Origin: a virus | Lineage: Duplodnaviria; Heunggongvirae; Uroviricota; Caudoviricetes | Virus record (IMG/VR): IMGVR_UViG_2541047728_000005 | Strand: one strand, 5' to 3' | Length of the DNA stretch: 47,804 nucleotides | Shown here: positions 1 through 47,804 of the stretch, piece by piece | How positions within the stretch are numbered: the stretch's first letter is position 1 | How the letters are laid out: the number at the start of each line of letters is the position of its first letter | The notes under the pieces: generated by a model | What the model was told of the DNA's origin: nothing | Database searches by the model: none | Seen by the model: the letters and a program-made list of their open reading frames with translations, nothing else | Position numbers and translations under genes: made by a program

Positions 1-95
1 CTTGCCGACTTTGCACTCTTGATACTTCTTAACGTATCCTCCAACATCTCTTTCGAAGGAACAGCACCATCAAAAGAGTTAATCGAAGCAACAAT
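1..95. repeat. Terminal duplication: 1..95 is identical to 47710..47804 (circular-assembly overlap; unique length 47709 bp)
   Basis: Direct reading: the 95 nt 'cttgccgactttgcactcttg...atcgaagcaacaat' occur at both window ends. Confidence 0.9.
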
Positions 96-479
96 TGAGG
101 CTGTATATGGTTCGCCAGGTGGTGATGTTTCAAACCATTCTGTTATGTTTACCTCTCCACCCAAGCTATTTACTACATCTTCAACCGCTGCCCTTGTACC
201 CTTTATTCGCTTTGTTCGTATTATTGATTTAAAAACAGAACGCTTTAACGATACAGGCCAACTATCCCTCCATGTATCAGCATTCCATTGCCAAGCTAAA
301 TGATCGAGAACAACTGAGTCCAGGTTATCAACAACGCTATATATTTCTGTCTTATATATTAAATTGTTAATTGCTTGTAGTTCATCATCAATAGCTTTCG
401 ACATAGCTATCACGTTGGGATCGCTAGCTAAGTTAGGAGGTAAAACATCCAACAAGCTAACATTAAAGATATCAGCCAT
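1..479 (-). CDS. Tail protein I (P2 gpI / Mu gp48-like), 5' part; ORF crosses the circular junction and continues at 47607..47709 (193 aa total)
   Basis: Minus-strand ATG at 479..477 overlaps stop of upstream J-like gene (ATGGCTGA); translation MADIFNVSLLDVLPPN...NITEWFETSPPGEPY resembles P2 gpI; frame continues into window end without stop. Confidence 0.7.
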   Translation of the reverse strand, partial: MADIFNVSLLDVLPPNLASDPNVIAMSKAIDDELQAINNLIYKTEIYSVVDNLDSVVLDHLAWQWNADTWRDSWPVSLKRSVFKSIIRTKRIKGTRAAVEDVVNSLGGEVNITEWFETSPPGEPYTASIVASINSFDGAVPSKEMLEDTLRSIKSAKSA

Positions 480-1596
480 CCTCTAACCCCGCATACTGGC
501 AATTTATATTTCTCTCTCTGGCGACCTGTGTCTCTCCAACCACATTAAAAACAGGACTTGATATTTCTAATCTTTTAGCCCCAGCATTTTTTAAACGTTG
601 AATAATTTCATCTGGATTTATATCTCTTCCCATAACCGAACGTTGCCATTGTTTATACTCATCAATAGCTTTCTCAACCTCACTTTGAATTAAAGTTGTT
701 CTGTTTTTGTCCGATGAGTTAATCCAGTATTTAATTATTATATCGTATTCAATGCTCTCTGGTTTCTTAACAAGAACTTTATCTGTGAATGGTCGAATAT
801 TAGTTGCAGAGAGAACGCTATTTATCTGCTCTAATAGTTCATCAGAAGGTATATCTCCGTTCTCTAACAAAGAACGGATTTCTACAATTCCGGGCGATGG
901 TGTATATACATTCACATCTTTTATATTCTGATTGGCTGTTCTTGTCCAATATTTATAAGAATCCTCCGGCCCTGCTGTAGACAGTTTTTCCGGCGACAGT
1001 TTTATTCTTTCAGCATAATTATCATCTGACTCCGTATCAGCACCAGAATTAGATGTTGTTACATTCCTTACTCTGGAAACATACGGCAACGGAGTCACCA
1101 ACTCATTTATTTGCCCTGGTAAAAAGCCATTCCCAGATAAACCAGGTATAACAGCATATCCTGAGACTGTACCAACTGTTTTCCCAGCAGGTATTTCCAA
1201 CAAAATATCTGTTTGGAAAATAACACCATTTCCAGTTGAAACTTGAGTGCCAGCAGGTATTGTATATATCCCCGATAATTTTGTTGACAGATTAAACTCA
1301 AATGTAGTCAAGGCAGATTGAGCTTCCAGCCTAGGCGTATCCGTCAGATAGCCTATATGGTCGAGATATTCACCTTCACCATATGTAAGAAGGTTTTGTT
1401 TTGCAGAAAAATCGATAGCTTTTCTTTGCTGTATAATAATCTCACACAATGATAAGATGAATAATCTACGTGGATCAGCAGGTGCTAATGTTTCACCTGT
1501 TATACTCTCAAAAGCCCTGATTGAACGAGTTGTTATATCAGTCGGGTTAGAATCTGCGAAAGTAATATCTGGCAAACCACCACGCGGCAACGTCAT
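472..1596 (-). CDS. Baseplate protein J-like (P2 gpJ / Mu gp47 family)
   Basis: 374-aa ORF between W-like and I-like genes in conserved V-W-J-I-H-G order; translationally coupled to gene I. Confidence 0.65.
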   Translation of the reverse strand: MTLPRGGLPDITFADSNPTDITTRSIRAFESITGETLAPADPRRLFILSLCEIIIQQRKAIDFSAKQNLLTYGEGEYLDHIGYLTDTPRLEAQSALTTFEFNLSTKLSGIYTIPAGTQVSTGNGVIFQTDILLEIPAGKTVGTVSGYAVIPGLSGNGFLPGQINELVTPLPYVSRVRNVTTSNSGADTESDDNYAERIKLSPEKLSTAGPEDSYKYWTRTANQNIKDVNVYTPSPGIVEIRSLLENGDIPSDELLEQINSVLSATNIRPFTDKVLVKKPESIEYDIIIKYWINSSDKNRTTLIQSEVEKAIDEYKQWQRSVMGRDINPDEIIQRLKNAGAKRLEISSPVFNVVGETQVARERNINCQYAGLEDG

Positions 1597-1913
1597 TCTC
1601 TAACTCCTATCACAAGTTTTGGCCTAATAAAACCATCAGAAACGTCCGTTCTTTCAAAAGTAACAGAATGGATAATCGCTCTAGGCTCAAACTCACTAAT
1701 TTTTTGAATTATTTCTCGTGTTGCTGTAGCAATAAAAATTGGACTAGGGCTATCAACAAGACTTGAATTAATTCCTAATTTTCTGGCATATGGTACAGTG
1801 CCAATTTGAGTATTAATAATAGTAGAGACATTTTGCAAAACTTCTTCTACAACTGTTTTGGGCGACCAATCAATCGAGTAAGAAGGTGATGATATGGTAA
1901 ACGTATTATTCAT
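1593..1913 (-). CDS. Baseplate wedge protein, GPW/gp25-like
   Basis: 106-aa ORF, size and position upstream of J-like gene; overlapping stop/start with neighbours. Confidence 0.55.
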   Translation of the reverse strand: MNNTFTISSPSYSIDWSPKTVVEEVLQNVSTIINTQIGTVPYARKLGINSSLVDSPSPIFIATATREIIQKISEFEPRAIIHSVTFERTDVSDGFIRPKLVIGVRE

Positions 1914-2377
1914 AATAATTTACCTAACGCACTTCTAGTTTTTGACTCTATATTGCCAGCAATATCAACTAATGCTTCTTTCAGAGAGGTCTGTCCGACT
2001 TCCTGTAATTTAATGCCGACGATAATCACTCGTGGATTCCCAGTTGGACCGAAATAAGTCCATGATTCCTCTATATCTGTAATTATAAAATTACCAAAAT
2101 ACTGAATACCAATTACAACAGGATTTACTTCCTGAATTGATTGCATTGTCCTAAGTAATGAAAGCGCAGCCAATGGAACAATGCCAAGTGTTGTATCCAA
2201 CCGCATATTAAAACTAACTTCATCCAGATCTGGACCTATATCCTCCAGAACAGGTTTAAGCCCAATAACATCATGGCGCGCTACACGACGCTTTGACGTC
2301 CTTTTAAAATTGTTGAACGTATTCACCACTATTGATGAGGCAACAAAAGGCATTGTACCAAGCATACCCACAATCAT
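1910..2377 (-). CDS. Baseplate-associated hypothetical protein
   Basis: 155-aa ORF translationally coupled inside baseplate operon. Confidence 0.4.
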   Translation of the reverse strand: MIVGMLGTMPFVASSIVVNTFNNFKRTSKRRVARHDVIGLKPVLEDIGPDLDEVSFNMRLDTTLGIVPLAALSLLRTMQSIQEVNPVVIGIQYFGNFIITDIEESWTYFGPTGNPRVIIVGIKLQEVGQTSLKEALVDIAGNIESKTRSALGKLL

Positions 2378-2994
2378 GCCTGAGCCTCCGTTGTCGGAGC
2401 GTATTCCCCCTGAGCTGTGTGATGGTGGCCTTTAGATTTAATCCCATCAACATCTATATCACCACCAACAACCTTAACATTCCCAGAAATTGTAGCTGCA
2501 ACACCTCCAGCAGAAGATCCTTTCATTCCACCTTTGAAGGTTAGTAATCCTTCAACTGTAGCATTTCCGGTAATGATGGTTTCTGGAGCATCAATAGTTA
2601 CGGTTCCTGTAGCCTTAATGGTTACATCTCCGACAGCATCAACAAGGAGTAAATTAGATTCTCTGTCTATCTCAATACGAGTTCCGTTATTAAATCTAAT
2701 GACGCGTTTATTAACAGTATTAGATGGCGGCTTCTGTGTTTCATCATAAAAACTACCAAGAATAAAACCTTGTTGCGGCCCCGCGGGATGAAAGATACAC
2801 AAAACTTGCTCACCAATATCTGGCATCCAGTAATCAGCATTCTTATCTGTATTTTTCACAATAACTGATAACTTTGCCGAAGTGACGTTATCCTGATCAT
2901 CGAAAGTAACTCTTGCTGTAACATCACCATCATCAATATCAGAAACAACGCCAACTCTTATAGTCTGACGTAATAATGTTTCTAAATCATTCAT
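2374..2994 (-). CDS. Baseplate spike / assembly protein V-like
   Basis: 206-aa ORF with Gly/Thr/Val-rich beta-helix-like C-terminus (GDVTIKATGTVTIDAP...), position after D-like gene. Confidence 0.6.
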   Translation of the reverse strand: MNDLETLLRQTIRVGVVSDIDDGDVTARVTFDDQDNVTSAKLSVIVKNTDKNADYWMPDIGEQVLCIFHPAGPQQGFILGSFYDETQKPPSNTVNKRVIRFNNGTRIEIDRESNLLLVDAVGDVTIKATGTVTIDAPETIITGNATVEGLLTFKGGMKGSSAGGVAATISGNVKVVGGDIDVDGIKSKGHHHTAQGEYAPTTEAQA

Positions 2995-2996
2995 AA

Positions 2997-3998
2997 TTAA
3001 TACCCATTAATTACTCTTCGGACATCAATCGAGGTGGTATAACCACTAGTCCCAATTGAATGCACAGCTTTCGATATAAGATATTTTCCAGAAAATGAAC
3101 CGAATCCCTCCAGATTTATAGTTACACCAGCTACCAATCTGGTGTCTCCAACCAATACTAAAGATCCGGTATTTTGATATCTATTTTTAAGCCGCAAAGC
3201 AGCCTTTGCCTTACGTTTTGCTTCATCTAAATTAGCTACCAGTTTTCTTATCTTAAGATTCGACCCTTCTTCTACGGATGGATCTACCCAAGTATACGAA
3301 AGCGACTTTCTTTTTTTAGGTACGCGATATTTGCACGTGCAACTTTTATACAAATCTGTAGATTGTGTGCTAAAGCTATATCTGATTATCTCATCAATAC
3401 CTAACGTAAGCGTAGCGATAGGATCTTTTTGCTCAAACATCTCTTGAGCAAATATTATTAATTGGCTATCAGTGACCTTTAACGACAACCCTTCATCCTG
3501 GCAAAGTCGATGGAGAAATTTTAAATCGCTTTCCTCCATTTGATCTTCACGCGCATAATATGGATTACTATCACCATCAATAAGAAACAACAGTTCAAGG
3601 TTAGCTAATTTAGCTATAGAAGTTGCTATATCTTTAAGAGTTGTTTTTTCCCATGCATTACTTTTTAAATCACGTCTAATGCCTGATGAAACAGGAACAG
3701 AAACAGCAGTTACCTCAACCACAGAAGGTGGTCCAGAGCAAGTTATGCCATCTACCTGGAATTTCCCGCACTCAAGGACGATTTGATTTATAGGCTTAAA
3801 GCTCAAATCAATAAAATCACCCTTTTTAGGTGTCCAGTCTCCAGACCATTTCCCATCATCATTTTTTAATATAATAGAAATATCATCGACCTGACCATCT
3901 TCATTATCTGTATAAGACATTGACAAAACATCAGGTGACATATGAGCGGTAATATTTACATTCTGATATATAACATCAAAAAGCGTTTTACGTAACAC
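2997..3998 (-). CDS. Tail protein D-like (P2 gpD / Mu gpP late control D family)
   Basis: 333-aa ORF downstream of tape measure and X-like gene, as in Mu/P2 tail operons. Confidence 0.55.
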   Translation of the reverse strand: MLRKTLFDVIYQNVNITAHMSPDVLSMSYTDNEDGQVDDISIILKNDDGKWSGDWTPKKGDFIDLSFKPINQIVLECGKFQVDGITCSGPPSVVEVTAVSVPVSSGIRRDLKSNAWEKTTLKDIATSIAKLANLELLFLIDGDSNPYYAREDQMEESDLKFLHRLCQDEGLSLKVTDSQLIIFAQEMFEQKDPIATLTLGIDEIIRYSFSTQSTDLYKSCTCKYRVPKKRKSLSYTWVDPSVEEGSNLKIRKLVANLDEAKRKAKAALRLKNRYQNTGSLVLVGDTRLVAGVTINLEGFGSFSGKYLISKAVHSIGTSGYTTSIDVRRVINGY

Positions 3999-4206
3999 TA
4001 TTGCGTCTCCACGGAGGAAAATTGTTTACTGATATTGGCATAACCGGAGCATCAGGAACTTTAAGAATAATTCCCGCAGAAAAAAGCACCGTAAAGCGGT
4101 GCTCAGTATTAGCATCAATAAGAAGATAAGACAGGTACTCATTACCATACAACTTTAAAGCGATACTATCCCATGAGTCCCCTTGAACCGTTCTATAATC
4201 ATCCAA
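3988..4206 (-). CDS. Small tail protein X-like (LysM-like)
   Basis: 72-aa ORF directly after tape measure gene; MDDYRTVQGDSWDSIALKLYG resembles LysM-type tail protein X. Confidence 0.45.
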   Translation of the reverse strand: MDDYRTVQGDSWDSIALKLYGNEYLSYLLIDANTEHRFTVLFSAGIILKVPDAPVMPISVNNFPPWRRNSVT

Positions 4207-6991
4207 AACTTAATCTCCGTTGTTGGAACATATGAGCACTCAATTTCTTCTCAAAATCAGAATATCCCGCATCTAATGCTCTTTTAGCTGCCGCCTCAGT
4301 TTCCTTTGGTGAACCAGCCGGAAGATTGATTACAGGTGAATAGGTTATTCCACCAGTCACAGCGTTAACGTTCTGGCGAGGTCCAGAAGTCCCAGCGGCA
4401 GATATCCCGTGAGGTGATAAATTTGATTGCCCGAACTTGCTTGCTATTGCATTCTGTAAGCTGTTATTCCTGCTAACACCTGATGCCAGAGTAGTCATTA
4501 TTGCACCACCTGACTTTGTTAGCTGTGAGAATGGACCTTTTTTCGCGTCAGAGAACGGTAAATACTCACGTACAGAAGAAAAAACGCCTTTCACTTCATT
4601 AATTAAAGCATTTGCTTTTGATTTTATCCCAGTGATTAACGTCTCAATTATTTTTGCGCCTGACTCACTCCAGTTTATTCCAGATAAATAAGTCGTTACA
4701 GATTGGAATGCTCTTATAAAGAGTCCAACTGGTGAAAAACGCATAAAAACAGATACCAGTGTATCTATGATTTTCTTTCCTGTTTCGCTCCAGTTAATGC
4801 CAGAAAGGTAATTTGTTGTAATTTTAAATGCTTTAATTAAGAACGGAAGCGGAGACATCCATTTAAAAGCACTAATTAATGTACTGTAAATTCTTACTCC
4901 TGCCGAACTCCAGTTTATGTTGGAAAGATAATCCCATGCTTTACCAAACATAGATATAATCCATCCATTGAGGTCAAAGTTTAAGATAAAGTTTTTTATA
5001 GCCTCAAATGATTTAACTGTATATTCCTTAACAGAAGGCCAAACTCTGACAGCATAATCTCTGATCTTATCCCAATTCTGATAGAGCAATATTCCTGCGG
5101 CAACCAGCGCAGATATAGCCATCTGAATCCACCCGAAGGGTGTTAGCTTTGTCGCTACAGATAAAGCCAGCATAGCTACCCTACACGCTATAACCACACT
5201 TTTCATGGTTAGAAACGCACCTGCCGCCATCACTATCTGAGACACAAAATTGGGGTTGTTAGCTACAAATTCACTAATTTTTGTAATCAGCGGAACCAAA
5301 ACACTAAGCGCGGCATTCAAAGCAGGTTGCAAGGCCTGACCAAAACTTAATGATGCATTGCTAGCCTGAATACGTAATTGTTTCAATCGCTCCGCATTAT
5401 CTTTCGTTATGTTGGCAAAATCGCGGTCAATAACAGCACTTCCAGCTCCAAGAGATGTTGCTTTGATTCTCTGGTATTCCTTCCAGTTTTGAATCATCGG
5501 ACGAACAAAGTTCTGAACCTGCATATCGCCAAATAGTTCACCAAGTAACTTCTGATCTCCGTTCTTAGTCATTTTCATGACAGAATGCATTGCAGCTTCG
5601 AATGGATTCTTCCCTTTTTTCTGCGCTGTTGTAACAATTTTATATAAATCTACACCGAAATTTTTCTTTGCTTTTTTTAGTGTTTCAGGGGAAAGTATTT
5701 TTGCCAAAAAGTTGTTCATATTATTAGCAGCCTCATCCGAAGTTGCAGCCCCCTTGCGAGCTATCTGCAAAGCTGCACCCATCGTCGCGGCTGCTTCTTT
5801 ACCTCCCATTTTTAATGCCTGGAACTGAGCACCAAGCACAGGAAGATTTTTGGCCATATCTTTAAATTCAAAGTTCCCCTCTTTCCCTGCCTGAACCAGA
5901 ATCCCCATTGCAGACTTCATTTGAGATGGATCAATCTTCAATGAGTCACTTAATGTAAATGATGCTTTCGAGACATCGAGGATATCAGAGCCAGTAGCTG
6001 TAGCTGTTCGCCCAATAGTTAGTAGATTCGCCTGAGCCTCTTTATAATCCTGCCCAGCAGCGACGAGAAAACCCTGAGCGGCCTGAATATCAGATGCAAA
6101 CTGGTTGGTAGCCGTTCCGGTAACAAGCATCGCCTGCCCCATCGCCTGAACTTCTTCCGGCTTCATATCTGCCGTAAGACCAATCATTTTGTTTTCACGA
6201 TTGAAATTTGCTGCATTGTTAGCAGCAGCAAATGCACCAGCCGCTACAGCACCAGTTTGTAATCCTGACCTTACAAGTTGACTCTTTGCCTCACCAAGAT
6301 GCTCTCGCTTCAATTCACGCTGCCTTTCCAACGCGCGGTTTAACTCCTCCTGAGCACGTTTTACTGCAAGAACATTTTTCCGTGCTTCAGCCAACGCATT
6401 TTTATAGCTGTTAATTTTATCAATACGTTGTTTTTCTAATGCCCGGTTAAGTTCCTCCTGCTGTTTTTTCACTTGCTGAACATTTGCTCTGGCTAAAGCC
6501 AAAGCCGTTCTGTAGCGGTTAACCTGCTCAACGCTACGGGCCTGAGCCTCACGATTACGATCAATGCTGGCTTTAAGCTCTTTCTCTCTTGAGGCCAAAG
6601 CTCTGGCAGATGTATCAGCTCCCTGATAGGCAGACTTTAAAGCGGCCAGTTCTTCACGCTGAGAACGTAGTGATGCTCGTAAATTTGATGAATGTGTTTT
6701 TGCCTTCTCAAAGTCACGAAGCATCGCTCTGGTTGGATTGGCCGTGTTTTTTATTTGCTTCTGTAACTCTTCAACGCGAGCGGCAGCTTTATGATATTCG
6801 AGGGCAGTCTGTCCAACCTTTACTTTTACAGATTGTAGCTTTTGAATTTCCCCATGTTCTTTCGTTAATCCAGCAAGCTCTGCATTTAATTTAGCAACAG
6901 CCTGATTAGCTGTAGTAAAACTTTTGGGGAGAGAGGCGGCAACTTTGCCGCCAATTTCAAAAGCCAGCTTAAAGTTCTTATTGCTGGCCAT
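4199..6991 (-). CDS. Tail tape measure protein
   Basis: 930-aa ORF; N-terminal coiled-coil with repeated AxLxRxxEE heptads, central hydrophobic segments, three tandem ~37-aa repeats ending in YLSGINWSE; follows chaperone gene. Confidence 0.85.
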   Translation of the reverse strand: MASNKNFKLAFEIGGKVAASLPKSFTTANQAVAKLNAELAGLTKEHGEIQKLQSVKVKVGQTALEYHKAAARVEELQKQIKNTANPTRAMLRDFEKAKTHSSNLRASLRSQREELAALKSAYQGADTSARALASREKELKASIDRNREAQARSVEQVNRYRTALALARANVQQVKKQQEELNRALEKQRIDKINSYKNALAEARKNVLAVKRAQEELNRALERQRELKREHLGEAKSQLVRSGLQTGAVAAGAFAAANNAANFNRENKMIGLTADMKPEEVQAMGQAMLVTGTATNQFASDIQAAQGFLVAAGQDYKEAQANLLTIGRTATATGSDILDVSKASFTLSDSLKIDPSQMKSAMGILVQAGKEGNFEFKDMAKNLPVLGAQFQALKMGGKEAAATMGAALQIARKGAATSDEAANNMNNFLAKILSPETLKKAKKNFGVDLYKIVTTAQKKGKNPFEAAMHSVMKMTKNGDQKLLGELFGDMQVQNFVRPMIQNWKEYQRIKATSLGAGSAVIDRDFANITKDNAERLKQLRIQASNASLSFGQALQPALNAALSVLVPLITKISEFVANNPNFVSQIVMAAGAFLTMKSVVIACRVAMLALSVATKLTPFGWIQMAISALVAAGILLYQNWDKIRDYAVRVWPSVKEYTVKSFEAIKNFILNFDLNGWIISMFGKAWDYLSNINWSSAGVRIYSTLISAFKWMSPLPFLIKAFKITTNYLSGINWSETGKKIIDTLVSVFMRFSPVGLFIRAFQSVTTYLSGINWSESGAKIIETLITGIKSKANALINEVKGVFSSVREYLPFSDAKKGPFSQLTKSGGAIMTTLASGVSRNNSLQNAIASKFGQSNLSPHGISAAGTSGPRQNVNAVTGGITYSPVINLPAGSPKETEAAAKRALDAGYSDFEKKLSAHMFQQRRLSFG

Positions 6992-6996
6992 TAGTA

Positions 6997-7179
6997 TTAA
7001 TCCTCATTAAACACGTCAATCCATGCGACGATTCGCCTCAACCGAAGCGAAAGCCAGTAGGATATAGGTGTTGATTGAGATGATTGAGATAGAGAACTCG
7101 CGGCCCTCATTATTTGCTTATCAATAGGTTTTTGCTCATCAAAACCTACGAGAGCAAAAAATTCTGTACCTTTTGACAA
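6997..7179 (-). CDS. Tail assembly chaperone frameshift extension (GT-like product via -1 frameshift)
   Basis: ORF in -1 frame overlapping 3' end of 7146..7427; slippery T_TTT_TTG on minus strand (plus 7155..7161). Confidence 0.45.
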   Translation of the reverse strand: MSKGTEFFALVGFDEQKPIDKQIMRAASSLSQSSQSTPISYWLSLRLRRIVAWIDVFNED

Positions 7180-7427
7180 ACTTTAACAAAGTCTTTCGCT
7201 GGTAATCCATTCAGATACTCTATTGGACGACCAATACAGCGAGCAGCCAAGGCTGCATGGACTTTATTATCAAGTGATGTTTGAACTGAAACATGCCCTT
7301 GAGATTGCAGTAAGTCCGATACCTCTAAAATATCACTGCCTTTTAGGTTGTCTAAATCAAGGTTGAGTTCAGTCACCGGCTCAAAGTCTTCAAAACGATA
7401 TTCTTTACTTAATTTAACGGTTTCCAT
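7146..7427 (-). CDS. Tail assembly chaperone (G-like), upstream frame
   Basis: 93-aa acidic ORF immediately upstream of tape measure gene; overlapped by -1 frame ORF. Confidence 0.6.
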   Translation of the reverse strand: METVKLSKEYRFEDFEPVTELNLDLDNLKGSDILEVSDLLQSQGHVSVQTSLDNKVHAALAARCIGRPIEYLNGLPAKDFVKVCQKVQNFLLS

Positions 7428-7436
7428 TTTGTCACC

Positions 7437-7958
7437 TTATAAACCTAAATCATCACGAACGCTTTTTAATATATCTTCACCATCAAAGATACAAATAAAG
7501 TTCAACTTATCAATTTCCAGGACTTCTTTTCCATCAATAAATAATTTGATATAGAGAACTTCAAATTCATTCTCTGAATCAGTAGCCTTTGCCACCTGTA
7601 GCGAACCTAAATCCAGTTTTTTAGGGTTTAGCTTCATTGAAGCCCGAATAGGAACCGTTTTATATTTTCCTGTTCCTGCATCATAAACCTGCTGGCTACC
7701 GCGAAAATCTACCTGATGCGATGAGGATAGAAATAATTTTGTACCAGCAGAGGTCAGAGTTCGCCATTTAAGAGAGACAGTCATTGGTTTGAAATGCCCC
7801 AGCGTTCCGCTCTCAAGCTCTCCAGCGATACCTGCACCACTAACAGTTTCTGTCATCATCTCAATTGATGGCAGCTTTGCGTCAGCAACACCGATAATAC
7901 GGTTTCCTTCACCGTATACTGTAAAGTTAATAAGTCTCTCAGGAATTTGATTGCTCAA
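7437..7958 (-). CDS. Tail tube protein
   Basis: 173-aa ORF between sheath and chaperone genes (Mu L-M order). Confidence 0.55.
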   Translation of the reverse strand: MSNQIPERLINFTVYGEGNRIIGVADAKLPSIEMMTETVSGAGIAGELESGTLGHFKPMTVSLKWRTLTSAGTKLFLSSSHQVDFRGSQQVYDAGTGKYKTVPIRASMKLNPKKLDLGSLQVAKATDSENEFEVLYIKLFIDGKEVLEIDKLNFICIFDGEDILKSVRDDLGL

Positions 7959-7974
7959 AGCAACCTCCTATTAT

Positions 7975-9438
7975 TTATTCAGAAAACAAGTTCAGCAGAT
8001 AATCAGGATTATATTCCATGACGAACTCTATATCTCTGGCAGGTGAGAATGGTGTCATTTTTACATGGAATTTAACAATCCCGTCCATCAATGACGTAAT
8101 CGTGTTTTCAGACTGATCAAAGGTAACAACACCACCTGCAATATCCTGATTACCAGTGAGGCCGTTAAGCCAAATATTCGCACTAGTAACAATCGATTCA
8201 ATTAATCGACGGTTTGCAGGATTGTCTATTTTTGACCAATGCGAAAGAATTAACGTATTACCCACCCAGTTAAACATACGTCGGCAAACACGAAATGCGT
8301 CTTTGGGGTCTGTAGATGTTGGATAAATAGCATTACGGTTTCCCCATGATTTCCAACCATCAAAATTAAGGCTTGTTACAATCCCCTGTCCATTTAAGTA
8401 GTTTGCCTGGCTAATGTTAAGCCATACCTCACTGCCATCTTTACGTACAGCACCGTCCATCTGTAGTTTTATATTTGACGGAGAACGTGATGGAATATCA
8501 CCATACTGACTATCCAGCAAGCATGTTGCTGCCGCTAAATGGGTTGAGTGATGGTAAATATTGTCACCAAGTTTCACCATCGGCCAGCACACTGTCTGGT
8601 TAGCTGCCATATGATTATTGTTCTGCTTCCATTCAGGAACAGCAGAATAATCACTGATAGTAGATTTATCAGTCGGCGCATCGGTGATAGCTTCTGCTTT
8701 GAACAATTCACTAATCAGCGCAGCTTTAGCCGCCATTAGCTGGCCAACTTCACTATCAGAACTAAATCCAGGCGCAATCACTTGTCCTGGAACTAGTTTG
8801 AAGCGGGGATAAACATCCGACAGTAACTCAAGCCCCGTATTCGCTTTAGTGTTGGAATCCACACCACCAATAATATCGTTTTTAGTTACAGCCCCGGGAT
8901 CAAGATGCGTATAACTAACCTTAAGAGTGGCGTCTTTTTCAGTAATTTTTCCTCCGCTAATAGCGGTAATGACCGTATAGCCATTATCATCCAGCGCCAG
9001 TACATAATCTGTATCAACCGTTAACCCTGGAGAATCACCATCTGCTTTTTTCACAACAACAGATTTATATAAGACACCATCGTTAGAGAGCGTACCTTTC
9101 CCGCCAGAAAGTTTTACTACCTCATCAGTTACGTCTTTCTTATGCTTTGCTGGATCAAGCACATTGATAAATACAACTGGCGCAACACCATATATTCCAA
9201 ATGCGACTTTAATTACTTCGCTTAAAGTATATTTCTCGAAGTTTGTGCTATATCCTATTTTAGATACGGCCTCTGCGTATGTATAAGCAATGATAGGTTT
9301 ATTTACCGCTGAGGCTGGATCTTCTAACTGATTAACAGGAGTTGTACCAAATGCGACAATCAACCCAGCACTAACTTGTACTGGAGGAGTTATAGATGTA
9401 GCCAGCTCAGATATATAAATACCGTGGCGATATCCCAT
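7975..9438 (-). CDS. Tail sheath protein
   Basis: 487-aa ORF, size and position typical of Mu/P2-type contractile sheath, upstream of tube. Confidence 0.65.
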   Translation of the reverse strand: MGYRHGIYISELATSITPPVQVSAGLIVAFGTTPVNQLEDPASAVNKPIIAYTYAEAVSKIGYSTNFEKYTLSEVIKVAFGIYGVAPVVFINVLDPAKHKKDVTDEVVKLSGGKGTLSNDGVLYKSVVVKKADGDSPGLTVDTDYVLALDDNGYTVITAISGGKITEKDATLKVSYTHLDPGAVTKNDIIGGVDSNTKANTGLELLSDVYPRFKLVPGQVIAPGFSSDSEVGQLMAAKAALISELFKAEAITDAPTDKSTISDYSAVPEWKQNNNHMAANQTVCWPMVKLGDNIYHHSTHLAAATCLLDSQYGDIPSRSPSNIKLQMDGAVRKDGSEVWLNISQANYLNGQGIVTSLNFDGWKSWGNRNAIYPTSTDPKDAFRVCRRMFNWVGNTLILSHWSKIDNPANRRLIESIVTSANIWLNGLTGNQDIAGGVVTFDQSENTITSLMDGIVKFHVKMTPFSPARDIEFVMEYNPDYLLNLFSE

Positions 9439-9728
9439 TATTTAATCTCCATGATAGAAGAAGAAACTCTAGAGTACATTACATACTCGACACTGGTTTT
9501 ATCAGAAAGTCTTTTTTCTGCATCTGAAAAATCACTGGTTGCCACAAACAAACACTTTGCACCAGGAATATGTGATATTAATTTTTCACACTCTGGAGAT
9601 AAGCCATTCTTAAATAGTTTATGCTTCAAAATTGAGAGTTGAGGGATTGTTGGCCCTATATATACAAATGTTTGAGCAACATCTTCCTTCTTTTCTATAT
9701 CTTCTTTACTACTTTTCTTATTAGCCAT
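9438..9728 (-). CDS. Hypothetical head-tail joining region protein
   Basis: 96-aa ORF translationally coupled (ATGA-type overlap) to sheath gene. Confidence 0.4.
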   Translation of the reverse strand: MANKKSSKEDIEKKEDVAQTFVYIGPTIPQLSILKHKLFKNGLSPECEKLISHIPGAKCLFVATSDFSDAEKRLSDKTSVEYVMYSRVSSSIMEIK

Positions 9729-10214
9729 TTAGATAAACTCCTGAGACTGAATATTCTGAGGCTTTAATACTAGCCACGTTCCAGTTGCTTCCGTTATCCA
9801 ATATGGATATGGTTGATCATCAAACATTCGCCATCTGATATCACCCTGAAAGAGAAATTTCTCTTCAAGTAAAGGCTTCTCCTGAAAATGAAACATCATC
9901 CTTTCAAGAAGAGCCATTACCCATTCATATCCAGTATGGTCCTCACAAAAACCACCTAGAAGAAACTTAACCTTAACTTCATCCGTTTCAGGCTGCATTC
10001 CTCCTTCCGTGGGCCTGATAATCACATGAGGAAATTCTGGCGGTTTATCTGGAGATGGTTGTGATTTAGGAGGCAAGTACCCTTTAAATATTGTTGGAAC
10101 AAACAATTTAATATCGCTGTCTGTTTCATCATAAGGAGGCCCCTGCACTAATAAATCATGGAAAACCTCATGTTCCAACCGATTTTTTATTGCATCTATC
10201 AAAAGATTAATCAA
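9729..10214 (-). CDS. Hypothetical head-tail joining / tail completion protein
   Basis: 161-aa ORF in structural operon. Confidence 0.4.
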   Translation of the reverse strand: MINLLIDAIKNRLEHEVFHDLLVQGPPYDETDSDIKLFVPTIFKGYLPPKSQPSPDKPPEFPHVIIRPTEGGMQPETDEVKVKFLLGGFCEDHTGYEWVMALLERMMFHFQEKPLLEEKFLFQGDIRWRMFDDQPYPYWITEATGTWLVLKPQNIQSQEFI

Positions 10215-10555
10215 ATCGGCATTCCTCTGTTAGTATTAACAGTGAGAGTTATTTCCAATACACCAACATTATCTGATACTTCATCAACAATATAATTTTT
10301 ACCGTTGATTTTCATTGACTGATCTTTGACAGGGAGAACAGGAAAATCTTTTCTTGAAACAAATAATATTATTTGCCCCTGATTTATTCCCTCTGCAAAC
10401 TCAGCATATGAGCGTTTATTCCGCTCATGAATAAGGTCTGTATCAATAACGGCAAGGATATCCTTGCCGTCTATGTTATATGTATCGGCAAACTCTTTTT
10501 CATTGAGGAATATTGCAGAAATATCTTGCGCTATAACCTCTTTGAAGGAGTTCAT
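10211..10555 (-). CDS. Head-tail connector / head closure-like protein
   Basis: 114-aa ORF between capsid and tail genes. Confidence 0.4.
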   Translation of the reverse strand: MNSFKEVIAQDISAIFLNEKEFADTYNIDGKDILAVIDTDLIHERNKRSYAEFAEGINQGQIILFVSRKDFPVLPVKDQSMKINGKNYIVDEVSDNVGVLEITLTVNTNRGMPI

Positions 10556-10947
10556 TACTTCTTATTACCTTTTTTTTGCGTTGATTTTTTCGCATTACTG
10601 GTATCAGAAGTAGCTACAGATTCAGATGAATCATCAGCAACCATTTCCTCATTGCCGCCATCATCCTCAAACTCAACCTCGAATACACAGCTACCCGCCT
10701 CCGTTCGCGTAATCAACCCCGCGTCCACAGCATCATTAACAGCAGATGCGTATCCATGCTCAAAAGCTAACTTAGCAGCATCATAGCCCCCAGCCGATGC
10801 CAAATCACCATCCTCTTCGGTGGCAATAGCATGTCCTGACGCAATCAGTTCGGCAATTCTGGAGTTATCCATTAGCCCATTAAGCAAACGGCCCGCTTTT
10901 AGCGAGCCGTGGCTTATCGTATCAATGTTTTTAATCAGTCTGGCCAT
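10555..10947 (-). CDS. Hypothetical head protein (acidic, Ala/Asp-rich)
   Basis: 130-aa ORF immediately downstream of major capsid gene. Confidence 0.4.
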   Translation of the reverse strand: MARLIKNIDTISHGSLKAGRLLNGLMDNSRIAELIASGHAIATEEDGDLASAGGYDAAKLAFEHGYASAVNDAVDAGLITRTEAGSCVFEVEFEDDGGNEEMVADDSSESVATSDTSNAKKSTQKKGNKK

Positions 10948-11991
10948 TTAAACCACCTTAGCCACCAGATAGGCATCAGCCACACCAGGATTAGGCAGTG
11001 GAGATGACTTCATGGCAACATAACGGCCAGCCGGCTTACGAGTTACCCAAGTGTCTGGAACTCGTGGTGACTCAACAATCGTTAGAGTCTTTTCGGCGTC
11101 ATCTACAAGCTCTACAGCACCATACAGCATCGTTCCTCGACCAGGAGAGCCAAAGAGGATCTTATCTTCCGGTACTAATGGTTCAGGTTTTCCTGTTTTA
11201 TCATTGCGAATAAGTTCGTCGTAACCATAAAAATCGACACCTTCAAGATTGCCATAATGAGTTACGCCTTCTTCTAACTCTTTAGGCTCAATATACCCAA
11301 GCTCTTTTCGGCGATTATCAAGATATTTAGTTACTGCTTCATTTTTAACGAAGGCATCAACAACTTTTGCGCCCATTACGGCAACACGAGGTGTAAAACC
11401 TGAAGTTAGTGATACCCGACGTTTCCAGTTGCGAACATTGACTAACGGATCTGATTTTGCTGCACTCCATAAATCATCACCTGTCAGTTCAAGATATGGT
11501 TTATCTCCTTCCTCTTCAGGCCAAAAATAAACTGTGTCATCCACTCCTTCACCAACAATATCAACCTGCCCCGTAAACAAGACTTGTGCACACATCCATT
11601 CTTCACGGCGGTTAACCATTTCATCAAGCTCAAGCAAATCTTTACCTAATTGCTCGGCGGCTCGTTCTGCTGGCGATTTTGCGTTGTAAATATTCTCACC
11701 CGGAAGCCTGTTTAAAAGCAGCTCGGCTGTTGTTACCAAATCAGGTGCAACAAGTGGTGGCTCCAGAGTTCTCGTTACAAAGCCGCGTCGCTCAACGGTT
11801 TTTGAGCCAAAACCTTTACCAACAAACGGAGCCATAGTACGGCCACCGCGAACAAAATCCAGATCAACTTTCTTTGTATTAAAGGTCTGAACACCAGGAA
11901 AAAAGGTACGAAGAAGAAAACGACGAGCCTTGAAATTCTGAATAACAGGCTCAAGCATCGTACGTCGTTCAAAAATATCAATATTCGGCAT
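10948..11991 (-). CDS. Major capsid protein, lambda gpE family
   Basis: 347 aa; N-terminal ...RRFLLRTFFPGVQTFNTKKVDLDF and C-terminal ...PDTWVTRKPAGRY...NPGVADAYLVAKVV resemble lambda gpE. Confidence 0.85.
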   Translation of the reverse strand: MPNIDIFERRTMLEPVIQNFKARRFLLRTFFPGVQTFNTKKVDLDFVRGGRTMAPFVGKGFGSKTVERRGFVTRTLEPPLVAPDLVTTAELLLNRLPGENIYNAKSPAERAAEQLGKDLLELDEMVNRREEWMCAQVLFTGQVDIVGEGVDDTVYFWPEEEGDKPYLELTGDDLWSAAKSDPLVNVRNWKRRVSLTSGFTPRVAVMGAKVVDAFVKNEAVTKYLDNRRKELGYIEPKELEEGVTHYGNLEGVDFYGYDELIRNDKTGKPEPLVPEDKILFGSPGRGTMLYGAVELVDDAEKTLTIVESPRVPDTWVTRKPAGRYVAMKSSPLPNPGVADAYLVAKVV

Positions 11992-12011
11992 AAAAATACG
12001 ACCTCTTTATA

Positions 12012-12395
12012 TTATGCAGATGGATTTTGTTGTGCGGTATTAAGGAATATTCCAACCTTCCGGCAAGCCAGATATACATCGGCAACTTTTGCTGATTCAG
12101 GAAGGATAACCGCATGTGCATTGAACATTCCGGTCAGCCATGCTGTTCCGACTTGCGCTGAATCAGTCGCATCAATATTGTGTTGAGCGATACAATACGG
12201 TTCTTTTGCCTCCCCTTCACCAGAGAGATTTATTGGCGCCACAGTGACAACATTTGTTGTCTGATCAATACTGACAAAAGCAAGTAACTCACCCCGTTTT
12301 ACTTTACCGCTGGCAAGTTTAATACTTGCTGGAATTGCTGGCATACCACCAGAAATAATCAGATTATCTGGTTCAAATGAAAAAGACTCTCGCAT
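12012..12395 (-). CDS. Head decoration protein (gpD-like position)
   Basis: 127-aa ORF directly upstream of major capsid gene. Confidence 0.5.
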   Translation of the reverse strand: MRESFSFEPDNLIISGGMPAIPASIKLASGKVKRGELLAFVSIDQTTNVVTVAPINLSGEGEAKEPYCIAQHNIDATDSAQVGTAWLTGMFNAHAVILPESAKVADVYLACRKVGIFLNTAQQNPSA

Positions 12396-12404
12396 AAACT
12401 CACC

Positions 12405-13493
12405 TTAATTTTTATCGCGGTTTTTAAATACTGACCCAATAACATTTTTTACTGCTTCAGCCTGTTTGTTGCCGTTGTTTTCTGGTTGATTAACATCAAC
12501 TGAATCATTCACCTCACTTGCGTCTTCTTGCCGTTGATTAAGAAAGTTTTTGTTACGCGCTCGCTCTGCATTCATAATTTCCAAAGCAAGTTCAGCCGCA
12601 GAAACTCCTGTTTTGAATTTTGCATTCTTAACCAGGTCGTCATGACCAGGAATCACGCTATTCTCGATTGTTTCAATGCGCTCGCGTTCTGATTTAACGC
12701 CCTCGTCTTTACCAGCATTAAAAACCTGATTGTATAATTCTGGATATTTATTTTTTAATTCATCAAGAGTCACAATATCGTCCTCATTTTGTTCATTTGA
12801 TTCAGTAGATAACTCATTTTTATTTTGCGGCAACTTTGCGAGTGAATCAGGTAATTTTGAAAACCTTGATGCTTCAAAAGTTATTCCATTAAGCGAAAGC
12901 ATCCCTTCCTTTATAGAAGCGGATAAGCGTATTGGTTTTTCAACTTCGTCAGCAAATCCAAGCTCTACAGCCTCTTCTGCATTTAGCCATGTTTCCTGAT
13001 CCATTAGTTCAATTAATTTATCCTCAGAAAGCCCTGTTTTCTCCTTATATGCAGATAAAATACTATTGCGTATCTTATCCATCATCTCAGCAATATCACG
13101 CAATTCATCCGCATCGCCAGCAGCAAATATCCACGGATTATGGATCATCATCATAGCATTAGATGGGATAATAATTTTATCACCCGCCATTGCAATAATA
13201 GTTGCAGCCGATGCAGCAATCCCGTCGATATAAACCGTAATATTCGCCTTATGACGCTTTAATGATGAAAGAATAGCTTGAGCAGTAAAAACAGAACCAC
13301 CATAACTATTAATTTTTACGTTGATAGTATTTGATGAAATATCCTTTAATTTATTAACTATGTCAGAAGAAGAAACCTCATCAAATTCACCAATATACCC
13401 GTAAATTAAAAGTTCAGCCGGAGAGTCATCTTCACCCGTGCTATTTTTTATTTCCCACCAATTAGGCATCATCAGTCTCCATATTTTGTTCAT
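12405..13493 (-). CDS. Prohead protease (ClpP-like serine protease domain) with C-terminal scaffold-like acidic region
   Basis: Motif INSYGGSVFTAQAILSSLK...YIDGIAASAATIIAMAGDKII typical of ClpP/S49 family; between portal and decoration genes. Confidence 0.8.
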   Translation of the reverse strand: MNKIWRLMMPNWWEIKNSTGEDDSPAELLIYGYIGEFDEVSSSDIVNKLKDISSNTINVKINSYGGSVFTAQAILSSLKRHKANITVYIDGIAASAATIIAMAGDKIIIPSNAMMMIHNPWIFAAGDADELRDIAEMMDKIRNSILSAYKEKTGLSEDKLIELMDQETWLNAEEAVELGFADEVEKPIRLSASIKEGMLSLNGITFEASRFSKLPDSLAKLPQNKNELSTESNEQNEDDIVTLDELKNKYPELYNQVFNAGKDEGVKSERERIETIENSVIPGHDDLVKNAKFKTGVSAAELALEIMNAERARNKNFLNQRQEDASEVNDSVDVNQPENNGNKQAEAVKNVIGSVFKNRDKN

Positions 13494-15036
13494 TTACCTC
13501 AGAAACAGGAGGTGTAATAAGCCCCAACTCACGGCGAGCATTCTCTTCTCTGCCACAGATTTGTGCGGTTTCTTCCCAGTTAAGACCTGACATTTCAGCC
13601 GCTTCTTTTTCACGGGTAGAGAATGTTTCCTCAACACGCAGTTTTGCAGCTTTGACTTCTTTAAGGGGATCTAATTGGCCTTGTGATGGGCCATACCATT
13701 GAGCGCCACTCCATGCAGCGCGATATTCAGGCCCATAAAAAAAACCAGGGGCAATAACACGACCTTTAGCAACGGCTTCGGCCAACCATTCCTCATAGAT
13801 CGGTTGGCAAAATGACTGAACCATCCAGTCACGTCGCATACGGAACATTTTCCAGGCTTCAAGTAATGCGGCCCTGCTTGCGCTATAACTTGCTGTAAAA
13901 TGCTTTACCAAGAGTTCGTAAGGGAGTTCTAAAGCAGCCCCAATTTGACGGCATATGGCGACAACAAAACCATCAAATGCCGTATTTGGTCGCCCGGGAT
14001 TTGCTGTATCTATCGACTCACCTTCACCCAAACTTACTATGGAGCCATTCCCCATTTCTTGGGTGTTATTATCATGGTTATCGATCTGCTCGTACTGAGG
14101 GATACCCGATTCACCGACTGGCCCATCAGGAGCGTCTGTTTTAATAAAGACAGTAAACATCCCTGACACAACCGCAGCAACCAATTCAGCATCGGTGTAT
14201 CGTCCTAACTGCTTCAATGCTTCAATTACAGGAGCAAGGACAGGAACGCCACGGCGTTGCCCAGGCCTTTCAAAATCCTGCATGACATGCAGAATATTTC
14301 TTCTTCCTGTTTTACTCCCATATGCGGGAATACGTTCCCACTTGCGGGTTACAAAACCAGAAGTCCCGGCTGGGTGATGTTTTGCAACCCAGTACGCCAC
14401 AGGCTCGCTAAATTCACCAACCTCTACGCCACCGTAAAGATTTGGTATAAAACGATCCTCTGGATTGCAAACACGATCACCTTCAATTAAATAGACGCAC
14501 AAATCATATATAACACCCTTACGCTTAATAACTGGTAGCGCAGCAAATATATCGCCAGATGTTAACGCAGATATTTGGACCAATGATTGCAATTGTCCAA
14601 AAGTACACATTCTTGATGCATCACAATTTGGAGAATCAGCCCATAATCTAAACTCACGCTCAACATGCTTTTCCCATGCTCGCGCTTCTTCCTGCGTCAT
14701 CCCCAAGAAATCGGCATCAATGTTCGCATTTAGTTTTAAACCGGAACCAACAACGTTTGTCCTGATAGTTTTTATTGCGCCAACAGATAGCGGGTTTCCC
14801 ATGAAGAGATCACGAGAACGCTCACGCAATTTATCTATATTTTTAACAATATCATCATCAGGAGAACCAGCTTTACTAAACCAACCCCTTAATGATTTTT
14901 TATGAGTGCTTGCACCATGACGTGAATATCCAAGGTTATTAATACCTTCAAGTGCTTCTAACCGTTTTCTTGCCAAAGCTCGATTTAATGCCCTCTGAGG
15001 TGAAAACGGCGCAATAACTCGATCAAGAATATTCAT
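13462..15036 (-). CDS. Portal protein (lambda gpB family)
   Basis: 524-aa ORF between gpW-like and protease genes, lambda-like order A-W-B-C. Confidence 0.8.
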   Translation of the reverse strand: MNILDRVIAPFSPQRALNRALARKRLEALEGINNLGYSRHGASTHKKSLRGWFSKAGSPDDDIVKNIDKLRERSRDLFMGNPLSVGAIKTIRTNVVGSGLKLNANIDADFLGMTQEEARAWEKHVEREFRLWADSPNCDASRMCTFGQLQSLVQISALTSGDIFAALPVIKRKGVIYDLCVYLIEGDRVCNPEDRFIPNLYGGVEVGEFSEPVAYWVAKHHPAGTSGFVTRKWERIPAYGSKTGRRNILHVMQDFERPGQRRGVPVLAPVIEALKQLGRYTDAELVAAVVSGMFTVFIKTDAPDGPVGESGIPQYEQIDNHDNNTQEMGNGSIVSLGEGESIDTANPGRPNTAFDGFVVAICRQIGAALELPYELLVKHFTASYSASRAALLEAWKMFRMRRDWMVQSFCQPIYEEWLAEAVAKGRVIAPGFFYGPEYRAAWSGAQWYGPSQGQLDPLKEVKAAKLRVEETFSTREKEAAEMSGLNWEETAQICGREENARRELGLITPPVSEVNEQNMETDDA

Positions 15037-15272
15037 AAATCTCTTATCACCACTCGTTTAATTCGTGGGCCTCGGCGTACACCTGCTGATAATCTTTCTA
15101 CTTCATTACGCCAGTAATCCATCTCTTTTCTGACTTCTGATAAATCCGCACGAGTTAACTGCCGCGTACCAAATTTATATGACTGACCGCCAATAGCAAT
15201 AGCGCGATATGCTTCCCGCCAGACAGATAACATCTCTCTGGCTTCAGTCAGAGAAAATGCTTCATTGTTCAT
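15033..15272 (-). CDS. Head-tail joining protein gpW-like
   Basis: 79-aa ORF between terminase large subunit and portal. Confidence 0.5.
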   Translation of the reverse strand: MNNEAFSLTEAREMLSVWREAYRAIAIGGQSYKFGTRQLTRADLSEVRKEMDYWRNEVERLSAGVRRGPRIKRVVIRDL

Positions 15273-15283
15273 TTATATTTCCT

Positions 15284-17140
15284 CTATATGGTTACGCCTT
15301 TACTTATAACTCTACGGCGTCTTCTACGTATACCTGACGAGTTCTGCACATACACATTACCTCGCATTTCCTGTTCGGCAAGCCAGTTAAAATTAGGGTT
15401 CAGAATTTCCATCGCGGCAGTTGCATAGTTACGGCAATCAAGAGGCTCGTTACGCTCGTAGACTTTCACCCACTTTTCTTTTGTCTGCCCATTTTTATAT
15501 TCAAATATTTTTTTCTCTGATAATAATCCTTTAAAGTATTCGGTATCATATCCTCTGTCAGAATCTAATGGGAAATGCATATAACCAGGACCAGGATCAT
15601 GTAGTTTAATTCTTGCCATGATGGTCCCTTTACCATCATCAACCCCCAAATTAAACAACATAGCACCCACACGGTTATTATTACTTGGCTTTCCTATAAA
15701 TGGTAAACCTACCCCACCACGCCCCCTGATAGAGTATATTCGCCTTGATTCTCTCGGCTTAGTAAAGCGATATACCTCTGTCGTAAAATGCCCACCAGAG
15801 TCAATACAAACGGAAGAAATCTGTAATTTTCGACCGTCACGGAATGACCAGCTACGGAGTAAGTATTCATCAAGTTGTTTCCAGACAACATCTTGTGCGG
15901 GATCACCTGGGAATATTTTATATTCTATCCCCCATGACTCCTTACCTTTTCCCCAACCGACCAATTCACAAACTAAATACGTGTCCTGTACGTCAACACC
16001 AGCACTTAACAATAAAACATCATCTGGTAAAAACTCTTCAAACCTTATTCTGCGTTGCAACAAGTATTCAGGATCGATATCGTCTTTAGCATCCTCTTTC
16101 CATGGCTCACCCAGCTTAAGGTTAATAAACTCCATTAATCCATTTTTATCGCGGTTTCTGGTTGCTTCCGTAAATTCTTCAACCAGCTCTGACAATGCAA
16201 CCCACGGGGAGTAAAGACTGTTAATATGAAAACCAACAATACCTTTAACTCCAGTATGTTCAGCTATCCATACCCCCTTCGCCAACCAATCAACGTCTGG
16301 TTTACCAGATCCGCGCATAATCCCGCCGCACTCACAGCACTCATATCTGGCCGTTTCCGGTAACGCCTCACCTGAATCGCTCTTATCCCATCTGACTTGC
16401 GACCATTTCATCACCTGCATGGTGCCACAACATGGGCAAGGAACATGGTAGTAACGCTGATCGGAGAGCTTAAACCACTTGTGGATTTTGCTTGTTTCCT
16501 CCAAAACAGGAGTAGAAACAAAAACTTTCTTACGATTATGAAAGTTGGTAGTACGCTGAATACCTAGTTTTAGTGGGTCGCCCTCCTGCGTCACACCGTA
16601 ACGATCAATCTCATCAGCTAACAGTATTCGAATTGGCCTGGATGCAAGACCTGCTGGGGAATTAGCACCAACAAGTGCTATATATCCACCAGCGTAATGC
16701 TTCATACGTATAGTCGTGCTGGACTTTTTGGCTGCACCGCGCCCCTCTTTCCCTTCATGCAGCTTGTGTTTCAAACCAGGGGAATATTTGAACGTCGGAT
16801 CAATACGCTCTTTTGAAAAAGCCTCAGCCGCCTCTACCGTTGGATAAATCATCAACTGAGGAGATGGCTCCTGATCTGCAAAGTAACCCATAACATTTAG
16901 CTGTAATTCGGATTTACCAATTTGCGAGCTACATTGCATCACTACTGTTTCTGTATCAGCGTCACCAATAACATCCATTGGTTCACGCAAATATGGCACT
17001 CGGCTTGTACGCCACGGCCCTGGCTCTGGAGACGTTCCCGGCGCTACATGACGATACTTATCAGCCCATTCGGAAACAGTTAGCCGTGATTTAGGGCGAA
17101 GCGCACGGAAAAAAGCGGTGCTCCATACTGTTTCGCCCAT
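15284..17140 (-). CDS. Terminase large subunit (lambda gpA-like)
   Basis: 618-aa ORF; position upstream of gpW/portal; size typical of GpA-type terminase. Confidence 0.8.
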   Translation of the reverse strand: MGETVWSTAFFRALRPKSRLTVSEWADKYRHVAPGTSPEPGPWRTSRVPYLREPMDVIGDADTETVVMQCSSQIGKSELQLNVMGYFADQEPSPQLMIYPTVEAAEAFSKERIDPTFKYSPGLKHKLHEGKEGRGAAKKSSTTIRMKHYAGGYIALVGANSPAGLASRPIRILLADEIDRYGVTQEGDPLKLGIQRTTNFHNRKKVFVSTPVLEETSKIHKWFKLSDQRYYHVPCPCCGTMQVMKWSQVRWDKSDSGEALPETARYECCECGGIMRGSGKPDVDWLAKGVWIAEHTGVKGIVGFHINSLYSPWVALSELVEEFTEATRNRDKNGLMEFINLKLGEPWKEDAKDDIDPEYLLQRRIRFEEFLPDDVLLLSAGVDVQDTYLVCELVGWGKGKESWGIEYKIFPGDPAQDVVWKQLDEYLLRSWSFRDGRKLQISSVCIDSGGHFTTEVYRFTKPRESRRIYSIRGRGGVGLPFIGKPSNNNRVGAMLFNLGVDDGKGTIMARIKLHDPGPGYMHFPLDSDRGYDTEYFKGLLSEKKIFEYKNGQTKEKWVKVYERNEPLDCRNYATAAMEILNPNFNWLAEQEMRGNVYVQNSSGIRRRRRRVISKGVTI

Positions 17141-17145
17141 GAGGT

Positions 17146-17706
17146 TTATTCTTCCTGCTTAATAAATCGGGATTCCTGGAGCGCCTGAAGCGCAAAATTA
17201 ATCTCGTCTTCAATAATGCGCTCGATCTCCCTGGCTGTTTTGCCTTCACAACGGGGAGCTGCTCTTGGAGCAATACTAAATAAGCGGCTACGCAATTCAT
17301 TAGCTGCCAGAAATGCATCATCCCTGACCGCATCTTTAGCGATGAGAGAGCCTTCCTTTTCTTCAAATTCAAGGCGTTTCAGCTTTGCCTGATAAATTTT
17401 TTCTGCGGTCTTAGCCTTGTTGAATTGCACCGCAACACCGGAAGTACCACCAGCTAATCCGGCATCATCAGCGGGTAACTCTGGTTGTTCCGAAGATATC
17501 CCATGCCCTCTTTTTCCATTTTCAGCAGATACCTCACGACCAACCTGTCGGCTCGCTTCATAAGCCGCACTGGCTTTATCAAAATCCAGCTTGCCGCTTT
17601 TCAGCACTGGAATGCGACCGGAACGACAGAGCTTCGTAACCATTGCCGGAGAAATACCTTTCCGGCGGGCAAACTCTGACTTACTGACGATGGCCATTAC
17701 TTGCAA
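17146..17706 (-). CDS. Terminase small subunit (HTH DNA-binding)
   Basis: 186-aa ORF immediately upstream of TerL; N-terminal HTH-like ...ARRKGISPAMVTKLCRSGRIP... Confidence 0.6.
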   Translation of the reverse strand: MQVMAIVSKSEFARRKGISPAMVTKLCRSGRIPVLKSGKLDFDKASAAYEASRQVGREVSAENGKRGHGISSEQPELPADDAGLAGGTSGVAVQFNKAKTAEKIYQAKLKRLEFEEKEGSLIAKDAVRDDAFLAANELRSRLFSIAPRAAPRCEGKTAREIERIIEDEINFALQALQESRFIKQEE

Positions 17707-18287
17707 CCATTAGCAAGATACTGAACAAATCCCTCATGCGTTTCATGCGCGTCGTGGTACTGACGATAAACATCCAGCAACAATGCAATTTCCATATCCG
17801 TCGCGGGAATACGTTCTTTATCAATAGCCAGGTACTTAATTTGAACAACAGGGGAAGAATTATCGTCTTCTTCCTGCGGCTGTTCATCGCTTAACATTTC
17901 GTCAAGCTCTGCATCATTAAACCCAAGCAGATCAATATCAAAATCATCATCCATTAACTCTTTGACTTCTTCGGCCAGAAGCTGCATATCCCAGCCAGCA
18001 TTTAAGGCCAGCTTGTTATCTGCAATCCTGTAAGCCTTCTTCTGTTTTTCAGAAAGGTTACTCAACCGAATCGCCGGAACTTTATCCATTTCCAGAATTT
18101 CGGCTGCTGCAAGCCGCCCATGCCCCGCAATCAGTTCATTCTTTTCATCGATCAGCACAGGATTAGTGAAACCGAACTCACGGATACTGTTCACCAACTG
18201 TTCAACTTGCTCATCTGAATGAGTCCGTGAATTTTTGGCATATCTGAGCAACTTACCGACTGGTAAATATTCGATTTTTAGAGCCAT
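17697..18287 (-). CDS. ParB-like nuclease (ParB N-terminal domain) protein
   Basis: 196 aa; motif LIDEKNELIAGHGRLAAA typical of ParB/Srx fold; paralog of 20953..21576. Confidence 0.75.
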   Translation of the reverse strand: MALKIEYLPVGKLLRYAKNSRTHSDEQVEQLVNSIREFGFTNPVLIDEKNELIAGHGRLAAAEILEMDKVPAIRLSNLSEKQKKAYRIADNKLALNAGWDMQLLAEEVKELMDDDFDIDLLGFNDAELDEMLSDEQPQEEDDNSSPVVQIKYLAIDKERIPATDMEIALLLDVYRQYHDAHETHEGFVQYLANGCK

Positions 18288-18843
18288 TTTTTAACCGCCA
18301 TAACACAACAGGTTAAAGAAAACTGTTTAACTTATTGATACTAAAAGAGAAAAATGACGATCTTTTTACTCATGAAAAATCACACAAACCAGCATAATTA
18401 TCTGATTTTATTAAGTTTTTATAAGTAAAAAGGATCTTGCGATGGTGTTTTGGTTAAAAGATTGGATGTATTTGCATGATTTATAACGATTTTTATCAGA
18501 ACAACATCACATTGGTTAAAGATCTGCGCGTATCTTGATGATCTAAAAGAAAATTTTCCACTTTCTTTTTACCAGCACAAATACAGAAAAAATCACGTTT
18601 TCCCGATATTTTTCAATGAGATGAGTAAATTTCTTTTACCGCAACTTTTAACCTAACTTTTTTCACGTTTAGCTAGCCGAATATCGGGGTTCGAATGACC
18701 CGCATCCAACGCTTTTGTCCAGAAGGACCCAATTCTGCCGGACGATGAAACGATGCTCGTGCTCCCCCACAGACAGCCAGCGAGCGACGCTACAGAACAC
18801 AGTGAATACACTCTGCATAACAACACCATCAACCACACGATGA

Positions 18844-19563
18844 TTAACGAGAGAAGGTCTTGGAAAGAATGTCATCAATAGCCTTTGTGACTTCATCAGC
18901 AAACGCATCCTCACCAGCACGCAGCGCCACGCCATGCCAATCAAGACGCTGCGAATAGTTAGGTTGCTGGATAAACGTAAGGATCAACGTAGGACGCCGC
19001 CCAACGCGCTGCCAGACGCCTGGTTGAAGCGGGTTACTTGTACCAGGTCGAACAACAAAAAACTCCGTAGGCTTGCCCTGACGGCGATTTTGATGCGCAT
19101 CTCGCTGAACTCTTAGGCCAGATAAGACCTGCTGTAATTGCCCCCGCGAAATATTCCCGTATTTGTCCAGCTTTGCGCCGGGACCAGGAGCAATCTGCCA
19201 GCCGTTAGGCAAATATCCACCAGCCCTTAGCGCCCCTTCTGAGCGTTTGTACTGTCGTTGGCCACCTTCGATTTGCGGAGTCAACGTTACAGGGGCTGGC
19301 GTTCCTCCCCATTCACGAGCATACACAATGGCTGTAGGATCACTCTTCTTTGCGGCCAAAACGTAAGTAGAGTTCTGAATCCACGGCGTGGGCCTGTCAA
19401 ATACCCGATTAATTTCATTCTTAATCGCAGCCTGAGAAGCCTTTGCCGTTCTGGTTGCCGCAAGCGCCATTGCGAACGGCAATTCGCGTTCTTCAAGGCG
19501 CTGGAGTTGTCGTTGAATATCCTGAGAAGAAAAATCCATCTTTATCTCAATTCTGTCAGCCAC
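18844..19563 (-). CDS. Hypothetical protein (Gln/Arg-rich, unrecognised)
   Basis: 239-aa ORF between two ParB-like genes. Confidence 0.45.
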   Translation of the reverse strand: MADRIEIKMDFSSQDIQRQLQRLEERELPFAMALAATRTAKASQAAIKNEINRVFDRPTPWIQNSTYVLAAKKSDPTAIVYAREWGGTPAPVTLTPQIEGGQRQYKRSEGALRAGGYLPNGWQIAPGPGAKLDKYGNISRGQLQQVLSGLRVQRDAHQNRRQGKPTEFFVVRPGTSNPLQPGVWQRVGRRPTLILTFIQQPNYSQRLDWHGVALRAGEDAFADEVTKAIDDILSKTFSR

Positions 19564-19579
19564 CAGCGCCTCCTACACA

Positions 19580-20959
19580 CTACTTAATCAACGGCCGGAA
19601 AGCCGCCAGCACATCATCAGATCGTCCGATTGTTGAACCACCAGGCAACGGCAACTCAAACTCAAAACGAACAGCTTTCTCCAGACTCGCCCAACTAAGG
19701 GAATCATCGTTAATGACGTGCAAATACCAGCTCTTACAGTTGAATATTGACCGCTTAATCCTGAAACCATGTACACGACACAACTGCTTCACTTCCTCAT
19801 CAGAGTGAAACTTCTGGTAAAACCAGTGCCCCTTCCGGTACAACGCGGTAAAACCGTCATGATCAATAAAATAAAGCCGGCTTTTGGAACTCGCCGCTTG
19901 TGTTTGCTTCAGGACTGTTTCCAGTTCTCCACGGCTACGGCCAGAAAAGAATATTGACCCACCAGCTTTACACAGGCCTTTCAGAACCGTCAGAACGGAC
20001 CATTCAGCCTCGACACTATCGACCGAGTTCAAAACGCTATCGCAAATCACGTAGTCGTAACGCCCTCGCGTTTTTAAGTCGTCCACCAGCGTATCAATCA
20101 TCCGGTTTGTTGCGGCCCTATCCAGAGTGTTTCCAGCGCCCTTACGGCGGAAAAGCTCGAGATCATGCAGGTTATATCCCTTTGCCCTGAGCATTCGCGC
20201 GTAGTCTCCCTGCCCCGAACCAAAATCAATTCCTCTTGGCGTCTTGGCAATGATCGGGAGGATCAACGACTCATACAGATTTGATTTCAGGCTGCCACCA
20301 TTACGCAACCGCATAAGCTGCGCATACGTCTGGATGTATGTTGTTTTCTCCAGATGAGAATACTCAAATACACCATAAGTTTTATTCAGATAACTTTGGT
20401 ATTTTTCCTTCTCAACATCAGGGATCACAAACACCGTTAGCGGTGTGCGCGTCATTTTCGCTGCTAATGCATACTGAGCACAGTGAATAACCTCACCAGA
20501 CTGAGTAGCAACACAACCACCCCACGGACCATACTTGATAACCAGTTCCGCTATGTTCTTTCGAACATATGCCATTTTCGCGCGCATATTGCCTGAGATC
20601 TGGCTTGCCGATACCTGAACAAAACCATGCTTATCTTCCAGACCGGACACCCTGCAACGCTCATCTCCGCTATCAAAATCCGTTCCGTTATGCAGTTGGT
20701 TAAACCGTACTTCGTCGTATACCGTCGTTTCACAGGGCAACACATACACCGCAGCACGCGTTATTCCCAACTTACGTAGCGCCTTCGTCCTTTGGTGTCC
20801 CGCCACCAGCAAATCGCCGCGCACTATCAATGGCTTCACAAGCCCCAGCTCCCTGACGCTTTCCGCCAGCCTCGCAAGATCATCCTCACCGATAAAACGC
20901 GGGTTATATTCCGCGCCGCGTAGGTGCGTTATGTCGTAATTGAGGTGAAGCATCAGCAC
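19580..20959 (-). CDS. ParB-N domain fused to class I SAM-dependent methyltransferase
   Basis: 459 aa; N-terminal LIVRGDLLVAGHQRTKALRKLG (ParB-N) and central IDFGSGQGDYARMLR (SAM-binding motif I); no DPPY/NPPY-type motif seen. Confidence 0.7.
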   Translation of the reverse strand: MLMLHLNYDITHLRGAEYNPRFIGEDDLARLAESVRELGLVKPLIVRGDLLVAGHQRTKALRKLGITRAAVYVLPCETTVYDEVRFNQLHNGTDFDSGDERCRVSGLEDKHGFVQVSASQISGNMRAKMAYVRKNIAELVIKYGPWGGCVATQSGEVIHCAQYALAAKMTRTPLTVFVIPDVEKEKYQSYLNKTYGVFEYSHLEKTTYIQTYAQLMRLRNGGSLKSNLYESLILPIIAKTPRGIDFGSGQGDYARMLRAKGYNLHDLELFRRKGAGNTLDRAATNRMIDTLVDDLKTRGRYDYVICDSVLNSVDSVEAEWSVLTVLKGLCKAGGSIFFSGRSRGELETVLKQTQAASSKSRLYFIDHDGFTALYRKGHWFYQKFHSDEEVKQLCRVHGFRIKRSIFNCKSWYLHVINDDSLSWASLEKAVRFEFELPLPGGSTIGRSDDVLAAFRPLIK

Positions 20960-21576
20960 ACCTCCCCAGCCAGCAATGCGGATACAAATCCGATATAGCT
21001 GCCATTATCATCAACATAACGAGACACCGCGCAGTCAAAACGATCCGCTTCCTCATCCGTTGCCGGGATTTTATGACCTCCAAATGACAGGTACTGAACT
21101 TTTACGCCTGATTTGGCCTCATCCTTCTCAAATGGGATATCCATACCCTCTGTGTCATCGTAGACTGCCGCACTCAATAAGTTATCCAGTTCGCGCTGAG
21201 TAAAACCAATTGAGTCCAGAGCAAAATCATCGGCCGCAAGATCTGCAAGCTCCGCGCTTAACAACTCTTCATCCCAACCAGCATTCAGCGGAATACGGTT
21301 GTCGGCCAGACGATATGCCTTCTTCTGATTCTCCGTTAGCCCAGCCAGAACAATGCAGGGAACATCATCCATCCCCAACTGAGTGGCCGCAGCAATTCGA
21401 CCATGACCAGCAATTACAACGTTGTTCTCGTCTATCAGGATCGGATTAGTCCATCCGTACTCCTGTATGCTGGCAACAATCTGATCTACCTGCTCCACGG
21501 AGTGTGTGCGAGCGTTCTTTTCATAACCAATCAACACAGAAAGTGGTAAAGAAACCACATTAAGATGTTTTGTCAT
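20953..21576 (-). CDS. ParB-like nuclease (ParB N-terminal domain) protein
   Basis: 207 aa; motif ILIDENNVVIAGHGRIAAA; paralog of 17697..18287. Confidence 0.75.
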   Translation of the reverse strand: MTKHLNVVSLPLSVLIGYEKNARTHSVEQVDQIVASIQEYGWTNPILIDENNVVIAGHGRIAAATQLGMDDVPCIVLAGLTENQKKAYRLADNRIPLNAGWDEELLSAELADLAADDFALDSIGFTQRELDNLLSAAVYDDTEGMDIPFEKDEAKSGVKVQYLSFGGHKIPATDEEADRFDCAVSRYVDDNGSYIGFVSALLAGEVC

Positions 21577-21810
21577 GCCGTTTATCCGCTAAAATCCCCT
21601 CGCTTGTGCAAGCAAGTGGGCCTCGGTTTGTATCCACGGCACCCTGTGGGTATGAATGACTGTCGTCAGGTCGCAACTGACGGCGGTCGCCCACCTTCCA
21701 GTAATAAAAAAGCCACCAGCATTAACTCCACAGCGAGCAGGAGTTAATGAGGCAGCTTTGGTTTGCGCATTATCGCAGCCCCTGATTAGCACAAGAGCTG
21801 CTGTAATGCG

Positions 21811-22221
21811 TTACGCAGGGATCAAACAGATGTGGCCGTTATTTACCTCAATACGGGAATATTCCGGCTTACCATCCACGATTCCGGTAATGACAAGTTC
21901 GCCATCAGGCGACCATTCTTCTTTGTCGTCTTCAAGTACCGCGCCTTCTGGCAAATCAATACAGGCAAAAACAGGGCAGCCAGGATGACGTTTATCCTCC
22001 ATCGCAATCAGCATCGACTCACCGAACCACTCTGTGGTAGCACGGCCATCAGCCGCCTGATAGTGAATCAGATACTGGTTTTCGCCATTTGCATACTGAG
22101 CACGGGCTTGAACTTCTCCCCACTCTTCACTGATACGCATTGTTACCAGTTGGGATAATTCAAACTTAAACGGAACAGACTCTGCACCAATGGCAATCGG
22201 TTTATCTTCTTTCTTTTCCAT
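21811..22221 (-). CDS. Hypothetical protein (start placed at internal Met after upstream terminator)
   Basis: Track ORF 21811..22290; terminator hairpin lies inside its N-terminal extension and AGGTGA RBS precedes ATG at 22221. Confidence 0.45.
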   Translation of the reverse strand: MEKKEDKPIAIGAESVPFKFELSQLVTMRISEEWGEVQARAQYANGENQYLIHYQAADGRATTEWFGESMLIAMEDKRHPGCPVFACIDLPEGAVLEDDKEEWSPDGELVITGIVDGKPEYSRIEVNNGHICLIPA

Positions 22222-22232
22222 AACATCACCTG

Positions 22233-22262
22233 AAAATAAAAAGCCCCGCGACACCGCGAGGC
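22233..22262 (-). terminator. Rho-independent terminator (minus strand)
   Basis: Minus-strand hairpin CCTCGCGG-tgt-CGCGGGG followed by CTTTTTATTTT. Confidence 0.6.
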
Positions 22263-22419
22263 TGTAAGAGTTACTTTCGATATAAATCAAGGCGCATTTG
22301 CTCCCGCTTAAGCCGAAAAGCCCTCTGCGCCACTAAGATGCGCCACAGGACACCAGCGATAACCACCAGCGAGATACAAAAACACACGGCCACAACCATC
22401 AGAAAAATGCCAACACCAT

Positions 22420-22632
22420 TCATGAAACTATCCATTCTTCAATGAATATCTCCAGTAATGTCAAGAGATACGCCGTCCCCAGCGCGGTTCCTACCGATAT
22501 AGCTAAGACAAACCTCAAAGATAACGAGGTGTCTTTCGCTTTTCTCCAGACGTAAGCGCCAGCTAGAAATACCAACAAATCTCTTATTGGAAGCGGAAAC
22601 CAGAACAAATCACTCGGCATAAGCACGATCAT
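22420..22632 (-). CDS. Small membrane protein
   Basis: 70-aa ORF with two hydrophobic segments. Confidence 0.4.
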   Translation of the reverse strand: MIVLMPSDLFWFPLPIRDLLVFLAGAYVWRKAKDTSLSLRFVLAISVGTALGTAYLLTLLEIFIEEWIVS

Positions 22633-22909
22633 CTTCCGCTGCTGATTTACATGCCGCAGTTACTGATATATTGATAACCGGTGCGCTAATCGTGATGGAC
22701 GACGCTGTCGGTTGACGCGATATAACTGAACGATGGCTATCAATGAAGTCCACAATCTCATTCAGGCACTCTTTAGCTGCCTCATCGTGACTTTTTCCGT
22801 ATGCTTCATGGAGGACTTTCATCCTCATCATTGCTCCGTCACATATAGTCGAAAGCGCGTAAAGCACATCACTAACCGCCATTTCTTTTTTGGTGCTTGT
22901 CGAAGGCAT
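22610..22909 (-). CDS. Hypothetical protein
   Basis: 99-aa ORF in operon downstream of cassette copy 1. Confidence 0.4.
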   Translation of the reverse strand: MPSTSTKKEMAVSDVLYALSTICDGAMMRMKVLHEAYGKSHDEAAKECLNEIVDFIDSHRSVISRQPTASSITISAPVINISVTAACKSAAEDDRAYAE

Positions 22910-23180
22910 CCCATGTTCTCCTTTGTCTGGATGTAAAAAAGCCCCGGCAATTGCCGAGGCTCGTTGTTCGTTATCGTTACGGTTTAATGCTCGCGTCGTC
23001 CGGCGACAACTTCGGATTTGTATTTCAGGTCGCCCAGCAAGAATTGCAGTTTAAGCATCTTTGCCGCCGTGTAGTTTCCTGATTCCACAACCTCTTTCAT
23101 GAGGTCATAAACGGCCGCAACATCATCAGCCAGGAACTATTTGCGTTGCTGCTCAGTCGCACGTTTGAAGGAAATACGCA

Positions 23181-23450
23181 TCACTCATCATCTCCTGCCG
23201 CACATACAACCTCACAAAAAACATCAGCGGAATGTTTCTTTTTGAATGAATGGCGCTCAAAACCGCACTCAATATCAGGCGCAAAAACATCCACCACATA
23301 CGGTCTTTCAGAATGTTTGTTTTCCCAACGATAAACCGTAGTGACGTTGAAATGTTTTAACGCTTCACGGAACTCAACGCTGCCCGTCAGGTTTTTTGAG
23401 GTCAGGTATTGCAGGAGGTTTTTTACTACTTCACGGTCTTGTACTTTCAT
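23181..23450 (-). CDS. Hypothetical protein, first gene behind conserved promoter-leader cassette copy 1
   Basis: 89-aa ORF; ATG preceded by conserved CCGGAGATAACCCG leader/RBS. Confidence 0.5.
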   Translation of the reverse strand: MKVQDREVVKNLLQYLTSKNLTGSVEFREALKHFNVTTVYRWENKHSERPYVVDVFAPDIECGFERHSFKKKHSADVFCEVVCAAGDDE

Positions 23451-23457
23451 CGGGTTA

Positions 23458-23562
23458 TCTCCGGTTTAACCAGGGCGGGTATCGCTCGGTTTCGGGTATA
23501 ACCATAGGAAATTTTTTCCCACCTGTAAAGCACTTTTTATATAAATATATAATTATATAATT
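23458..23562 (-). promoter_or_regulatory. Conserved promoter-leader cassette, copy 1, with upstream palindromic TATA-rich array
   Basis: ~105 bp near-identical to 30406..30520 and 39875..39985; contains TTTACA-N17-TATGGT on minus strand and TATATAATTATATAA palindrome. Confidence 0.6.
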
Positions 23563-24144
23563 CTATGCCACTTGCCAGAGAGCATCATGCAACTGGATAC
23601 CTCCATTGCACTGGTTGCCCCAGCCATGCCAACCATCAGGTAAATCACCGCGAGCAAACAGCTCAATACGAGGAACATCACCTAACAGCCTTACCAGCTT
23701 GTCACGAACCACATCAGGCTTCCGAGAATGCTCCAGACGAGGCGATGTAAACGACTGAATGATCCCCGCATCAAGGCGGGTCGGCAATTTGCCTTTTACC
23801 GCAAACAAGCAATCTTCACTGTTTGCACGAGTCATATGCCCCATCCCCAGCTTATCTGGTTGTCGGCTACCACATTTGTTCCATGTGAAGCCCTTCATGG
23901 TCATAAGCCTGAATCCCCATGCTTTCACCACCAGCAACGCTTCTTCTGGCTGAGTCGGAACCCACCACATGGCCAACAAACACGATTCAGGATTAGCAAG
24001 CTGCCAGACAGGAATACGAGCAATATCCTCAGCTTTCATCGTTGAATACTTAAAACCAGCTCCACGATTCCCATCCTTACACTTATCTTTGTATTCCCAG
24101 GGGGGATCTGCATAAATCAGATTAAACAATGCAATTGCCTCCAT
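23563..24144 (-). CDS. DNA N6-adenine methyltransferase, MT-A70 family
   Basis: 193 aa with N-terminal catalytic motif IYADPPWEY. Confidence 0.8.
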   Translation of the reverse strand: MEAIALFNLIYADPPWEYKDKCKDGNRGAGFKYSTMKAEDIARIPVWQLANPESCLLAMWWVPTQPEEALLVVKAWGFRLMTMKGFTWNKCGSRQPDKLGMGHMTRANSEDCLFAVKGKLPTRLDAGIIQSFTSPRLEHSRKPDVVRDKLVRLLGDVPRIELFARGDLPDGWHGWGNQCNGGIQLHDALWQVA

Positions 24145-24452
24145 GTTAGTTGTGCCTCCGGCGCTTATCTCCGGCAGTCATAACGCTGGCCAGCTCTACA
24201 GCAGACGCAACGAAAAGGGCACTAACCAGACTGATTAATGCCCTTGCCTGTTGTGTGCCGGATATCGCCCGACAACGCTGTTTTGGTAACACGGCTACAG
24301 TTCCGTGCCGCTCCAGCTTTTACCCCTTTGCGGATAACAGGCCCTGCCTGTAACTTAGCCCCACGTTCGCCCGAAATGCGCACCAGGCACGCATAAAGAT
24401 GAGCACGAAGGAAGTAACTCCACCGCGCTTATCTTTATGTGTGAGAGTGAAT

Positions 24453-24528
24453 TGGTGGCCCCTACCGGATTTGAACCGATGACCGTGCGATTATGAGTCG
24501 CCTGCTCTAACCACTGAGCTAAGGGGCC
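24453..24528 (-). tRNA. tRNA with CAT anticodon, tRNA-Ile2 (lysidine)-like; could alternatively be Met
   Basis: Minus-strand GGCCCCTTAGCTCAGTGGTTAGAGCAGGCGACTCATAATCGC...GGTTCAAATCCGGTAGGGGCCACCA; cloverleaf with 7-bp acceptor stem, encoded CCA; 5' 42 nt match my recollection of E. coli ileX. Confidence 0.85.
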
Positions 24529-24539
24529 ATATTTGATCT

Positions 24540-24621
24540 GTTTGTCTGGTGTGGCGCCGCGCACGAAAATCCCAGCCAATAAATTCAGGATTTTTGGGCG
24601 CGGCGGCATATCAGACAAACA
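24540..24621. repeat. Nested inverted repeats flanking upstream side of tRNA gene
   Basis: gtttgtctg...cagacaaac (9 bp) enclosing gcgccgcgc...gcgcggcg and aaaatcc...ggatttt. Confidence 0.5.
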
Positions 24622-24667
24622 TGGTTGATGCGTGCGCCCATGAGAAAAGCGCATAGAATGTTGTAAC

Positions 24668-24700
24668 TATATATTTATATAATTATAGAAATATATATTA
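24668..24700. promoter_or_regulatory. TATA-rich palindromic repeat array (same family as parA-upstream repeats)
   Basis: tatatatttatataattatagaaatatatatta between spanin genes and tRNA. Confidence 0.45.
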
Positions 24701-24907
24701 CTTGGGGCAGTTGATTTCCCATGCCCTGTTATGAGCCAGAATATCTTTCTTTGTCTGGCGGTCCATAACATCGATATCGTGATCAGTCAGGTAGATGGGC
24801 TTTACCCAATCACAGGCGGTATCAACCACCACCGGGACGCTTCCACGACTCCCGCAGCTCGCGATCAACATCGTCATCAGCCATATGGTTAACACTCTGC
24901 TGTACAT
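24698..24907 (-). CDS. o-spanin (Rz1-like outer membrane lipoprotein)
   Basis: 69-aa ORF with signal peptide and lipobox LIASC; overlaps 3' end of i-spanin gene. Confidence 0.6.
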   Translation of the reverse strand: MYSRVLTIWLMTMLIASCGSRGSVPVVVDTACDWVKPIYLTDHDIDVMDRQTKKDILAHNRAWEINCPK

Positions 24908-25100
24908 TGCCCACCTCTTTTGTCACTTCTATACGCCGCTCCGCAGTGGCTTTTACGGCGGCTGCATTCTCATTTATGCGCTGCTTTTCAGCTTCATCTT
25001 CGGCCTTTTCTCGCCCCTTCATACGACCAAAACCAAACGCGCCGAATGCAACCAATATAATTGTGCCAATAAATGACAAAACGGCCTTCAAACCAGTCAT
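24822..25100 (-). CDS. i-spanin (Rz-like)
   Basis: 92-aa ORF, N-terminal TM helix then charged coiled-coil; directly downstream of endolysin. Confidence 0.6.
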   Translation of the reverse strand: MTGLKAVLSFIGTIILVAFGAFGFGRMKGREKAEDEAEKQRINENAAAVKATAERRIEVTKEVGNVQQSVNHMADDDVDRELRESWKRPGGG

Positions 25101-25639
25101 ACCACCACTCGCTCTTTCATCCAGCCGTAGACAAACGACTCATTCGCCTCGCGCTTCTCCGCCAGCTCCAGATAGCGTTCGCCCTGCGTACAGTTCAGCG
25201 ACGTCAGCATCACCCGTTCGCCGTCTTTTCCCCGATTCCCAAGATAAGCACGCAGCGCATTAATGGTACGTGGACCGATTCGTCCATCTGCATCCAAATC
25301 GGGATACAGCTTCCCACGCAGATTGAACACATTCAGCCAGCGTTGAAGCATTTTGGACGCCACTGTTGGCCCCATATTCACACCGGTATCACACAGCTCT
25401 GCGGCAATATCAGAGGATAATGCGGCCACCTGATCAAAGCGTGGTCCGTACCAGTAATCAGCCTCAAGGATTTCTAGTGCCTGTTCGCGGGTTAAATCGC
25501 GCATATCGCCACGGTATCCATGAGCACGGGCAGTGTTCTGAGTAATGCCCCACTTTGTTGGGCCTCCCTTGTCGTCAGGGTGATCCACATAGCCGCCCTC
25601 TTTTCCAAGAATGCTGTTAAAAATCTCATCTTTGGTCAT
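25097..25639 (-). CDS. Endolysin, GH108 N-acetylmuramidase with peptidoglycan-binding domain
   Basis: 180 aa; motif GGYVDHPDDKGGPTKWGIT characteristic of GH108 family. Confidence 0.8.
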   Translation of the reverse strand: MTKDEIFNSILGKEGGYVDHPDDKGGPTKWGITQNTARAHGYRGDMRDLTREQALEILEADYWYGPRFDQVAALSSDIAAELCDTGVNMGPTVASKMLQRWLNVFNLRGKLYPDLDADGRIGPRTINALRAYLGNRGKDGERVMLTSLNCTQGERYLELAEKREANESFVYGWMKERVVV

Positions 25640-25958
25640 GATTAAATCCTAATGCGTCAACTATCCGCGCCAGATTGCCCCTGAAATACAGAACAACGAT
25701 GCAGATAATCAGATTTCCAATAACCACCAGCCAGTGGGATTCTTGATAAAGACCGAACACATAACGGAAGGGAACATTGGCGTATACAATGACGTAGATA
25801 TAAGCCAGAAAGGAAACAAATGGACGATGCCTGGAGTCTTTCCGTTGATAAAGCATCAGCGCCATTACTATTACTGTGCAAAGCACCGCATTAATCAGTG
25901 CTGACGGGTCACTGCTTACCATTTGAACCCCCTCCACGTAAGCGGGAAAGCATTCCAA
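25626..25958 (-). CDS. Membrane protein in lysis cassette (holin/antiholin-like)
   Basis: 110-aa ORF with three hydrophobic segments between holin and endolysin. Confidence 0.45.
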   Translation of the reverse strand: MECFPAYVEGVQMVSSDPSALINAVLCTVIVMALMLYQRKDSRHRPFVSFLAYIYVIVYANVPFRYVFGLYQESHWLVVIGNLIICIVVLYFRGNLARIVDALGFNHDQR

Positions 25959-26304
25959 AGATGCTACCGAGATCCTGGCTGTTTACGAACGTGAGGATTT
26001 TAATTGTCAATGCAGCCACAATAACCGCACCAAGCGCATCAAGAGGTCGATCGTTGTAGCTGGTCCATTTGGCAAGAAATGAGCCAACTAACGGCGCTCC
26101 AATCACTCCAACAATGAACGATGTAAAGAAATAGCCAATCAGCTTGAGACGGCTAATATTCACCGCTGTAGCAACATAGAAAACAGCGCCAGCAAATGCC
26201 CCGAATACAACGCCGTAATCAATACCAGTTGCAATACCAAAAACGCTGGCACCCATCAGGCCACCAGCAGCAACGGCCGTACCGGAAATTGGTTCTGCTG
26301 ACAT
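25909..26304 (-). CDS. Holin-like multi-pass membrane protein
   Basis: 131-aa Gly/Ala-rich hydrophobic ORF, first gene of lysis cassette, GAGG RBS. Confidence 0.55.
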   Translation of the reverse strand: MSAEPISGTAVAAGGLMGASVFGIATGIDYGVVFGAFAGAVFYVATAVNISRLKLIGYFFTSFIVGVIGAPLVGSFLAKWTSYNDRPLDALGAVIVAALTIKILTFVNSQDLGSIFGMLSRLRGGGSNGKQ

Positions 26305-26317
26305 TGAAATCCTCGTT

Positions 26318-26351
26318 AAAAAAAAAGCCCCGCCGAAAAAGGCAGGGCTTC
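26318..26351 (-). terminator. Strong rho-independent terminator immediately upstream of holin RBS (tR'-like)
   Basis: Minus strand: GCCCTGCC-tttttc-GGCGGGGC followed by nine T. Confidence 0.7.
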
Positions 26352-26690
26352 ATAAAGCAACAAATTACGCGGTAATCGCTTAACGCAGTTTTACTACGTT
26401 AAATGAAACACTACACCCAGTTACCATCTAAAACAAGGTTTTTCCATAAAAAAACCTTCATATCGTGGTTAATCGATCAATAAAAAAACAATGTTCAACT
26501 TTTTACCAACCGAACATCCCGACCAGGACTTCCATAATATTCGCCGATATGCCACTGCTTAAGTTGAGTAATCTTCTCCAACTTAGCTCCCATAGAGTCC
26601 AGTTTCTGCCATGTTTTCGGTTGTATGTGCTTCATTACCCGCTCTGAATATCTGAATACTGCTCGTAATCGCATGGATTCTCACTACAGC

Positions 26691-27098
26691 TTATATATGT
26701 TCACGACTGGACTTCCAGAATATCCACGCCAGATCAACATTCGGGTCCTGGTAATTCATCCCTTCGTTGGCACGAATCAATAATGTTTCATGGTTTTTAT
26801 CACCCGCATGAAACCTGACAAGTGCTTCGAACTTTTCGCGCCCATCATCCGGCACTACCACCGTTGGCGGCGCGGAGAATAGAGGTTTAGGTGATATTTC
26901 CGCACGTTTTGCGTATGCTTCAACTGTGTCAGGGTTAAACAGGATTATGTTTTCACCGCATTCCCACGCTACCGGCTCTGCTTCCAGTGATGCCAGAGCA
27001 ATTTCATAAGCACGGCGCTCAATATTGTCTCGGACGTCCAGGCTGCCTATGCGCTCTTTGATTTCTTTAATCAGTTCTTTGTCGGTTAAAGTGGTCAT
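26691..27098 (-). CDS. Hypothetical protein
   Basis: 135-aa ORF in minus-strand operon. Confidence 0.4.
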   Translation of the reverse strand: MTTLTDKELIKEIKERIGSLDVRDNIERRAYEIALASLEAEPVAWECGENIILFNPDTVEAYAKRAEISPKPLFSAPPTVVVPDDGREKFEALVRFHAGDKNHETLLIRANEGMNYQDPNVDLAWIFWKSSREHI

Positions 27099-27304
27099 TT
27101 GTTAATCCTCAAAACTTTATGCCCGGGCGCAAAAGCACGCGTTTTGTCGGCGCTTATTCGCCACCCATCTTTACGTGCCTCTTTTGCACAGCCAGCCCAT
27201 GACGTACCGATATATTCACCGAAGTCTGGTACTGGATATACACCTTCCGTACACTGGCGGCAGTCACAATAGAGATGCATGGTGTAACTTGCGGCAACAG
27301 CCAT
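27095..27304 (-). CDS. Small Cys-rich hypothetical protein (start at internal Met with AAGGAGA RBS)
   Basis: 69 aa from MAVAASYTMHLYCDCRQC...; strong RBS upstream of ATG at 27304. Confidence 0.4.
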   Translation of the reverse strand: MAVAASYTMHLYCDCRQCTEGVYPVPDFGEYIGTSWAGCAKEARKDGWRISADKTRAFAPGHKVLRINK

Positions 27305-27483
27305 ATCACTCTCCTTTAGTACGCAAGTGGTTTTTCCAGCGGTTTTGCGCCGCGCTGCGCTTATCTTTGACTCCCTCTCTGGCAATTCCAGAAAATGAAA
27401 ACAACACCACACGGCGATTGCTAACTCTCAACCACTGGCTGGGGTAGCAAAGTCTGTATACACGGGAAATAAGCATCTTTGCT

Positions 27484-27771
27484 TTACGGTTTTTCATCGT
27501 TTGCCCCCTGCTTTTCTGCCCTTAACACCATGCGAGAACCATCATCCAGCTCCCAATTGATTTCACCGCCTTCTGCCATGACAAGATGCCAAACGAGTTG
27601 TGCGGCCTCGTTGGTTACATCACGACCGCGATCATTGCCTACACGGCGTTTTGTTCCGTCACCTAAATCGCGCATTTTGGCCAACACGATGGTTTTTGAT
27701 AGCGGTGAAAAACCAAGCTGTAGCCGTGCGGAATTACTCACTGGTTGCCCCCTGAATACGTTTAAACTCAA
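27484..27771 (-). CDS. Hypothetical protein
   Basis: 95-aa ORF. Confidence 0.3.
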   Translation of the reverse strand: MSLNVFRGQPVSNSARLQLGFSPLSKTIVLAKMRDLGDGTKRRVGNDRGRDVTNEAAQLVWHLVMAEGGEINWELDDGSRMVLRAEKQGANDEKP

Positions 27772-28426
27772 TTACCCATACCCACGGGTTAGATAGCCAG
27801 TTCTCTTGCCCGTAAATACCGCGCCAGATATCACCAAAGCCAACGCGATAAACAGCTTCCGGCGGTGTAATCTTGTACGTCGCCGGAGATGCGCCTTCCG
27901 CTTTAGCATCTGCCTCGCTCATGTCATGCAGCCGTTCCACACGCACGTCGGTAATTTCCAGCAAAATACGTGAAGCCCAGCGCGGCATGTGAATTGATGG
28001 ACGCCACCCGCCATCAAACTTTTCATTCACAGTGTGAGGTTTCCAGTCGGCATCATCGGGTATCGACCATAAACCGTAATCACCAGACTTTTGCTCACAA
28101 CTGGCCCGATAAATCCTTGCTGCGTTCTTCTCATCGCCACGACAAAGGTTGTCGTTCCAGTCCACACTGCAACCATCCTCATTGCCTAATATCGCCCACG
28201 CTTCACGGACCCATATGCGATCACCAACGTTACCGAACGGGCATAAACCATGTTCCGGTGCATCCATAACGTGGGTATAGACACCATTGCGTTTCTTTGT
28301 CGGTTTACGGATAACCAGGCAGTTATCGGCCCTGACATTTTTTACAGGTCGGCGAGTCTGCGTCTTCCTTCCTTCGAGGATGGCCCTAACCATATCGTCA
28401 TTAAAAACAACACCACGTTCTTTCAT
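27734..28426 (-). CDS. Hypothetical protein, possible ASCH-like domain
   Basis: 230-aa ORF; N-terminal FNDDMVRAILEGRKTQTRRP pattern. Confidence 0.4.
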   Translation of the reverse strand: MKERGVVFNDDMVRAILEGRKTQTRRPVKNVRADNCLVIRKPTKKRNGVYTHVMDAPEHGLCPFGNVGDRIWVREAWAILGNEDGCSVDWNDNLCRGDEKNAARIYRASCEQKSGDYGLWSIPDDADWKPHTVNEKFDGGWRPSIHMPRWASRILLEITDVRVERLHDMSEADAKAEGASPATYKITPPEAVYRVGFGDIWRGIYGQENWLSNPWVWVIEFKRIQGATSE

Positions 28427-28677
28427 TTAGAAGCCACCTTGTTCAATTTCCGGCGACAAGACACGCAATCATCAGGACTCTCAAAAGTGTCTGGCTCACG
28501 GTAATCACCAAAATACATCCAACGGCCGCAAATGCTGGTTACTTCACCTTCATTAAAATAATGATGTTTATTCGCCTTCATTGGCCTGACCCATCCGGCA
28601 TTTTTCTTGCTCACTTCAACTCCTCCCGACGACGTTCCTGAAGCTCTAGCATTGCGGCTCGGAAATCCTGCCACCAT
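28423..28677 (-). CDS. Small Zn-ribbon-like protein
   Basis: CxxC...CxxC pattern (ICGRW...CVSCRRK); true start may be internal Met at 28581. Confidence 0.35.
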   Translation of the reverse strand: MVAGFPSRNARASGTSSGGVEVSKKNAGWVRPMKANKHHYFNEGEVTSICGRWMYFGDYREPDTFESPDDCVSCRRKLNKVASK

Positions 28678-28976
28678 TCCTCATCTGCAACGGGGGTGTT
28701 CCGCTCCAGCACCTTGTCCGCATCGGCGATCAGGTTTGCCAGACTCTTGTCTGAAATCTTCGTTACCGGAGTCGTTGGTTGCTCAACCTGCCCGATAGGT
28801 TTTATCGTGCTCAAAAGGAGGCGACGGCGGGAAAGTGGTGCCCCACAACGACGGCCATCTTCCTTGCGATATGTTTCTTTCGGACCAACACACCAGGTTG
28901 TCGGCGTCTCGCGCAACTTCACTTTTTTCTCACCATCATTGGTAATGATTATTCCGGTATGTGTTTTGATGCTCAT
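28611..28976 (-). CDS. Hypothetical protein
   Basis: 121-aa ORF. Confidence 0.35.
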   Translation of the reverse strand: MSIKTHTGIIITNDGEKKVKLRETPTTWCVGPKETYRKEDGRRCGAPLSRRRLLLSTIKPIGQVEQPTTPVTKISDKSLANLIADADKVLERNTPVADEEWWQDFRAAMLELQERRREELK

Positions 28977-29275
28977 GCCACAGCCCCTCTCAACGGCTTA
29001 ACTTTGGCTAATAAGGTGTTAAACAACATGGAGTTAGGATTCATGCCAAATGGCAATTCCGGTTTAGCGGAGTAGTACAGGCAACCATTTATTTTCCTGG
29101 TTGTTATCTGTCCTTCGGCAACCATGCTTCTCAGTCTGCAACGCATAGAGTTCTGCGACACACCAATGTGCTCCGCGATTACGTCCACTTTTGAACATGG
29201 GTGATCGGTCAGGAAATTAATCACATCTTGGGGGTTAATAATTTTGCGTTTCATTGTCGAGGCGTCCTTATACAT
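28973..29275 (-). CDS. Putative winged-helix DNA-binding protein
   Basis: 100 aa; segment DVIAEHIGVSQNSMRCRLRSMVAEGQI resembles wHTH; preceded by TATA-rich array. Confidence 0.4.
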   Translation of the reverse strand: MYKDASTMKRKIINPQDVINFLTDHPCSKVDVIAEHIGVSQNSMRCRLRSMVAEGQITTRKINGCLYYSAKPELPFGMNPNSMLFNTLLAKVKPLRGAVA

Positions 29276-29301
29276 TTATATAAATATATAATTCTATATA
29301 C
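29271..29301. promoter_or_regulatory. TATA-rich palindromic repeat array
   Basis: tacatttatataaatatataattctatatac. Confidence 0.45.
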
Positions 29302-29320
29302 GGCGGGAGACATCCCGCCG
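29301..29320 (-). terminator. GC hairpin, possible terminator or protein-binding palindrome
   Basis: cggcggga-gaca-tcccgccg, 12 nt after stop of 29332..30399; weak U-tract. Confidence 0.35.
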
Positions 29321-29331
29321 TAGGCTTACTG

Positions 29332-30399
29332 TCAGGCTTTCAATAGCGATTCTTTCAGATATCGGGCATCAGCCAGGGCGTTTGGAGTAATCTTGCGAAC
29401 CCATGCATTACGGGTTGGACTCCACTTAAAGGCGCGTGATTTAAGCAGCGAACGAATGTTTGCCTCTGGTTTGCCAGGGAAATAAAACAGGATGCGGTTA
29501 TCCTCTGGATCTATCTCCATAGAAAAGCCGTCGTATTCTTCGCGCTGTGCTCCTGTTACAGACTTGACCGATTCAAGCTCCTTAATACGGCTCTGTAGTC
29601 GTTTGATTTCGGCGTTATTGTTGCTCAGTGCGTATGAAGGGAATCCGATGCGCCCACAGAAATCTCCGGCCAGTAACTCTTTGGCTTCGCTTTCTGTAAA
29701 CCTGAGATCGATTAATGCAGAAAGCTGCTGTATTTGGTCTTTTTTGTATTTGCGAATGGCCTTATTTGCGGCCTTCATTTTGACGTGTGACTTCATGCAG
29801 CCTTGCAGCTTACGAAGCAACTTAAATAGCGCATCAGGATCATCAGACGAAATTCCATTACGACCAACACCTGCGGCTTTGCTCTCGTAGTGTGATGCTT
29901 TACTTTCGCATTCAACAAACGCTTTTCTGAATAACGCATCAGCTTTAGACAAACGGCGGCGATGGCCTTTCGCGCTATAATGGTCAACTAAAATCGGCTG
30001 GCCTAACGGGATCACATCCAACAGGTCATGCGCTCGCTTATGCGCTACCGCACCTTCTTTTCTGGCTTTTTCTGCACGAGCAATATATCGGGCAAGACGC
30101 GCGTTCTGGCGTTCCTGATAGGTGTTTACGTAATCATCTCCGCGCTGCTGCTGTTCAAGCCATGCTTTGCGCAGATCTTCTGTTACATCCACCAGCTCCG
30201 CAGGGATACAACCAGTTTGGGCTTCATAAGAGTAACCATCCTCATAGATACGCCCATCGTCTTCAACAAAGAAAAAGGTTTCGTGCTCATCGCTTTTGAC
30301 CATACGACCATTAACATGGCGTAATAGGTAGCCAGTATCAGTGCTTAACAGGCTGTTAGGGTTGTTGATCCAGTCAGAAATAATTACTTGTTTATTCAT
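29332..30399 (-). CDS. Hypothetical 355-aa protein (possibly DUF3560-like), first gene behind cassette copy 2
   Basis: Track ORF starts inside conserved leader; start moved to ATG at 30399 preceded by CCGGAGAAATCTG. Confidence 0.5.
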   Translation of the reverse strand: MNKQVIISDWINNPNSLLSTDTGYLLRHVNGRMVKSDEHETFFFVEDDGRIYEDGYSYEAQTGCIPAELVDVTEDLRKAWLEQQQRGDDYVNTYQERQNARLARYIARAEKARKEGAVAHKRAHDLLDVIPLGQPILVDHYSAKGHRRRLSKADALFRKAFVECESKASHYESKAAGVGRNGISSDDPDALFKLLRKLQGCMKSHVKMKAANKAIRKYKKDQIQQLSALIDLRFTESEAKELLAGDFCGRIGFPSYALSNNNAEIKRLQSRIKELESVKSVTGAQREEYDGFSMEIDPEDNRILFYFPGKPEANIRSLLKSRAFKWSPTRNAWVRKITPNALADARYLKESLLKA

Positions 30400-30405
30400 C
30401 AGATT

Positions 30406-30520
30406 TCTCCGGTTTAACCAGGGCGGGTATCGCTCGGTTTCGGGTATAACCATAGGAAATTTTTTCCCACCTGTAAAGCACTTTTTATATAAATCTATAA
30501 TTATATATTTATAGATTTTC
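30406..30520 (-). promoter_or_regulatory. Conserved promoter-leader cassette, copy 2, immediately downstream of Q-like gene, with palindromic ATCTATAA...TTATAGAT array
   Basis: Near-identical to copies at 23458..23562 and 39875..39985. Confidence 0.6.
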
Positions 30521-30568
30521 GATGTTCCCGATGTCTACACACCATCAAAACAGCTCAAAATGACACTT

Positions 30569-30946
30569 TTACTCTCTTCGCTTTTTCAAATAGTCGACAA
30601 CATACGCCCTGGCTTTTGCCAGCTTCCGGCGATACTGTCTGAGGCTAAGAGAAAGGGCGTGGGCTTTATCAATATGCGGTGCATTTATGTCGAGGCCCCG
30701 AATCTCCCACGCCCCGTATTCAATTCGGACAACCAGCGCCGCAGTCTCATCAACTACCGTGAGGGCCGTCACCGCTCCCTCTATACTGGTTTCCAGTGAG
30801 TCATTTGGTGCGCCGCCCCCTCCGGTAAACTGGCAGCGCGTAACCATCATCATTTCTAACATCGACGCGAAACCGCTACGGGCGTTGCAGCCATTGCGCA
30901 CCCACAGCGCCCATAGCTCAAACAAGCTATCCAGATCGCGTCTCAC
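30569..30946 (-). CDS. Putative antitermination protein Q-like
   Basis: 125 aa; N-terminal MRRDLDSLFELWALWVRNG...SGF pattern reminiscent of 21/82-type Q; position after nin-like genes. Confidence 0.45.
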   Translation of the reverse strand: MRRDLDSLFELWALWVRNGCNARSGFASMLEMMMVTRCQFTGGGGAPNDSLETSIEGAVTALTVVDETAALVVRIEYGAWEIRGLDINAPHIDKAHALSLSLRQYRRKLAKARAYVVDYLKKRRE

Positions 30947-30949
30947 TGT

Positions 30950-31282
30950 TCAGATCTCCCGTATCGTGACGGGATAAAGCGCCTCTACCTGCTTTTTCTT
31001 CATGATGTAGACGTCTGTTCGCACACCTTTAGTGTCGACACAATCAATCGTCCCATCGTCATAAAACACCATGAAATCAAGTTTATAAACGACACCACCT
31101 GGCAGATGAAAAGGCACCTGCATAAGAAACGTCACAACGCGGCCAGCTTTTCTCAGTAGCTTCAGTTCGCAGTAGTAATCAGCCTCTTTTTTGCTATCAA
31201 AAGCGATATCATCGACAACCGTTTTTTTATTGCCGTATTTGCTTTTCCTTGTCGCTGGTTTGCGAAAGCCGGTATATCTCAT
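30950..31282 (-). CDS. DUF1064-like phage protein
   Basis: 110 aa with GNKKT...FDSKKEADYY...VDTKG pattern. Confidence 0.5.
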   Translation of the reverse strand: MRYTGFRKPATRKSKYGNKKTVVDDIAFDSKKEADYYCELKLLRKAGRVVTFLMQVPFHLPGGVVYKLDFMVFYDDGTIDCVDTKGVRTDVYIMKKKQVEALYPVTIREI

Positions 31283-31683
31283 TTGGTATCCCCTGGTACT
31301 TCACCAAGACTAAGATCAAACCCAATTTCGTCTTTAACTGACTGCGGCAACAGCTCCCACGTCTGCGCACACAAAAATTCATCTGTGCCATAACGCTCAA
31401 CAAAGCGAGCACAATTACTCAGGGGAGGGTGACGAACGGCAATATGCGGAGGCACACGCCCACCACCAGGCACAACACCGCGATGATGTGGTGCGCACAA
31501 CCCAAAGCTATGGAAGTGGCAATTCTCATCAACGCTGCCGTAATCAGGATCGTGATGTAGCTCCGTCCACAGCTCTGGATTCTCAATTTCACGGCCATCA
31601 ATAATGCAAGCTATGCAACCCACGTGAGTGAGCACCGCTTGTATATAAAGTTTCTCTTTCTTCGTTGGTGTACGTCCGTTCAT
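31279..31683 (-). CDS. Zinc-binding nin-region protein (HNH/Ref-like or YbcO-like)
   Basis: 134 aa with HVGCIACIIDG...HH...HFHSFGLCAPHH Cys/His clusters. Confidence 0.4.
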   Translation of the reverse strand: MNGRTPTKKEKLYIQAVLTHVGCIACIIDGREIENPELWTELHHDPDYGSVDENCHFHSFGLCAPHHRGVVPGGGRVPPHIAVRHPPLSNCARFVERYGTDEFLCAQTWELLPQSVKDEIGFDLSLGEVPGDTK

Positions 31684-31916
31684 CAGCGCCCCTTACCATT
31701 GATAAAGAGGTTGAACTCGTTGATTAACTGGACATACATGCTTCTGGCCGCGTAGTTCTTTGCCAGCTCTTTACGGGATGAGATCCCGCAAAACTCACGC
31801 AGAATCACAGAGGCCTCAGAACTGTTTGAAACGTTCTTCCCTGTTTTACTGACCAGAAAGCGCCAGAATTGGGGATTCTGGCAATGCATCGCAGCACCGC
31901 GAACATAACTACTCAT
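31683..31916 (-). CDS. Hypothetical protein
   Basis: 77-aa ORF in early-right-like operon. Confidence 0.35.
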   Translation of the reverse strand: MSSYVRGAAMHCQNPQFWRFLVSKTGKNVSNSSEASVILREFCGISSRKELAKNYAARSMYVQLINEFNLFINGKGR

Positions 31917-32428
31917 TGATGGCCCCCGTCATTTCTGGTGCTTTTCACCGTGCGGCTTCTTAAAAACCTGCCATCACGAACAACAGACACTTCTCGTTTA
32001 CCCAACCTCATTTCACGGCGGTAACATTCAGAAAATGCCTCGTCCGGCATCATATAAATGCGACGCTTCGCCTCCGTATCCAGAAGGGAACGGCTTGGGG
32101 TTACATATAAGAACGACTCATCAATAGGGACAAAACCACGAGCAAGAATTGCTGGCAGAATACCAGGAAGAACGCAGAAAACAGCTCCACGATGCAGCAA
32201 CATCTGGTACTCCATGACCTCCGTAATCCCCGTAACGACTGTTACGGTGTCACGTCTGTTACGGCTGGCAACCAGTCGCTGCACACCTCCAATTTTCTGC
32301 TCTACAGATAGACGTTTGCTATCGTTATCAATATGATCGATAACAAATCCTTTAATCGTTTGATCAAGGTAGTGCACCACCTGCGATTGAATCTGGTGAT
32401 TATCACCAAAGAAGGCCAGAATCATCAT
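31913..32428 (-). CDS. Hypothetical protein
   Basis: 171-aa ORF translationally coupled to neighbours. Confidence 0.4.
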   Translation of the reverse strand: MMILAFFGDNHQIQSQVVHYLDQTIKGFVIDHIDNDSKRLSVEQKIGGVQRLVASRNRRDTVTVVTGITEVMEYQMLLHRGAVFCVLPGILPAILARGFVPIDESFLYVTPSRSLLDTEAKRRIYMMPDEAFSECYRREMRLGKREVSVVRDGRFLRSRTVKSTRNDGGHQ

Positions 32429-32919
32429 TCCTCAAGCCTCCCAAGTGCTGAACGCCGGGCGTTGCTAATCTCCTTATGAATCAGCTCGATATCGCTGGAA
32501 TCTTTATTCTTAAGCTCCAGCACGGTAATCGCATCACGAACCTCTGAAACGGTTACATGTGAGTGTTTCCAGCGAGCAATGAATCGCGGACCGCGTAGAT
32601 TGCAACGCTCCGCAGGCATCCCCAGCTCAGAGAAAACCGCTTTCAGCCTTGATAAGCAGTTAACAGGGAGATTCCCTTTGATCTTGTTCTGCCGAACCGA
32701 TGTGCCATCGCTACGCTGGCGCTGACGTTCGGCAAAATCTGCCGCCCATTGCTGGACGTTAATCCGGCCTTCCGAATACGCCACCAGCAGCGTCAGGTTA
32801 TCCGCACGAGGGAATCTCTCGAAGCGATACCAGGCACCAATCAGTGATGACGTAAAGCCAAACTTTCTGGCAACACCAATTTGGCCTCCATTTTCGTCAA
32901 CCCACTCCTGAAAGGTCAT
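32425..32919 (-). CDS. Putative Cro/CII-like early regulator (HTH), divergent from repressor gene
   Basis: 164-aa ORF with GGAG RBS; first gene of minus-strand operon leaving the operator region. Confidence 0.4.
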   Translation of the reverse strand: MTFQEWVDENGGQIGVARKFGFTSSLIGAWYRFERFPRADNLTLLVAYSEGRINVQQWAADFAERQRQRSDGTSVRQNKIKGNLPVNCLSRLKAVFSELGMPAERCNLRGPRFIARWKHSHVTVSEVRDAITVLELKNKDSSDIELIHKEISNARRSALGRLEE

Positions 32920-32938
32920 TTAACGAACTCCAGTTAAA

Positions 32939-33056
32939 ACCACGATATGTGGTATTAAAACCACATATCGTGAGTTTTTCAATGGGCGAAACAAAAAATA
33001 ACCTTCTATTTGTGGTCCACCTCTCGTCTTACCATGTGAAAACCACTAAATGTGGT
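32939..33056. promoter_or_regulatory. Divergent operator/promoter region with three ACCAC-N5-GTGGT operators (32939..32953, 32960..32974, 33042..33056)
   Basis: accacgatatgtggt, accacatatcgtgag, accactaaatgtggt between divergent repressor and cro-like genes; minus-strand TTGAAA-N17-TTTAAT overlaps O2. Confidence 0.65.
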
Positions 33057-33093
33057 AATGTATAAATAACCCACCATTCACGATTGATGAGAC

Positions 33094-33750
33094 ATGAAAA
33101 GCAACGACGAGAACATCAAGAAAGAAATAGGTCTGCGCATTCAGACTCTACGGAAACAATCCGGCATGACTGCCGGAGATCTCCAGCAAGTCACTGGAAT
33201 AGGCTTAAGCACCTTGCAGAACTATGAGGCCGGATTAAGACAACCATCTATACCTGCCATCAAGAAAATCGCGCACGCCCTGAAAGCATCAGCGCCTTAT
33301 ATCGCGTGCTTAACAGATAACCCGTTCCCACCCCAGAATACTAACGCTCCTGTTATTCCTGGGCTTGTAGCTATAAAAAATGACATAGCATCGCACGCCG
33401 GAGAAAAGCCAGTGCTGGCGATAGAACAGGAGATTCTACGAAGCAAGAACATCAACCCATCGTCTCTGTCAGTTCTCCAGAGCAACGATGAGTTAATGTC
33501 ACCAACAATATCCCCAGGCTCCCAAGTCCTGATTAATACAGACGATACAGAGATTCATGAGGGGATCTATGCCCTTGAAGACAGAAATGGCCTGGTTGTT
33601 TTGAGGCACTGTAGAGTCATACCGGGTGACAATGCTGTTATGCTGTCAACCGAAAGGGATGCTGAAATGAACACTAAGCATCTGAATAACGAGGAATTTA
33701 AGCGTTATAAAGTTCTTGGCCGCGTAGTTAGTGTTGTCAACTGGTTATGA
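33094..33750 (+). CDS. cI/LexA-like repressor (HTH_XRE plus S24-like C-terminal domain)
   Basis: 218 aa; N-terminal HTH (TAGDLQQVTGIGLSTLQNYEAG); C-terminal MSPTISPGSQVLINTDD...KVLGRVVSVVNWL resembles lambda cI/LexA C-domain. Confidence 0.8.
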   Translation: MKSNDENIKKEIGLRIQTLRKQSGMTAGDLQQVTGIGLSTLQNYEAGLRQPSIPAIKKIAHALKASAPYIACLTDNPFPPQNTNAPVIPGLVAIKNDIASHAGEKPVLAIEQEILRSKNINPSSLSVLQSNDELMSPTISPGSQVLINTDDTEIHEGIYALEDRNGLVVLRHCRVIPGDNAVMLSTERDAEMNTKHLNNEEFKRYKVLGRVVSVVNWL

Positions 33751-33792
33751 TACACAGCACGGCGAAAGCCGTGCATTTCTACGCTCAAAAAA

Positions 33793-33807
33793 ACCACATT
33801 TTGTGGT
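33793..33807. promoter_or_regulatory. Fourth operator ACCAC-ATTTT-GTGGT downstream of repressor gene
   Basis: accacattttgtggt, perfect palindrome adjacent to TTGACA. Confidence 0.55.
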
Positions 33808-33842
33808 TTTGACAACATGTAAAAGTATAAAAGAGGCTACGC

Positions 33843-34217
33843 ATGGAATTACATACAGCCAATAAAAACGAAACTCTGATCACTGCTGGAATCGAAATCC
33901 AAGCGTTGAACATAGCGATTGAGTGTATGTTATGCCAAATCATTGATAATGAGAAAGATATCGACTGGATAGAATCTATCCTTCATCTGGCATCAGAACA
34001 AAAAGTCTGCCTCAAAACGGCCTTACAATACGATGTGCCAGCGATATCGAAGCTGTGCCAGCCATTGATGGCATATAACAGGGCTATTATTTCTGTATGC
34101 CTCATGATTCTTGATGAAAACACCCCTCTTAGCGACCGCTCAGAAGCTGCTCTCACCCTCTCACGTAAACAGCGACAGCTAGCAAATCAACTGATATCAA
34201 CGATAGCTGACCTCTGA
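33843..34217 (+). CDS. Hypothetical protein downstream of repressor
   Basis: 124-aa ORF. Confidence 0.4.
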   Translation: MELHTANKNETLITAGIEIQALNIAIECMLCQIIDNEKDIDWIESILHLASEQKVCLKTALQYDVPAISKLCQPLMAYNRAIISVCLMILDENTPLSDRSEAALTLSRKQRQLANQLISTIADL

Positions 34218-34221
34218 CTGA

Positions 34222-34241
34222 AAGCGGGCTAACGCCCGCTT
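34222..34241 (+). terminator. Hairpin after 33843..34217, possible terminator
   Basis: aagcgggc-taac-gcccgctt. Confidence 0.4.
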
Positions 34242-34245
34242 ACAT

Positions 34246-34346
34246 GATTATAGATTTATATAATTATATAAAACGCTTTTCATCCGCCAAAAAGTTGGTT
34301 ATGCTTACCTCGTTCTATAAATATAGATTTATAGAATTATATAACC
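34246..34346. repeat. Two TATA-rich palindromic repeat arrays upstream of parA (candidate centromere/operator)
   Basis: gattatagatttatataattatataaaacgc and ctataaatatagatttatagaattatataacc; related arrays at seven other loci. Confidence 0.55.
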
Positions 34347-34367
34347 AAACACATGGAGTCTCGACAA

Positions 34368-35021
34368 ATGACTATCTCTGTAGGTATTTTCAACGGAAAA
34401 GGCGGCGTAACCAAATCAACAATTGCCCGTGCTTTAGCAGTTGCTTATGCAAAGGCCGGCTGGAATGTATGCCTGATCGATATGGATGTGCTTAACGGAA
34501 CGGTAACGCGTTGGGTACAACGCAGAATGGCCAACAATATCGAACCTGCAATCGCGGCGCAGCCGTGCGGCACGCCATCACAAGTCCAGAAAATCATCGA
34601 ATCAGAAGTATACGACCTGGTTATCGTCGATGGCGGTGCCTACGCATCTGAATCAGTACCGAAGCTCTCTGAATTTCTGGATATGGTTATTTTGCCAACC
34701 AGATTCTCTACCGATGACCTAGAAACCACCGTTAACACAGCTCACGGCATCGTTAAAAAGGGTGTGCCAATCAAGAAAATTTGCATGGTGTTCTCAGGCG
34801 CGGCTGAAAACGAAGCCGACTACATTGAAGCCCAAGAGTACCTAGCTAATACGCCATACTTTGTTGTCGATAAGTACATTCCCCACAAGCCAGCTCTGAG
34901 CAAAGCTCAGGATAAGGGCTTAAGCCTCATTGAATGCTCATACGTTGCGCCACGCAAAAAGGCAGACGACGTTATTCAGGGGATTATCAACCAGCTTGAG
35001 GCTCTGACTACTGCCGCGTAA
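34368..35021 (+). CDS. parA: ParA-family partition ATPase (small, type Ib-like)
   Basis: Deviant Walker A GKGGVTKST; ~217 aa from GGAG RBS-supported ATG at 34368. Confidence 0.85.
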   Translation: MTISVGIFNGKGGVTKSTIARALAVAYAKAGWNVCLIDMDVLNGTVTRWVQRRMANNIEPAIAAQPCGTPSQVQKIIESEVYDLVIVDGGAYASESVPKLSEFLDMVILPTRFSTDDLETTVNTAHGIVKKGVPIKKICMVFSGAAENEADYIEAQEYLANTPYFVVDKYIPHKPALSKAQDKGLSLIECSYVAPRKKADDVIQGIINQLEALTTAA

Positions 35022-35056
35022 TATATAATTATAGTTTTATAGATTTATATAAGAGG
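35021..35056. promoter_or_regulatory. TATA-rich palindromic repeat array between parA and RHH gene
   Basis: atatataattatagttttatagatttatataagagg. Confidence 0.45.
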
Positions 35057-35064
35057 GGATACAC

Positions 35065-35313
35065 ATGGCCGGACCATCAAAACCACCAAAGAAGAACAGC
35101 AAAGGCGTACCGCCATCGATCGAACAACCGCAGGTTTTCGACCCGACTGAAACGCCAACCAGAACCAAATCAGGTGGGGCACAAATGGCGTTTAACGTCG
35201 ACCCTGAATTTAAACGCGAGTACAAAACGTTCGCCAGCTCAATGGATATGTCATTGAAAGAAGTGCTGACAAAATCTTTTGAGTTACTCAAGGCTCAATA
35301 CAACCAGAAGTAA
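35065..35313 (+). CDS. Ribbon-helix-helix centromere-binding protein (ParG-like)
   Basis: 82 aa; flexible basic N-tail then AFNVDPEFKREYKTFASSMDMSLKEVLTKSFELL RHH-like fold; AGAGGGG RBS. Confidence 0.55.
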   Translation: MAGPSKPPKKNSKGVPPSIEQPQVFDPTETPTRTKSGGAQMAFNVDPEFKREYKTFASSMDMSLKEVLTKSFELLKAQYNQK

Positions 35314-35342
35314 GAGAAGGTGACGGCCTCCAGCGCCAACTG

Positions 35343-35525
35343 TTGGCCGTCGCGACACAACAAGGGGAATTTGTTATGTCCGAGCAACAATATACACGGT
35401 TACTGAAAACTCGTCTAACCGACCTCAAACGGCTGAAAGCTGGTCGCTTATTTGCCCTGCTATCCACCAGGCCAGAATGGGTACGTGAAGCAGTTCTGAA
35501 AGGCTTAATGCGCTCCAGCGTTTAA
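35343..35525 (+). CDS. Small hypothetical protein
   Basis: 60-aa ORF after parG-like gene. Confidence 0.3.
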   Translation: MAVATQQGEFVMSEQQYTRLLKTRLTDLKRLKAGRLFALLSTRPEWVREAVLKGLMRSSV

Positions 35526-35534
35526 ATTCAACCA

Positions 35535-35557
35535 TAAAAAAGGCCCCCGAAGGGGCC
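35535..35557 (-). terminator. Rho-independent terminator oriented for minus-strand transcripts
   Basis: Minus strand GGCCCC-ttc-GGGGGCC followed by TTTTTTT; 7 nt after stop of small ORF 35564..35686. Confidence 0.65.
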
Positions 35558-35563
35558 TAATCG

Positions 35564-35686
35564 CTACTTGCTGCTAATGTTTATCGTCACATTCAGAGCG
35601 TTATCAGTAATCTTCCAACCCTCCCCATGTGGCGTAAACAAAGCCCCAGTAACAACGATAAAAATACACATACAGTATTTTTTCAT
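35564..35686 (-). CDS. Small hydrophobic peptide (40 aa), candidate type I toxin-like or small membrane protein
   Basis: MKKYCMCIFIVVTGALFTPHGEGWKITDNALNVTINISSK; AAGGG RBS 7 nt upstream; strong terminator immediately downstream. Confidence 0.45.
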   Translation of the reverse strand: MKKYCMCIFIVVTGALFTPHGEGWKITDNALNVTINISSK

Positions 35687-35917
35687 TGTATGGCCCTTAC
35701 AGGCCGTTTCACGGCATCCCCACCGACGAAAACAACGCGAGAGCAAGCACGGCTGCTTGTGCTTGCATGTACGGCAACGGAGAATCCTCCCCTAAAGTCG
35801 GTGCCCGGGTGCGAATCGGCGGGAAGGTCCACAGGTATTTTACGATTATTTTAAGATTAGTAATAGGAAAGAAATTAAACGAAAAAACTCGTTTATTTTC
35901 ACAAAATCAGTAACCTA

Positions 35918-35932
35918 CCCACAATCTGTGAG
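35918..35932. promoter_or_regulatory. Operator-like site related to O2
   Basis: cccacaatctgtgag vs O2 accacatatcgtgag. Confidence 0.35.
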
Positions 35933-36004
35933 TTTGCAGGCACAACAAGAACCACAATTTTTTGAAGCATAATAGTGGACTATTATTACCTTTTGGGTAA
36001 AATT

Positions 36005-36111
36005 AACTTGCTGCTTGTGCTTGCGTGGTTGTTTATACAACGACGTTATGCTGAAAGGACCGCGAATCCGATCAGCACGAAAGAACCGTCCTCAATAGGG
36101 CGGTTTTTTTG
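36005..36111 (+). ncRNA. Candidate small RNA ending at intrinsic terminator; carries 15-nt repeat complementary to the opposite-strand transcript region at 35753..35767
   Basis: TAAAAT -10-like at 35998..36003; gctgcttgtgcttgc at 36010..36024 repeated at 35753..35767; hairpin CCGTCC-ucaaua-GGGCGG plus T7 at 36084..36111. Confidence 0.35.
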
Positions 36112-36179
36112 TTTCTGCCTACCAATAAACCCACGCTATGTGGTTGTCTCTGTTAAAATCCCGCCGTATTGACATGAAT

Positions 36180-36279
36180 GCGCCATTGGTGGACACTTTC
36201 CGAGCCGTAGCAAAATCTACGGTCGGGATTGGAACCCCGATAATCATCATGGCGCATACCGCGTTAGCGGTTTTTTTAT
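36180..36279 (+). ncRNA. Structured RNA segment ending at intrinsic terminator in antirepressor operon leader
   Basis: Hairpins CCGTAG-caaaat-CTACGG, CGGG-attggaa-CCCG, terminator ACCGC-gtta-GCGGT plus TTTTTTT at 36259..36279. Confidence 0.35.
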
Positions 36280-36442
36280 GCGTAAAGCACTGCTACACCC
36301 AAATTATGGTGGGGCGTGCGGGGGAGTCGTAAGACTCGCCGGATTCCATGGTGACCGGTAGTTCCAACCCTGTACGTCTCACCACCCAATGATTGGAACC
36401 AGACGGTGGTGAGTATCCTTAACCTTTAAGGGAACTATCACC

Positions 36443-36634
36443 ATGACAAACTTACCCCATGACTATTACGTCAACCTCGTAAAGATCCTTCTCAAGAAAG
36501 CCTCATACGCCGATAAATTCCGCCTAGCTGAAATCATCGAGCGCGAAGCTATGCGCATCGCCAGCAACGATAACGCTGTTTCTGACGCAAAAATCTCCCT
36601 CGTAACCAAAGTAGTTATGGGAGGTGCAAAATGA
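36443..36634 (+). CDS. Small protein preceding antirepressor (icd-like position)
   Basis: 63-aa ORF overlapping start of antirepressor gene (ATGA); AAGGGA RBS. Confidence 0.45.
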   Translation: MTNLPHDYYVNLVKILLKKASYADKFRLAEIIEREAMRIASNDNAVSDAKISLVTKVVMGGAK

Positions 36635-37773
36635 AAACGCTTCCGACCGTTAACACCCTACAGCCTATCTTGCATAACCAGATCCCCGTTATTACAACTG
36701 AACTTCTGGCGCAGTTATACGGAACAAAAATCAAAAACATTTCTGATAACTTTCTGAACAACACGACGCGATTCATAGCCGGAAAGCATTACTTTAAAAT
36801 TGAAAAAAACGAATTACGCGAGTTCAAGAACAGACCTGAAACAATCGGGTTAGTTGGTAAAAATGCCCGCTCCCTCATTCTCTGGACAGAACGCGGGGCT
36901 GCACGTCACGCCAAAATGCTCGAAACCGATCAGGCGTGGGATGTATTCGAACGGCTGGAAGACTGCTATTTCAGCCAGAACGCGCAAACGGCCGCGACCG
37001 TAACCGTCTCGCCAAACAATGCTCGTGAGGTTGTCGATACGCTCAACGCCAAACCGATGTTTTACATTAAAGTGTGCAACAACGAGCCACTCACAACCTC
37101 AGCCGATGTTGCCCAAGCATTCAGCACCACAAACAATTCCATCGTTATGGCCATCGATGCGCTACGCATTCCTCGCACGGCTGCGGCGCGTCACTTCTTT
37201 AAAGAGCAACGACCGCTGGAAGGAAGCGACCGCGAAATAACAATCTATCGCATGACAAAAGACGGATTTACCTTGCTCATGGAGAGCATCGACGGTCCAA
37301 GCGTGAAAGATATCAAGCTGGCCTACATTGAAGCCTTTAACGCTATCAGCAGCGTGTTAAAAACACAGTACGAGCGTGATCTGGCTAAACGACTGTACCA
37401 GGAAAAAACGATTATCCGCGCGGCAACAGAGCATAATCGGCTATTAACGGAACCGAACTACAGGAAGGAACTAATCAAGGCGTTTGACAAGGCAACAGGG
37501 AAAACCAAAGCGGCGCTAAATCTGCCAGCAATGACTCAGGAAAATGTGATATCAGCCTTACTTCTTGATCTGCTCAGAAACGCCAGAGCACTTATCAGCT
37601 TTGACGAAAACCTGAATCCTCAGCTCAAGCTACTACCACCGACAGGCAAAGTAGTCGACCAAGCTGATCACAACAGCATACTCAGCGTACTGGATGCAAA
37701 CCTGCCAGCCAAGACACTACAGGATCTGATAAAAACATGTGCTGATAAGCTGGCACAGAAAAGCAGACCATAA
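36631..37773 (+). CDS. Antirepressor-like protein (ORF6N/KilA-N-type N-terminal domain)
   Basis: 380 aa; N-terminal ITTELLAQLYGTKIKNISDNFLNNTTRFIAGKHYFKIEKNELREFK...LWTERGAARHAKMLETDQAWDVFERLEDCYF matches ORF6N-type antirepressor pattern. Confidence 0.65.
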   Translation: MKTLPTVNTLQPILHNQIPVITTELLAQLYGTKIKNISDNFLNNTTRFIAGKHYFKIEKNELREFKNRPETIGLVGKNARSLILWTERGAARHAKMLETDQAWDVFERLEDCYFSQNAQTAATVTVSPNNAREVVDTLNAKPMFYIKVCNNEPLTTSADVAQAFSTTNNSIVMAIDALRIPRTAAARHFFKEQRPLEGSDREITIYRMTKDGFTLLMESIDGPSVKDIKLAYIEAFNAISSVLKTQYERDLAKRLYQEKTIIRAATEHNRLLTEPNYRKELIKAFDKATGKTKAALNLPAMTQENVISALLLDLLRNARALISFDENLNPQLKLLPPTGKVVDQADHNSILSVLDANLPAKTLQDLIKTCADKLAQKSRP

Positions 37774-37778
37774 CTACA

Positions 37779-37797
37779 AGGGGCTACGGCCCCTTAC
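37779..37797 (+). terminator. Terminator hairpin after antirepressor gene
   Basis: aggggc-tac-ggcccct followed by T-rich tactcttttctctctt. Confidence 0.5.
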
Positions 37798-38507
37798 TCT
37801 TTTCTCTCTTATCAACGCCAGAGACTTTCTGAAAATCCTTCCGAATAGCGTCAGCATCACGCGCCAAGCCCATACTGGAACGCGTCGCCATATGACGAAA
37901 ATGATCAACTGCCGGAAACAAAGAAATAATGGACCCAATAGCTTGCAGCAAACTCGCTTTTCTACGCATCATAATTCCACCATAACCGATAACCACCCTT
38001 CAGACACAACCCCCCCTCCCCCCATACAGGGTGCCCTTTACCGGAGTTCCGGCCCCTTCTCAAAAGCATCAAAAAAAGCTCGAGATCGAGTACCGGAACT
38101 CATGCCACCAGATAGCTCCACATTGTTTCCAATGCTTCGCCGCCGTGTGCGCCCTGTGGCCCACAATCATGCCATTGGTCGTCTGATATACCTTCTTCTG
38201 CTCATAGAGCACAGGCGAGTTGTCGCACTCCTGCCTTTCTCAGACTCGACTTAGTTTAGATCGCTGTTCCTGGCTTGCGTCAGCACACTTTCCCCTTGTA
38301 CGCATACCCGCGCGCCACTTCGCCCAAAAACACCGAACCCAACGAAGTGGCAAAGACAACGACGCGAGCGTGAGTCTGAAATGGGCACCAGTAAAAAAGG
38401 GGTTGCAGGCGCAAAAAGATTTGATTATCTTTAGACGCAAGAAAGCCGCCCCAATCAAGAGGTGTCTTTTTAAATCCAGCCTACCAAGCAAGATTTAAAT
38501 TTCAGAC

Positions 38508-38535
38508 TGAAAACCGCCCGGCAAGGCGGTTTTTG
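38508..38535 (+). terminator. Rho-independent terminator (plus strand) at end of coding-poor structured region
   Basis: AACCGCC-cggcaa-GGCGGTT followed by TTTGTCTTT. Confidence 0.55.
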
Positions 38536-38594
38536 TCTTTCTGGCGCTTACATTACACCACCATAAAACGATCCGTAAAGGATCATTTGATCCC

Positions 38595-38855
38595 TTATTC
38601 CAATTCTGACGACACTTTAACCTTTTCCCATACAAGGGTTTGCAGCCTTAACAGAATCACATCTTTATCAAGGTGTGAAAGATCCTTAACCATATCGTCA
38701 AACGACAGAACGCGAATGGCCATCTCAATGACCCTCGGCGGCTCACCCTTCTCATATCGCTTATATGTAGCCAACGATATCCCAAACTCTTCGGCGGCTC
38801 GCTCCTGCGTCCAGTTCATCCCACGACGCCATAATTTCAATTCGTAACCCGTCAT
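38595..38855 (-). CDS. XRE-family HTH transcriptional regulator
   Basis: 86 aa; WTQERAAEEFGISLATYKRYEKG HTH motif. Confidence 0.65.
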   Translation of the reverse strand: MTGYELKLWRRGMNWTQERAAEEFGISLATYKRYEKGEPPRVIEMAIRVLSFDDMVKDLSHLDKDVILLRLQTLVWEKVKVSSELE

Positions 38856-38956
38856 TACATCCTCTACCTTTCCCTAGATATTCAATAAATTAGACATAGC
38901 CACTCACGACAAAATAAGATGTATTAACAATCCAATCTTTAGGCTTTAGGTAAAAA

Positions 38957-39382
38957 ATGAGTTCATCTGCTTTTGTCACCGTGGTCACTGGTGTAAGTGT
39001 TTTTGTTCTAGGCCAACTCATCGTCAAAGGAGCTATTGAGCCTTACATTTCATTCAGGGAACAGCTAGGGAAAATATCCAATCTGTTATTGTGTAACCAA
39101 GCAAAAATAGTGAATCCTGGCTCGAACTTAAAGCCAGAAATCATTCATGATCTAAAAGATTCCGCAGCACAGTTAATGGCGAAATATTCCACTTTACCTT
39201 TCTATATCAAAAAGTTACATATCGGCTTTCGTCTTGTTCCATCAGCCACCGAGATTCTTGGGGCAGCTCAAAATTTGAACTATATAGCGTCAATACATGA
39301 AGGTAAGACTGGGGAGAATCCATCTAAGCATCTCGAAGAGATTGGCCATATGCTCAAAATACCAACTACCTATTCAAGCTAA
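38957..39382 (+). CDS. Membrane-anchored hypothetical protein (N-terminal TM helix), divergent from HTH regulator
   Basis: 141-aa AT-rich ORF; N-terminal SAFVTVVTGVSVFVLGQLIV hydrophobic helix. Confidence 0.45.
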   Translation: MSSSAFVTVVTGVSVFVLGQLIVKGAIEPYISFREQLGKISNLLLCNQAKIVNPGSNLKPEIIHDLKDSAAQLMAKYSTLPFYIKKLHIGFRLVPSATEILGAAQNLNYIASIHEGKTGENPSKHLEEIGHMLKIPTTYSS

Positions 39383-39451
39383 CCCAATGTAAGTTATCGG
39401 CTTGCCCCACAATAAGTTATCTATCTTCAAACGCCCCCTATATTAACACTC

Positions 39452-39476
39452 GCAAAGTGTCATTTTGACACTTTGC
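39452..39476. terminator. Perfect 11-bp inverted repeat between convergent genes
   Basis: GCAAAGTGTCA-ttt-TGACACTTTGC. Confidence 0.4.
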
Positions 39477-39485
39477 GCATTGTGT

Positions 39486-39866
39486 TTACTTAACGAGGAA
39501 TAAAAATGGTTTATCGTTCGGCGGTGTAATCGGGGCTGGCTCGCTTTTGCTCATGCGATCAGTGTACCAGGCCAACTCCTTGTCAAAGTAAGCCTGATTA
39601 AAATAGGCCATGAATGTGGTTTCAAATCCATAACGACCGCTAATACGGAGCATCTGATTGCCGTTCTCTGTTTCCAGATATACCTGGGCACGTTCCTGAT
39701 TCTCCTTCAGCCAGGTTAAAGCCTCATCGCACGAGGACAAACGATACTCATCATCGTAGCCGTCATCGATGCGGCTTGAAGAAGAACGGCAAATCACGCC
39801 AACAGAACCAGCCAGGATAGTTTGAATTTTAAGGAAAGCGTTTTTGCGGATTTTAATCATGCTCAT
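39486..39866 (-). CDS. Hypothetical protein with N-terminal signal-like hydrophobic segment, first gene behind cassette copy 3
   Basis: 126-aa ORF; ATG preceded by conserved CCGGAGATAACCCG leader. Confidence 0.45.
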   Translation of the reverse strand: MSMIKIRKNAFLKIQTILAGSVGVICRSSSSRIDDGYDDEYRLSSCDEALTWLKENQERAQVYLETENGNQMLRISGRYGFETTFMAYFNQAYFDKELAWYTDRMSKSEPAPITPPNDKPFLFLVK

Positions 39867-39874
39867 CGGGTTAT

Positions 39875-39985
39875 CTCCGGTTTAACCAGGGCGGGTATCG
39901 CTCGGTTTCGGGTATAACCTTAGGAAATTTTTTCCCACCTGTAAAGCACTTTTTATATAAATCTATAATTATATAATTCTATGAG
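39875..39985 (-). promoter_or_regulatory. Conserved promoter-leader cassette, copy 3, with TATA-rich array
   Basis: Near-identical to 23458..23562 and 30406..30520 (single a/t difference in 'aaccttagg'). Confidence 0.6.
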
Positions 39986-39988
39986 CGC

Positions 39989-40013
39989 AAAAAAGCCCCT
40001 TTGCAACAGGGGC
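39989..40013 (-). terminator. Rho-independent terminator after higA
   Basis: Minus strand GCCCCT-gttgcaa-AGGGGC followed by TTTTTT. Confidence 0.65.
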
Positions 40014-40029
40014 TTATCATTCGTTCTGA

Positions 40030-40329
40030 TCAGATGTTAAACGCTATTCGTTTTCCTGTGGGAAGCTCAACATCCAGGCTTAATTTGCCTCCCATAGCTT
40101 CAACGTAACGCTTTAATGTCGCCAGCTTTAAATCATTTCCGCGCTGCTCCAGCTTTGTTACTGCTGGCTGGCTTATACCCATCGCCTCAGCAACCTGTTT
40201 TTGTGATAACTGGAGTTCTTCACGCATCATCTGCAAGCCGACCTCAAGAATCATCTCATCTGCCATTTCTTTAATTCGCGCCTGGCTTTCAGGTGAACGG
40301 CTGGCAATCGCCTCATCTAATGTTCTCAT
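40030..40329 (-). CDS. higA: HigA-like antitoxin (XRE HTH)
   Basis: 99 aa; HTH LSQKQVAEAMGISQPAVTKLEQ; directly downstream of and overlapping toxin gene. Confidence 0.7.
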   Translation of the reverse strand: MRTLDEAIASRSPESQARIKEMADEMILEVGLQMMREELQLSQKQVAEAMGISQPAVTKLEQRGNDLKLATLKRYVEAMGGKLSLDVELPTGKRIAFNI

Positions 40330-40682
40330 TACTTGCTCTCCAGTGTGTTCAGATGTGCTGCAAACTCATCCTCAGCTATACGCACCAGTTTTTCATAAAA
40401 CCGCTTATCGTTACTTTTGTCTCCTGCACAAAGAACGATGGCCCGGCGAATCGGATCGAACGCATAAAAGGCTCTTATCGGACGGCCAGAAAACTGAACG
40501 CGAAGCTCTTTCATATTTTTGTACCGAGAACCTTTTACGGTATCGGCATATGGCCTGGGTAACTCAGGTCCGTAAACCTGTAGCTTTTTCAAATCAGCCA
40601 AAACCTTTTCCTGAAGAGCGTCTTCTTGCTCATTTAGCCAGTCGTCAAATCGCTGGCTAAAAAGTACCGTCCACATGCTCAA
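40329..40682 (-). CDS. higB: HigB-like toxin (RelE/ParE superfamily, Gp49-like addiction module killer)
   Basis: 117 aa; toxin-first order with XRE antitoxin; pattern ...DWLNEQ...KNMKELRVQFSGRPIRAFYAFDPIRRAIVLCAGDK. Confidence 0.7.
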   Translation of the reverse strand: MSMWTVLFSQRFDDWLNEQEDALQEKVLADLKKLQVYGPELPRPYADTVKGSRYKNMKELRVQFSGRPIRAFYAFDPIRRAIVLCAGDKSNDKRFYEKLVRIAEDEFAAHLNTLESK

Positions 40683-40686
40683 TCCT

Positions 40687-40732
40687 ATAACCTGTAGTTT
40701 ATATCACTAACTATATAACCTGTGAGTTATAA
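40687..40732. promoter_or_regulatory. Tandem palindromic operators upstream of higBA
   Basis: tataacctgtagtttata and tataacctgtgagttataa. Confidence 0.5.
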
Positions 40733-40920
40733 TTTCAAGAAAAACGGGGCTATTTAACATAATGGACGTTATCGGCACCACCGGATCACCGTTCATTGTC
40801 GGATCTAAAAAATCCGCTCAAAAGATCATGTTTTCCTGGGCGTTTTCCACCGTTTTTTATGTTGCTTATTTGTTAATGAAATCTCGTTTTCAGTTTCGCC
40901 TCATTTTCGACGCGAAAGCC

Positions 40921-41211
40921 CTATTTTTGTGACTTTACTCCTGGCATATGGACTTCCCAGCGACGAATCCCCATAGCTGCGCAAAAATCAGCCACATAAT
41001 TCAATCCCGCCCATTCGCGGATACCACCACGGGCTTTTTCAATGAAAACGGCAATCCCTTTTTTATTGAGAGCAAAAAGCCGCCAGCTTTTTGTCACTTC
41101 GTCCTGGGTAGCCACAACACAAGTGAAAGCTCCCATGCGATACAGGTCCAAGAACTCTTTGCGTGTTTTGCGTACAAGTTCCATAACAAACCTCATATTT
41201 GCATGTTTCAA
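40921..41211 (-). CDS. Hypothetical protein
   Basis: 96-aa ORF downstream of replication region. Confidence 0.35.
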   Translation of the reverse strand: MKHANMRFVMELVRKTRKEFLDLYRMGAFTCVVATQDEVTKSWRLFALNKKGIAVFIEKARGGIREWAGLNYVADFCAAMGIRRWEVHMPGVKSQK

Positions 41212-41507
41212 ACATCTGTTTTGTTATCAATGAAGATTAACCCTAACCCAGCGAAGTAACACAGCAGCGCCCAGGCTGCATACGGAATGCTGGATCTGGA
41301 TGTGGACTCCTTTAACATCTGCCAGTTGCGAACATTGCGACTATCTTTTAAGCCTAGTTTTTTGGCTAACTGCGAGCCGCTCATTCCGGTCAGGCCAATG
41401 ACTGCCCGAACTTCTCCACATGTAGGAGATTCCCATTCATCCGCTTTTTTTAAACAAGCCGGATTCAACATTTTTAAAACAGTATCTTTATCCATAACCA
41501 TCTCCAT
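41208..41507 (-). CDS. Putative HTH DNA-binding protein
   Basis: 99 aa with IGLTGMSGSQLAKKLGLKDSRNVRNW HTH-like segment. Confidence 0.4.
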   Translation of the reverse strand: MEMVMDKDTVLKMLNPACLKKADEWESPTCGEVRAVIGLTGMSGSQLAKKLGLKDSRNVRNWQMLKESTSRSSIPYAAWALLCYFAGLGLIFIDNKTDV

Positions 41508-41859
41508 TTATTATATCTACGATGGTAGGAAATCTTTTCCTATGTGGCAATAGAAATTTACTACATTGCGTATAAGACAAGTTTTCTATGTCTAATAGGA
41601 AATGATGTTTCTTACATTTTATCGCGTTCTGATGGCTACTGTGTGCGTATTTATCGACGTTTATTGATAAGGCTCGCCCCTTCCTCCTGCAAAGCCCGGC
41701 CGTAGGCCTTATTTCGGCCTTATATAAATTGATTTTGTATAGTTCGAAACGTGCCGTTTCGAAAAGGATGATCAGGCTGCTCCATGCCTCCGGCAAGTGC
41801 CGGAGGAGGTATATTTGAGCGTAGCGACTCGAACCGGCGCGAGCTTTAGCTCGCTGCAA

Positions 41860-42138
41860 GGGCGAACATATTCACAGGCAAAGCCTGCGTAAGTTAAATA
41901 AAGAAAGTCTTAATAAAAGAAAGTGATTTTGCATTTATTTGTTTAGTGCATCTATTATAAAAAACCATTTGCATATACATATCAGAACTGTGGATAACTT
42001 TATTAGCCGATGCCTGTAAAGGCGATATTTTTGCTGTGTTCAGGTTTAGAGAAAATTAATTTAGATTGTTTTTTGAACAGATATTTTATTGCGACGTAGA
42101 TAATCCTCCGGTAAAACCGGATTCATCATTCAGGTGGG
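41860..42138. other. Candidate plasmid origin region downstream of repA (AT-rich, DnaA box TTATCCACA at 41989..41997 on minus strand)
   Basis: Perfect DnaA box consensus; location immediately 3' of repA as in IncFII oriR; flanking hairpins at 41746..41762, 41781..41804, 41841..41856. Confidence 0.45.
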
Positions 42139-43119
42139 TTAATGTTGGAGTGATTTCCAGGTCTTTCTTAACCTGTTATAACGCTGCTCAACGAGGGATC
42201 GTAAATATGCAAGGTCAGCACCAGGATACATGCCATCAGCAAATTCCTGACTAACCTCTCTGGTGATTTGATGACGAAGTTCGGCCTCTCCCTTTTCCCG
42301 AACAAGACGCGCAGCTCTCTCCGCTGCTTTCTGTTTTGCCTTTATCTCTCTGGCCGTCTTCCTCTGACGCCATACATTCTCCATCTGCTCCTGAATAACA
42401 ATACGCTTATAATCAGCCTCCGTTATCGCTTTTTTAAGCCGTTCGCTATTCTTCGCATTGAAGTAATTAAGTTTCTGGCTAACCGCACGTCTCCATGCTT
42501 GTTCAGTAATACCAACGGTTTCCAGCAGTTGATCACGAATCTCTATTTTCGCTGGCCAATACTGTTTATTCACCCGATCCCAGCGACGTTCATAATCAAT
42601 AAAACCTAACGCTTTCAGTTGCGACAACGCCCTTGTACAGCGCGTTATAGACTTGTTCCCAGCTTCGGATACGGTAGACAGGCCGCAAAAATCAGCCAAC
42701 GCCTCAGCACTAGCCAGAACCCGCTTAGAAATGATGTTTACATGGTGCAAAATCGCAGCGATCACAGCATTAATCGCCCGACGACGATGCTCGTTTATCC
42801 GGCGCTTCCGCTCTGACGGTTGATTAACGTAGAACGCAACCTCACACGTAAGATCACGCCCATTAATGCGCTGTAAAGCATCAGATAACACCAGCGGCAG
42901 CTTGTGCGTATGGTGCTTTGGAGGCTGGAACTCCGGCGACAAATTACAAACGTAAGCTGAACGTAGAGACGGCATTGGTCTATCCATATGTTCGCTCTTG
43001 CGTCCACGGAAAACCAACGTATAATGGGAGTTGTCGAGGCGCCCATGGATTGTTGTTGTTGGTTTTCCGTGGATGTCGCAAGAAGCCCGCAGATTTATCT
43101 GCGGGCTTTTTGTTTCCAT
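42139..43119 (-). CDS. repA: Replication initiator RepA (IncFII RepA1 family); true start possibly internal Met at 42987
   Basis: Segment RRRAINAVIAAILHHVNIISKRVLASAEALADFCGLSTVSEAGNKSITRCTRALSQLKALGFIDYERRWD closely parallels my recollection of R100/R1 RepA1. Confidence 0.8.
   Translation of the reverse strand: METKSPQINLRASCDIHGKPTTTIHGRLDNSHYTLVFRGRKSEHMDRPMPSLRSAYVCNLSPEFQPPKHHTHKLPLVLSDALQRINGRDLTCEVAFYVNQPSERKRRINEHRRRAINAVIAAILHHVNIISKRVLASAEALADFCGLSTVSEAGNKSITRCTRALSQLKALGFIDYERRWDRVNKQYWPAKIEIRDQLLETVGITEQAWRRAVSQKLNYFNAKNSERLKKAITEADYKRIVIQEQMENVWRQRKTAREIKAKQKAAERAARLVREKGEAELRHQITREVSQEFADGMYPGADLAYLRSLVEQRYNRLRKTWKSLQH
43031..43112 (+). ncRNA. CopA-like antisense RNA candidate in repA leader
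   Basis: Plus-strand TTGCGT-N16-TATAAT (42998..43025) followed ~60 nt later by 11-bp GC hairpin agcccgcagat...atctgcgggct and TTTTTGTTT (43084..43115), antisense to repA 5' region. Confidence 0.5.
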
Positions 43120-43585
43120 ATCTGGTCACTTTCCAACCAGACACCCACAATCATAACCACGTTACGTGGTTTTAAGAGAACTCTACCACAACACTTTCGG
43201 TCATGCACGAAGTCTCTCACTGATCGAACGATAATCCACCAGTAAAAGGATCTAAATTGGATCTCGTTTTGCGAGCATCATACTACTGGCCTAACTCCAG
43301 TCAATGATTCCCAGCCAGAAACCTGCGGTAAACTCATCGTTCAGCAATATGCTGTCCGGCTTCAAAGATAAGGTGACATCATCCCTTAACAGCGCGGCCA
43401 GTTCAGTTAAAGGGCTGTTCTGATTTAATGCTGGCCACTCATACCTGGTAATAAGTGGTCAGTCTTAACACTCACTATTTGATTGCACCCGTGTTGACGA
43501 TTTGTTACTGGATATCAGACACGCTGGATAGCCAGTAGAAACATACCATTAAAATTATTACAATAATTGGTCACATGATTATCTT

Positions 43586-44149
43586 ATGCTGAATAATAAA
43601 GATATGAATATTAATGAACTTAAAGACTGTATTCACTATGAAGTAATCGGTAGCGAGCGTCCTTTCTCCTGGCGAAAGGCAATTGTTCGCGCAATAAAAC
43701 ATAGAAGGGTTCGTTATTTATTTTGGTGGCGCATAGCCAAATACCTTTTTGATAAAGGCGGATACTGTCGGAAGATTGCGGGAAAAATAGAACGTTTCAT
43801 TCTTGATAAATATAATGTAACAGTCCCTTTAACTGTAAATATAGGGAAAGGCTTTGATATTTCTTATCTCAACAGTGTTGTTATCGGTCACAAAGTAACA
43901 ATCGGTGAAAATTGTTCAATTAAGCCCGGAGTAACTATTGGACTTCGCGGGGAATTTAATGATATGGATATTGTTATAGGGCATAATGTGACCATTGGTT
44001 GTAATGCCACCATTCTTGGTGGCAAAGTGCGTATAGGAAACAATGTCACAATAGGTGCTCATGCATTGGTATTGCATGATATTCCTGATGATTCAACATT
44101 CATCACTAAATTTCAGTCTGAAGTTATCTGCTCGTCCTCCCGAACATAA
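43586..44149 (+). CDS. Hexapeptide-repeat (left-handed beta-helix) acetyltransferase, moron-like
   Basis: 187 aa with tandem [LIV]-G-x-x-x-x-I-G repeats ([21 protein letters not shown]...[32 protein letters not shown]); AT-rich; convergent with and overlapping 3' end of tfa. Confidence 0.8.
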
Positions 44150-44730
44150 CCCTGATTCATCAGCTCTGGCCATACGATATCCGGAGCTGTACTGGTGTCA
44201 ATTCTACTCACTAATACTCTGTATTTTCTCCAGGAATCCAGTTGTGAATTTTCCTCGTTTGTTGCTATTTCAAGATTAACTGCATCCTGCAGAATTGCGA
44301 TGTTATCTGTTGCTTCCTGGATCAACCTTGCCTTTTTCTCTTCCGCTTCCCGTATCCGAAACAGTTTTTCTGCTTCCTCATCATTCACCCAGGATACGCC
44401 GTCCCACTTCTGATACTCCCCTGCTGGCGACAACCAGGTGACATTCTCTGGTAGCGGTCCGAGTTCAGAAATAAACAATGCGTCCCCCGACGCCACGTCA
44501 TAGACCGTTTTACCACGATGGTCTTCAACAATATTCCACGATTCATTTTCACTGTTAAAAACTGCCACAAAGCCAGCAGGAATTTCCGGTGGGGCGATAT
44601 CTGTAGAATTAGCTGGCAGCCCTGTATGAGGTGGAATATATGCGTCACCTTCACCAATAAACTCATTAGTTCCGGCCAGCAGGTTATAAATTTTTACGGT
44701 ACGTGATTGTTCACTCATTCTGAATGCCAT
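44113..44730 (-). CDS. Tail fibre assembly protein (Tfa family)
   Basis: 205 aa beginning [58 protein letters not shown], closely resembling E. coli prophage Tfa proteins; TAATG overlap with fibre gene. Confidence 0.85.
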
Positions 44731-47576
44731 TATGCAAGCCTCACAATATAATTAAATGCGATGTTTTTAACGGTGTTTTCCGCGTTACCAGCAGCGTTAA
44801 CGGTGATGGTGTGTCCATGTGAACCAATCGCAACAGAGTGCGTATGAGCGCCAATACCAACAGTGTGTGCATGTGCCCCAGCACTTGTAGCGGTACCTGA
44901 TACTGAGTGGGTATGTGCGCCAGAAGAAGGCACAGTTCCATTCCCCACCACCGTGCCACTTGATGAACCATCCAGCCAGTCGAAATTCATACCGCCACTG
45001 TTTGGTCTCCTTAATGGAACGGTATGAGTATGTGCGCCAGCACTATTTGCAGTACCAGATACATTATGGGTATGTGCACCTGTGTTATTCGTTGATTTAG
45101 TACCGTAATCAAACGACGATGTGGTTTTCGTACCCAAATCCGTATTGGATGCGCTGGCACTGTGGGTGTGCGATTTAATGCCATCCTGTTCCTGAGACAA
45201 TACGGCCCGACCACTGGCGGGTTTGCCCTTGATTGTCCAGCCGCGCATATCTGGAATAACACCAGAAGGATAGGCAATAGCCAGTTTCGGATATGCTGCC
45301 TTATCAAACGTCTGCCCCAGCATGATTGCATAACCTGCAGGTGGCGTATCTGATGGCCACGGCAGCGGAACACCTGGCGGAAACGCTTCAATATTTGCCG
45401 AGCCGTCAAATTTTACGCCGTTAATTGTCCTTGCCGTTTTCAGCTTTGTTGCTGTAGCAGCATTGCCGGATAGTTCGCCTGAAAGACCACCGCTGAATGT
45501 CTGTTTCGCCATCCATGTCTGAGCTTCGTCGATAATTGGCACACGTCTTGTCGTGATCGTGCGGCTTCCCGGATTTCCTGAAATGCGAACCATAAAAAAG
45601 CGGTAGTTGGCTTTACTTACAGTGCTGCGCCATACATGCATTGAGCGTCCCGAACCAGAATCATCACTCGGACCGACTGAGATGTTTATCAGGTTGCCAT
45701 CAATGACGCCCCAGTCCATACCGTCGGGAATATTGGTCATGTTATCAAGCCGAACGGTTATCAGACTGCCCGGCACAAAATCGTAGGTCTGCCAGTCCAG
45801 GCTGGTGAGCTTTGCCACAGCACCGCCGATACCCAGATTCAGGGGAAGTGAATACGAGGTGTAGACTTCCCGCCATTCGCTCCATGAGCTGCCGGTAAAG
45901 ACGCGCTCAAAGGTGCGGCCTTTAAGGGTTGTACCTGTTCCGGCAGTTGTATAACGCTGCCATACATTAACACCATCAAAGCGCCTCAACACCTCCAGAA
46001 TACCGAGGACTGTCACGCCGTTTCCGTCCAGTATTGGACCGTTGGTCGCTTTACCTGTAACGCTGTAAATACCTGGTGAGGTTACATCATTCAAATCACC
46101 GTCGTAATAACGACTCTCTGACTGATGACCGACTCTTAACCACGGTTCCCACTGCGGATTTGATGCATCCCAGCTTGCCGCAAGACAGCGGACATACATA
46201 TTTCCACGGCGAGTGGTATAACGTTGCGTTCTTCCATAATTTCCGCCTTCGAGGATCTCAAGCATCCCCTGAGCAAAGCCGCCTTCCTCTGGATAATTGC
46301 GTTCATATGAAGCTATAGCTGAGCTACTGTTACGCCATAAACCAAGATGCTCGGCGGCTCCAAGCGTATTCAGGTCTATAGTCGTACTCAAAGGGCGGGT
46401 AGCAGATTGAGTGTGACGCCATACGCCCCACGGACCATCAGTGCCATTCCACTTATTGGCGAGTTTACGCATGTATACATTGCCGTCTCTCGTGGTAAAG
46501 CGTTGCGTACCTGCAAAATTGCCGGCAGCAAAAACCTCAAGCACACCGACAGCATTATCTTCCGGGAAATTTTTCTCCAGTGTTGCGTTGGTGGATGTTG
46601 CTTTAGACCAGATACCTGAATAAGCCTTAACAGGACCAAACGTATTCAGATCAGCATCAAGCGGCATTTCGCCATTGTTTTTCATAAACGTCAGGCTGGT
46701 AACGCCAACATTGTCCAGAAAAGCTGATTTATCCTGGATATCTGCACCGTTCTGATTTTTCGCCAGACGTGAATTTGCGTTGTCATTTGCTGCCTTGACC
46801 GCTTTTGGCGTTGCCGCCTGCGTTTCAGACGTACTGTTAGTGGCACTACTGAGCTGAACAATCCCTTTTCGCGCCGTGGTAGCGTCCTGTGCGGTGTATT
46901 TAGCGTTAGCCAGGTCATATGCAGCCTTAACAGCCTTAGGCGTCGCTGCGAGCTTTTCAGACGTGCTATTGGTGGCATTACTGAGTTGAACAATGCCTTT
47001 TGATGTTAAAGTTGCATCAGGATGATTACGTGATTGCTCATGTTTTACAATAGCTTGCTTAAGCCGCTTTGCTGAAACAGCCAAGGAATCATCTGTACCT
47101 GCATCAATTTCTTGTTCATTAGCAAATCTTGCTACTCCAACAACAGTTTCGGTTGCGGGAGGGTTAATAAACTCAACATCACCAAATGTAATGTTTTTAG
47201 TATCAAGATTTTTAATTGCTATATCACTTGATATTAAAGCAATTGTAGAAGATGCTTTATTTATTATTACTTGTTCTTGCGAGTATACAGCAAACAATGT
47301 TCCTTTATTTGTATACAAACCTATTGTATGGACAACATACTCATCTTTACTATCATCCTTCGCAGTTACATGAATGGTATCAGGAGAAACGACTTTGCCT
47401 CCTATTGTGGTAAGTCGCTTTATTTCATCTGTTATTTTTGTTTGTGTGGTTGATGTGGCATAATATCTACTACCTAAACCAACAGAAACGATCTCAACTT
47501 TATTTGTTCCAGTCTTGTTGGCATTAACCAGCGCCTTACGCCCGGCGTCAGTCATCGTAAATAATAATTTACTCAC
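44730..47576 (-). CDS. Tail fibre protein (P2 gpH / lambda Stf-like) with C-terminal HxH repeat tip
   Basis: 948 aa, GTG start with AAGGAA RBS; duplicated [27 protein letters not shown] motif as in P2 gpH; C-terminal GAHTHxV repeats. Confidence 0.85.
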
Positions 47577-47606
47577 GCTTAATTCCTTGGATTAACAAAT
47601 CGCAAA

Positions 47607-47804
47607 TTAGCACTCACCAATTAATCGTACATAAGACACAGGCTGGAAAGCACCGACAATACCAACACCACCTGAAACATTGGTTGCTTGCGAAAATGTA
47701 AATAGTGTTCTTGCCGACTTTGCACTCTTGATACTTCTTAACGTATCCTCCAACATCTCTTTCGAAGGAACAGCACCATCAAAAGAGTTAATCGAAGCAA
47801 CAAT
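47607..47804 (-). CDS. Tail protein I (gpI-like), 3' part continuing from 1..479 across the circular junction
   Basis: Reading frame from 479 continues through 47709 to TAA at 47609..47607; 47710..47804 duplicates 1..95. Confidence 0.65.
   Translation of the reverse strand: MVASINSFDGAVPSKEMLEDTLRSIKSAKSARTLFTFSQATNVSGGVGIVGAFQPVSYVRLIGEC

Follow-up and report, generated by a model that had tools for sequence, protein, structure and literature searches.

Does the DNA of a virus record that joins virion genes to a plasmid replicon belong to a phage that lives as a plasmid, to an integrating phage caught as an excised circle, or to a plasmid that has lost the ability to form particles? We asked this of IMG/VR record IMGVR_UViG_2541047728_000005, a stretch of 47,804 nucleotides analyzed over its whole length and hereafter called the window. 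Judging its state from other assemblies, we find that the window very probably represents a temperate myovirus genome in full, one that is kept as a circular plasmid at low copy number, i.e., a phage-plasmid. The element is already known as sequence, with near-identical copies in public databases, and is a tidy example of an E. coli phage-plasmid rather than a discovery.

Virion, lysis, and lysogeny genes

The full virion and lysis gene set claimed in an earlier sequence-only reading proved complete in Pfam scans. On the minus strand lie a contractile-tail and baseplate module (472..10214), with J, W/gp25-like, U, V, D, tape measure, chaperone, tube, sheath, and completion proteins named from RefSeq and Pfam (Baseplate_J, Phage_P2_GpU, Phage_base_V, Phage_GPD, PhageMin_Tail, and Phage_tube), and a lambda-type head and packaging module (10211..17706). 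The latter comprises, by Pfam, major capsid protein E (Phage_cap_E, 1.2e-54), a ClpP-like protease (CLP_protease), the portal (Phage_portal_2, 6.5e-101), DUF6148, and the large (gpA; GpA_ATPase and GpA_nuclease) and small terminases. The same strand encodes a 948-aa tail fibre and a tail-fibre assembly protein (44113..47576; sequence comparison and RefSeq names), part of the fibre gene being 93% identical to the P2 fibre gene, as well as a lysis cassette (25097..26304) with two holins (Phage_holin_3_7 and Phage_holin_8) and a GH108 endolysin carrying a peptidoglycan-binding domain (Glyco_hydro_108 and PG_binding_3).

A ParB/Srx-like nuclease-domain gene (17697..18287, minus strand; Pfam ParB_N, synteny with Vibrio phage X29) adjoins the probable cos cleavage region at 18689..18700 (minus strand). 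Its homologues are found at the ends of the linear record of X29 and at the beginning of that of Yersinia phage vB_YpM_39, and 11 nt, GGTCATTCGAA, are bracketed by the ends of the two records; judging from these termini, the genome would be cut for packaging at cos near 18.69 kb. Further minus-strand genes are those upstream of the packaging genes (18844..23450; a 239-aa “minor tail” PHROG, a ParB_N-methyltransferase fusion, a second ParB-like protein, and small membrane proteins, by Pfam and PHROG), an MT-A70 DNA methyltransferase (23563..24144; Pfam, 3.3e-22), a tRNA-Met with anticodon CAT (24453..24528), and an early leftward operon (26691..32919; DUF7446, ASCH-like, winged-helix, DUF3560, DUF1064, a Ref-type RecA-dependent nuclease, and unknowns, by Pfam and PHROG). 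Pfam and PHROGs recognized no phage replication initiator or helicase in the early operon, and no dedicated lytic replication genes were recognized in the element.

Lysogeny would be governed by a CI-like repressor (33094..33750, plus strand), which matches Pfam HTH_3 (4.5e-11), Peptidase_S24 weakly in its C-terminal domain (0.0018, below the cut-off), and the PHROG families for transcriptional and CI-like repressors. Putative operators of the form AAACCAC-N5-GTGGT occur as three palindromes between the early operon and the repressor gene (32937..33058), a layout shared by relative L010, and as a perfect copy 3' of the repressor gene, upstream of a 124-aa gene and parA (33791..33809). Repressor-type palindromes were also found just upstream of the antirepressor operon (36128..36146) and in the repA leader (AAACCACGTAACGTGGTT, 43154..43172, with half-sites conserved in relatives L010 and L011), with 16 strand-hits overall against 0.95 expected. 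The repressor may bind at the early promoter, its own gene, the antirepressor operon, and the repA leader. On the plus strand, the antirepressor operon contains an isrK-family RNA (36204-36277; Rfam RF01394, 70.2 bits), a C4 antisense RNA (36302-36389; RF01695, 84.3 bits), and a 63-aa ORF followed by a 380-aa antirepressor (36443..37773) with ORF6N (2.6e-20) and Rha (Phage_pRha, 4.1e-12) domains and matches to PHROG anti-repressor families. Induction would proceed via this antirepressor, restrained by the C4-type RNA as in the immI region of P1; no LexA box was found in the window.

A decayed, cryptic phage-like plasmid, able to replicate and segregate but no longer to form infectious particles, is an improbable reading of the element. 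Shortened E. coli derivatives of 31–39 kb do exist (CP024829, CP035831, and CP172156), but the morphogenesis ORFs of the window all match those of phage isolate vB_YpM_39 in length (in nt, terminase 1857, portal 1575, capsid 1044, sheath 1464, tape measure 2793, J 1125, and I 582), the window retains an intact cos region, repressor, and set of lysis genes, and the structural half is 98.7% identical to deposited Yersinia phage isolates.

Plasmid maintenance and extrachromosomal state

The replicon centers on a repA gene (42139..43119, minus strand; Pfam IncFII_repA, 1.3e-42; NCBIfam RepA_IncFII_LM, 231.5 bits), whose start, from the alignment of relatives, is more likely the conserved ATG at 42985 than the annotated one at 43119. 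The gene had been called IncFII-type, a name that holds for the IncFII superfamily but not for the classical incompatibility type, because RepA passes RepA_IncFII_LM yet not the classical incFII_RepA equivalog (78.6 vs 446.9 bits), and Rfam CopA has no match in the window. PLSDB gives no replicon type for this replicon, and no CopB-like repressor gene was seen in the window. RepA would start theta replication at an oriR-like region just 3' of its gene (41900..41997, minus strand), where the sole perfect DnaA box (41989-41997, 142 bp downstream of repA) is followed by an AT-rich stretch. Copy number may be set by a predicted antisense RNA of ~88 nt (43031..43118, plus strand; −10 TATAAT at 43020-43025, stem-loop, and terminator), forming one stem-loop with a 16-nt loop (fold z −6.2) and pairing with the repA leader, a long stem of which would hide the repA ribosome-binding site. 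A candidate repA promoter, TTGACT-16-TATGAT, lies at 43277..43304 (minus strand). Among the relatives compared, the repA replicon displayed the strongest conservation, with indels of lengths not divisible by three, as well as 3 compensatory pairs.

Of the ParA/ribbon-helix-helix partition pair in the sequence-only reading, the ParA component was recovered, as a small ATPase without an N-terminal DNA-binding domain (34353..35021, plus strand; Pfam CbiA/ParA/MipZ; PHROG ParA-like, 2e-39; NCBIfam ParA_partition at 78.5 bits, under the cut-off of 180). The second component resembles a ribbon-helix-helix protein without a match to one: the 82-aa partner (35065..35313, plus strand) has a disordered basic N-terminus and then a strand-helix-helix pattern, which makes it a plausible candidate for a centromere-binding protein of this class, while Pfam, PDB, and Foldseek gave no support and ribbon-helix-helix homology was undetectable. 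Two arrays of 8-bp repeats (TATAGATT/TATATAAT; 34244..34346, plus strand), a putative centromere/operator, flank a candidate parA promoter (TTTTCA / TATGCT) that was read by eye and is absent from the consensus-scan list, and a repeat scan placed a further array between parA and the partner gene (35038..35052, plus strand). For segregation, ParA and its partner would act on the arrays upstream of parA. Such arrays occur at seven intergenic places (20 hits vs 0.25 expected). They are also part of a promoter/5'UTR cassette of ~120 bp (8-bp repeat array, −35 TTTACA, −10 TATGGT, leader, and ribosome-binding site), present in three minus-strand copies that end at the ATG of an 89-aa gene (23447..23567), of the DUF3560 gene (30395..30512), and of a 126-aa gene (39863..39983, preceded by a terminator-like hairpin).

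A higBA-type toxin-antitoxin pair, toxin first (40030..40682, minus strand; Pfam and RefSeq), was named in the earlier reading and both its genes were confirmed by Pfam, i.e., a Gp49/HigB-like toxin (40329-40682; Gp49, 1.7e-21; RelE/ParE toxin in RefSeq) and an HTH antitoxin, HigA (40030-40329; HTH_3, 1.7e-09). HigBA, and possibly also a ryfA-type RNA locus (35536..35832, minus strand; Rfam RF00126, 141.8 bits, E 1.7e-36), would act in addiction by killing plasmid-free cells.

The sequence-only reading had further recognized no tyrosine/serine recombinase, excisionase, or protelomerase. This agrees with our Pfam scan (ORFs of ≥40 aa other than one junction ORF and those of the tail fibre and its assembly protein) and PHROGs scan (regulatory region), which found no integrase, resolvase/invertase, transposase, or protelomerase among these ORFs. 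The reading had missed a dif/cer-like XerC/XerD site, GGTGCCGATAA-CGTCCA-TTATGTTAAAT (40752..40779, minus strand). This 11-6-11 site, in which the XerD arm is perfect and the central region spans 6 bp like that of dif, had 0 matches in 100 shuffles and is kept in relatives of 75–85% identity and in Yersinia phages vB_YpM_39, _41, and _44; no ArgR box lies beside it.

A conserved site of this kind, together with the lack of a self-encoded integrase, is what might be seen in an integrative phage that borrows host XerC/XerD at chromosomal dif, as CTXphi-type elements do, with the circle as its excised form only. The distribution of the element makes this very unlikely. The structural half is present in 72 of 5,426 complete E. 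coli genomes (E ≤ 1e-50), all 72 records being replicons of 31–94 kb and none a chromosome; 107 of 108 places are labelled plasmid, and PLSDB holds many 47–50 kb plasmids of this kind. Even at E ≤ 1e-5, chromosomal places number 5 of 174, with one, of 104 bp, among the matches listed. An integrated prophage would, moreover, need neither replicon, partition locus, nor addiction module. The site most likely serves, with the host recombinases, to resolve plasmid dimers rather than to integrate. Taken together, the virion genes, the plasmid genes, and the 72 plasmid-sized records uphold the earlier proposal of a temperate phage kept as a circular low-copy plasmid.

Closure of the circle

The identical ends and the closed circle of 47,709 bp described from sequence were both borne out. 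Positions 1..95 match 47710..47804 exactly, 95 being the longest prefix equal to a suffix, and removal of the right copy leaves the 47,709-bp circle. P2-type tail gene I is likewise whole only across the junction, as previously noted: on the minus strand, its 5' part runs from a start codon at 479 off the left end (1..479) and its 3' part, with the stop codon, lies at 47607..47709, yielding a 193-aa product that matches Pfam Tail_P2_I (4.2e-26). The closed E. coli plasmid pMB9698_3 (NZ_CP103471.1, 47,715 bp) aligns collinearly with the entire circle, from which it differs by 7 mismatches and one 6-bp indel. It contains the 95-mer once, in a junction stretch (40 + 95 + 40 nt) identical to that of the circularized window, and in two IMG/VR contigs the 95-mer is also single and internal. 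A direct repeat flanking an insertion was rejected on these single copies, and by the same comparison the repeat is an assembly overlap. Direct terminal repeats of a linear virion genome would also yield identical assembly ends, but the chance that the 95 bp are such repeats is negligible, as the ends cut tail gene I in two, the 95-mer is single and internal in closed circular assemblies and IMG/VR contigs, and the window encodes a terminase of the lambda gpA cos type, with a cos-like site 18.7 kb away.

Relatives and known systems

While pMB9698_3 is nearly the same molecule as the window, ~70 sibling E. coli plasmids of 47–50 kb share 97–99.8% identity with it in the structural half. Around the tail fibre, antirepressor, and early region their modules are swapped, and IS/transposon insertions also set them apart. 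These siblings, which include the 48,488-bp plasmid of ATCC 25922 (CP009073), are annotated in RefSeq as plain plasmids. Yersinia phages vB_YpM_39, _41, and _44 (OR545053-55), with 98–99% identity over 64–78% of the element, were deposited as phages with host Y. pestis EV76; a literature search found no publication on them. They share with the window RepA, ParA, HigBA, the Xer site, tRNA-Met, and gene order. A hexapeptide O-acetyltransferase (43586..44149, plus strand; Pfam Hexapep, NCBIfam EpsC/CysE-like) and a longer fibre gene in the window replace their Hin invertase and alternative fibre genes, the acetyltransferase sitting in the slot used for the invertase and extra fibre genes in the vB_YpM_39 annotation.

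By portal protein, the closest classified phages are Vibrio myophages X29, phi 2, XM1, and Rostov 7 (~65% aa identity). Their genes follow one another as in the window, from the ParB-like gene via those for terminase, head, and tail as far as gene I, and their genome termini are homologous to its sequence. These phages encode tyrosine integrases and O/DnaC-type replication genes, whereas the E. coli element has the RepA, ParA, Xer, and Hig modules instead.

The replicon resembles those of the IncFII, IncL/M, and IncB types (R1, R100, and relatives) in its RepA family, a predicted countertranscript over the leader, a repA ribosome-binding site enclosed by a stem, and a putative origin, marked by a DnaA box, just downstream of repA, and departs from the IncFII type in the equivalog, CopA, PLSDB type, and CopB-like gene discussed above. 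The partition locus recalls type Ib systems (TP228 ParF/ParG and pSM19035 delta/omega), in which a small ParA is likewise paired with a small partner whose N-terminus is flexible and whose C-terminus is strand-helix-helix, and short direct-repeat arrays lie upstream of parA. The recurrence of these repeats at several other promoters is an omega-like trait, although the partner matches ParG and omega in neither sequence nor fold and its DNA binding is putative.

Among phage-plasmids, N15 has a similar lambdoid-style repressor and antirepressor, the latter controlled by a small RNA, and in both elements the repressor may also reach the plasmid replication gene; N15 is, however, linear, with a protelomerase and a primase-helicase RepA that the window lacks. 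P1 shares with the window the state of a circular plasmid prophage at low copy number, a contractile tail, the immI logic of a C4 antisense RNA that precedes the antirepressor, and a Ref-type nuclease. At half the size of P1, the window differs from it in the family of its RepA, in having a small ParA where P1 has ParA/ParB, in a repressor of CI type where that of P1 is C1-type, and in cos packaging as opposed to the pac headful mode. The window has no Cre/lox, and the role played by that system in P1 would fall to host XerC/XerD acting at the dif-like site. The phage-plasmid family of the window lies outside the named phage-plasmid groups.

Closure of the circle and extrachromosomal relatives

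The window begins and ends with the same 95 bases, and 95 is the longest prefix that matches any suffix. Dropping one copy leaves a circle of 47,709 bp (44.5% G+C), in which a minus-strand ORF that begins at 479 and runs off the left end continues to a stop side at 47607, giving a 193-aa product with a Pfam Tail_P2_I match (4.2e-26). Because the ends are identical and the tail gene I ORF is whole across the junction, both observations of the sequence-only reading were correct. The whole circle is collinear with pMB9698_3, a closed plasmid of E. coli strain 4973 (NZ_CP103471.1, 47,715 bp), with seven mismatches and one 6-bp indel, the plasmid record being opened at another point than the window. 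The 95-mer occurs once in pMB9698_3, whose junction sequence is that of the circularized window. A direct repeat flanking an insertion is ruled out by this single copy across the junction of a closed plasmid: judged from the sequence comparison, the 95-bp repeat is an assembly overlap.

Next, we used the structural half as a query against 5,426 complete E. coli genomes. At E ≤ 1e-50 it was found in 72 genomes, and 107 of the 108 matching places were labelled plasmid. The one place labelled “chromosome” was dismissed as an integrated copy after inspection of all 72 records, each of which is 31–94 kb long. At E ≤ 1e-5, five places were chromosomal, one of which (104 bp) was among the matches listed. 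PLSDB holds many 47–50 kb siblings, including the plasmid of ATCC 25922, and three records named as Yersinia phage (vB_YpM_39/41/44, host Y. pestis EV76) are 98–99% identical and carry the same plasmid genes. Size variants were also seen: JBUBMA/JBUBMH reach 57 kb with extra DNA, CP024829, CP035831, and CP172156 (31–39 kb) have lost part of the element, and CP032086 (94,204 bp), from one assembly of ATCC 25922, may be a dimer or a cointegrate. A 68.5-kb IMG/VR contig (3300029841_000009) was rejected as an integrated copy, as it has no chromosomal junction; in its positions 1–5990, the element is joined at ~27.5 kb (window ~27,500) to Ead/Ea22, DUF551, and P22/Sf6-type terminase genes of another lambdoid phage, which would make it either a metagenome chimera or a natural recombinant.

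Virion, lysis, and recombination genes

Of 85 non-overlapping ORFs with a minimum length of 40 aa, we searched 82 against Pfam (all except the tail fibre, its assembly protein, and one junction ORF), and additionally scanned the regulatory part of the window with PHROGs and NCBIfam. The minus strand encodes almost all lytic genes. Packaging and head genes encode small and large lambda-type terminase subunits, a lambda-family portal, a ClpP-like protease, and an E-type capsid protein; tail genes encode sheath, tube, tape measure, and the baseplate proteins D, V, U, W-like, J, and I, together with a P2-like tail fibre and its assembly protein; and the lysis module consists of two holins and a GH108 endolysin (Pfam). 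With Pfam matches running from terminase, portal, protease, and capsid over tube, tape measure, and baseplate to holins and endolysin, and with ORF lengths equal to those of the phage isolate vB_YpM_39, the full virion and lysis gene set proposed from sequence alone is borne out as a complete virion, packaging, and lysis set. An early operon on the minus strand, from 32919, includes genes for DUF3560, DUF1064, and a Ref-type nuclease, among others. The window also encodes an MT-A70 methylase, three ParB-like genes, one of them a methyltransferase fusion, and a tRNA-Met (24453–24528, minus strand, anticodon CAT) situated between the lysis and methylase genes and directly preceded by an array of 8-bp repeats.

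No lytic replication initiator, helicase, or primase is recognizable in window 26691–32919, and the DUF3560 protein in this interval has a partial match to a “primase” PHROG. The stretch 18,689–18,700 is homologous both to the start of the vB_YpM_39/41/44 records and to the termini of the X29 record, a linear Vibrio phage sequence, and the 11 nt bracketed in this way fit a candidate cos site.

No match to an integrase, resolvase/invertase, transposase, protelomerase, or excisionase turned up among the ORFs searched (Pfam, 82 of 85 ORFs; PHROGs and NCBIfam, regulatory part), in agreement with the sequence-only reading, which recognized no tyrosine/serine recombinase, excisionase, or protelomerase. 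A 187-aa ORF beside the fibre genes, of the size of a Hin-type invertase, is instead a hexapeptide O-acetyltransferase. The tail-fibre locus is a swap point (window 43586–47576 versus 18835–23874 of the comparison sequence L002): the 948-aa fibre and the O-acetyltransferase of the window stand against a shorter fibre in the Yersinia phages, which also carry a Hin invertase and additional fibre genes in inverted orientation. Judged by the E. coli records, the element is probably extrachromosomal in lysogens, and the gene scans show no integration machinery, both as expected for a phage-plasmid.

Replication and partition genes and a probable dimer-resolution site

A plasmid replication initiator and a partition gene lie on the same molecule as the virion genes (Pfam, PHROGs, NCBIfam). 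The repA gene (42139–43119, minus strand) is recognized by the models IncFII_repA of Pfam (1.3e-42) and RepA_IncFII_LM of NCBIfam (231.5 bits, above the cut-off of 70). Its product passes the broader models alone (NF040977 and PF02387) and fails the classical incFII_RepA equivalog TIGR03474, scoring 78.6 bits where 446.9 are required. The element has no replicon type in PLSDB, Rfam yields no CopA antisense RNA either at the gathering score or at E ≤ 1, and a RepA scan over one genome per species gave no match. The “IncFII-type” label proposed earlier therefore stands at the level of the IncFII_repA and RepA_IncFII_LM models but not for classical IncFII, given the failed equivalog and the missing CopA match.

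A good promoter lies upstream of repA, and the opposite strand of the repA leader carries a perfect −10, TATAAT at 43020–43025, followed by a predicted transcript of ~88 nt, with one stem-loop, a 16-nt loop, and a terminator (−41.1 kcal/mol, z −6.2). This predicted antisense RNA would be an analogue of CopA, unrelated to CopA itself. In comparison with two relatives of 75–85% identity, no other part of the region is as well conserved as the antisense block, which has three compensatory pairs; as it tolerates indels of 7 nt and 4 nt, it is not coding. The predicted fold of the sense RNA sequesters the repA ribosome-binding site within a long stem. The antisense block is overlapped by the first 45 codons of the annotated RepA (42985–43119), and its indels in relatives disrupt the reading frame, so that RepA probably begins at the conserved ATG at 42985, a better choice than the annotated 43119. 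IncFII-type origins sit downstream of repA with a DnaA box, and this feature of classical IncFII is present directly downstream of repA: the sole perfect copy of TTATCCACA in the element lies 142 bp past the repA stop, next to an AT-rich stretch. The weight of this box rests on its position, its count alone being insignificant (at least one match in 38 of 100 shuffles).

The partition locus had been read as a ParA/RHH (ribbon-helix-helix) pair, and the ParA part is supported: parA (34353–35021, plus strand) encodes 222 aa with a deviant Walker A at residues 14–22 and is matched by Pfam and by a ParA-like PHROG (2e-39), its NCBIfam ParA_partition score being below the model cut-off. The protein is small and lacks a DNA-binding N-terminus, as in type Ib systems. 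Its 82-aa partner, encoded downstream of parA (35065–35313, plus strand), has a basic disordered N-terminus followed by a conserved strand-helix-helix pattern, and its AlphaFold model (mean pLDDT 65.5) places helices at 47–59 and 62–79 after a short conserved stretch. The pattern fits an RHH protein, and searches of Pfam, PDB sequences, and Foldseek gave no match; this assignment can be called a reasonable guess only. Homologues of the partner also come from Salmonella and Citrobacter contigs of 45–48 kb.

Upstream of parA, 34244–34346 holds two arrays of three to four 8-bp units, which would correspond to the short direct-repeat array of type Ib loci. Overall, tandem arrays of the units TATAGATT/TATATAAT occupy seven intergenic places (23537–23567, 24668–24697, 29269–29298, 30485–30499, 34249–34344, 35038–35052, and 39953–39983), with 20 hits versus 0.25 expected, and a diverged relative has such arrays too. 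They flank a candidate parA promoter (picked out by eye and absent from the list of the consensus promoter scan), lie in the gap between parA and the partner gene (35038–35052), and precede both the tRNA and a winged-helix gene. A cassette of ~120 bp occurs three times at 95–99% identity (23447–23567, 30395–30512, and 39863–39983), each with an 8-bp array, −35 TTTACA, −10 TATGGT, a leader, and a ribosome-binding site, and ending in the ATG of a minus-strand gene; such a repeated cassette could be a substrate for the module shuffling observed in relatives. The 82-aa partner is the obvious candidate for binding the arrays and, in the manner of omega or KorB, might regulate globally; we offer this as a hypothesis only.

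A dif/cer-like XerC/XerD site that was absent from the sequence-only reading lies at 40752–40779 on the minus strand (GGTGCCGATAA-CGTCCA-TTATGTTAAAT), directly upstream of the higBA promoter. It combines an 11-bp XerC arm, a centre within the usual 6–8 bp, and an 11-bp XerD arm, and differs from dif by two mismatches, both within the XerC arm; 100 shuffles gave no match. The site is identical in the Yersinia phage and IMG/VR copies and is kept in relatives of 75–85% identity; no ARG box, which binds ArgR in cer, was matched nearby. Its simplest role would be dimer resolution by the host recombinases, probably in place of a self-encoded resolvase. The adjacent higBA was correctly recognized earlier: Pfam finds Gp49 (toxin, upstream; 1.7e-21) and then HTH_3 (antitoxin; 1.7e-09), in genes overlapping by one base. 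A strong ryfA RNA family match (141.8 bits) lies at 35536–35832 on the minus strand, between the partition locus and the immI-like module. In Salmonella, ryfA encodes a small toxin, so that this locus may, by analogy, be a second addiction locus.

Immunity control and comparison with known elements

A CI-like repressor gene (33094–33750) faces the early operon across three AAACCAC-N5-GTGGT palindromes (32937–33058). The palindrome, with its 5-nt spacer, recurs downstream of the repressor gene (33791–33809), before the antirepressor operon (36128–36146), and in the repA leader (43154–43172); it gave 16 strand-hits versus 0.95 expected, and its layout is retained in a relative with only 65% repressor identity. 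The copy in the repA leader suggests that immunity is coupled to plasmid replication. The repressor gives only a weak S24-like domain match (E 0.0018), from which the catalytic Ser/Lys appear by eye to be missing; a LexA box (CTGT-N8-ACAG) was matched only once, within a coding region and no better than by chance. An isrK-type RNA and a C4 antisense RNA (36302–36389; Rfam 84.3 bits, gathering score 45) lie directly upstream of a 63-aa ORF, followed by an ORF6N/Rha antirepressor, the same arrangement as in P1 immI, where a C4 antisense RNA precedes the antirepressor.

Taken together, these features allow a joint reading, tentative and in our estimate rather unlikely, in which an undescribed family of enterobacterial phage-plasmids has its plasmid functions and phage control interwired and would be marked by three traits. 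The sole recognizable replicon, an antisense-controlled RepA of the IncFII superfamily, would have an immunity-repressor operator in its leader and may power lytic replication too; the partner protein may regulate globally via the 8-bp arrays at seven intergenic places, including the triplicate promoter cassette; and host XerCD would resolve dimers.

Phage-plasmids are a well-known kind of element and the sequence is already public; the family lies outside the named groups. Phage-plasmids spread genes in two ways, viral and plasmid-borne, and often escape routine surveillance. About 1.3% of the complete E. coli genomes carry the present family, the reference strain ATCC 25922 among them; RefSeq labels it as plasmid only, and it falls outside the groups known to typing tools. 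The element is small (48 kb) and carries a single replicon, a single partition locus, a resolution site that depends on the host, and compact immunity circuits, which would make it a convenient model for the coordination of phage repressor and plasmid copy control. We found no paper describing the family in a search that did not reach the 2018 survey of enterobacterial plasmid prophages (Gilcrease and Casjens). Two apparent leads were discarded: pSLy3 is SSU5-type and ~110 kb, and the “pseudolysogenic” Yersinia phage vB_YpM_HQ103, at 32 kb, is P2-type.

The named groups P1, N15, SSU5/pHCM2, pKpn, pSLy3, pMT1, pCAV, and AB span 55–111 kb (PMC11652158, Table 1), and by size, morphotype, and hallmark genes the element belongs to none of them: the window has no Cre and no protelomerase (Pfam), and a phage search gave no DNA match to these groups. 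Among classified phages, Vibrio X29, phi 2, XM1, and Rostov 7 come closest by portal protein, with ~65% amino acid identity, and have their structural gene order in common with the window. Unlike the window, they encode integrases and O/DnaC-type replication genes. Given this shared order and these differing modules, the E. coli family looks like the same virion chassis with the integration/replication module exchanged for RepA, ParA, Xer, and Hig. As the Vibrio structural relatives are integrative, the family would document a clean swap from an integration module to a plasmid-maintenance module.

Follow-up and report, generated by a model that had tools for sequence, protein, structure and literature searches.

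Genes of the virion block

The analysed window, 47,804 nucleotides in length, begins and ends with the same 95 nucleotides (positions 47710-47804 repeat positions 1-95), and thus it represents a circular contig of 47,709 bp. A contiguous virion operon was found on the minus strand, from position 17706 down to 472. As the contig is circular, the remaining virion genes, encoding gpI, the tail fibre and Tfa, lie across the junction and at 44113-47804. The original prediction had correctly identified a P2 gpH-like fibre and Tfa, but they do not lie within the 472-17706 region to which it assigned them. The genes and the matches that identify them are listed in Table 1.

Table 1. Genes of the virion block, in the order of the operon
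Gene product	Position	Strand	Identification
ParB_N-domain protein, 196 aa	17697..18287	-	PF02195 E=3.8e-8; directly upstream of TerS
Small terminase subunit, TerS	17146..17706	-	PHROG 57 'terminase small subunit' E=7e-42
Large terminase, TerL, lambda gpA family	15284..17140	-	PF05876 (GpA_ATPase) E=7e-76; PF20454 (GpA_nuclease) E=1e-84
Head-tail adaptor, 79 aa, lambda gpW position	15033..15272	-	PF19645 DUF6148 E=7e-16; PHROG 118 'head-tail adaptor' E=7e-29
Portal, lambda family	13462..15036	-	PF05136 (Phage_portal_2) E=7e-101; PDB chain 'Portal protein B' 8k38 E=3e-41
Prohead protease, ClpP/S14 type	12405..13493	-	PF00574 (CLP_protease) E=1e-31, residues 41-185
Head decoration protein	12012..12395	-	PHROG 49 E=8e-25
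Major capsid protein, MCP, gpE family	10948..11991	-	PF03864 (Phage_cap_E) E=1.5e-55; PDB 7vi9 'Major capsid protein' (341 aa) E=6e-17
130-aa protein, lambda FI position, acidic C-terminal half	10555..10947	-	PHROG 5541, function unknown
Three neck/tail-completion proteins: 114 aa (FII/Hc1-like), 161 aa (virion structural protein), 96 aa	9438..10555	-	PHROG 2551 and 82; PHROG 2581; PHROG 4089
Tail sheath	7975..9438	-	PHROG 23 E=4e-95; R-pyocin sheath PA0622 E=5e-15
Tail tube, FII family	7437..7958	-	PF04985 E=3.5e-44
Tail assembly chaperone pair	6997..7427	-	E-like ORF 7146-7427 (93 aa) and E' extension; PF10109 E=1.5e-5; PHROG 3140 E=9e-43
Tape measure protein, 930 aa	4199..6991	-	PF10145 E=1e-20
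gpX-like small baseplate/hub protein	3988..4206	-	PF05489 21.1 bits, under cut-off 22
gpD-like baseplate hub	2997..3998	-	PF05954 E=2.7e-9; 28% identity to P2 D
gpV-like central spike	2374..2994	-	PF04717 and PF18715, E=3e-7 each; 26% identity to P2 V
gpU-family tail protein	1910..2377	-	PF06995 E=2e-22
gpW/gp25-like baseplate wedge protein	1593..1913	-	PF04965 22.7 bits, under cut-off 27.2
gpJ-like baseplate wedge protein	472..1596	-	PF04865 E=9e-54; pyocin baseplate PA0618 E=6e-16
gpI, 193 aa, crossing the circular junction	5' part 479->1, then 47709->47607	-	PF09684 E=4e-27 on the joined translation
gpI, 3' part	47607..47804 (47710-47804 repeat 1-95)	-	terminal 95-nt identity
Tail fibre, 948 aa, chimera	44730..47576	-	PF03406, PF07484, PF03335
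Tail fibre assembly protein, Tfa	44113..44730	-	PF02413 E=1e-39

The packaging and head genes follow the lambda order (TerS, TerL/gpA, W, portal, ClpP-like protease, decoration protein, gpE-like capsid protein), as originally predicted and borne out by the Pfam and PHROG matches. The conserved first gene of the virion block encodes the ParB_N-domain protein, with 59% identity to the product of the ParB-like gene preceding TerS in Vibrio phage X29, and 79% identity to the protein of a sister clade (plasmid 3 of Salmonella Weltevreden and about 25 IMG/VR contigs of 45-50 kb, hereafter the Salmonella sister). TerS has no Nu1 match in Pfam and is 42% identical to TerS of X29. TerL is 28% identical to lambda A. 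The prohead protease scores 24.3 bits against the S49 family, under the cut-off of 24.9, and has a C-terminal extension of about 170 aa. Because of its position and the C/Nu3 arrangement of lambda, this extension may serve as a scaffold. The decoration protein scores 19.7 bits against the Pfam family HDPD (cut-off 29.1). X29, Lily, KLER1-1 and Taranis lack a homologue of the 130-aa protein, which is 48% identical to that of the Salmonella sister and is specific to the enterobacterial clade.

The contractile tail, originally described as Mu/P2-type, is of the P2/R-pyocin type. Eight tail proteins match P2, whereas the resemblance to Mu is weak, with gpJ alone detectable (29% identity to gp47 over 40% of the length; identity to P2 J is 31%). 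The sheath has no match in Pfam and is 28% identical to P2 FI over 29% of its length; the tube is 28% identical to P2 FII. All members of the originally listed baseplate set D/V/W/J/I are present, but gpU and gpX had been omitted. The gpX-like protein is 25% identical to P2 X and 45-49% identical to its homologues in X29, Lily and KLER1-1; for the gpW/gp25-like protein the identity to homologues in the same phages is 33-39%. Tfa matches both P2 G and Mu U at 47-48% identity, with about 30% of its length aligned. The three neck genes have homologues at equivalent positions in X29, Lily and KLER1-1.

A slip site T_TTT_TTG is located at positions 7161-7155, four codons ahead of the stop codon of the 93-aa chaperone ORF, and the -1 frame is open as far as 6997, which would yield a fusion of about 143 aa. 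Judging by these two features, the originally predicted chaperone frameshift appears to be real. The TTTTTTG heptamer likewise occurs at the annotated frameshift site of P2, and close to the chaperone end in X29, Lily, KLER1-1 and the Salmonella sister.

Virion assembly

By analogy with lambda and P2, the gpA-type terminase and the small subunit would package DNA into the gpE-type capsid, probably by cos packaging. The capsid would be built on the lambda-family portal, matured by the candidate ClpP-type protease-scaffold fusion and stabilised by the gpD-like decoration protein. The adaptor and the three neck proteins may couple the filled head to the contractile tail. The tail would assemble on the baseplate (X, the D hub, the V spike, U, W, J and I), around the tape measure held by the E/E' chaperone pair, with E' probably produced by the -1 frameshift at TTTTTTG. 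The tube and sheath would polymerise after the baseplate/tape-measure stage, and the fibres, folded with the help of Tfa, are expected to determine the host range.

The element is a known phage-plasmid

The module is 100% identical at the nucleotide level to that of the E. coli plasmid pECO-b75 over 17.2 kb. It matches 62 plasmid records, every one typed as non-mobilizable, and is present in 72 of 5,426 complete E. coli genomes, where 94 of 95 places are plasmid-borne. The deposited phages vB_EcoM-613R2/473R2 and Yersinia phages vB_YpM_39/41/44 are 98.6-99.8% identical to the module. The element encodes an IncFII-family RepA and ParA; no integrase was found on it. The region is the entire block of head, packaging and contractile-tail genes of an E. 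coli phage-plasmid that has been sequenced before, and as such is ordinary and already known. Most of the matching records are annotated as plasmids only.

The window lacks a Neck1/gpZ-like gene that X29, Lily, KLER1-1 and Taranis possess. Together with the plasmid-only annotation, this might point to a defective remnant or a tailocin-like particle cluster on a plasmid, with no working phage virion module. We consider this highly improbable, as every ORF for head, packaging, neck, tail and fibre is intact. The same neck gene is absent from the Yersinia phages vB_YpM_39/41/44, which have the same gene set and were deposited as isolates (host Y. pestis EV76). The module is 98.6-100% conserved in dozens of plasmids, and in the sister clade the protein identity is 64-90% for every gene except a small one of unknown function; no disrupted genes were seen. 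Electron micrographs have been published for the Eco_473 lysate, which may contain other myoviruses, so that they include no unambiguous image of this element (bioRxiv 10.1101/2022.06.29.498070). In the relative XM1, a contractile tail has been observed by TEM (PMC11432961).

Shared descent of the head and tail genes

Descent was analysed by BLAST identities. Searches by tblastn with MCP and with the sheath return the same phages in nearly identical ranking, and head and tail have their three closest relatives in common, in the same rank order and with matching divergence. In the Salmonella/Citrobacter sister plasmids the identities are 88% for TerL, 86% for the portal and 84% for MCP, with 84% for the sheath, 90% for the tube, 85% for D and 78% for J. 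In a third clade they are 77, 72 and 72% (TerL, portal, MCP) and 64, 62 and 61% (sheath, tube, D), and in Vibrio phage X29, in the same order, 63, 66 and 47% and 53, 58 and 42%.

Gene by gene, collinear homologues from TerL to gpI were found in X29, Lily, KLER1-1 and Taranis; among these, TerS is matched in X29 only. The TerS-to-gpI order is conserved in phages of Vibrio, Pararheinheimera, Paenibacillus and Faecalibacterium. All 40 distant loci with all six marker genes, from several bacterial phyla, are syntenic, and of the 57 distant loci that extend 6 kb or more beyond MCP on its downstream side, 48 carry both sheath and tube. Taranis, Lagaffe, Epona and Toutatis have been assigned to the Virfam class 'Myoviridae type 1, cluster 6' (PMC5883640). 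These comparisons suggest that the head and tail genes have been together since before the split of the enterobacterial plasmids, X29-like vibriophages and Bacillota prophages.

Among the distant loci, the similarity of the head to the window is only weakly correlated with that of the tail (Spearman 0.38, p=0.017). Outliers occur on either side: in L052, L051, L049 and L055 the head is close and the tail is distant, and in KLER1-1, L061, L050 and L056 the tail is close and the head is distant. Thus it seems that head or tail blocks were exchanged between sublineages at some depth.

The original prediction interpreted the virion genes as two modules from different sources, a lambda-like head and packaging module recently joined to a Mu/P2-like tail from a more AT-rich source, with the GC difference as the scar. 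Indeed, the head Pfam families were first defined in lambda and the tail ones in P2; lambda has the same head families joined to a non-contractile tail, and P2 has the same tail families joined to a different head. However, homology searches, originally proposed as a check, place head and tail in one coherent phage lineage, the outcome that the prediction itself had set against a mosaic origin. Identities of 27-28% to lambda and 25-31% to P2 are far too low for recent acquisition from either. As the lambda-style head and the P2-style tail have been co-inherited for very long, they were not stitched together recently from two sources. Thus the original description of the genes is partly confirmed, and the two-source interpretation is not; given the shared relatives at three depths and the synteny, together with the composition described below, a recent splice is very unlikely and was rejected. 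The element is very probably a temperate myovirus maintained as a plasmid, a phage-plasmid of about 47.7 kb, whose virion block is one co-inherited unit of an old and widespread lineage with no recent splice of two phage types.

Base composition

The tail genes are indeed more AT-rich than the head genes, as originally noted, but only slightly so: GC is 0.399 in the tail and 0.435 in the head, a difference of 3.6 points (Mann-Whitney test over genes, p=0.002). The largest difference, 0.062, is at the first codon position (0.490 in the tail, 0.552 in the head), whereas the GC3 difference of 0.033 (0.308 and 0.341) is not significant (p=0.12). The protease gene, within the head block, has GC of 0.367 and is as AT-rich as the tail genes. 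The head GC1 excess is found in all four phage relatives, and the head > tail > neck gradient recurs in the sister clades; in the sister clade with the same offset, GC3 is 0.477 in the head and 0.448 in the tail. The lower tail GC is thus a property of the whole lineage, mostly at codon positions determined by the amino acids. Relative to the Salmonella sister, GC3 has shifted by -0.141 in the head and -0.133 in the tail (p=0.79), and therefore the two have one common compositional history.

The main compositional step, sharp except for the graded 18844-24144 end, separates the whole late block from the plasmid and early genes: the virion genes have a GC3 of about 0.32, against 0.483 for the remaining 57 ORFs (p=3e-11), a far larger step than that between tail and head. 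One possibility is that the whole late block, about 19.5 kb from the ParB gene to the first 200 or so fibre codons, entered the E. coli plasmid backbone by homologous module replacement, the donor being a more AT-rich phage-plasmid of the same family that has yet to be sampled. In that case the mosaic joint would separate the late block from the backbone, not head from tail. This explanation is compatible with the virion block being a co-inherited unit, and adds to it. We regard it as tentative, at somewhat less than an even chance. The GC3 shift relative to the Salmonella sister is about -0.14 in the virion genes and +0.006 in the plasmid and early genes at 30569-43119 (p=1e-5). The intergenic region 18288-18652 is very AT-rich (GC 0.29), with GC of 0.51 after it, and at the other end GC jumps within the fibre gene at about codon 200. 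On the other hand, protein identity to the sister differs little between the late block (64-90%) and the backbone (59-95%), and the genes at 18844-24144 are shifted intermediately (-0.05 to -0.14), so that this boundary is graded rather than sharp. Among 5.8 billion proteins, no relative from an AT-rich host exceeds 87% MCP identity; the named matches above 80% are from Citrobacter, E. coli, Salmonella, Klebsiella aerogenes and Symbiopectobacterium. A region-specific mutational bias could also produce the same step.

A recent recombination joint does lie inside the fibre gene. Its N-terminal 200 or so codons share the AT richness of the remaining virion block, with GC3 of 0.29 in the first 100-codon bin, 0.13 in the second and 0.38-0.55 thereafter. 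Codons 236-718, approximately (window positions 45421-46869), are 92-93% identical at the nucleotide level to gene H of P2-like phages of the genus Peduovirus.

The virion genes

The original prediction read the virion module as a mosaic in which a lambda-type head had been joined to a Mu/P2-type tail from a different, AT-richer source. The description was largely right, whereas the two-source interpretation is supported by neither homology nor composition. All genes listed for the module are present, on the minus strand. However, gpI, the fibre gene and the Tfa gene, which had been included in the interval 472-17706, lie outside it, and the list of tail genes, correct in those it named, lacked gpU and gpX. 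Since the window ends in the same 95 nt with which it begins, it represents a circular assembly (47,709 bp) whose opening point falls within the gpI gene. The sheath gave no Pfam match at E<=0.01, and its identity came from PHROG and PDB searches.

Positions and supporting matches of the virion genes and other features of the window
Feature	Position	Strand	Matches and remarks
Identical window ends	1-95, 47710-47804		
Virion interval	472-17706	-	
TerS		-	PHROG 57, E=7e-42
TerL, gpA family ATPase and nuclease		-	PF05876 E=7e-76; PF20454 E=1e-84; 28% to lambda A
Adaptor in gpW position		-	DUF6148 / PHROG 118
Portal, lambda family		-	PF05136 E=7e-101; PDB 'Portal protein B' E=3e-41
Protease		-	ClpP/S14 type, 110 bits
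Decoration protein		-	PHROG 49 'head decoration' E=8e-25; Pfam HDPD 19.7 bits, under the 29.1 cut-off
Capsid, gpE family		-	PF03864 E=1.5e-55; 341-aa PDB major capsid chain E=6e-17
130-aa gene directly after the capsid gene	10555-10947	-	
Expected Neck1 position, junction of 114-aa and 161-aa neck genes	within 9729-10555		
Sheath, after three neck genes		-	PHROG 23 E=4e-95; pyocin sheath PA0622 E=5e-15
Tube, chaperone, tape measure, X, D, V, U, W, then J, I		-	Pfam/PHROG matches; X and W just below Pfam cut-offs
Slip heptamer T_TTT_TTG	7161-7155	-	-1 frame open as far as 6997
gpI	479->1, then 47709->47607	-	spans the circular junction
Fibre	44730-47576	-	
Fibre segment similar to P2-like gene H (codons ~236-718)	45421-46869	-	
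Tfa	44113-44730	-	
Hexapeptide-repeat acetyltransferase	43586-44149	+	convergent with Tfa
Segment replaced in vB_YpM_39	43332-46783		
IncFII-family RepA	42139-43119		E=1e-43
RelE/HigB-type toxin-antitoxin pair	40030-40682		
ParA	34353-35021		
HTH repressor	33094-33750		
tRNA-Met (CAT)	24453-24528	-	between lysis and methylase genes
Three ParB_N-domain proteins	17697-21576		upstream of TerS
AT-rich intergenic stretch	18288-18652		GC 0.29

The frameshifted chaperone of the original prediction is borne out at the level of a putative slip site and an open frame: the heptamer lies four codons ahead of the stop of a 93-aa ORF, and shifting into the -1 frame would give a predicted product of about 143 aa. 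The same TTTTTTG occurs at the annotated E/E' site of P2 and near the chaperone end in X29, Lily and KLER1-1, three of the more distant phages with a homologous virion block, as well as in the Salmonella sister of the element.

In X29, Lily, KLER1-1 and Taranis, the counterparts of the 114-aa and 161-aa neck genes flank a Neck1/gpZ-like gene (~185-200 aa). Neck1 of X29 has no tblastn match anywhere in the window, and the gene is missing in the Salmonella sister too. The 130-aa gene following the capsid gene is unique to the clade.

By analogy with the lambda and P2 pathways, the terminase would move DNA into a decorated gpE-type capsid matured by a ClpP-type protease-scaffold. The adaptor and neck proteins would then dock a P2-type contractile tail, presumably built on an X-D-V-U-W-J-I baseplate around a tape measure bound by E/E', and fibres with Tfa would set the host range.

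Probable joint inheritance of head and tail genes

The question of two sources was examined at four depths: tblastn against phages, annotated genomes, IMG/VR and protein searches, and a one-genome-per-species scan. When 50,697 phage records were searched with the capsid and with the sheath, the same phages were retrieved in nearly identical ranking (the X29 group, the XM1 group, Saumur, Lily, EalM-137, HFM1, and Fusobacterium and Faecalibacterium phages). In the annotations of X29, Lily, KLER1-1 and Taranis, the same 20-plus genes follow one another in identical order from TerS to gpI. Identity of the window to X29 is 63% for TerL, 66% for portal and 47% for MCP on the head side, and 53% for sheath, 58% for tube, 42% for D and 45% for J on the tail side. 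The corresponding values for Lily are 41, 55 and 40%, and 43, 46, 37 and 44%.

At shorter distances, the IMG/VR scan yielded a sister clade of 45-50 kb contigs, Salmonella and Citrobacter relatives that include plasmid 3 of Salmonella enterica Weltevreden (TerL 88%, portal 86%, MCP 84%; sheath 84%, tube 90%, D 85%, J 78%), and a third clade (TerL 77%, portal 72%, MCP 72%; sheath 64%, tube 62%, D 61%). A search of 5.8 billion proteins added further Citrobacter, Klebsiella aerogenes and Symbiopectobacterium members at 82-87%; in a Citrobacter contig the divergence of head and tail is equally balanced. The one-genome-per-species scan produced 67 loci. Of the scan loci and the four phage genomes, 57 extend for 6 kb or more downstream of the capsid gene; both sheath and tube were found in 48 of these, and all loci with the six markers are syntenic (40/40).

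The same relatives, matched divergence and synteny place the head and tail genes in one coherent lineage, and not in two different sources. Judging from these sequence comparisons, the architecture appears to be that of an old self-standing lineage, extending from Enterobacterales and Vibrio to Bacillota. Among the distant loci, the similarities of head and tail to the window are weakly correlated (Spearman 0.38, p=0.017), and some loci depart from the trend either way: four loci (L052, L051, L049, L055) have heads near those of the window and much more distant tails, and four others (L005, L061, L050, L056) show the reverse, with gene order unchanged. This suggests that homologous head or tail blocks were swapped between sublineages in deep time; none of these swaps lies between the window and the three clades nearest to it.

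In the sister clade the virion genes follow the order of the window at 64-90% protein identity, except for the small gene after the capsid gene (48%), and the set of neck genes is the same. Vibrio phages X29, phi 2, Rostov 7 and vB_VpaM_XM1 share the ParB/TerS-to-gpI synteny, TTTTTTG included, with X29 proteins at 24-66% identity; however, the X29-type phages contain the Neck1/gpZ-like gene, lack the 130-aa gene, and differ in their non-structural genes. More distant kin with this gene order are Lilyvirus, Taranisvirus and related Bacillota prophages; they too lack the 130-aa gene. The Vibrio members have been proposed as a new family, 'Weiviridae', and the tail of XM1 is contractile by TEM (PMC11432961). 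Faecalibacterium members were assigned to the Virfam head-neck-tail class 'Myoviridae type 1, cluster 6' (PMC5883640). The head-neck-tail architecture is of an already recognised type, and carries little weight as a discovery.

Upstream of TerS there are three ParB_N-domain proteins, of 196 aa, 459 aa (fused to a methyltransferase domain) and 207 aa. This arrangement is kept in the Salmonella and Citrobacter relatives, and X29 has one ParB-like gene at the same place.

Comparison with lambda, P2, R-type pyocins and Mu

Direct similarity to the model phages is low. Only TerL (28%) and portal (27%) are detected by tblastn in lambda, and eight tail proteins, at 25-31%, in P2. Hence 'lambda head and P2 tail' holds as a label for protein families, but not as a junction made in this genome; the names tell where the families were first named, not that recombination occurred.

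The order of lambda genes Nu1-A-W-B-C/Nu3-D-E matches TerS-TerL-adaptor-portal-protease/scaffold-decoration-capsid of the window, and for TerL, portal and capsid the Pfam family is shared with lambda. Three other components differ. The lambda protease is of the S49 type, whereas that of the window is ClpP/S14 (its S49 score, 24.3, is under the cut-off of 24.9); the adaptor is DUF6148 rather than the gpW family; and the window TerS has no Pfam match to the Nu1 family. The lambda tail is non-contractile, whereas the tail genes of the window are of the contractile type.

The tail contains the P2-family set: sheath, tube, E/E' with the identical heptamer, tape measure, X, D, V, U, W, J, I, H and G. 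The R-type pyocin sheath PA0622 and baseplate PA0618 also match window proteins, at about 1e-15. However, sheath, tube, E/E', T, X, D, V, U, W, J, I, H and G form one contiguous block, whereas in P2 V-W-J-I-H-G and FI-FII-E-T-U-D are separate and X is in the head operon. P2-type head genes Q, P, O, N, M and L are absent, and the head proteins of the window have no tblastn match in P2.

The tail resembles that of Mu in being a single unbroken block from sheath to fibres. However, the window has no gp43-type DNA-circularisation protein, and the head and transposition genes of Mu are unrelated to those of the window. A Mu-type tail, as originally proposed, was rejected: of the Mu tail proteins L, M and gp41-48, only gp47 (gpJ-like) is detectable, with 29% identity across 40% of the length (E=1.5e-4).

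Composition of the late block

The tail genes are indeed AT-richer than the head genes in total GC (0.399 versus 0.435, p=0.002), but the difference is not significant at GC3 (0.308 versus 0.341, p=0.12), and it does not serve as a sign of two sources. GC1 is 0.552 in head and 0.490 in tail genes, and is higher in heads than in tails in 4/4 phage relatives. The neck genes are lowest (GC 0.360, GC3 0.297). The gradient head > tail > neck is repeated at GC3 in sister clades (0.477/0.448/0.398 in locus L082, 0.534/0.514/0.390 in L098).

AT-richness extends over the whole late block, that is, the head, packaging, neck and contractile-tail genes from the ParB gene down to the fibre start (in the compositional comparison, about 18650 down to 1, plus 46900-47709). 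Its GC3 is about 0.32, compared to 0.483 in the other 57 ORFs of the window (p=3e-11) and about 0.45-0.48 in the late block of the sister. Gene by gene, GC3 is below that of the Salmonella sister by 0.141 in head and 0.133 in tail genes (p=0.79); this equal shift points to one compositional history for both. The plasmid and early genes (30569-43119) differ from the Salmonella sister by +0.006 (virion versus backbone p=1e-5), and genes at 18844-24144 show an intermediate shift.

We tentatively, and with some doubt, ascribe the AT shift of the E. coli clade either to replacement of the entire ~19.5 kb block from an unsampled AT-rich branch of the same phage-plasmid family or to a mutational bias confined to the late region, the latter being the more unusual explanation. 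As to an AT-rich donor, apart from Citrobacter, E. coli, Salmonella, Klebsiella aerogenes and Symbiopectobacterium no source among the 5.8 billion proteins gave an MCP identity above 87%, and the GTDB scan gave distant loci only, at most 44% identical.

Recombination joints

The fibre gene is a chimera: GC3 is 0.13-0.29 over the first ~200 codons and 0.38-0.55 in the later bins, and the segment of codons ~236-718 has 92-93% nucleotide identity to gene H of P2-like Peduoviruses. Recombination with P2-like coliphages has exchanged the part of the fibre that binds the receptor, with direct consequences for host range. Yersinia phage vB_YpM_39 is collinear with the window at 97-99% except for one segment, where it has a different fibre end, other Tfa genes and a hin invertase, and lacks the acetyltransferase. 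In the sister the fibre cassette is invertible, the tape measure is shorter (817 versus 930 aa) and several early genes are replaced.

The acetyltransferase gene is AT-rich (GC3 0.30) and is annotated in vB_EcoM-613R2 as a serine acetyltransferase. Since it is absent from both vB_YpM_39 and the Salmonella sister, it may be a lysogenic-conversion moron.

Recombination also affects gene-sized patches of the head, and possibly the whole late block. In an E. coli contig (L146, JBIQYC010000031.1, 9598-11428) identity falls to 92% for the decoration protein and to 87% for both MCP and the 130-aa protein, against 97-100% in the rest of the block; this looks like a gene-sized homologous replacement within the head genes. 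Another locus, L081, shows similar local divergence.

The AT-rich intergenic stretch parts the ParB-TerS block from DNA of GC 0.51. In X29 the genome end maps just upstream of the ParB homologue, and by this analogy the stretch is a candidate cos or late-promoter region. A promoter and terminator scan (17600-18900) gave no excess of sites over shuffled sequence, and nothing interpretable as cos was seen when the stretch was read by eye.

A circular phage-plasmid

The virion interval is 100% identical to the E. coli plasmid pECO-b75 (NZ_CP009861.1), 99.8% to Escherichia phages vB_EcoM-613R2/473R2, and 98.6-98.8% to Yersinia phages vB_YpM_39/41/44. About 60 plasmids of 47-49 kb resemble pECO-b75, the virion block being 98.6-100% identical at the nucleotide level across all 17.2 kb. 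Many GenBank entries, plasmids as well as phage isolates, already contain the sequence. The alternative of a tailocin or defective element was rejected, as the virion ORFs are present and near-identical phage isolates have been deposited.

The element is carried by 72 of the 5,426 complete E. coli genomes (~1.3%), on a plasmid, typically of 47-49 kb, at 94 of 95 places; the PLSDB matches were all typed as non-mobilizable (62/62 plasmids). RepA and ParA, together with the plasmid occurrence and the lack of an integrase among the window ORFs scanned, make it a phage-plasmid: it is extrachromosomal and circular, with complete virion genes and genes of replication and partition. The window also codes, beyond the virion block, for an ORF6N/Rha regulator, a GH108 endolysin and an MT-A70 methylase.

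The genome plan is the same in plasmid 3 of Salmonella Weltevreden (NZ_LN890526.1) and in the Citrobacter and Klebsiella aerogenes relatives: ParB, methyltransferase, TerS to gpI, fibres, RepA, toxin-antitoxin, ParA, repressor and lysis genes. In contrast, the X29-type phages and their more distant kin are integrating or lytic and have no RepA/ParA backbone.

Membership in the pSLy3 group was rejected, as pSLy3 belongs to the SSU5 supergroup (PMC7969092). Published work on UTAK-22 / pO111 likewise had no bearing on this element. Literature searches found no family name for the phage-plasmid and no paper on vB_YpM_39 or KLER1-1; the sole text mentioning vB_EcoM-613R2/473R2 reports a ParB gene and does not call them plasmids. 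The family is one of poorly characterised phage-plasmids. The tRNA-Met gene of the window is annotated in vB_YpM_39 as well.

What the first reader, a model, noticed from the sequence alone, without database searches (positions are those of the whole stretch)
6997..7427. Programmed -1 frameshift candidate in the tail assembly chaperone
The 93-aa chaperone ORF and a -1 frame ORF overlap just before the tape measure gene, with a T_TTT_TTG heptamer on the coding strand at plus 7155..7161. This is the conserved G/GT arrangement of tailed phages and would give a ~140-aa fusion product.
Basis: partly seen in the sequence, partly recalled or inferred. Interest (0 to 1): 0.4.

Follow-up and report, generated by a model that had tools for sequence, protein, structure and literature searches.

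The report
P2-type tail chaperone -1 frameshift
The small tail-assembly chaperone gene of this phage-plasmid has the same slippery TTTTTTG site as phage P2, so some ribosomes should slip back one base and make a longer 143-residue protein; the feature is real but ordinary, and the public annotations of this lineage that I inspected do not show it.

Summary
On the minus strand a 93-aa ORF (7427..7146) lies between the tail tube gene and the tape measure gene. It ends AAT TTT TTG CTC TCG TAG, so the heptamer T_TTT_TTG (7161..7155) is in register. The -1 frame then stays open for 52 codons, to a TAA at 6999..6997, 5 nt before the tape measure ATG. The predicted fusion is 143 aa (16.2 kDa).

The heptamer alone is not rare, so the support comes from context and comparison. 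I collected relatives through the neighbouring tube gene, which is independent of the slip site. Of 78 such loci with a chaperone homologue, 76 keep an in-register TTTTTTN followed by a 51-86 codon -1 extension. The base before the T run is T in 32 of 32 representatives, although that codon encodes seven different residues. The -1 peptide is conserved, and its substitutions fall mostly on third codon positions.

Phage P2 E/E+E' uses the same heptamer at the homologous position (91 and 142 aa). Vibrio phage X29's homologue is already annotated as a gpGT analogue. The three closest public records whose gene tables I read annotate only the short protein.

Verdict: a genuine but ordinary G/GT-type programmed -1 frameshift, and a new member of a known kind. 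Low interest.

The parts
7146..7427 (-). Zero-frame chaperone ORF (gpG / P2 gpE analogue): 93 aa, 10.4 kDa, stop TAG at 7148..7146. An AAGGTG ribosome-binding site lies 6 nt before the ATG.
   Evidence: PF10109 Phage_TAC_7 scores 23.7 bits (cut-off 25) for this protein; 22 of 24 family representatives match it. Masses.
7155..7161 (-). Slippery heptamer T_TTT_TTG, in register (AA[T TTT TTG]). Proposed site of tandem -1 slippage of tRNA-Phe (P site) and tRNA-Leu (A site).
   Evidence: Conserved in 32 of 32 representatives as T_TTT_TTN. Same heptamer as P2 E/E+E'.
6997..7155 (-). The -1 frame extension (gpT / P2 E' analogue): 52 codons from GCT (7155..7153) to GAT (7002..7000), then TAA at 6999..6997. 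Encodes ALVGFDEQKPIDKQIMRAASSLSQSSQSTPISYWLSLRLRRIVAWIDVFNED.
   Evidence: phrog_30074 matches residues 89-143 of the fusion. Alignment of 46 unique -1 peptides shows a shared G-[LF] ... W..(P)L.EL..W pattern. Substitutions against the 90%-identity group by codon position are 8/5/22.
6997..7427 (-). Whole G-T recoding unit, giving the 143-aa, 16.2-kDa fusion. Expected junction ...KVQNFL|ALVGF...; the diagnostic tryptic peptide is VQNFLALVGFDEQKPIDK.
   Evidence: AlphaFold model has mean pLDDT 84, with a helix (residues 77-96) running through the junction. BFVD fold matches to annotated chaperones.
7125..7148 (-). Possible weak 3' stimulator: hairpin UAGGUUUU-GAUGAGCA-AAAACCUA (8 bp, -7.1 kcal/mol), 6 nt after the heptamer. 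It includes the zero-frame stop codon.
   Evidence: Not significant on its own (z -0.9 to -1.3). Downstream structure is enriched across the family.
7168..7172 (-). Weak copy (AAGGU) of a Shine-Dalgarno-like element, G-N-N-G-G-U, found across the family and ending 6 nt before the heptamer. Role unknown.
7437..7958 (-). Tail tube gene, upstream neighbour (173 aa).
   Evidence: PF04985 Phage_tube, E 3.5e-44.
4199..6991 (-). Tape measure gene, downstream neighbour (930 aa). Its ATG lies 5 nt after the -1 frame stop, and its GAGGA ribosome-binding site lies inside the end of the -1 ORF.
   Evidence: PF10145 and phrog_28. Sequence.
7975..9438 (-). Tail sheath gene (487 aa). It shows this is a contractile-tailed virus.
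   Evidence: phrog_23, E 4e-95.

Best explanation
This is a programmed -1 ribosomal frameshift of the gpG/gpGT type, in its P2 E/E+E' form.

Most ribosomes translate the 93-aa chaperone and stop at UAG. A minority pause with tRNA-Phe on UUU in the P site and tRNA-Leu on UUG in the A site. Both tRNAs slip back one base onto U_UUU_UU, and translation then continues in the -1 frame for 52 more codons. The result is a 143-aa protein with the same N-terminal 91 residues and a new helical C-terminal domain.

By analogy with lambda G/GT and P2 E/E+E', the shared N-terminal part would coat the tape measure protein. The rare -1 domain would recruit the tube protein, so that the tail polymerises to the measured length. 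Neither protein is expected in the finished virion.

Shown here: the sequence anatomy, its conservation, the coding nature of the -1 frame, and homology to known chaperones.

Inferred: that slippage occurs at all, its efficiency (probably a few to about ten percent, as quoted for lambda and P2), and the binding partners.
For: 1. **Anatomy.** The heptamer is in register 2 codons before the stop, and the -1 frame stays open for 52 codons, ending 5 nt before the tape measure ATG.
2. **Uniqueness in the window.** It is the only one of 69 in-register heptamers with a long extension past the ORF's stop.
3. **Unbiased comparison.** In loci collected through the tube gene, 76 of 78 with a chaperone homologue (50 of 52 distinct sequences) have an in-register TTTTTTN and a -1 extension of at least 40 codons. 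The two exceptions are a truncated element and a contig end.
4. **Nucleotide-level constraint.** In 32 representatives below 80% identity:
   - the preceding codon ends in T in 32 of 32, although it encodes N, S, G, A, Y, T or D;
   - the Phe codon is TTT in 32 of 32, against 60% TTT in the background;
   - the next codon is TTN in 32 of 32.
5. **The -1 frame codes for protein.** The peptide motif is conserved. Substitutions fall 8/5/22 on codon positions 1/2/3.
6. **The fusion is one family.** PHROG 3140 spans the junction (E 2.8e-47). A fusion-family HMM aligns to P2 E+E' across the junction with the F-L columns superposed. The top BFVD fold match is a 147-aa protein aligned over 142 columns (E 2e-10), and other matches are named tail assembly or tape measure chaperones.
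7. **Precedent.** P2's -1 shift at TTTTTTG gives proteins of 91 and 142 aa (PMC3091744; P2 record). X29's homologue is annotated as a gpGT analogue. The lambda mechanism is summarised in PMC5009743.
Against: - There is no experimental evidence for this sequence.
- The heptamer alone is not over-represented.
- The window's own protein falls just under the Pfam PF10109 threshold (23.7 against 25 bits).
- No significant stimulatory structure is present in this copy (z about -1).
- The upstream Shine-Dalgarno-like element is weak here, and its 6-7 nt spacing lies outside the 9-14 nt range reported for -1 stimulators.
- Pairwise BLASTP against P2 E+E' is not significant (E 4.6). Only the family profile links the two.
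Confidence: 0.9

Rival explanations
1. The fusion is made, but through transcriptional slippage. RNA polymerase would add one extra U on the T6 run, and standard translation of the edited mRNA would give the same -1 frame product.
For: A homopolymeric T6 run is present, and in three representatives it is T7. The product would be nearly identical, so comparison of sequences cannot fully separate the two routes.
Against: Bacterial transcriptional slippage is described for runs of about 9 A or T (PMC5009743), and six is short. The run is kept in one codon register, and 25 of 32 representatives keep G as the seventh base. That fits tandem tRNA re-pairing. The P2 site is annotated as translational.
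Confidence: 0.04
2. The -1 ORF is translated on its own from an internal start (TTG at 7179 or ATG at 7109), giving a separate small protein rather than a fusion.
For: The mechanical ORF list gives a 60-aa TTG-start ORF. Some phage records annotate the equivalent ORF separately, for example KLER1-1 gp19 and phrog_30074.
Against: The TTG at 7179 has no ribosome-binding site. The Met at 7109 is not conserved: that alignment column is M, R or K. The nucleotide-level conservation of the in-register heptamer would then be unexplained. The modelled helix and the PHROG 3140 profile both run through the junction.
Confidence: 0.03
3. There is no recoding. The 154-nt stretch between the chaperone stop and the tape measure start is a spacer, and the open -1 frame is chance.
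For: RefSeq (PGAP) and two GenBank records leave the stretch unannotated. The heptamer is common in this 44.5% GC sequence.
Against: Relatives keep a 51-86 codon open -1 frame down to about 50% tube identity. The peptide motif is conserved, and substitutions are biased to third codon positions.
Confidence: 0.02
4. Frameshifting happens, but not by tandem slippage on the heptamer. It could be P-site-only slippage of tRNA-Phe (junction ...NFF|ALV), or a single-tRNA shift on the A_AAG four codons upstream (CA[A AAG], 7173..7170; junction ...CQK|GTEFFALV).
For: The -1 frame is already open from 7182, so both routes give a T-domain fusion. A_AAG is a shift-prone site in E. coli (PMC5009743).
Against: A_AAG is not conserved in relatives, which have CAG GAG, CAG GCG and others. 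The heptamer is conserved.
Confidence: 0.08

Closest known systems
Phage P2 gpE / gpE+E' (FETUD tail operon; Christie et al. 2002, cited through PMC3091744)
   Same: - Contractile-tailed phage with the same gene order: sheath, tube, chaperone, tape measure.
- Identical heptamer TTTTTTG in the same register, near the 3' end.
- Product sizes of 91 and 142 aa, against 93 and 143 aa here.
- The K-V-x-x-F-L context and AAGGU(G/A) lie at the same distance upstream.
- The family profile aligns across the junction.
   Different: - Pairwise similarity is not significant.
- P2's zero-frame stop is 6 codons after the heptamer, against 2 here.
- The P2 literature reports no downstream structure, whereas about half of this family has one.
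- The rest of the tail module differs: here a tail-X-like gene follows the tape measure and gpU lies after gpV.
- The element is a plasmid-borne prophage.
Vibrio phage X29 gpG and gpGT analogues (YP_009043921, YP_009091831)
   Same: A true homologue: the chaperone is 45% identical and the tube 58%. It has the same AAT TTT TTG two codons before the stop, a 57-codon -1 extension with the TPIPYW..PL.EL motif, and is annotated as a joined CDS.
   Different: X29 has an extra 84-aa gene between tube and chaperone and a strong downstream stem-loop (z about -6), which this window lacks.
Phage lambda gpG / gpGT (Levin et al. 1993; Xu, Hendrix and Duda 2004, 2013, 2014)
   Same: The same logic and position: a -1 shift near the end of the gene before the tape measure, giving a minor fusion protein. 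G would bind the tape measure and T the major tail protein.
   Different: Lambda has a non-contractile tail and, from my own knowledge, uses a different slippery sequence (G_GGA_AAG). No sequence similarity was detected here, and the Pfam family is different.
Pfam PF10109 Phage_TAC_7 ('E, or 41 or 14', including the Mu-like prophage FluMu gp41)
   Same: 22 of 24 family representatives match it, many database relatives carry the domain, and one is named FluMu gp41.
   Different: The window's own protein scores 23.7 bits, just under the 25-bit cut-off.
E. coli dnaX -1 frameshift (5' Shine-Dalgarno element, A_AAA_AAG, 3' stem-loop)
   Same: A tandem-slippage heptamer in E. coli, with a purine-rich anti-SD-complementary element upstream and, in many relatives, a stem-loop 5-10 nt downstream.
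   Different: The upstream spacing is 6-7 nt rather than about 10. The heptamer is U-rich. Efficiency is presumably far below 50%. The frameshift product is the longer protein, not the shorter one.

Membership tests
gpG/gpGT-type tail assembly chaperone frameshift (Xu, Hendrix and Duda 2004) | Two overlapping ORFs lie between the major tail or tube gene and the tape measure gene | tested here: met
   Tube 7437-7958, chaperone 7146-7427, -1 ORF down to 6997, tape measure 4199-6991.
gpG/gpGT-type tail assembly chaperone frameshift (Xu, Hendrix and Duda 2004) | The second ORF is in the -1 frame and has no conserved start of its own | tested here: met
   Frame worked out. There is no ribosome-binding site before the TTG at 7179, and the internal Met is not conserved.
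gpG/gpGT-type tail assembly chaperone frameshift (Xu, Hendrix and Duda 2004) | A canonical X_XXY_YYZ slippery heptamer lies in register within the overlap | tested here: met
   AA[T TTT TTG] at 7161..7155.
gpG/gpGT-type tail assembly chaperone frameshift (Xu, Hendrix and Duda 2004) | The slip site and the coding -1 extension are conserved in relatives | tested here: met
   76 of 78 loci collected through the tube gene. 32 of 32 representatives have T_TTT_TTN. Third-position substitution bias is 8/5/22.
gpG/gpGT-type tail assembly chaperone frameshift (Xu, Hendrix and Duda 2004) | The fusion protein is actually produced, at a low ratio to the short form, and is needed for tail assembly | not testable with these tools
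   This needs mass spectrometry, western blots, reporter assays and genetics.
gpG/gpGT-type tail assembly chaperone frameshift (Xu, Hendrix and Duda 2004) | The G part binds the tape measure protein and the T part binds the tube or major tail protein | not testable with these tools
   Inferred from lambda work summarised in PMC5009743.
P2 gpE / E+E' family (Pfam PF10109 Phage_TAC_7) | The protein matches PF10109 at or above the gathering score | tested here: inconclusive
   The window protein scores 23.7 bits against a cut-off of 25 (E 5e-5). 22 of 24 family representatives match at E of 0.01 or better. Relatives have precomputed PF10109 hits.
P2 gpE / E+E' family (Pfam PF10109 Phage_TAC_7) | TTTTTTG slip site at the homologous position, with product sizes of about 91 and 142 aa | tested here: met
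   P2 has GG[T TTT TTG] at L118 2679-2685. The profile alignment puts the F-L columns together. Sizes here are 93 and 143 aa.
P2 gpE / E+E' family (Pfam PF10109 Phage_TAC_7) | The E'-like C-terminal extension is homologous | tested here: met
   The fusion-family HMM aligns positions 71-139 to P2 E+E' residues 66-134 (14.8 bits, E 1e-6 for a single-target search), including the W..L.EL..W segment. The score is weak, and pairwise BLASTP is not significant.
dnaX-type stimulated -1 frameshift | Shine-Dalgarno-like stimulator 9-14 nt 5' of the heptamer | tested here: not met
   The conserved GGNGGU element ends 6 nt before the heptamer. The window's copy is only AAGGU.
dnaX-type stimulated -1 frameshift | Stable 3' stem-loop 5-9 nt after the heptamer | tested here: inconclusive
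   An 8-bp hairpin of -7.1 kcal/mol with a 6-nt spacer, but z is only -0.9 to -1.3. Across the family the mean z is -1.8, and 15 of 32 representatives are below -2.
Transcriptional slippage recoding | Homopolymeric A or T run of about 9 or more | tested here: not met
   The run is T6 here and T6-T7 in relatives. The length criterion comes from PMC5009743.

The most novel reading that the evidence does not exclude
The slip site in this P2-type chaperone family may not be a bare heptamer. It may be flanked by two undescribed, RNA-level modulators.

1. A Shine-Dalgarno-like G-N-N-G-G-U element ends 6 nt upstream of the heptamer. It is kept by synonymous-site selection: G at -9 in 24 of 32 representatives against 9.1 expected. 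It is also present in P2 as UAAGGUGGU. Its spacing is outside the 9-14 nt known to stimulate -1 shifts.
2. A stem-loop starts 5-10 nt downstream in about half of the lineages.

Together these could tune the G:GT ratio lineage by lineage. In the window's own lineage both are weak.
Probability: 0.2. Interest if true: 0.35.

Novelty: new member of a known kind. Interest (0 to 1): 0.15.

Why it matters
The main value is better annotation.

- **Scale of the gap.** A near-identical stretch occurs on plasmids of 71 complete E. coli genomes, including ATCC 25922. The one plasmid record I read annotates only the 93-aa protein, and the hit summaries list no further feature under the match. It also occurs in five deposited phage genomes (Yersinia phages vB_YpM_39, 41 and 44, and two E. 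coli phages). vB_YpM_39, whose table I read, calls only the 93-aa protein, and the summaries for the other four show no extra feature.
- **Consequence.** A protein that is probably essential for tail assembly is missing from those proteomes, and 154 nt look non-coding.
- **Wider use.** The case adds a well-conserved set of contractile-tail examples (32 diverse representatives) for training frameshift predictors, which are built largely on actinobacteriophage chaperone annotations (SEA-PHAGES).
- **Open question.** The family-wide upstream G-rich element and the frequent downstream hairpins would be worth a reporter experiment, but they do not change the ordinary nature of the finding.

Tried and rejected
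- **Genome-collection scans.** The scan with the chaperone alignment failed because no stretch was conserved enough. The scan with the single tube protein returned one locus. I therefore relied on viral contigs.
- **Locating the chaperone.** My first two attempts, by ORF position relative to the tube or tape measure genes, were unreliable: extra genes intervene and tape measure starts were miscalled. I replaced them with an HMM search of ORFs.
- **Rfam.** No family matched at the site, either at gathering thresholds or at E up to 10. The only hits were chance miRNA and snoRNA matches.
- **Solved structures.** The profile search found nothing below E 0.68. Foldseek against PDB found nothing below E 2. 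No solved structure is available for this chaperone family.
- **Structure prediction.** I used the fusion plus database chaperone homologues instead, so the T part was modelled without alignment depth (pLDDT 64-87).
- **Apparent natural fusion.** P0045 (134 aa, 92% coverage) was examined and rejected. It has an internal deletion and garbled sequence, and comes from a 535-bp contig. P0014 and P0018 look like sequencing frameshifts.
- **Literature.** Christie et al. 2002 (PMC135442) is not held, so P2 details are taken second-hand from PMC3091744, PMC5009743 and the P2 record. No paper mentions vB_YpM_39.
- **Internal initiation from the upstream element.** I considered whether the Shine-Dalgarno-like element serves to start the T ORF. 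It does not: there is no -1 frame start codon downstream of it.

Full report
**What is there**

All genes in this part of the window run on the minus strand. In order they are:
- tail sheath, 7975-9438 (phrog_23, E 4e-95; no Pfam match);
- tail tube, 7437-7958 (PF04985, E 3.5e-44);
- a 93-aa ORF, 7146-7427;
- a 930-aa tape measure protein, 4199-6991 (PF10145 and phrog_28);
- then tail-X-like, gpD-like, gpV-like, gpU-like, gpW-like and gpJ-like baseplate genes.

The 93-aa ORF ends ...AAG GTA CAG AAT TTT TTG CTC TCG TAG. The heptamer T_TTT_TTG at 7161..7155 is therefore in the X_XXY_YYZ register, two codons before the stop.

The -1 frame is closed by a TAA at 7185..7183 and is open from 7182. 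After the heptamer it reads GCT CTC GTA GGT ... for 52 codons, to a TAA at 6999..6997, 5 nt before the tape measure ATG.

Tandem slippage would give a protein of 91 + 52 = 143 aa, 16.2 kDa, against 10.4 kDa for the short form. Every coordinate and size in the finding is correct.

**Is it more than chance?**

The heptamer alone is not. TTTTTTG occurs 17 times in the window, against 22 expected from shuffles.

The configuration is. I listed all in-register X_XXY_YYZ sites (Y = A or T) in every ORF of at least 80 aa on both strands. There are 69. Only this one has a -1 frame that runs at least 30 codons past the ORF's own stop (49 codons; the next best is 24, in a doubtful plus-strand ORF).

**Identity of the proteins**

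- The conceptual fusion matches PHROG 3140 'tail assembly chaperone' in one stretch, residues 1-137, E 2.8e-47. The match crosses the junction.
- Residues 89-143 match phrog_30074, a family of separately annotated short ORFs.
- The N-terminal part matches Pfam PF10109 Phage_TAC_7 ('E, or 41 or 14') at 23.7 bits, just under the cut-off of 25.
- 22 of 24 diverse family members match that Pfam family. Most database relatives carry it, and one is named Mu-like prophage FluMu gp41.

**Comparative test**

I wanted relatives chosen independently of the slip site, so I pulled loci through the neighbouring tube gene as well as through the chaperone. I then located the chaperone homologue in each locus with an iterated HMM.

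Results for the 81 loci collected through the tube gene:
- 78 contain a chaperone homologue. The other three contigs end just after the tube gene.
- 76 of those 78 (50 of 52 distinct sequences) have an in-register TTTTTTN near the 3' end, followed by a -1 extension of 51-86 codons.
- The two exceptions are L041, an element whose sequence diverges 16 codons into the extension and which has no tape measure gene, and L042, a contig that ends three codons after the site.

In 32 representatives sharing less than 80% identity:
- The codon before the run ends in T in 32 of 32, although it encodes seven different residues (N 20, S 4, G 2, A 2, Y 2, T 1, D 1).
- The Phe codon is TTT in 32 of 32, against 60% TTT in the background.
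- The following codon is TTG in 25, TTA in 3, TTT in 3 and TTC in 1.
- The zero-frame stop follows within 1-4 codons in 27 of 32.

This is conservation of the RNA sequence, not just of the protein.

**The -1 frame codes for protein**

The 46 unique -1 peptides align with a shared G-[LF] start and a W..(P)L.EL..W segment. Between the window and the group with 90% tube identity, differences downstream of the chaperone stop fall 8, 5 and 22 on -1 frame codon positions 1, 2 and 3.

An AlphaFold model of the fusion has mean pLDDT 84, but the T part had no alignment depth. It shows a beta-hairpin and helices for the chaperone part. One helix, residues 77-96, runs through the junction, and two helices form the extension.

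- No solved structure resembles the model.
- In the viral predicted-structure library the best match is a 147-aa protein aligned over 142 columns (E 2e-10, 37% identity). That is the length of the X29 joined product.
- Further matches are named tail assembly chaperone or tape measure chaperone.

**Comparison with known systems**

- **P2.** The P2 record annotates E (91 aa) and E+E' (142 aa, joined CDS, 'site of -1 translational frameshift') between FII and T.
  - Its sequence is AAG GTG GTC GGT TTT TTG: the same heptamer, register and K-V context as here.
  - PMC3091744 states that the P2 -1 shift occurs at TTTTTTG and that the site is conserved in P2-like phages.
  - Pairwise BLASTP between the window fusion and P2 E+E' is not significant. 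An HMM of the fusion family does align to P2 E+E' residues 66-134 across the junction, with the F-L columns superposed.
- **X29.** Vibrio phage X29 has a chaperone 45% identical to this one. It carries AAT TTT TTG two codons before its stop and is annotated as 'lambda gpG analog' plus a joined 'lambda gpGT analog'.
- **Mechanism.** The mechanism attributed to such pairs is summarised in PMC5009743. G coats the tape measure protein. The rare GT recruits the major tail or tube subunit through its T domain. The ratio is about 30:1 in lambda, with 2-3 fold higher shifting in P2. Neither protein is found in the virion. I transfer that mechanism by homology and position; nothing here tests it directly.

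**Stimulators**

In this window the only candidate 3' element is an 8-bp AU-rich hairpin, 7148..7125, of -7.1 kcal/mol, starting 6 nt after the heptamer. The downstream region does not fold significantly better than shuffles (z -0.9 to -1.3).

Across the family the 70 nt after the heptamer are more structured than control segments. The mean z is -1.8, with 15 of 32 below -2, against -0.1 to -0.6 for controls (Mann-Whitney p 5e-4). Stems often start 5-10 nt downstream.

Upstream, most relatives and P2 have a G-rich element complementary to the anti-Shine-Dalgarno sequence, ending 6 nt before the heptamer. Examples are cAGGAGGUc, cAGGCGGUu, P2 uAAGGUGGU, and AAGGU here.
- G at the synonymous position -9 occurs in 24 of 32 representatives, against 9.1 expected from codon usage (z 6.1).
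- G at -12 occurs in 27, against 20.1 expected.
- The spacing is shorter than the 9-14 nt reported for -1 stimulators.
- The counts are not corrected for phylogeny, so I leave this as an unexplained observation.

No Rfam family matches the site.

**Rival explanations**

- *Transcriptional slippage.* This is unlikely for a T6 run, because runs of about 9 are described. The fixed register and the conserved seventh base fit tRNA re-pairing.
- *Independent initiation of the -1 ORF.* This is unsupported. There is no ribosome-binding site at the TTG at 7179, and the internal Met is not conserved.
- *A non-coding spacer.* This is contradicted by the conservation data.
- *A shift at the upstream A_AAG (7173..7170) or P-site-only slippage.* Both would give nearly the same fusion. 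Only the junction peptide can tell them apart.

**Context and novelty**

The window is a phage-plasmid.
- The 601-nt stretch matches plasmids of 71 complete E. coli genomes, at 99% identity or more in 65 of them and 100% in the 15 best. Most of those listed are about 47-50 kb, and they include the 48,488-bp plasmid of ATCC 25922. It never matches a chromosome.
- One such plasmid carries repA, parA, a RelE/ParE toxin gene and a full virion module.
- A 1.2-kb stretch across the site is 97.5-99.6% identical to Yersinia phages vB_YpM_39, 41 and 44, and 98.9% identical to two E. coli phages.
- The two records of this lineage whose gene tables I read (one E. coli plasmid and vB_YpM_39) annotate only the 93-aa protein, and the hit summaries of the others show no extra feature under the match. 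The more distant KLER1-1 record annotates the short protein plus a separate small ORF, not a fusion.

The frameshift is therefore unannotated in this lineage. It belongs squarely to a known kind, and a homologue at 45% identity is already annotated.

**Verdict**

My confidence that this is a real programmed -1 frameshift is about 0.9. It is a new member of a known kind, and interest is low (0.15).

Noticed in passing
window 7168-7172 (-); relatives L002-L116 and P2 (L118 2668-2675): A Shine-Dalgarno-like G-N-N-G-G-U element ends 6 nt before the slip heptamer in most relatives and in P2 (UAAGGUGGU). Synonymous-site G is in excess at -9 (24 of 32 against 9.1 expected, z 6.1) and at -12 (27 against 20.1). 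The spacing is shorter than the 9-14 nt known for -1 stimulators. The counts are not corrected for phylogeny.
   Followed up: partly
70 nt downstream of the heptamer in 32 representative loci (e.g. L002, L099, L110, L108, L032): About half of the family has a strong stem-loop starting 5-10 nt after the heptamer (mean z -1.8, 15 of 32 below -2, controls -0.1 to -0.6). The literature I read calls such structures rare for phage chaperone frameshifts and absent in P2. The window's own hairpin is weak.
   Followed up: partly
whole window; L119 (NZ_CP009861.1): The window is a phage-plasmid. The stretch around the site (6900-7500) matches plasmids of 71 complete E. coli genomes, mostly 47-50 kb among those listed and including ATCC 25922, and never a chromosome. 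One such plasmid has repA, parA, ParB-like genes and a RelE/ParE toxin gene next to a full contractile-tail virion module. 'Yersinia phages' vB_YpM_39, 41 and 44 are 97.5-99.6% identical over 6800-8000.
   Followed up: partly
window 35536-35832 (-), 36204-36277 (+), 36302-36389 (+): Rfam matches above the gathering scores to ryfA RNA, isrK Hfq-binding RNA and C4 antisense RNA (from my own knowledge, the P1/P7-type immunity RNA). They are clustered within 1 kb.
   Followed up: no
window 24453-24528 (-): One tRNA gene with anticodon CAT. ARAGORN calls it tRNA-Met. A tRNA annotated as tRNA-Ile in the RefSeq plasmid record is probably its counterpart, but I did not align the two.
   Followed up: no
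window 3988-4206 (-): A 72-aa tail-X-like ORF (phrog_46, E 4.8e-17; PF05489 at 21.1 bits, just under the 22-bit cut-off) overlaps the end of the tape measure gene by 8 nt. It is annotated in vB_YpM_39. RefSeq plasmid NZ_CP009861.1 shows an unannotated 200-nt gap at the corresponding place.
   Followed up: partly
L010 and L041 (IMGVR_UViG_2824588292_000004): A relative with 81% tube identity keeps the chaperone and the TTTTTTG. Its sequence diverges 16 codons into the -1 extension, and no tape measure gene follows. It is probably a truncated or interrupted prophage.
   Followed up: partly
window 7170-7173 (-): An A_AAG (CA[A AAG]) lies four codons upstream of the heptamer, inside the stretch where the -1 frame is already open. 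It is a possible minor alternative shift site in E. coli, but it is not conserved in relatives.
   Followed up: partly
window 28696-29001 (+): The only other in-register heptamer with a sizeable -1 run past its ORF's stop is a TTTTTTC with 24 codons, in a 101-aa plus-strand ORF of doubtful reality. It is probably chance.
   Followed up: no

Follow-up and report, generated by a model that had tools for sequence, protein, structure and literature searches.

A ParB-like protein and a ParB/methyltransferase fusion form a conserved gene pair upstream of the terminase genes in an E. coli phage-plasmid

Why does a phage carry three ParB-like proteins, one of them fused to a SAM methyltransferase, just upstream of its terminase genes? 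We addressed this question in the window, i.e., the whole stretch of 47,804 nucleotides analysed here, which is a complete E. coli phage-plasmid of ~47.8 kb. A first-pass annotation had grouped four ORFs into one functional cluster, namely two ~200-aa ParB-like proteins, the fusion, and a 239-aa protein (named p239). An ORF check recovered all four on the minus strand, and they are conserved genes rather than chance ORFs. The features of the region are as follows.

20953..21576, minus strand: ParB-A, a stand-alone ParB/Srx protein of 207 aa (PHROG 620, E 4e-74; Pfam ParB_N, 23.9 bits)
19580..20959, minus strand: ParB/methyltransferase fusion, 459 aa when counted from a GTG
20672..20953, minus strand: fusion domain 1, ParB/Srx nucleotide-binding domain (Pfam ParB_N; Spo0J profile match; invariant columns)
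20264..20671, minus strand: fusion domain 2, a second, degenerate ParB/Srx fold (residues ~97-232)
19580..20263, minus strand: fusion domain 3, class I SAM methyltransferase of the Methyltransf_23 type
18844..19563, minus strand: p239 (PHROG 1924 'minor tail protein', E 3e-97)
18288..18843, no strand: ORF-free gap, AT-rich over ~18300-18660
18689..18700, minus strand: candidate cosN with the 12-nt cohesive end GGTCATTCGAAC, placed by the ends of two Yersinia phage records
17697..18287, minus strand: ParB-B, 196 aa (Pfam ParB_N, 33.7 bits against a cut-off of 26.3 bits)
17146..17697, minus strand: TerS, small terminase subunit (PHROG 57, E 7e-42)
15284..17140, minus strand: TerL, large terminase subunit of the lambda GpA type (Pfam GpA_ATPase and GpA_nuclease, E 1e-76 to 1e-84)

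The four genes do not form one functional cluster: only ParB-A and the fusion make up a conserved unit, and p239 and ParB-B belong elsewhere. The annotation had overlooked both the 555-bp ORF-free gap (18288-18843) that divides the cluster and two stop/start overlaps. The stop codon of ParB-A overlaps the ATG of the fusion (TGATG), which amounts to translational coupling, and the true start of the fusion is likely this ATG, at 20953, which is also the start given in RefSeq and yields 457 aa. We examined 75 related loci, whose fusions are 33-100% identical to that of the window. In 73 of them, the gene immediately upstream of the fusion belongs to the ParB-A family, usually with an overlap of a few bases between the two. 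The Bacteroides phage BS-TP3 and Serratia and Klebsiella prophages provide examples of the pair. A large terminase gene follows within 5 kb downstream in at least 44 of 71 loci, and four terminase families (GpA, TerL_ATPase, Terminase_6, and Terminase_3) adjoin the pair. The siting upstream of the terminase genes, pointed out in the first-pass annotation, recurs across the loci of the fusion family and is no coincidence.

The locus layout is of a known kind. DNA-modification loci of the ParB–terminase large subunit kind (ParB-Tls) were described in phages and prophages by Iyer, Zhang, Burroughs and Aravind (2013; summarised in PMC4738411), and their layout, in which a ParB-N gene, a modification-type enzyme, and a large terminase share one neighbourhood, is common to the window and at least 44 of the 71 related loci. 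For the enzyme of such loci, that summary names methyltransferases of the DNA type (adenine or cytosine), TET/JBP dioxygenases, and glycosyltransferases, whereas the window encodes a generic class I enzyme of the Methyltransf_23 type with a tandem of ParB/Srx domains built in. Proteins resembling ParB-A (56-63% identity across residues 1 to ~149) are encoded at the corresponding place in related enterobacterial prophages, where the order is lysis genes, ParB_N, enzyme, small ORF, and Terminase_2, and where TAGT (TET-associated glycosyltransferase) or Mom occupies the enzyme slot. Both the Mom and TAGT families are named for DNA-base modification. The slot just before the terminase is also a frequent landing place for unrelated accessory genes, which counts against reading the fusion as a DNA-modification enzyme.

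On the terminase side of the fusion, p239 is a separate late gene outside the conserved module, and it probably encodes a virion protein (a weakly gpZ-like minor tail protein). Weak Pfam Minor_tail_Z (PF06763) matches were obtained for 8 of 40 p239 homologues (best E 1.3e-4); p239 itself has no Pfam match, and no PDB match was found by sequence or profile. A homologue lies between Rz and TerS in the Pseudomonas phages F10 and LESphi2, and among the related loci p239 is confined to close relatives of the window. The ORF-free gap contains short repeats only and has no Rfam match, and its AT-rich stretch is a candidate cosB-type region. Two 99%-identical Yersinia phage records start and stop at the candidate cosN and differ only in the end that bears those 12 bases. 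A cos site therefore likely parts ParB-B from p239, the fusion, and ParB-A, as read from these record ends.

ParB-B is the first gene past the candidate cos and is coupled to TerS through overlapping stop and start codons (TAATG). Gene 1 of Vibrio phage R19R, at the left end of that genome, encodes a domain 62% identical to ParB-B and precedes a TerS homologue, so that the order ParB, TerS, TerL recurs there. By gene arrangement, ParB-B belongs to the TerS/TerL operon, as a paralogue that would have been recruited to it and may serve as a second helper or a packaging accessory. These features, together with the terminase adjoining the module in most loci, would fit a broader explanation in which the ParB-like proteins are packaging accessories (nickases, cos-binding, or DNA-loading factors for the terminase), like the HNH proteins of HK97-like phages, and the methyltransferase marks or regulates the packaging substrate; nicking of DNA is reported for methyltransferase-fused ParB domains in the account summarised in PMC5512222. 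We consider this explanation quite unlikely, since the four terminase families are unrelated, which speaks against a specific protein-protein partnership, GpA-type terminases have their own nuclease, the ParB gene is missing from many relatives of these packaging modules, and the slot alternatives Mom and TAGT have no known packaging role. Among the roles that the annotation had suggested for the cluster, DNA modification is the best supported, from context.

The ParB-A protein combines a nucleotide-binding domain with a helical segment, an acidic linker, and a C-terminal domain of ~50 aa that is kept across 49 distinct partners. The idea that this domain is specific to the partner is weakened by an Erwinia ParB, which aligns with ParB-A nearly to its end and yet precedes TAGT. 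Full-length identity between ParB-A and ParB-B is 48%, in agreement with the paralogy proposed earlier, and both proteins contain the GxxR phosphate-binding motif (Box II) as GHGR, at residues 57-60 in ParB-A. The ParB_N scores of ParB-A (23.9 bits) and the fusion (24.3 bits) fall just under the Pfam cut-off of 26.3 bits, and a Spo0J profile match (E 1.7e-8) supports both assignments. The domain of ParB-A and ParB-B matches the N-termini of ParB/DNA-methyltransferase fusions (PHROG 498, E 1e-50) as well as ParB/MT-A70 PHROG 21315 and the N-termini of PADLOC MTase_II.

Canonical ParABS ParB, Noc, and KorB share the GxxR motif and the ParB/Srx fold at the N-terminus with the window proteins, but the latter have no HTH, no ParA-binding motif, no neighbouring parA, and no recognisable ParB_C-type dimerisation domain. 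It is therefore highly improbable that the three proteins are plasmid-partition ParBs maintaining the phage-plasmid, even though the element is a plasmid and the depositors of the phage records vB_EcoM-613R2 and vB_EcoM-473R2 gave these genes the label 'chromosome (plasmid) partitioning protein'. The TIGR00180 scores are 16.4-40.1 bits against a cut-off of 58.45 bits, with the N-terminal ~75 residues alone aligning, and the motif [LFI]G[KR]G[LFI] is absent from all three proteins. The sole parA of the window lies ~13 kb off (at ~34.4 kb) beside its own small RHH-like partner gene, and copies of the module sit in integrated prophages as well as in a Bacteroides phage of lytic type.

We count 716 homologues of the fusion; in an alignment of 42 sequences the mean column identity is 56%, and neither the motifs for SAM binding nor the residues of ParB Boxes I-III vary, consistent with intact active sites. 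Domain 1, further backed by PHROG 620 (E 5e-75), holds the invariant motifs YNPR, GHQRTKA, and E83/N87; its Box II, GHQR, does not vary among the 42 homologues. Domain 2 is the best-conserved region of the whole protein, but the arginine of GxxR is replaced there (H159-C-A-Q162-Y163), so that the Box II motif is absent (HCAQY). Domain 3 shows motif I (IDFGSGQGDY), the acidic residue E268, and a motif IV region (DSVLNSVD), and a helical extension ends the protein. The class I methyltransferase assignment comes from the Methyltransf_23 (PF13489) match (31.9 bits against a Pfam cut-off of 27 bits), motif I, which we likewise locate as IDFGSGQG at residues 244-251, and the Rossmann-like fold. The AF2 model is confident. 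The lack of DPPY-type and C5-type motifs observed in the first pass is borne out by a regular-expression scan, in which no [DNS]PP[YFWH], PCQ, or ENV was found. Searches against Pfam gave no match to the DNA amino-methyltransferase profiles (PF01555, PF02384, PF05063) or to cytosine-C5 methyltransferases, and PADLOC MTase_II and PHROG 498 match the fusion in its ParB region only. No target-recognition domain is evident in the fusion, which, like the missing motifs, counts against DNA modification.

The nearest structures to the methyltransferase domain are small-molecule and tRNA methyltransferases with no DNA enzyme among them. The best neighbours include Trm9, METTL6, CmoM-like enzymes, UbiG, and toxin methyltransferases. 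Such neighbours, a generic Methyltransf_23 domain, and the missing DNA-methyltransferase motifs would suit an enzyme that methylates RNA (tRNA or rRNA), protein, or a small molecule, with a role in host takeover or anti-defence and with the ParB domains acting as ATP-dependent regulators or a kinase-like partner rather than as DNA handlers. A preference for 16S rRNA has been reported in a preprint (10.1101/2023.09.20.558713) for a phage 'DNA methyltransferase' that has a partner subunit. We regard such a substrate as unlikely: the ParB subfamily of the obligate partner is otherwise fused or coupled to DNA-modifying enzymes, namely N6_N4 methyltransferases, MT-A70, Mom, and TAGT, and the constant pre-terminase siting over four terminase families suits a DNA-directed late function.

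The architecture of the fusion is already catalogued, both as PHROG 5475 (whole protein, E 6e-265) and among the phage-enriched ParB-CTPase/Methyltransf_23 fusions of Kaljevic et al. 2025 (PMC12704722). By sequence comparison, the window fusion and these 'Mtase23' fusions are very probably one family, and the GFILP motif of the 'Mtase23' protein was found in the gut-phage branch of the fusion family. That survey is confined to architecture and nucleotide binding, with no description of a second ParB/Srx fold, an obligate partner gene, a link to the terminase, or a substrate. The nucleotide preference reported for the family is ATP, not CTP, and a 'Mtase23' ParB fusion with the identical Box II GHQRTKA is among the ATP binders (SI Fig. 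S6 of PMC12704722). In PHROG 498 and in the Bacillus cereus ParB-methylase Bce_0392 (as cited in PMC5512222), a ParB/Srx domain of the ParB-A/B subfamily is joined to a methyltransferase with an N6_N4 catalytic domain and a DPPY-like motif, whereas in the window the closest ParB domain, that of ParB-A, stands in a protein of its own, and the fusion contains a methyltransferase of a different class. The pair 5mYOX176/ParB176 (O'Toole et al. 2026, PMC13229309) resembles our locus in placing an HTH-less, stand-alone ParB beside an enzyme, and ParB-A is likewise built from a nucleotide-binding domain, linker, and C-terminal domain. 5mYOX176 is an Fe/2OG thymine dioxygenase, whereas the enzyme of the window is a SAM methyltransferase carrying two ParB/Srx folds. 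On dsDNA, the DNA dioxygenase of that pair is activated by ParB176, which has nucleotide-binding and C-terminal domains but lacks an HTH (PMC13229309).

On balance, the gene context and these analogies lead us to lean modestly towards reading ParB-A and the fusion as a module for DNA modification that binds ATP, is assisted by ParB, and belongs to the "ParB–terminase locus" kind; the fusion is linked to DNA by association. The module would be transcribed with the late genes, in the order lysis genes, module, cos, and terminase genes, and the fusion would transfer methyl groups from SAM to phage DNA once it has been replicated, either ahead of packaging or in the course of it. The first ParB/Srx domain of the fusion would bind ATP, and the degenerate second fold may pack on it as an internal pseudo-dimer or form a substrate-binding surface. 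ParB-A, which has no HTH, may interact with the fusion as an activator or as a DNA clamp opening double-stranded DNA to the enzyme, as in the case of ParB176. The methyl mark would shield the packaged DNA, and perhaps the resident plasmid too, from host restriction or other defences.

A bolder version of the DNA-modification reading, possible but rather doubtful, is that the fusion is a DNA methyltransferase of a fold subclass not known to act on DNA, with a mark other than m6A, m4C, or m5C and with a reaction that needs ATP and ParB-A and is timed to packaging. The methylated atom might then be, for example, a ring nitrogen, an exocyclic oxygen, or a backbone site. If true, hundreds of phages from Proteobacteria, Bacteroidota, and Firmicutes would share a phage DNA modification of a new class. 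Against the DNA-modification reading in general, the window has no companion hypermodification genes. As a separate observation, an MT-A70 gene distinct from the fusion, at 23563-24144, does carry a DPPW motif.

Upstream of the terminase genes, Pfam recovered ParB_N domains in all three proteins for which the first-pass annotation had proposed them, and Methyltransf_23 in the one described as a methyltransferase fusion.

Genes and sites of the region, in window coordinates
20953-21576, minus strand: ParB-A, stand-alone ParB/Srx protein of 207 aa (Pfam ParB_N; PHROG family 620)
19580-20959, minus strand: the fusion, 459 aa from a GTG start (Pfam ParB_N and Methyltransf_23; whole protein in PHROG 5475, function unassigned, E 6e-265)
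18844-19563, minus strand: p239, 239-aa protein without a Pfam domain (PHROG 1924 'minor tail protein', E 3e-97)
18288-18843: ORF-free gap of 555 bp between p239 and ParB-B
18689-18700, minus strand: candidate 12-nt cohesive end, GGTCATTCGAAC, located by the record ends of two Yersinia phages
17697-18287, minus strand: ParB-B, 196 aa (Pfam ParB_N; PHROG family 620)
After ParB-B, minus strand: small terminase subunit (TerS), then GpA-type large subunit (TerL)

ParB-A and ParB-B share 48% identity, which bears out their proposed paralogy. The probable start codon of the fusion is the ATG at 20953, which shares bases with the stop codon of ParB-A (TGATG), and the stop codon of ParB-B overlaps the start of TerS (TAATG). 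The genes lie where they had been reported, but they do not form the single cluster that was suggested. The region instead comprises a conserved pair (ParB-A and the fusion), a separate, unrelated gene probably encoding a virion protein (p239), a candidate cos site, and a paralogue of ParB-A coupled to the terminase genes (ParB-B), and this correction stands even if the activity proves to be ordinary DNA methylation. Membership of a defence system was rejected, as PADLOC matches were confined to the ParB regions, which hit its model of a type II methyltransferase.

In an alignment of 42 fusion homologues (mean column identity 56%), YNPR, GHQR and E83/N87 of the first domain and the SAM-binding residues D245, G247, G249, E268 and D307 are invariant, and residues 83 to 230 form a dense block of invariant columns. 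Together with a confident AlphaFold2 model (pLDDT 93.3, pTM 0.89), this alignment indicates a three-part protein, in which a ParB/Srx domain is followed by another ParB/Srx fold, degenerate and lacking the GxxR arginine, and then by a methyltransferase. The repeat of the fold was not detectable by sequence comparison alone, and the BFVD viral structure library gave no full-length structural match, only single-domain matches with query-length-normalised TM-scores of at most 0.33. As initially described, motif I (IDFGSGQG) is present and DPPY-type, PCQ and ENV motifs are absent. The Stx-phage rRNA methyltransferase M.ECPA8_3172P/PNB-2 was considered as a possible relative and discarded, since the text describing it makes no mention of ParB and the Stx phage carries the genes at a different place; it serves here only as a caution on substrate assignment.

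We collected 77 loci from viral contigs, plus others from metagenomes and genomes. By the ParB-A family profile, the gene immediately preceding the fusion encodes a full-length family member in 73 of 75 loci with upstream sequence, not all of which are independent, several being near-identical. The two reading frames usually share a few bases, and the fusions are 33-100% identical to that of the window. These loci span phages of Proteobacteria and Bacteroidota, and a more distant homologue (27% identity) is found in a Brochothrix phage (Firmicutes). The partner proteins of the ParB-A family keep the C-terminal ~50 residues as well as the nucleotide-binding domain, and the pair is accompanied by p239 and ParB-B in close relatives of the window only. 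A strand-helix-helix pattern prompted the idea of an RHH-like fold for the C-terminal domain of ParB-A, which found no Pfam support and was left as an idea. In a gut-phage branch (L072-L080, about 3800-5983), the match between the partner and the ParB-A profile is restricted to its helical and C-terminal part; there the fusion is preceded by an additional ORF of 244 aa and a Methyltransf_25 gene and followed by an SNF2 helicase.

The ParB-A family is very large (>6,700 matches). Residues 1 to ~149 of ParB-A, covering the nucleotide-binding and helical parts, share 56-63% identity with free-standing ParB proteins from enterobacterial prophages, which occupy the same place, with lysis genes before and a small ORF and Terminase_2 after. 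The gene following ParB is the fusion in Serratia and Klebsiella prophages, an overlapping Mom-family gene in Yersinia enterocolitica prophages, and an overlapping TET-associated glycosyltransferase (TAGT) gene in a Citrobacter prophage, an Erwinia prophage and a metagenomic contig (L100).

ParB_N genes with a Mom-family or TAGT gene, just before Terminase_2, in coordinates of each comparison locus
4001-5184: L098 and L099
5001-6636: L097
2684-4403: L100
3374-5549: L104

No TET/JBP gene is in view at these loci. Similar prophages whose slot is filled by the fusion, Mom or TAGT form a natural comparison set for the role of the ParB helper. The C-terminal regions of most ParB partners of other enzymes are unrelated to that of ParB-A, which fits a partner-specific adaptor; we propose this role tentatively because the Erwinia ParB aligns weakly to the end of ParB-A. 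The same Erwinia prophage carries a separate 204-aa Methyltransf_23 gene immediately upstream of ParB; a split fusion was considered and rejected there, the 301-aa and 204-aa Methyltransf_23 genes upstream of ParB not being homologous to the fusion. On E. coli chromosomes (L094-L096, 5001-5462), a 153-aa ParB_N protein 59% identical to the ParB-A domain is encoded between a TrkH-family gene and tail-fibre genes, and seems to be what is left of such a module in a defective prophage.

Many phage DNA-methyltransferase fusions, too, begin with the ParB domain of the ParB-A family (PHROG 498, the ParB/MT-A70 family PHROG 21315 and PADLOC MTase_II). Kaljevic et al. 2025 (PMC12704722) list ParB-CTPase/Methyltransf_23 as a phage-enriched fusion, and in their supplement a protein labelled 'Mtase23', which has GHQRTKA as Box II and GFILP as the Box I loop, is grouped with the ATP binders. 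GHQRTKA is invariant in the fusion family and GFILP is present in its gut-phage branch; by this likeness, ATP binding through the ParB fold is very probable for a family member. O'Toole et al. 2026 (PMC13229309) describe a phage ParB, with a nucleotide-binding and a C-terminal domain and no DNA-binding domain, that a neighbouring thymine dioxygenase requires on double-stranded DNA. Iyer et al. 2013, according to a passage in PMC4738411, predicted modification of phage DNA during packaging for ParB–terminase loci. The literature searched names no substrate for Methyltransf_23 fusions.

ParB-A and the fusion would most likely constitute a DNA methylation module that binds ATP, has ParB assistance and is expressed alongside the late genes, a function to which we give somewhat better than an even chance. 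DNA is favoured as substrate mainly because of position (the slot shared with Mom and TAGT) and architecture (the ParB–methyltransferase fusions). We consider the main rival, in which the fusion acts on something other than DNA, rather improbable. The catalytic domain is of non-DNA type and, if DNA is the substrate, raises the possibility of an unusual mark. The layout is a known kind of locus and the fusion architecture has been catalogued; what is new is that the fusion has an obligate ParB-A partner and a second ParB/Srx fold, that its slot is shared with Mom and TAGT, and that its catalytic domain is of this non-DNA type. A DNA-modifying module would represent a new enzyme class in phage DNA-modification chemistry and a second, independent case of a DNA-modifying enzyme needing a ParB-like helper, and its mark could bear on restriction evasion, phage therapy host range and methylome reading in E. 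coli ST131-type strains.

Downstream of the pair, p239 has no PDB match by sequence or profile, and some of its homologues weakly match lambda gpZ. In Pseudomonas F10-like siphoviruses, the homologue (3875-4618 in phage F10, L089; 4875-5618 in LESphi2, L090) immediately precedes TerS or closes the genome. A 'minor tail protein' would be oddly placed there, and p239 may have a different role. In a predicted protein of 371 aa (P0138), the C-terminal portion of p239 runs into a GpA_ATPase domain, probably as the result of a deletion, or of joining during assembly, across the candidate cos region. An RNA or regulatory element in the 555-bp gap was rejected: Rfam gave no match, promoter-like and terminator-like sites are no commoner than in shuffled sequence, and the repeats are short ones only. 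The records of Yersinia phages vB_YpM_39 and vB_YpM_44 both start and end at 18689-18700 and differ solely in that one begins and the other ends with GGTCATTCGAAC, the pattern expected of a 12-nt cohesive end, for which this sequence is a candidate. An AT-rich stretch of about 400 bases separates it from ParB-B. Given this candidate cos, virion DNA would carry ParB-A, the fusion and p239 at its right end and ParB-B, TerS and TerL at its left.

Gene 1 of Vibrio phage R19R encodes a ParB domain 62% identical to that of ParB-B with a different C-terminus, followed by a TerS of 42% identity, so ParB-B seems to travel with the packaging operon. A packaging-accessory role is most plausible for this protein; we hold it to be unlikely, ranking it after action on a non-DNA substrate. 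In 33 of 71 loci, direct similarity to seeds of GpA or Terminase_6 places a large terminase no more than 5 kb downstream, and domain scans of the largest downstream ORF in a further 20 loci identified terminase domains in 11 (TerL_ATPase/nuclease, Terminase_6 or Terminase_3) and portal domains in two. The place before the packaging genes is thus kept across four terminase families, which argues for shared timing or substrate and against specific contact with any single terminase.

The window is a complete circular E. coli phage-plasmid of 47.8 kb. Its stretch 17100-21700 is 100% identical to plasmid pMB9698_3 (NZ_CP103471.1), and searches with this stretch found the element in 74 of the 5,426 complete E. 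coli genomes, nearly always on plasmids 47-50 kb long; the window is also 99% identical to three Yersinia phages and one partial E. coli phage record. The plasmid annotation includes RepA, ParA, toxin-antitoxin genes, a P2-like contractile tail and a lambda-type packaging/head module.

Other features of the element, in window coordinates
~34370-35320 (approximate, mapped from the RefSeq record), plus strand: ParA (Walker A GKGGVTKST), then a small strand-helix-helix protein
24453-24528, minus strand: single tRNA, anticodon CAT (Met by ARAGORN and the Yersinia phage record; Ile by RefSeq)
23563-24144, minus strand: stand-alone MT-A70 family methyltransferase, DPPW present
22242-22263 and 22939-22962, minus strand: two strong terminator-like hairpins upstream of the cluster (9-10 pairs, 7 G-C, then a T run)

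On such an element the three ParB-like proteins could be read as plasmid partition proteins, but this is unlikely: all three are without an HTH and a ParA-binding motif, TIGR00180 scores fall below the cut-off, and a separate parA with a small RHH-like partner lies about 13 kb away. This parA and its partner resemble a type Ib partition locus belonging to the plasmid itself, apart from the ParB_N genes. With its DPPW motif, the MT-A70 gene provides a second, canonical DNA adenine methyltransferase, and since ParB-N/MT-A70 fusions exist (PHROG 21315), one free ParB paralogue might serve this stand-alone enzyme. The CAT-anticodon tRNA may be a lysidine-dependent Ile tRNA, and late transcription may need antitermination to pass the two hairpins and reach the cluster.

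Follow-up and report, generated by a model that had tools for sequence, protein, structure and literature searches.

A circular phage-plasmid of Escherichia coli carries three copies of a cassette that is probably a promoter-operator-leader unit of the kil-kor type known from IncP plasmids and that, judging by homology, would be co-repressed by a KorC-type protein. By analogy with the IncP systems, the three unrelated genes that follow the copies would most likely receive a burst of transcription on entry into a new cell and then be shut off, and the cassette is most likely not a lambda-style late promoter. The co-repression reading is supported because several lines of evidence bear on it: the homology of the repressor, the homology of the promoter DNA, covariation within the putative operator, a signature of autoregulation at the repressor gene and the phyletic pattern of repressor and cassette.

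The window, by which we mean the whole 47,804-nt stretch of DNA that was analysed, represents a phage-plasmid of ~47.7 kb that matches E. coli plasmid pMB9698_3 at 100% identity across the 24 kb that were aligned. The three-copy design is found in ~65-74 related E. coli phage-plasmids, and a diverged form occurs in other lineages; the diverged cassettes in these relatives were located by self-BLAST of their genomes.

Results

Three copies of one cassette

A repeat finder applied to the window returned a single family, consisting of three copies of 121 nt (23447-23567, 30395-30515 and 39863-39983) with 89-98% identity, and a 121-nt match of such quality within 48 kb excludes chance. The first-pass annotation had described a near-identical segment at three places, and both the repeat finder and pairwise alignment bear this out; the conserved leader that it quoted, CGAAACCGAGCGATACCCGCCCTGGTTAAACCGGAGA, is found in all three copies. 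The units, each ~119 bp long and on the minus strand, end at the ATG of unrelated genes:

23448..23566, minus strand: cassette copy 1, from the array through the ATG, heading the 89-aa gene at 23181-23450
30397..30514, minus strand: cassette copy 2, heading the DUF3560 gene at 29332-30399 and lying ~55 bp downstream of the Q21-like gene
39864..39982, minus strand: cassette copy 3, with the -10 TAAGGT, heading the 126-aa gene at 39486-39866

That the first genes are unrelated was likewise correct, as both the flanks and the products (89 aa, a 355-aa DUF3560 protein and 126 aa) differ. In the three-copy alignment, identity is unbroken from ATATAATTATA to CCGGAGA with two exceptions, a single base of the array in copy 1 and a single -10 base in copy 3, where TAAGGT replaces the TATGGT of the other two. 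Cassettes show 0-3 differences within genomes vs 7-13 between element types, and the within-genome similarity is, on sequence grounds, attributable to concerted evolution.

Each cassette is built, in order, of four tandem 8-bp AT-rich repeats, a sigma70 promoter, a palindrome in the promoter spacer, a leader hairpin and a Shine-Dalgarno (SD) sequence:

23535..23566, minus strand: array of copy 1, four tandem 8-bp units ATAGAATT ATATAATT ATATATTT ATATAAAA, ending 5 bp upstream of the -35
30483-30514 and 39951-39982, minus strand: arrays of copies 2 and 3
23501..23529, minus strand: sigma70-type promoter of copy 1, with TTTACA (23524-23529), a 17-bp spacer and TATGGT (23501-23506)
30449-30477 and 39917-39945, minus strand: sigma70-type promoters of copies 2 and 3
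23506..23520, minus strand: 15-bp palindrome of copy 1, GGGAAA-AAA-TTTCCT, in the spacer, its last T being the first T of the -10
30454-30468 and 39922-39936, minus strand: 15-bp palindromes of copies 2 and 3
23468..23491, minus strand: leader RNA hairpin of copy 1, with the two-part stem AACC..GCG / CGC..GGUU
30416-30439 and 39884-39907, minus strand: leader hairpins of copies 2 and 3
23458-23462, minus strand: SD sequence GGAGA, 3' of the copy-1 hairpin

The element at the upstream end, which had been read as a TATA-rich palindrome, is in fact the array of four tandem 8-bp units. As judged by its conservation, the cassette promoter is a real sigma70 promoter; across lineages, the 17-bp spacing and the -10 positions T1, A2 and T6 are invariant, -10 positions 3-5 are variable and the -35 is conserved as TTG/TTT. 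The in-frame ATG at 30453 that had been flagged as misleading sits inside the -10 TATGGT of copy 2 and yields an ORF at 29332..30453, with PGAP placing the start at 30399. For annotation, this means that an ATG within a -10 hexamer gives the DUF3560 gene a false 18-codon N-terminal extension.

The description of each copy as heading an operon was too strong, since a hairpin or terminator is found after every first gene:

22935..22962, minus strand: strong intrinsic terminator after the copy-1 gene
22238-22263, minus strand: second terminator, which together with that at 22935-22962 precedes the ParB-like, terminase, head and tail genes
29300..29321, minus strand: 9-bp GC-rich hairpin after the DUF3560 gene of the copy-2 unit, with an A/U-rich, non-canonical tail
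39451..39477: 12-bp hairpin separating the copy-3 gene from the convergent gene at 38957-39382, probably a bidirectional terminator

Searches of Pfam, PHROGs, NCBIfam and PADLOC with the 89-aa, DUF3560 and 126-aa first genes gave no informative matches, and none of the three has a recognisable function. Orthologs of the 126-aa copy-3 gene are found behind orthologous cassettes in lineage B.

Homology to IncP-1 kil-kor promoters

The alignment of the cassette with the kleA and klcA promoter-leaders of IncP-1 plasmids is nearly base for base. In pAKD15, kleAp reads AAAGTGC-TTGACA-GGT-TAGGGCATTTTGCCCTA-ATAT, followed by a hairpin leader and then ACCGGAGAAAGTCCGATG; its counterpart in the window reads AAAGTGC-TTTACA-GGT-GGGAAAAAATTTCCTA-TGGT ... 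AACCGGAGATAACCCGATG. The palindrome occupies an equal position in the window, in pAKD15 and in the IncP-1-like plasmid L043, whose promoter matches the regions upstream of klcA and kleA in 63 IncP plasmids. A distant BLAST search of plasmids with the cassette as query (E<=10) yielded nothing further but AT-rich noise.

With the klcA, kleA and kleC promoters of IncP-1 plasmids (RK2/RP4, R751 and pAKD15) the cassette shares AAAGTGC-TTGACA-GGT, a TAGG...CCTA palindrome that overlaps the -10, a hairpin in the leader and the start region ACCGGAGA...CCGATG. The likeness extends to a homologous repressor, 51% identical between the two systems, to the reuse of the unit before several unrelated small genes of one replicon, and to the placement of the repressor gene under an operator-bearing promoter (PMC10871194, PMC12365149). 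The two systems also differ. The host of the cassette is a myovirus-type phage-plasmid, not a conjugative plasmid, and two of the three units stand at the heads of phage lysis and morphogenesis regions. The inner palindrome bases are GGAAA/TTTCC in the window vs GGGCA/TGCCC in IncP-1, and upstream of the -35 four 8-bp AT-rich repeats take the place of the KorA operator. This operator, GTTTAGCTAAAC, is present at klcAp, kleAp and kleCp, and cooperation of KorB with KorA is documented at kleAp (PMC2665229); in the window it was not found beside the cassette promoter, and korA and korB genes are absent.

A KorC homolog and a fourth operator

The window encodes a candidate repressor of the cassette, whose gene has a promoter of the same layout:

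41214..41501, minus strand: KorC homolog, a 95-aa HTH protein, proposed repressor of the cassette
41522..41550, minus strand: promoter of the korC-like gene, TTGCCA-cat-AGGAAAAGATTTCCT-ACCAT, laid out as in the cassette and proposed as an autoregulation site
41527-41541: fourth palindrome, perfect, in the korC-like gene's own promoter

The HTH protein shares 51% identity over 80 aa (E 6e-23) with the annotated KorC of the IncP-1beta plasmid pAKD15 and 52% with P0174 of L043, which occupies the korC position in the gene order klcA-klcB-X-kleE-korA-incC-korB. KorC of RP4 regulates klcAp, kleAp and kleCp, and in pOXA-48 the KorC site lies between the -35 and -10 of the promoter of its own operon (PMC12365149).

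At promoters in the window, the palindrome is found in the three cassettes and in front of the korC-like gene itself. As in the window, the korC-like gene lies behind a promoter with the lineage's own palindrome in the relatives L031, L044 and L045 and, at 3180, in L040, and in lineage B it is the second gene behind a cassette. Lineages A, B and C have the KorC homolog together with the cassette, and five relatives that retain the Q-like gene (L018, L022, L037, L038 and L042) have neither. The alternative raised in the first-pass annotation, that the three copies form a set of co-repressed promoters, is thus strongly supported by the KorC homolog and by the fourth operator copy in its own promoter. 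The accompanying suggestion that an RHH protein is the repressor survives in part, in that the main repressor would instead be the KorC homolog, with an RHH-like ParA partner as a plausible second regulator acting on the array.

The candidate target of the KorC-like protein in the cassette is GGGAAAAAATTTCCT. The palindrome has the consensus AGGnnn-N3-nnnCCT, lies within the 17-bp spacer where it overlaps the first -10 base, and is present in the spacer of every copy and lineage compared, with covariation. Among 28 cassettes of three lineages its arms pair at 95.8%, vs 37-58% in shifted registers, and its covariation score is 0.389 vs 0.122, a value reached by 0 of 500 shuffles and stemming from ~3 deep lineages, hence from few independent events. 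Arm bases 5 and 6 change together, from AA/TT to CT/AG. The E. coli-type palindrome is imperfect at one arm base (GGGAAA instead of AGGAAA), and the palindrome is degenerate in some copies of lineage B and L041. By analogy with the plasmid promoters, a KorC-type operator is the best explanation for this element.

Aca proteins shut off anti-CRISPR promoters, and the KorC-like protein matches the HTH domain of AcrIF24 (E 1.4e-5) as well as Aca3 (E 0.016). Shared with these autorepressors is a logic in which a strong promoter with an inverted-repeat operator gives a burst followed by shut-off. The likeness of the proteins is confined to the HTH domain, however; the operator and the gene context are distinct and the window has no recognisable anti-CRISPR gene.

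AT-rich arrays and the ParA partner

The arrays of the cassettes hold the position that the KorA operator has in the IncP-1 kleA and klcA promoters. Four further arrays of such 8-bp units are found elsewhere in the window, bringing the number to seven, with a possible eighth site at 35022-35051, and a small protein that may bind them is encoded after parA:

34241-34277 and 34314-34350: two arrays flanking the par promoter, with units of the type found in the cassette arrays
29269..29305, minus strand: array without a KorC-type promoter, directly upstream of the MarR-like gene at 28973-29275
24668-24704: similar array upstream of tRNA-Ile and the MT-A70 methylase gene
35065..35313, plus strand: 82-aa protein encoded after parA (34374-35027), with a beta-alpha-alpha, RHH-like pattern; candidate array binder

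Every lineage has two arrays upstream of parA, and the sequence of the array unit and the predicted beta-strand of the ParA partner change together, a correlation that is confounded by phylogeny. The AF2 monomer of the 82-aa protein contains an extended segment and two helices, with a pLDDT of 69-84 there. A Foldseek search with this model returned no match, and searches of Pfam, PHROGs, NCBIfam and PADLOC gave no informative matches for the protein.

The partition regulators to which this arrangement was compared are omega of pSM19035, ParG of TP228 and the dispersed SopB sites of phage-plasmid N15. Like these and like KorB of IncP-1, it combines short repeats in tandem, present at the par promoter and also at further promoters of the same replicon, with a gene for a small putative RHH protein behind parA. 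The arrays are probably a second operator, bound by the RHH-like ParA partner. We also weighed whether the AT-rich array could itself be the promoter, or a QBE, and rejected both possibilities, since it contains no conserved -35/-10 pair and since the par promoter has such arrays as well.

The Q21-like gene and late transcription

Copy 2 does lie downstream of a Q-like gene, as the first-pass annotation had noted, with a gap of ~55 bp between them:

30569..30946, minus strand: 125-aa remote Q21-type antiterminator, last gene of the CI-controlled early operon

Its further proposal, that the three copies may be Q-dependent late promoters, was not supported. Here the cassette promoter would be constitutive or derepressed, and the Q21-like protein would load onto RNA polymerase paused in the leader and carry it through terminators into the lysis and morphogenesis genes. 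The 125-aa protein is indeed a remote member of the Q21 family, and the window resembles lambdoid PR'/qut regions (phage 21 type; AlpA of P. aeruginosa) in having a Q21-family gene as the last early gene, a promoter after it and terminators before the late genes. Copy 1 lies upstream of the terminase, head and tail genes, and the way from the cassettes to the late genes is interrupted by strong terminators (22935-22962, 22238-22263 and 26318-26351), yet a gene intervenes between cassette promoter and terminator. A better PR'-like unit is present at 26408-26436, with the terminator at 26318-26351 just before the holins.

The 8-bp tandem repeats of the cassette invite comparison with Q21, which binds direct repeats of 8-bp subsites; the QBE of phage 21 consists of two such subsites adjoining the pause element, within ~-40 to -1 (10.1101/651190). 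The cassette repeats, however, are located ~40-75 bp before the start, at about -44 to -75, outside the -40 to -1 that is sufficient for Q21, and they recur at the par promoter, where loading of Q would be senseless. What the promoter spacer does contain is no direct repeat but a palindrome whose arms show compensatory changes. Unlike PR'/qut, the cassette also has no conserved pause: in the cross-lineage alignments a -10-like TAnnnT element is not conserved in the leader columns of the initial transcribed region, GATAGT or TAGTGT being found in some copies only. Matches in a short-motif search for AAAC(C)GAG were mostly chance.

Nor are the gene and the cassette linked in relatives. A profile search of the genome contigs with the Q-like alignment found a single locus; an extra gene separates Q from the cassette in L021, L031 and L032, and the cassettes of lineage B head small accessory genes 6-9 kb from Q. 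The relatives that lack the cassette altogether, listed above, nonetheless have Q-like genes. The cassette is, moreover, multi-copy, and its homologs are plasmid promoters that need no Q, again unlike PR'/qut. We therefore regard Q-dependent late promoters as unlikely, and the cassette is probably acted on by some factor other than the 125-aa protein. As a caution for annotation, a real Q-like gene beside a promoter is insufficient to call PR'.

Upstream of the 26-kb morphogenesis block no recognisable promoter is nearer than copy 1, and copy 2 lies upstream of the lysis genes. Given this placement, an entry burst as the sole role of the cassette leaves the transcription of the late genes unexplained, unless another promoter or read-through provides for it. 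A dual lock, in which KorC gates initiation and Q, by modifying the polymerases from copies 1 and 2, takes them past the terminators, would make the late genes depend on the loss of two repressors. All of its components reside within one genome and, besides the PR'-like unit at 26.4 kb, no obvious promoter is found before the morphogenesis block. It is nevertheless quite improbable, as every objection to Q loading at the cassette applies to it and a Q-modified polymerase from the 26.4-kb unit could pass copy 1 and the terminators without the cassette promoter.

The leader hairpin

It is the comparative data that make the leader hairpin convincing, and not the folding of single sequences, which gives a weak signal (z -0.6 to -2.2). 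In the comparative alignment 96.8% of cells are paired vs 10-40% in shifted registers, with 18 double-change cells and seven G.U cells, and the hairpin consensus still holds after the IncP leaders are added. The hairpin has thus been kept from IncP-1 to phage-plasmids, and its function is apparently undescribed; it probably stabilises the mRNA or tunes translation. We dropped the idea that the leader is the target of a trans-acting RNA, such as the c4/isrK immunity RNAs encoded at 36.2-36.4 kb, or falls into an established class of cis-regulatory RNA, which is very improbable and largely refuted: genes for C4 and isrK RNAs are present in the window, the leader sequence is identical in all three copies and the energy of the isrK-leader duplex marginally beats shuffles (fraction 0.043), but the c4-leader duplex is no better than shuffles, no stretch antisense to the leader exceeds 11 nt anywhere in the window, homologous leaders occur in IncP-1 plasmids without C4/isrK RNAs, and an Rfam scan of the whole window placed no family at the cassettes, its gathering-score matches being only ryfA, C4, isrK and one tRNA.

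Discussion

The preferred reading, co-repression of the three cassettes by a KorC-type protein, leads to a mechanism modelled on the IncP systems. A dimer of the KorC homolog (41214-41501) would bind the palindrome and block RNA polymerase, and the same operator in the promoter of the korC-like gene would let the repressor set its own level. In the established plasmid-prophage, the 89-aa, DUF3560 and 126-aa genes would in this way be held low together. When the DNA enters a repressor-free cell, the three genes would be expressed in a burst that lasts until KorC accumulates, which would match the behaviour of RP4 klcA and kleA after conjugation; klcA, which is under KorA and KorC repression, is induced ~120-220-fold in transconjugants (PMC7314908). 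The AT-rich repeats upstream of the -35 would serve as a second operator for the RHH-like ParA partner, replacing the KorA operator, and the two-part hairpin of the leader, positioned just before the SD sequence, would act on the stability of the mRNA or on its translation. Every unit would terminate at the hairpin or terminator past its first gene.

A wider reading is possible, though we hold it only tentatively and think it rather doubtful. The cassette may be a mobile entry-burst module common to conjugative plasmids and phage-plasmids, pairing an operator for a KorC/Aca-like autorepressor with the conserved 5' leader hairpin, one that flags the next gene as an establishment or anti-defence gene and that also gates virion production by means of KorC, the RHH arrays and the Q21-like protein. 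The genes flagged in this manner would be the 89-aa, DUF3560 and 126-aa genes here and those for proteins of 103, 86, 98 and 191 aa in lineage B. If this were true, a kil-kor circuit would have been wired before the lysis and morphogenesis regions of a phage. By analogy with klcA, the three first genes of the window may have roles in establishment or anti-defence.

Clinical Enterobacteria commonly harbour phage-plasmids, whose regulation is essentially unstudied beyond P1 and N15. In the widespread ~48-kb E. coli family described here, one small repressor is predicted to control four promoters. That such a family has an IncP-type repressor, operator and mRNA leader indicates that regulatory modules, beyond genes, move between conjugative plasmids and phages.

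The cassette and the element that carries it

A repeat finder run on the window returned a single family of three 121-nt copies (23447-23567, 30395-30515 and 39863-39983), and alignment of the copies bears out the three near-identical segments described in the first-pass annotation. From the AT-rich part to CCGGAGA the minus-strand sequences of all three are identical, bar one array base and one -10 base, the latter in copy 3, which reads TAAGGT. The first genes are indeed unrelated, as had been claimed: the copies stop at the ATG of genes for an 89-aa protein, a 355-aa DUF3560 protein and a 126-aa protein, and the in-frame ATG noted at 30453 is the ATG within the -10 hexamer TATGGT.

Anatomy of copy 1
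23535-23566, minus strand: four tandem 8-bp AT-rich units, ATAGAATT ATATAATT ATATATTT ATATAAAA
23530-23534, minus strand: linker, AGTGC
23524-23529, minus strand: -35, TTTACA
23521-23523, minus strand: gap, GGT
23506-23520, minus strand: 15-bp palindrome, GGGAAA-AAA-TTTCCT (its final T also begins the -10)
23501-23506, minus strand: -10, TATGGT
23468-23491, minus strand: leader hairpin, AACCGAGCGATACCCGCCCTGGTT
23458-23462, minus strand: ribosome-binding sequence (SD), GGAGA
23448-23450, minus strand: start codon, ATG

The first 95 bases of the window equal the last 95 (1-95 and 47710-47804), and because this perfect terminal direct repeat is an assembly overlap the element is circular, of ~47.7 kb (about 47,709 bp). 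On it are repA, parA and a gene for a CI-like repressor, along with a P1-type c4/isrK-antirepressor region and a full myovirus structural module, which together make it a phage-plasmid. It is 100% identical to the E. coli plasmid pMB9698_3 over the 24 kb compared. The three-copy design is found in 65 PLSDB plasmids, in three Yersinia phages and in 74 complete E. coli genomes, with a median of 3 places per genome.

Other features were seen in the window. The P1-type immI-like region (36204-36389 and 36443-37773, plus strand; 35536-35832, minus strand) comprises an isrK-like RNA (70 bits) and a C4 antisense RNA (84 bits), then a 63-aa ORF and an ORF6N/Rha-type antirepressor gene, with a ryfA-like RNA (142 bits) on the opposite strand upstream. 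The tape-measure gene (4199-6991) holds three 42-nt repeats at 4650-4931, exactly 120 nt apart, which encode internal protein repeats. The tRNA gene at 24456-24528 (minus strand) is tRNA-Ile by PGAP in pMB9698_3 and tRNA-Met in a Yersinia phage record, a discrepancy that is probably CAU-anticodon ambiguity.

Conservation of the cassette among relatives

Relatives were gathered through the 125-aa Q-like protein first and through a small HTH protein later, and self-comparison of each showed that a multi-copy cassette is a family trait.

Lineages, with cassette copies and palindrome, array unit, and predicted beta-strand of the protein after parA
Lineage A (E. coli, Klebsiella, Salmonella and Enterobacter elements): 2-3 copies, AGGAAA-N3-TTTCCT; TATAkAww; QMAFNV
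Lineage B (L020, L033-36, L041): 2-4 copies, AGGACT-AAA-AGTCCT; kATATAww; QLLLRL
Lineage C (L040): 2 copies, AGGTC-AAAAA-GACCT; ATCTTTAA; LMNFNV
Lineage D: AATAAATA; PLNFNV

All cassette versions can be aligned over their entire length (alignment A4), with the TTG/TTT of the -35, the 17-bp spacing and the outer AGG...CCT of the palindrome kept. Conservation of the -10 falls at exactly positions 1, 2 and 6 (TAnnnT), a pattern that, judged from the alignment, is the signature of a genuine sigma70 promoter. The palindrome arms change compensatorily, and the leader forms a covarying two-part stem, with outer variants AACC/GGUU, GACC/GGUC and GGCC/GGCC and inner variants GCGA/UCGC, AGCA/UGCU, GACA/UGUC and GACG/CGUC. 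In counts that span about three deep lineages plus the variation within them, with independent events modest in number, 95.8% of palindrome cells are complementary versus 37-58% in shifted registers (covariation score 0.389 versus 0.122 in shuffles, reached by none of 500), and 96.8% of leader-stem cells are paired versus 10-40% when shifted, with 18 double-change and 7 G.U cells. G.U cells make sense only in sense-strand RNA.

Copies within a genome differ at 0-3 of about 81 positions, as in concerted evolution, and E. coli-type and Klebsiella/Salmonella-type cassettes differ from each other at 7-13. The -10 polymorphism TATGGT/TAAGGT falls in different copies by strain (window, L001, L003-L017, L024-L030, L039); TAAGGT is found in copy 3 of the window, whereas Yersinia phage vB_YpM_39 has it in its copies 1 and 2. 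Such a shifting position suggests that gene conversion acts among the copies or that graded promoter strengths are selected for. In the cassette-less relative L018 (3480-3560), a small gene lies behind TTGACC...TACTGTTTAAAAACACAGTA with a LexA-box-like site (CTGT-N8-ACAG), suggesting that in this relative one accessory gene is directly controlled by SOS.

A gene for a proposed KorC-like repressor shares the palindrome

Looking for the palindrome elsewhere gave one perfect extra site, AGGAAA-AGA-TTTCCT, at 41527-41541, within a minus-strand promoter of cassette layout (TTGCCA-cat-palindrome-ACCAT) directly 5' of a 95-aa HTH gene (41214-41501). Homologs of this gene occur in every cassette-bearing lineage, always behind a promoter with that lineage's own palindrome, and are absent from the cassette-less relatives examined. 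A 52%-identical homolog lies between klcB and kleE, the korC position, in an IncP-1-type plasmid, and the window protein is 51% identical (E 6e-23) to the annotated KorC of the IncP-1beta plasmid pAKD15. The core of the IncP kleA and klcA promoters (AAAGTGC-TTGACA-GGT-TAGGGCATTTTGCCCTA-ATAT) aligns nearly base for base with the cassette and is followed by a leader with a homologous two-part hairpin and then ACCGGAGAAAGTCCGATG; many IncP plasmids have the same promoter-leader unit before both klcA and kleA.

In RP4, KorC regulates the klcA, kleA and kleC promoters, and in pOXA-48 the promoter of the korC operon has a KorC site between its -35 and -10 (PMC12365149). Kor regulators repress their own expression, and kil genes, if unrepressed, harm the host (PMC10871194); of the RP4 genes, klcA, which is under KorA and KorC repression, shows the strongest zygotic induction (PMC7314908).

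PDB matches of the KorC-like protein are Aca3 (E 0.016) and, in the anti-CRISPR AcrIF24, the C-terminal HTH domain (E 1.4e-5); they link the KorC family to Aca-type autorepressors.

AT-rich arrays and the ParA partner

In IncP-1 the KorA operator GTTTAGCTAAA is immediately 5' of AGTGC-TTGACA, whereas the phage-plasmid has the four 8-bp repeats there instead. Arrays of the same type recur in the window, two before parA, one before a MarR-like gene and another before tRNA-Ile and an MT-A70 methylase gene, and the par promoter always has arrays of that unit on either side. The array unit differs by lineage, and the predicted beta-strand of the small protein whose gene follows parA changes with it, a correspondence confounded by phylogeny. 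This protein has a beta-alpha-alpha pattern and is a candidate RHH protein, though Foldseek gave no match for it. On this reasoning it is about as likely as not that the array serves the ParA partner as operator or centromere site, with that partner acting as a second repressor in the manner of KorA/KorB.

Arrays without a KorC-type promoter then share a translation-start context, CCTCGACAATG or TCTCGACAAATG (window 29269-29305 and 34314-34373; L020, of lineage B, 6331-6388), which precedes the MarR-like gene, parA and the lineage B gene after Q. Array and start context may form a second, shorter reused module.

The CI operators of the 32.9-33.1 kb intergenic region have another motif than the arrays, ACCAC-N5-GTGGT. 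Three such CI/Cro-type operators lie at 32940-33085, between the CI-like gene and the early operon, and a related half-degenerate site, TTAACCACGATATGAAGGT, is found at 26465-26482 (minus strand), just 5' of a PR'-like promoter before the holins.

The Q-like protein and its candidate loading site

The 125-aa protein alone gave no Pfam match. Q21 chains are the top Foldseek matches of its AF2 model, a profile of 102 family members finds one significant sequence in the PDB, Q21 (E 2e-4), and PF06530 is touched by 16 of the members; these results point to the Q21 family, so the gene was rightly called Q-like at first pass. The accompanying proposal that the cassettes are Q-dependent promoters fared differently: the cassette does not behave as a Q loading site. 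Its spacer holds a palindrome and not two direct 8-bp subsites, no -10-like pause element is kept across lineages in the first transcribed bases, other genes separate it from Q in L021, L031 and L032, in lineage B it is 6-9 kb off, and L018, L022, L037, L038 and L042 have Q but no cassette. A better candidate for Q21-like loading, from its sequence layout, is a unit within the ~390 bp of non-coding DNA that precede the holins; it is also kept in the Klebsiella relative L021, at 8250-8470.

PR'-like unit
26408-26436, minus strand: PR'-like promoter, TTGTTT-N17-TAGTGT, its spacer holding two direct 8-mers, GGTAACTG and GGTGTAGT
between promoter and terminator, minus strand: 7-bp hairpin, AACGTAG...CTGCGTT
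26318-26351, minus strand: terminator, the strongest of the region, about 60-90 nt downstream of the promoter

Q-modified polymerase that starts at 26.4 kb could transcribe the lysis genes and copy 1, pass the 22.9-kb and 22.2-kb terminators and go on to the structural genes.

The Q21-like protein (30569-30946, minus strand) also has a weak match (E 2.5e-4) to NCBIfam NF051483, 'PA0613 family', a P. aeruginosa pyocin-cluster small protein. The 50% cluster library contains about 130 of its remote homologs, 110-165 aa long, which make up a sizeable family of unannotated candidate antiterminators.

A model for cassette control

We propose that a dimer of the KorC homolog binds the palindrome and would occlude the spacer and -10 at four promoters, its own and those of the three cassettes. 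Once the plasmid is established, the three first genes would be held low, and on entry into a naive cell a burst of first-gene expression would last until repressor builds up. The units are short, since each first gene has a terminator or hairpin after it. The array would provide a second, partition-linked input, and the hairpin would work on the mRNA, through stability or translation.

KorC regulons are already known in IncP-1, IncU and IncL/M plasmids, and the conserved leader hairpin appears to be previously undescribed. New here are a KorC regulon that a phage-plasmid family carries as a cassette in three copies evolving in concert, partition-type repeats in place of the KorA operator, and the setting of two of the copies where the lysis and morphogenesis regions begin.
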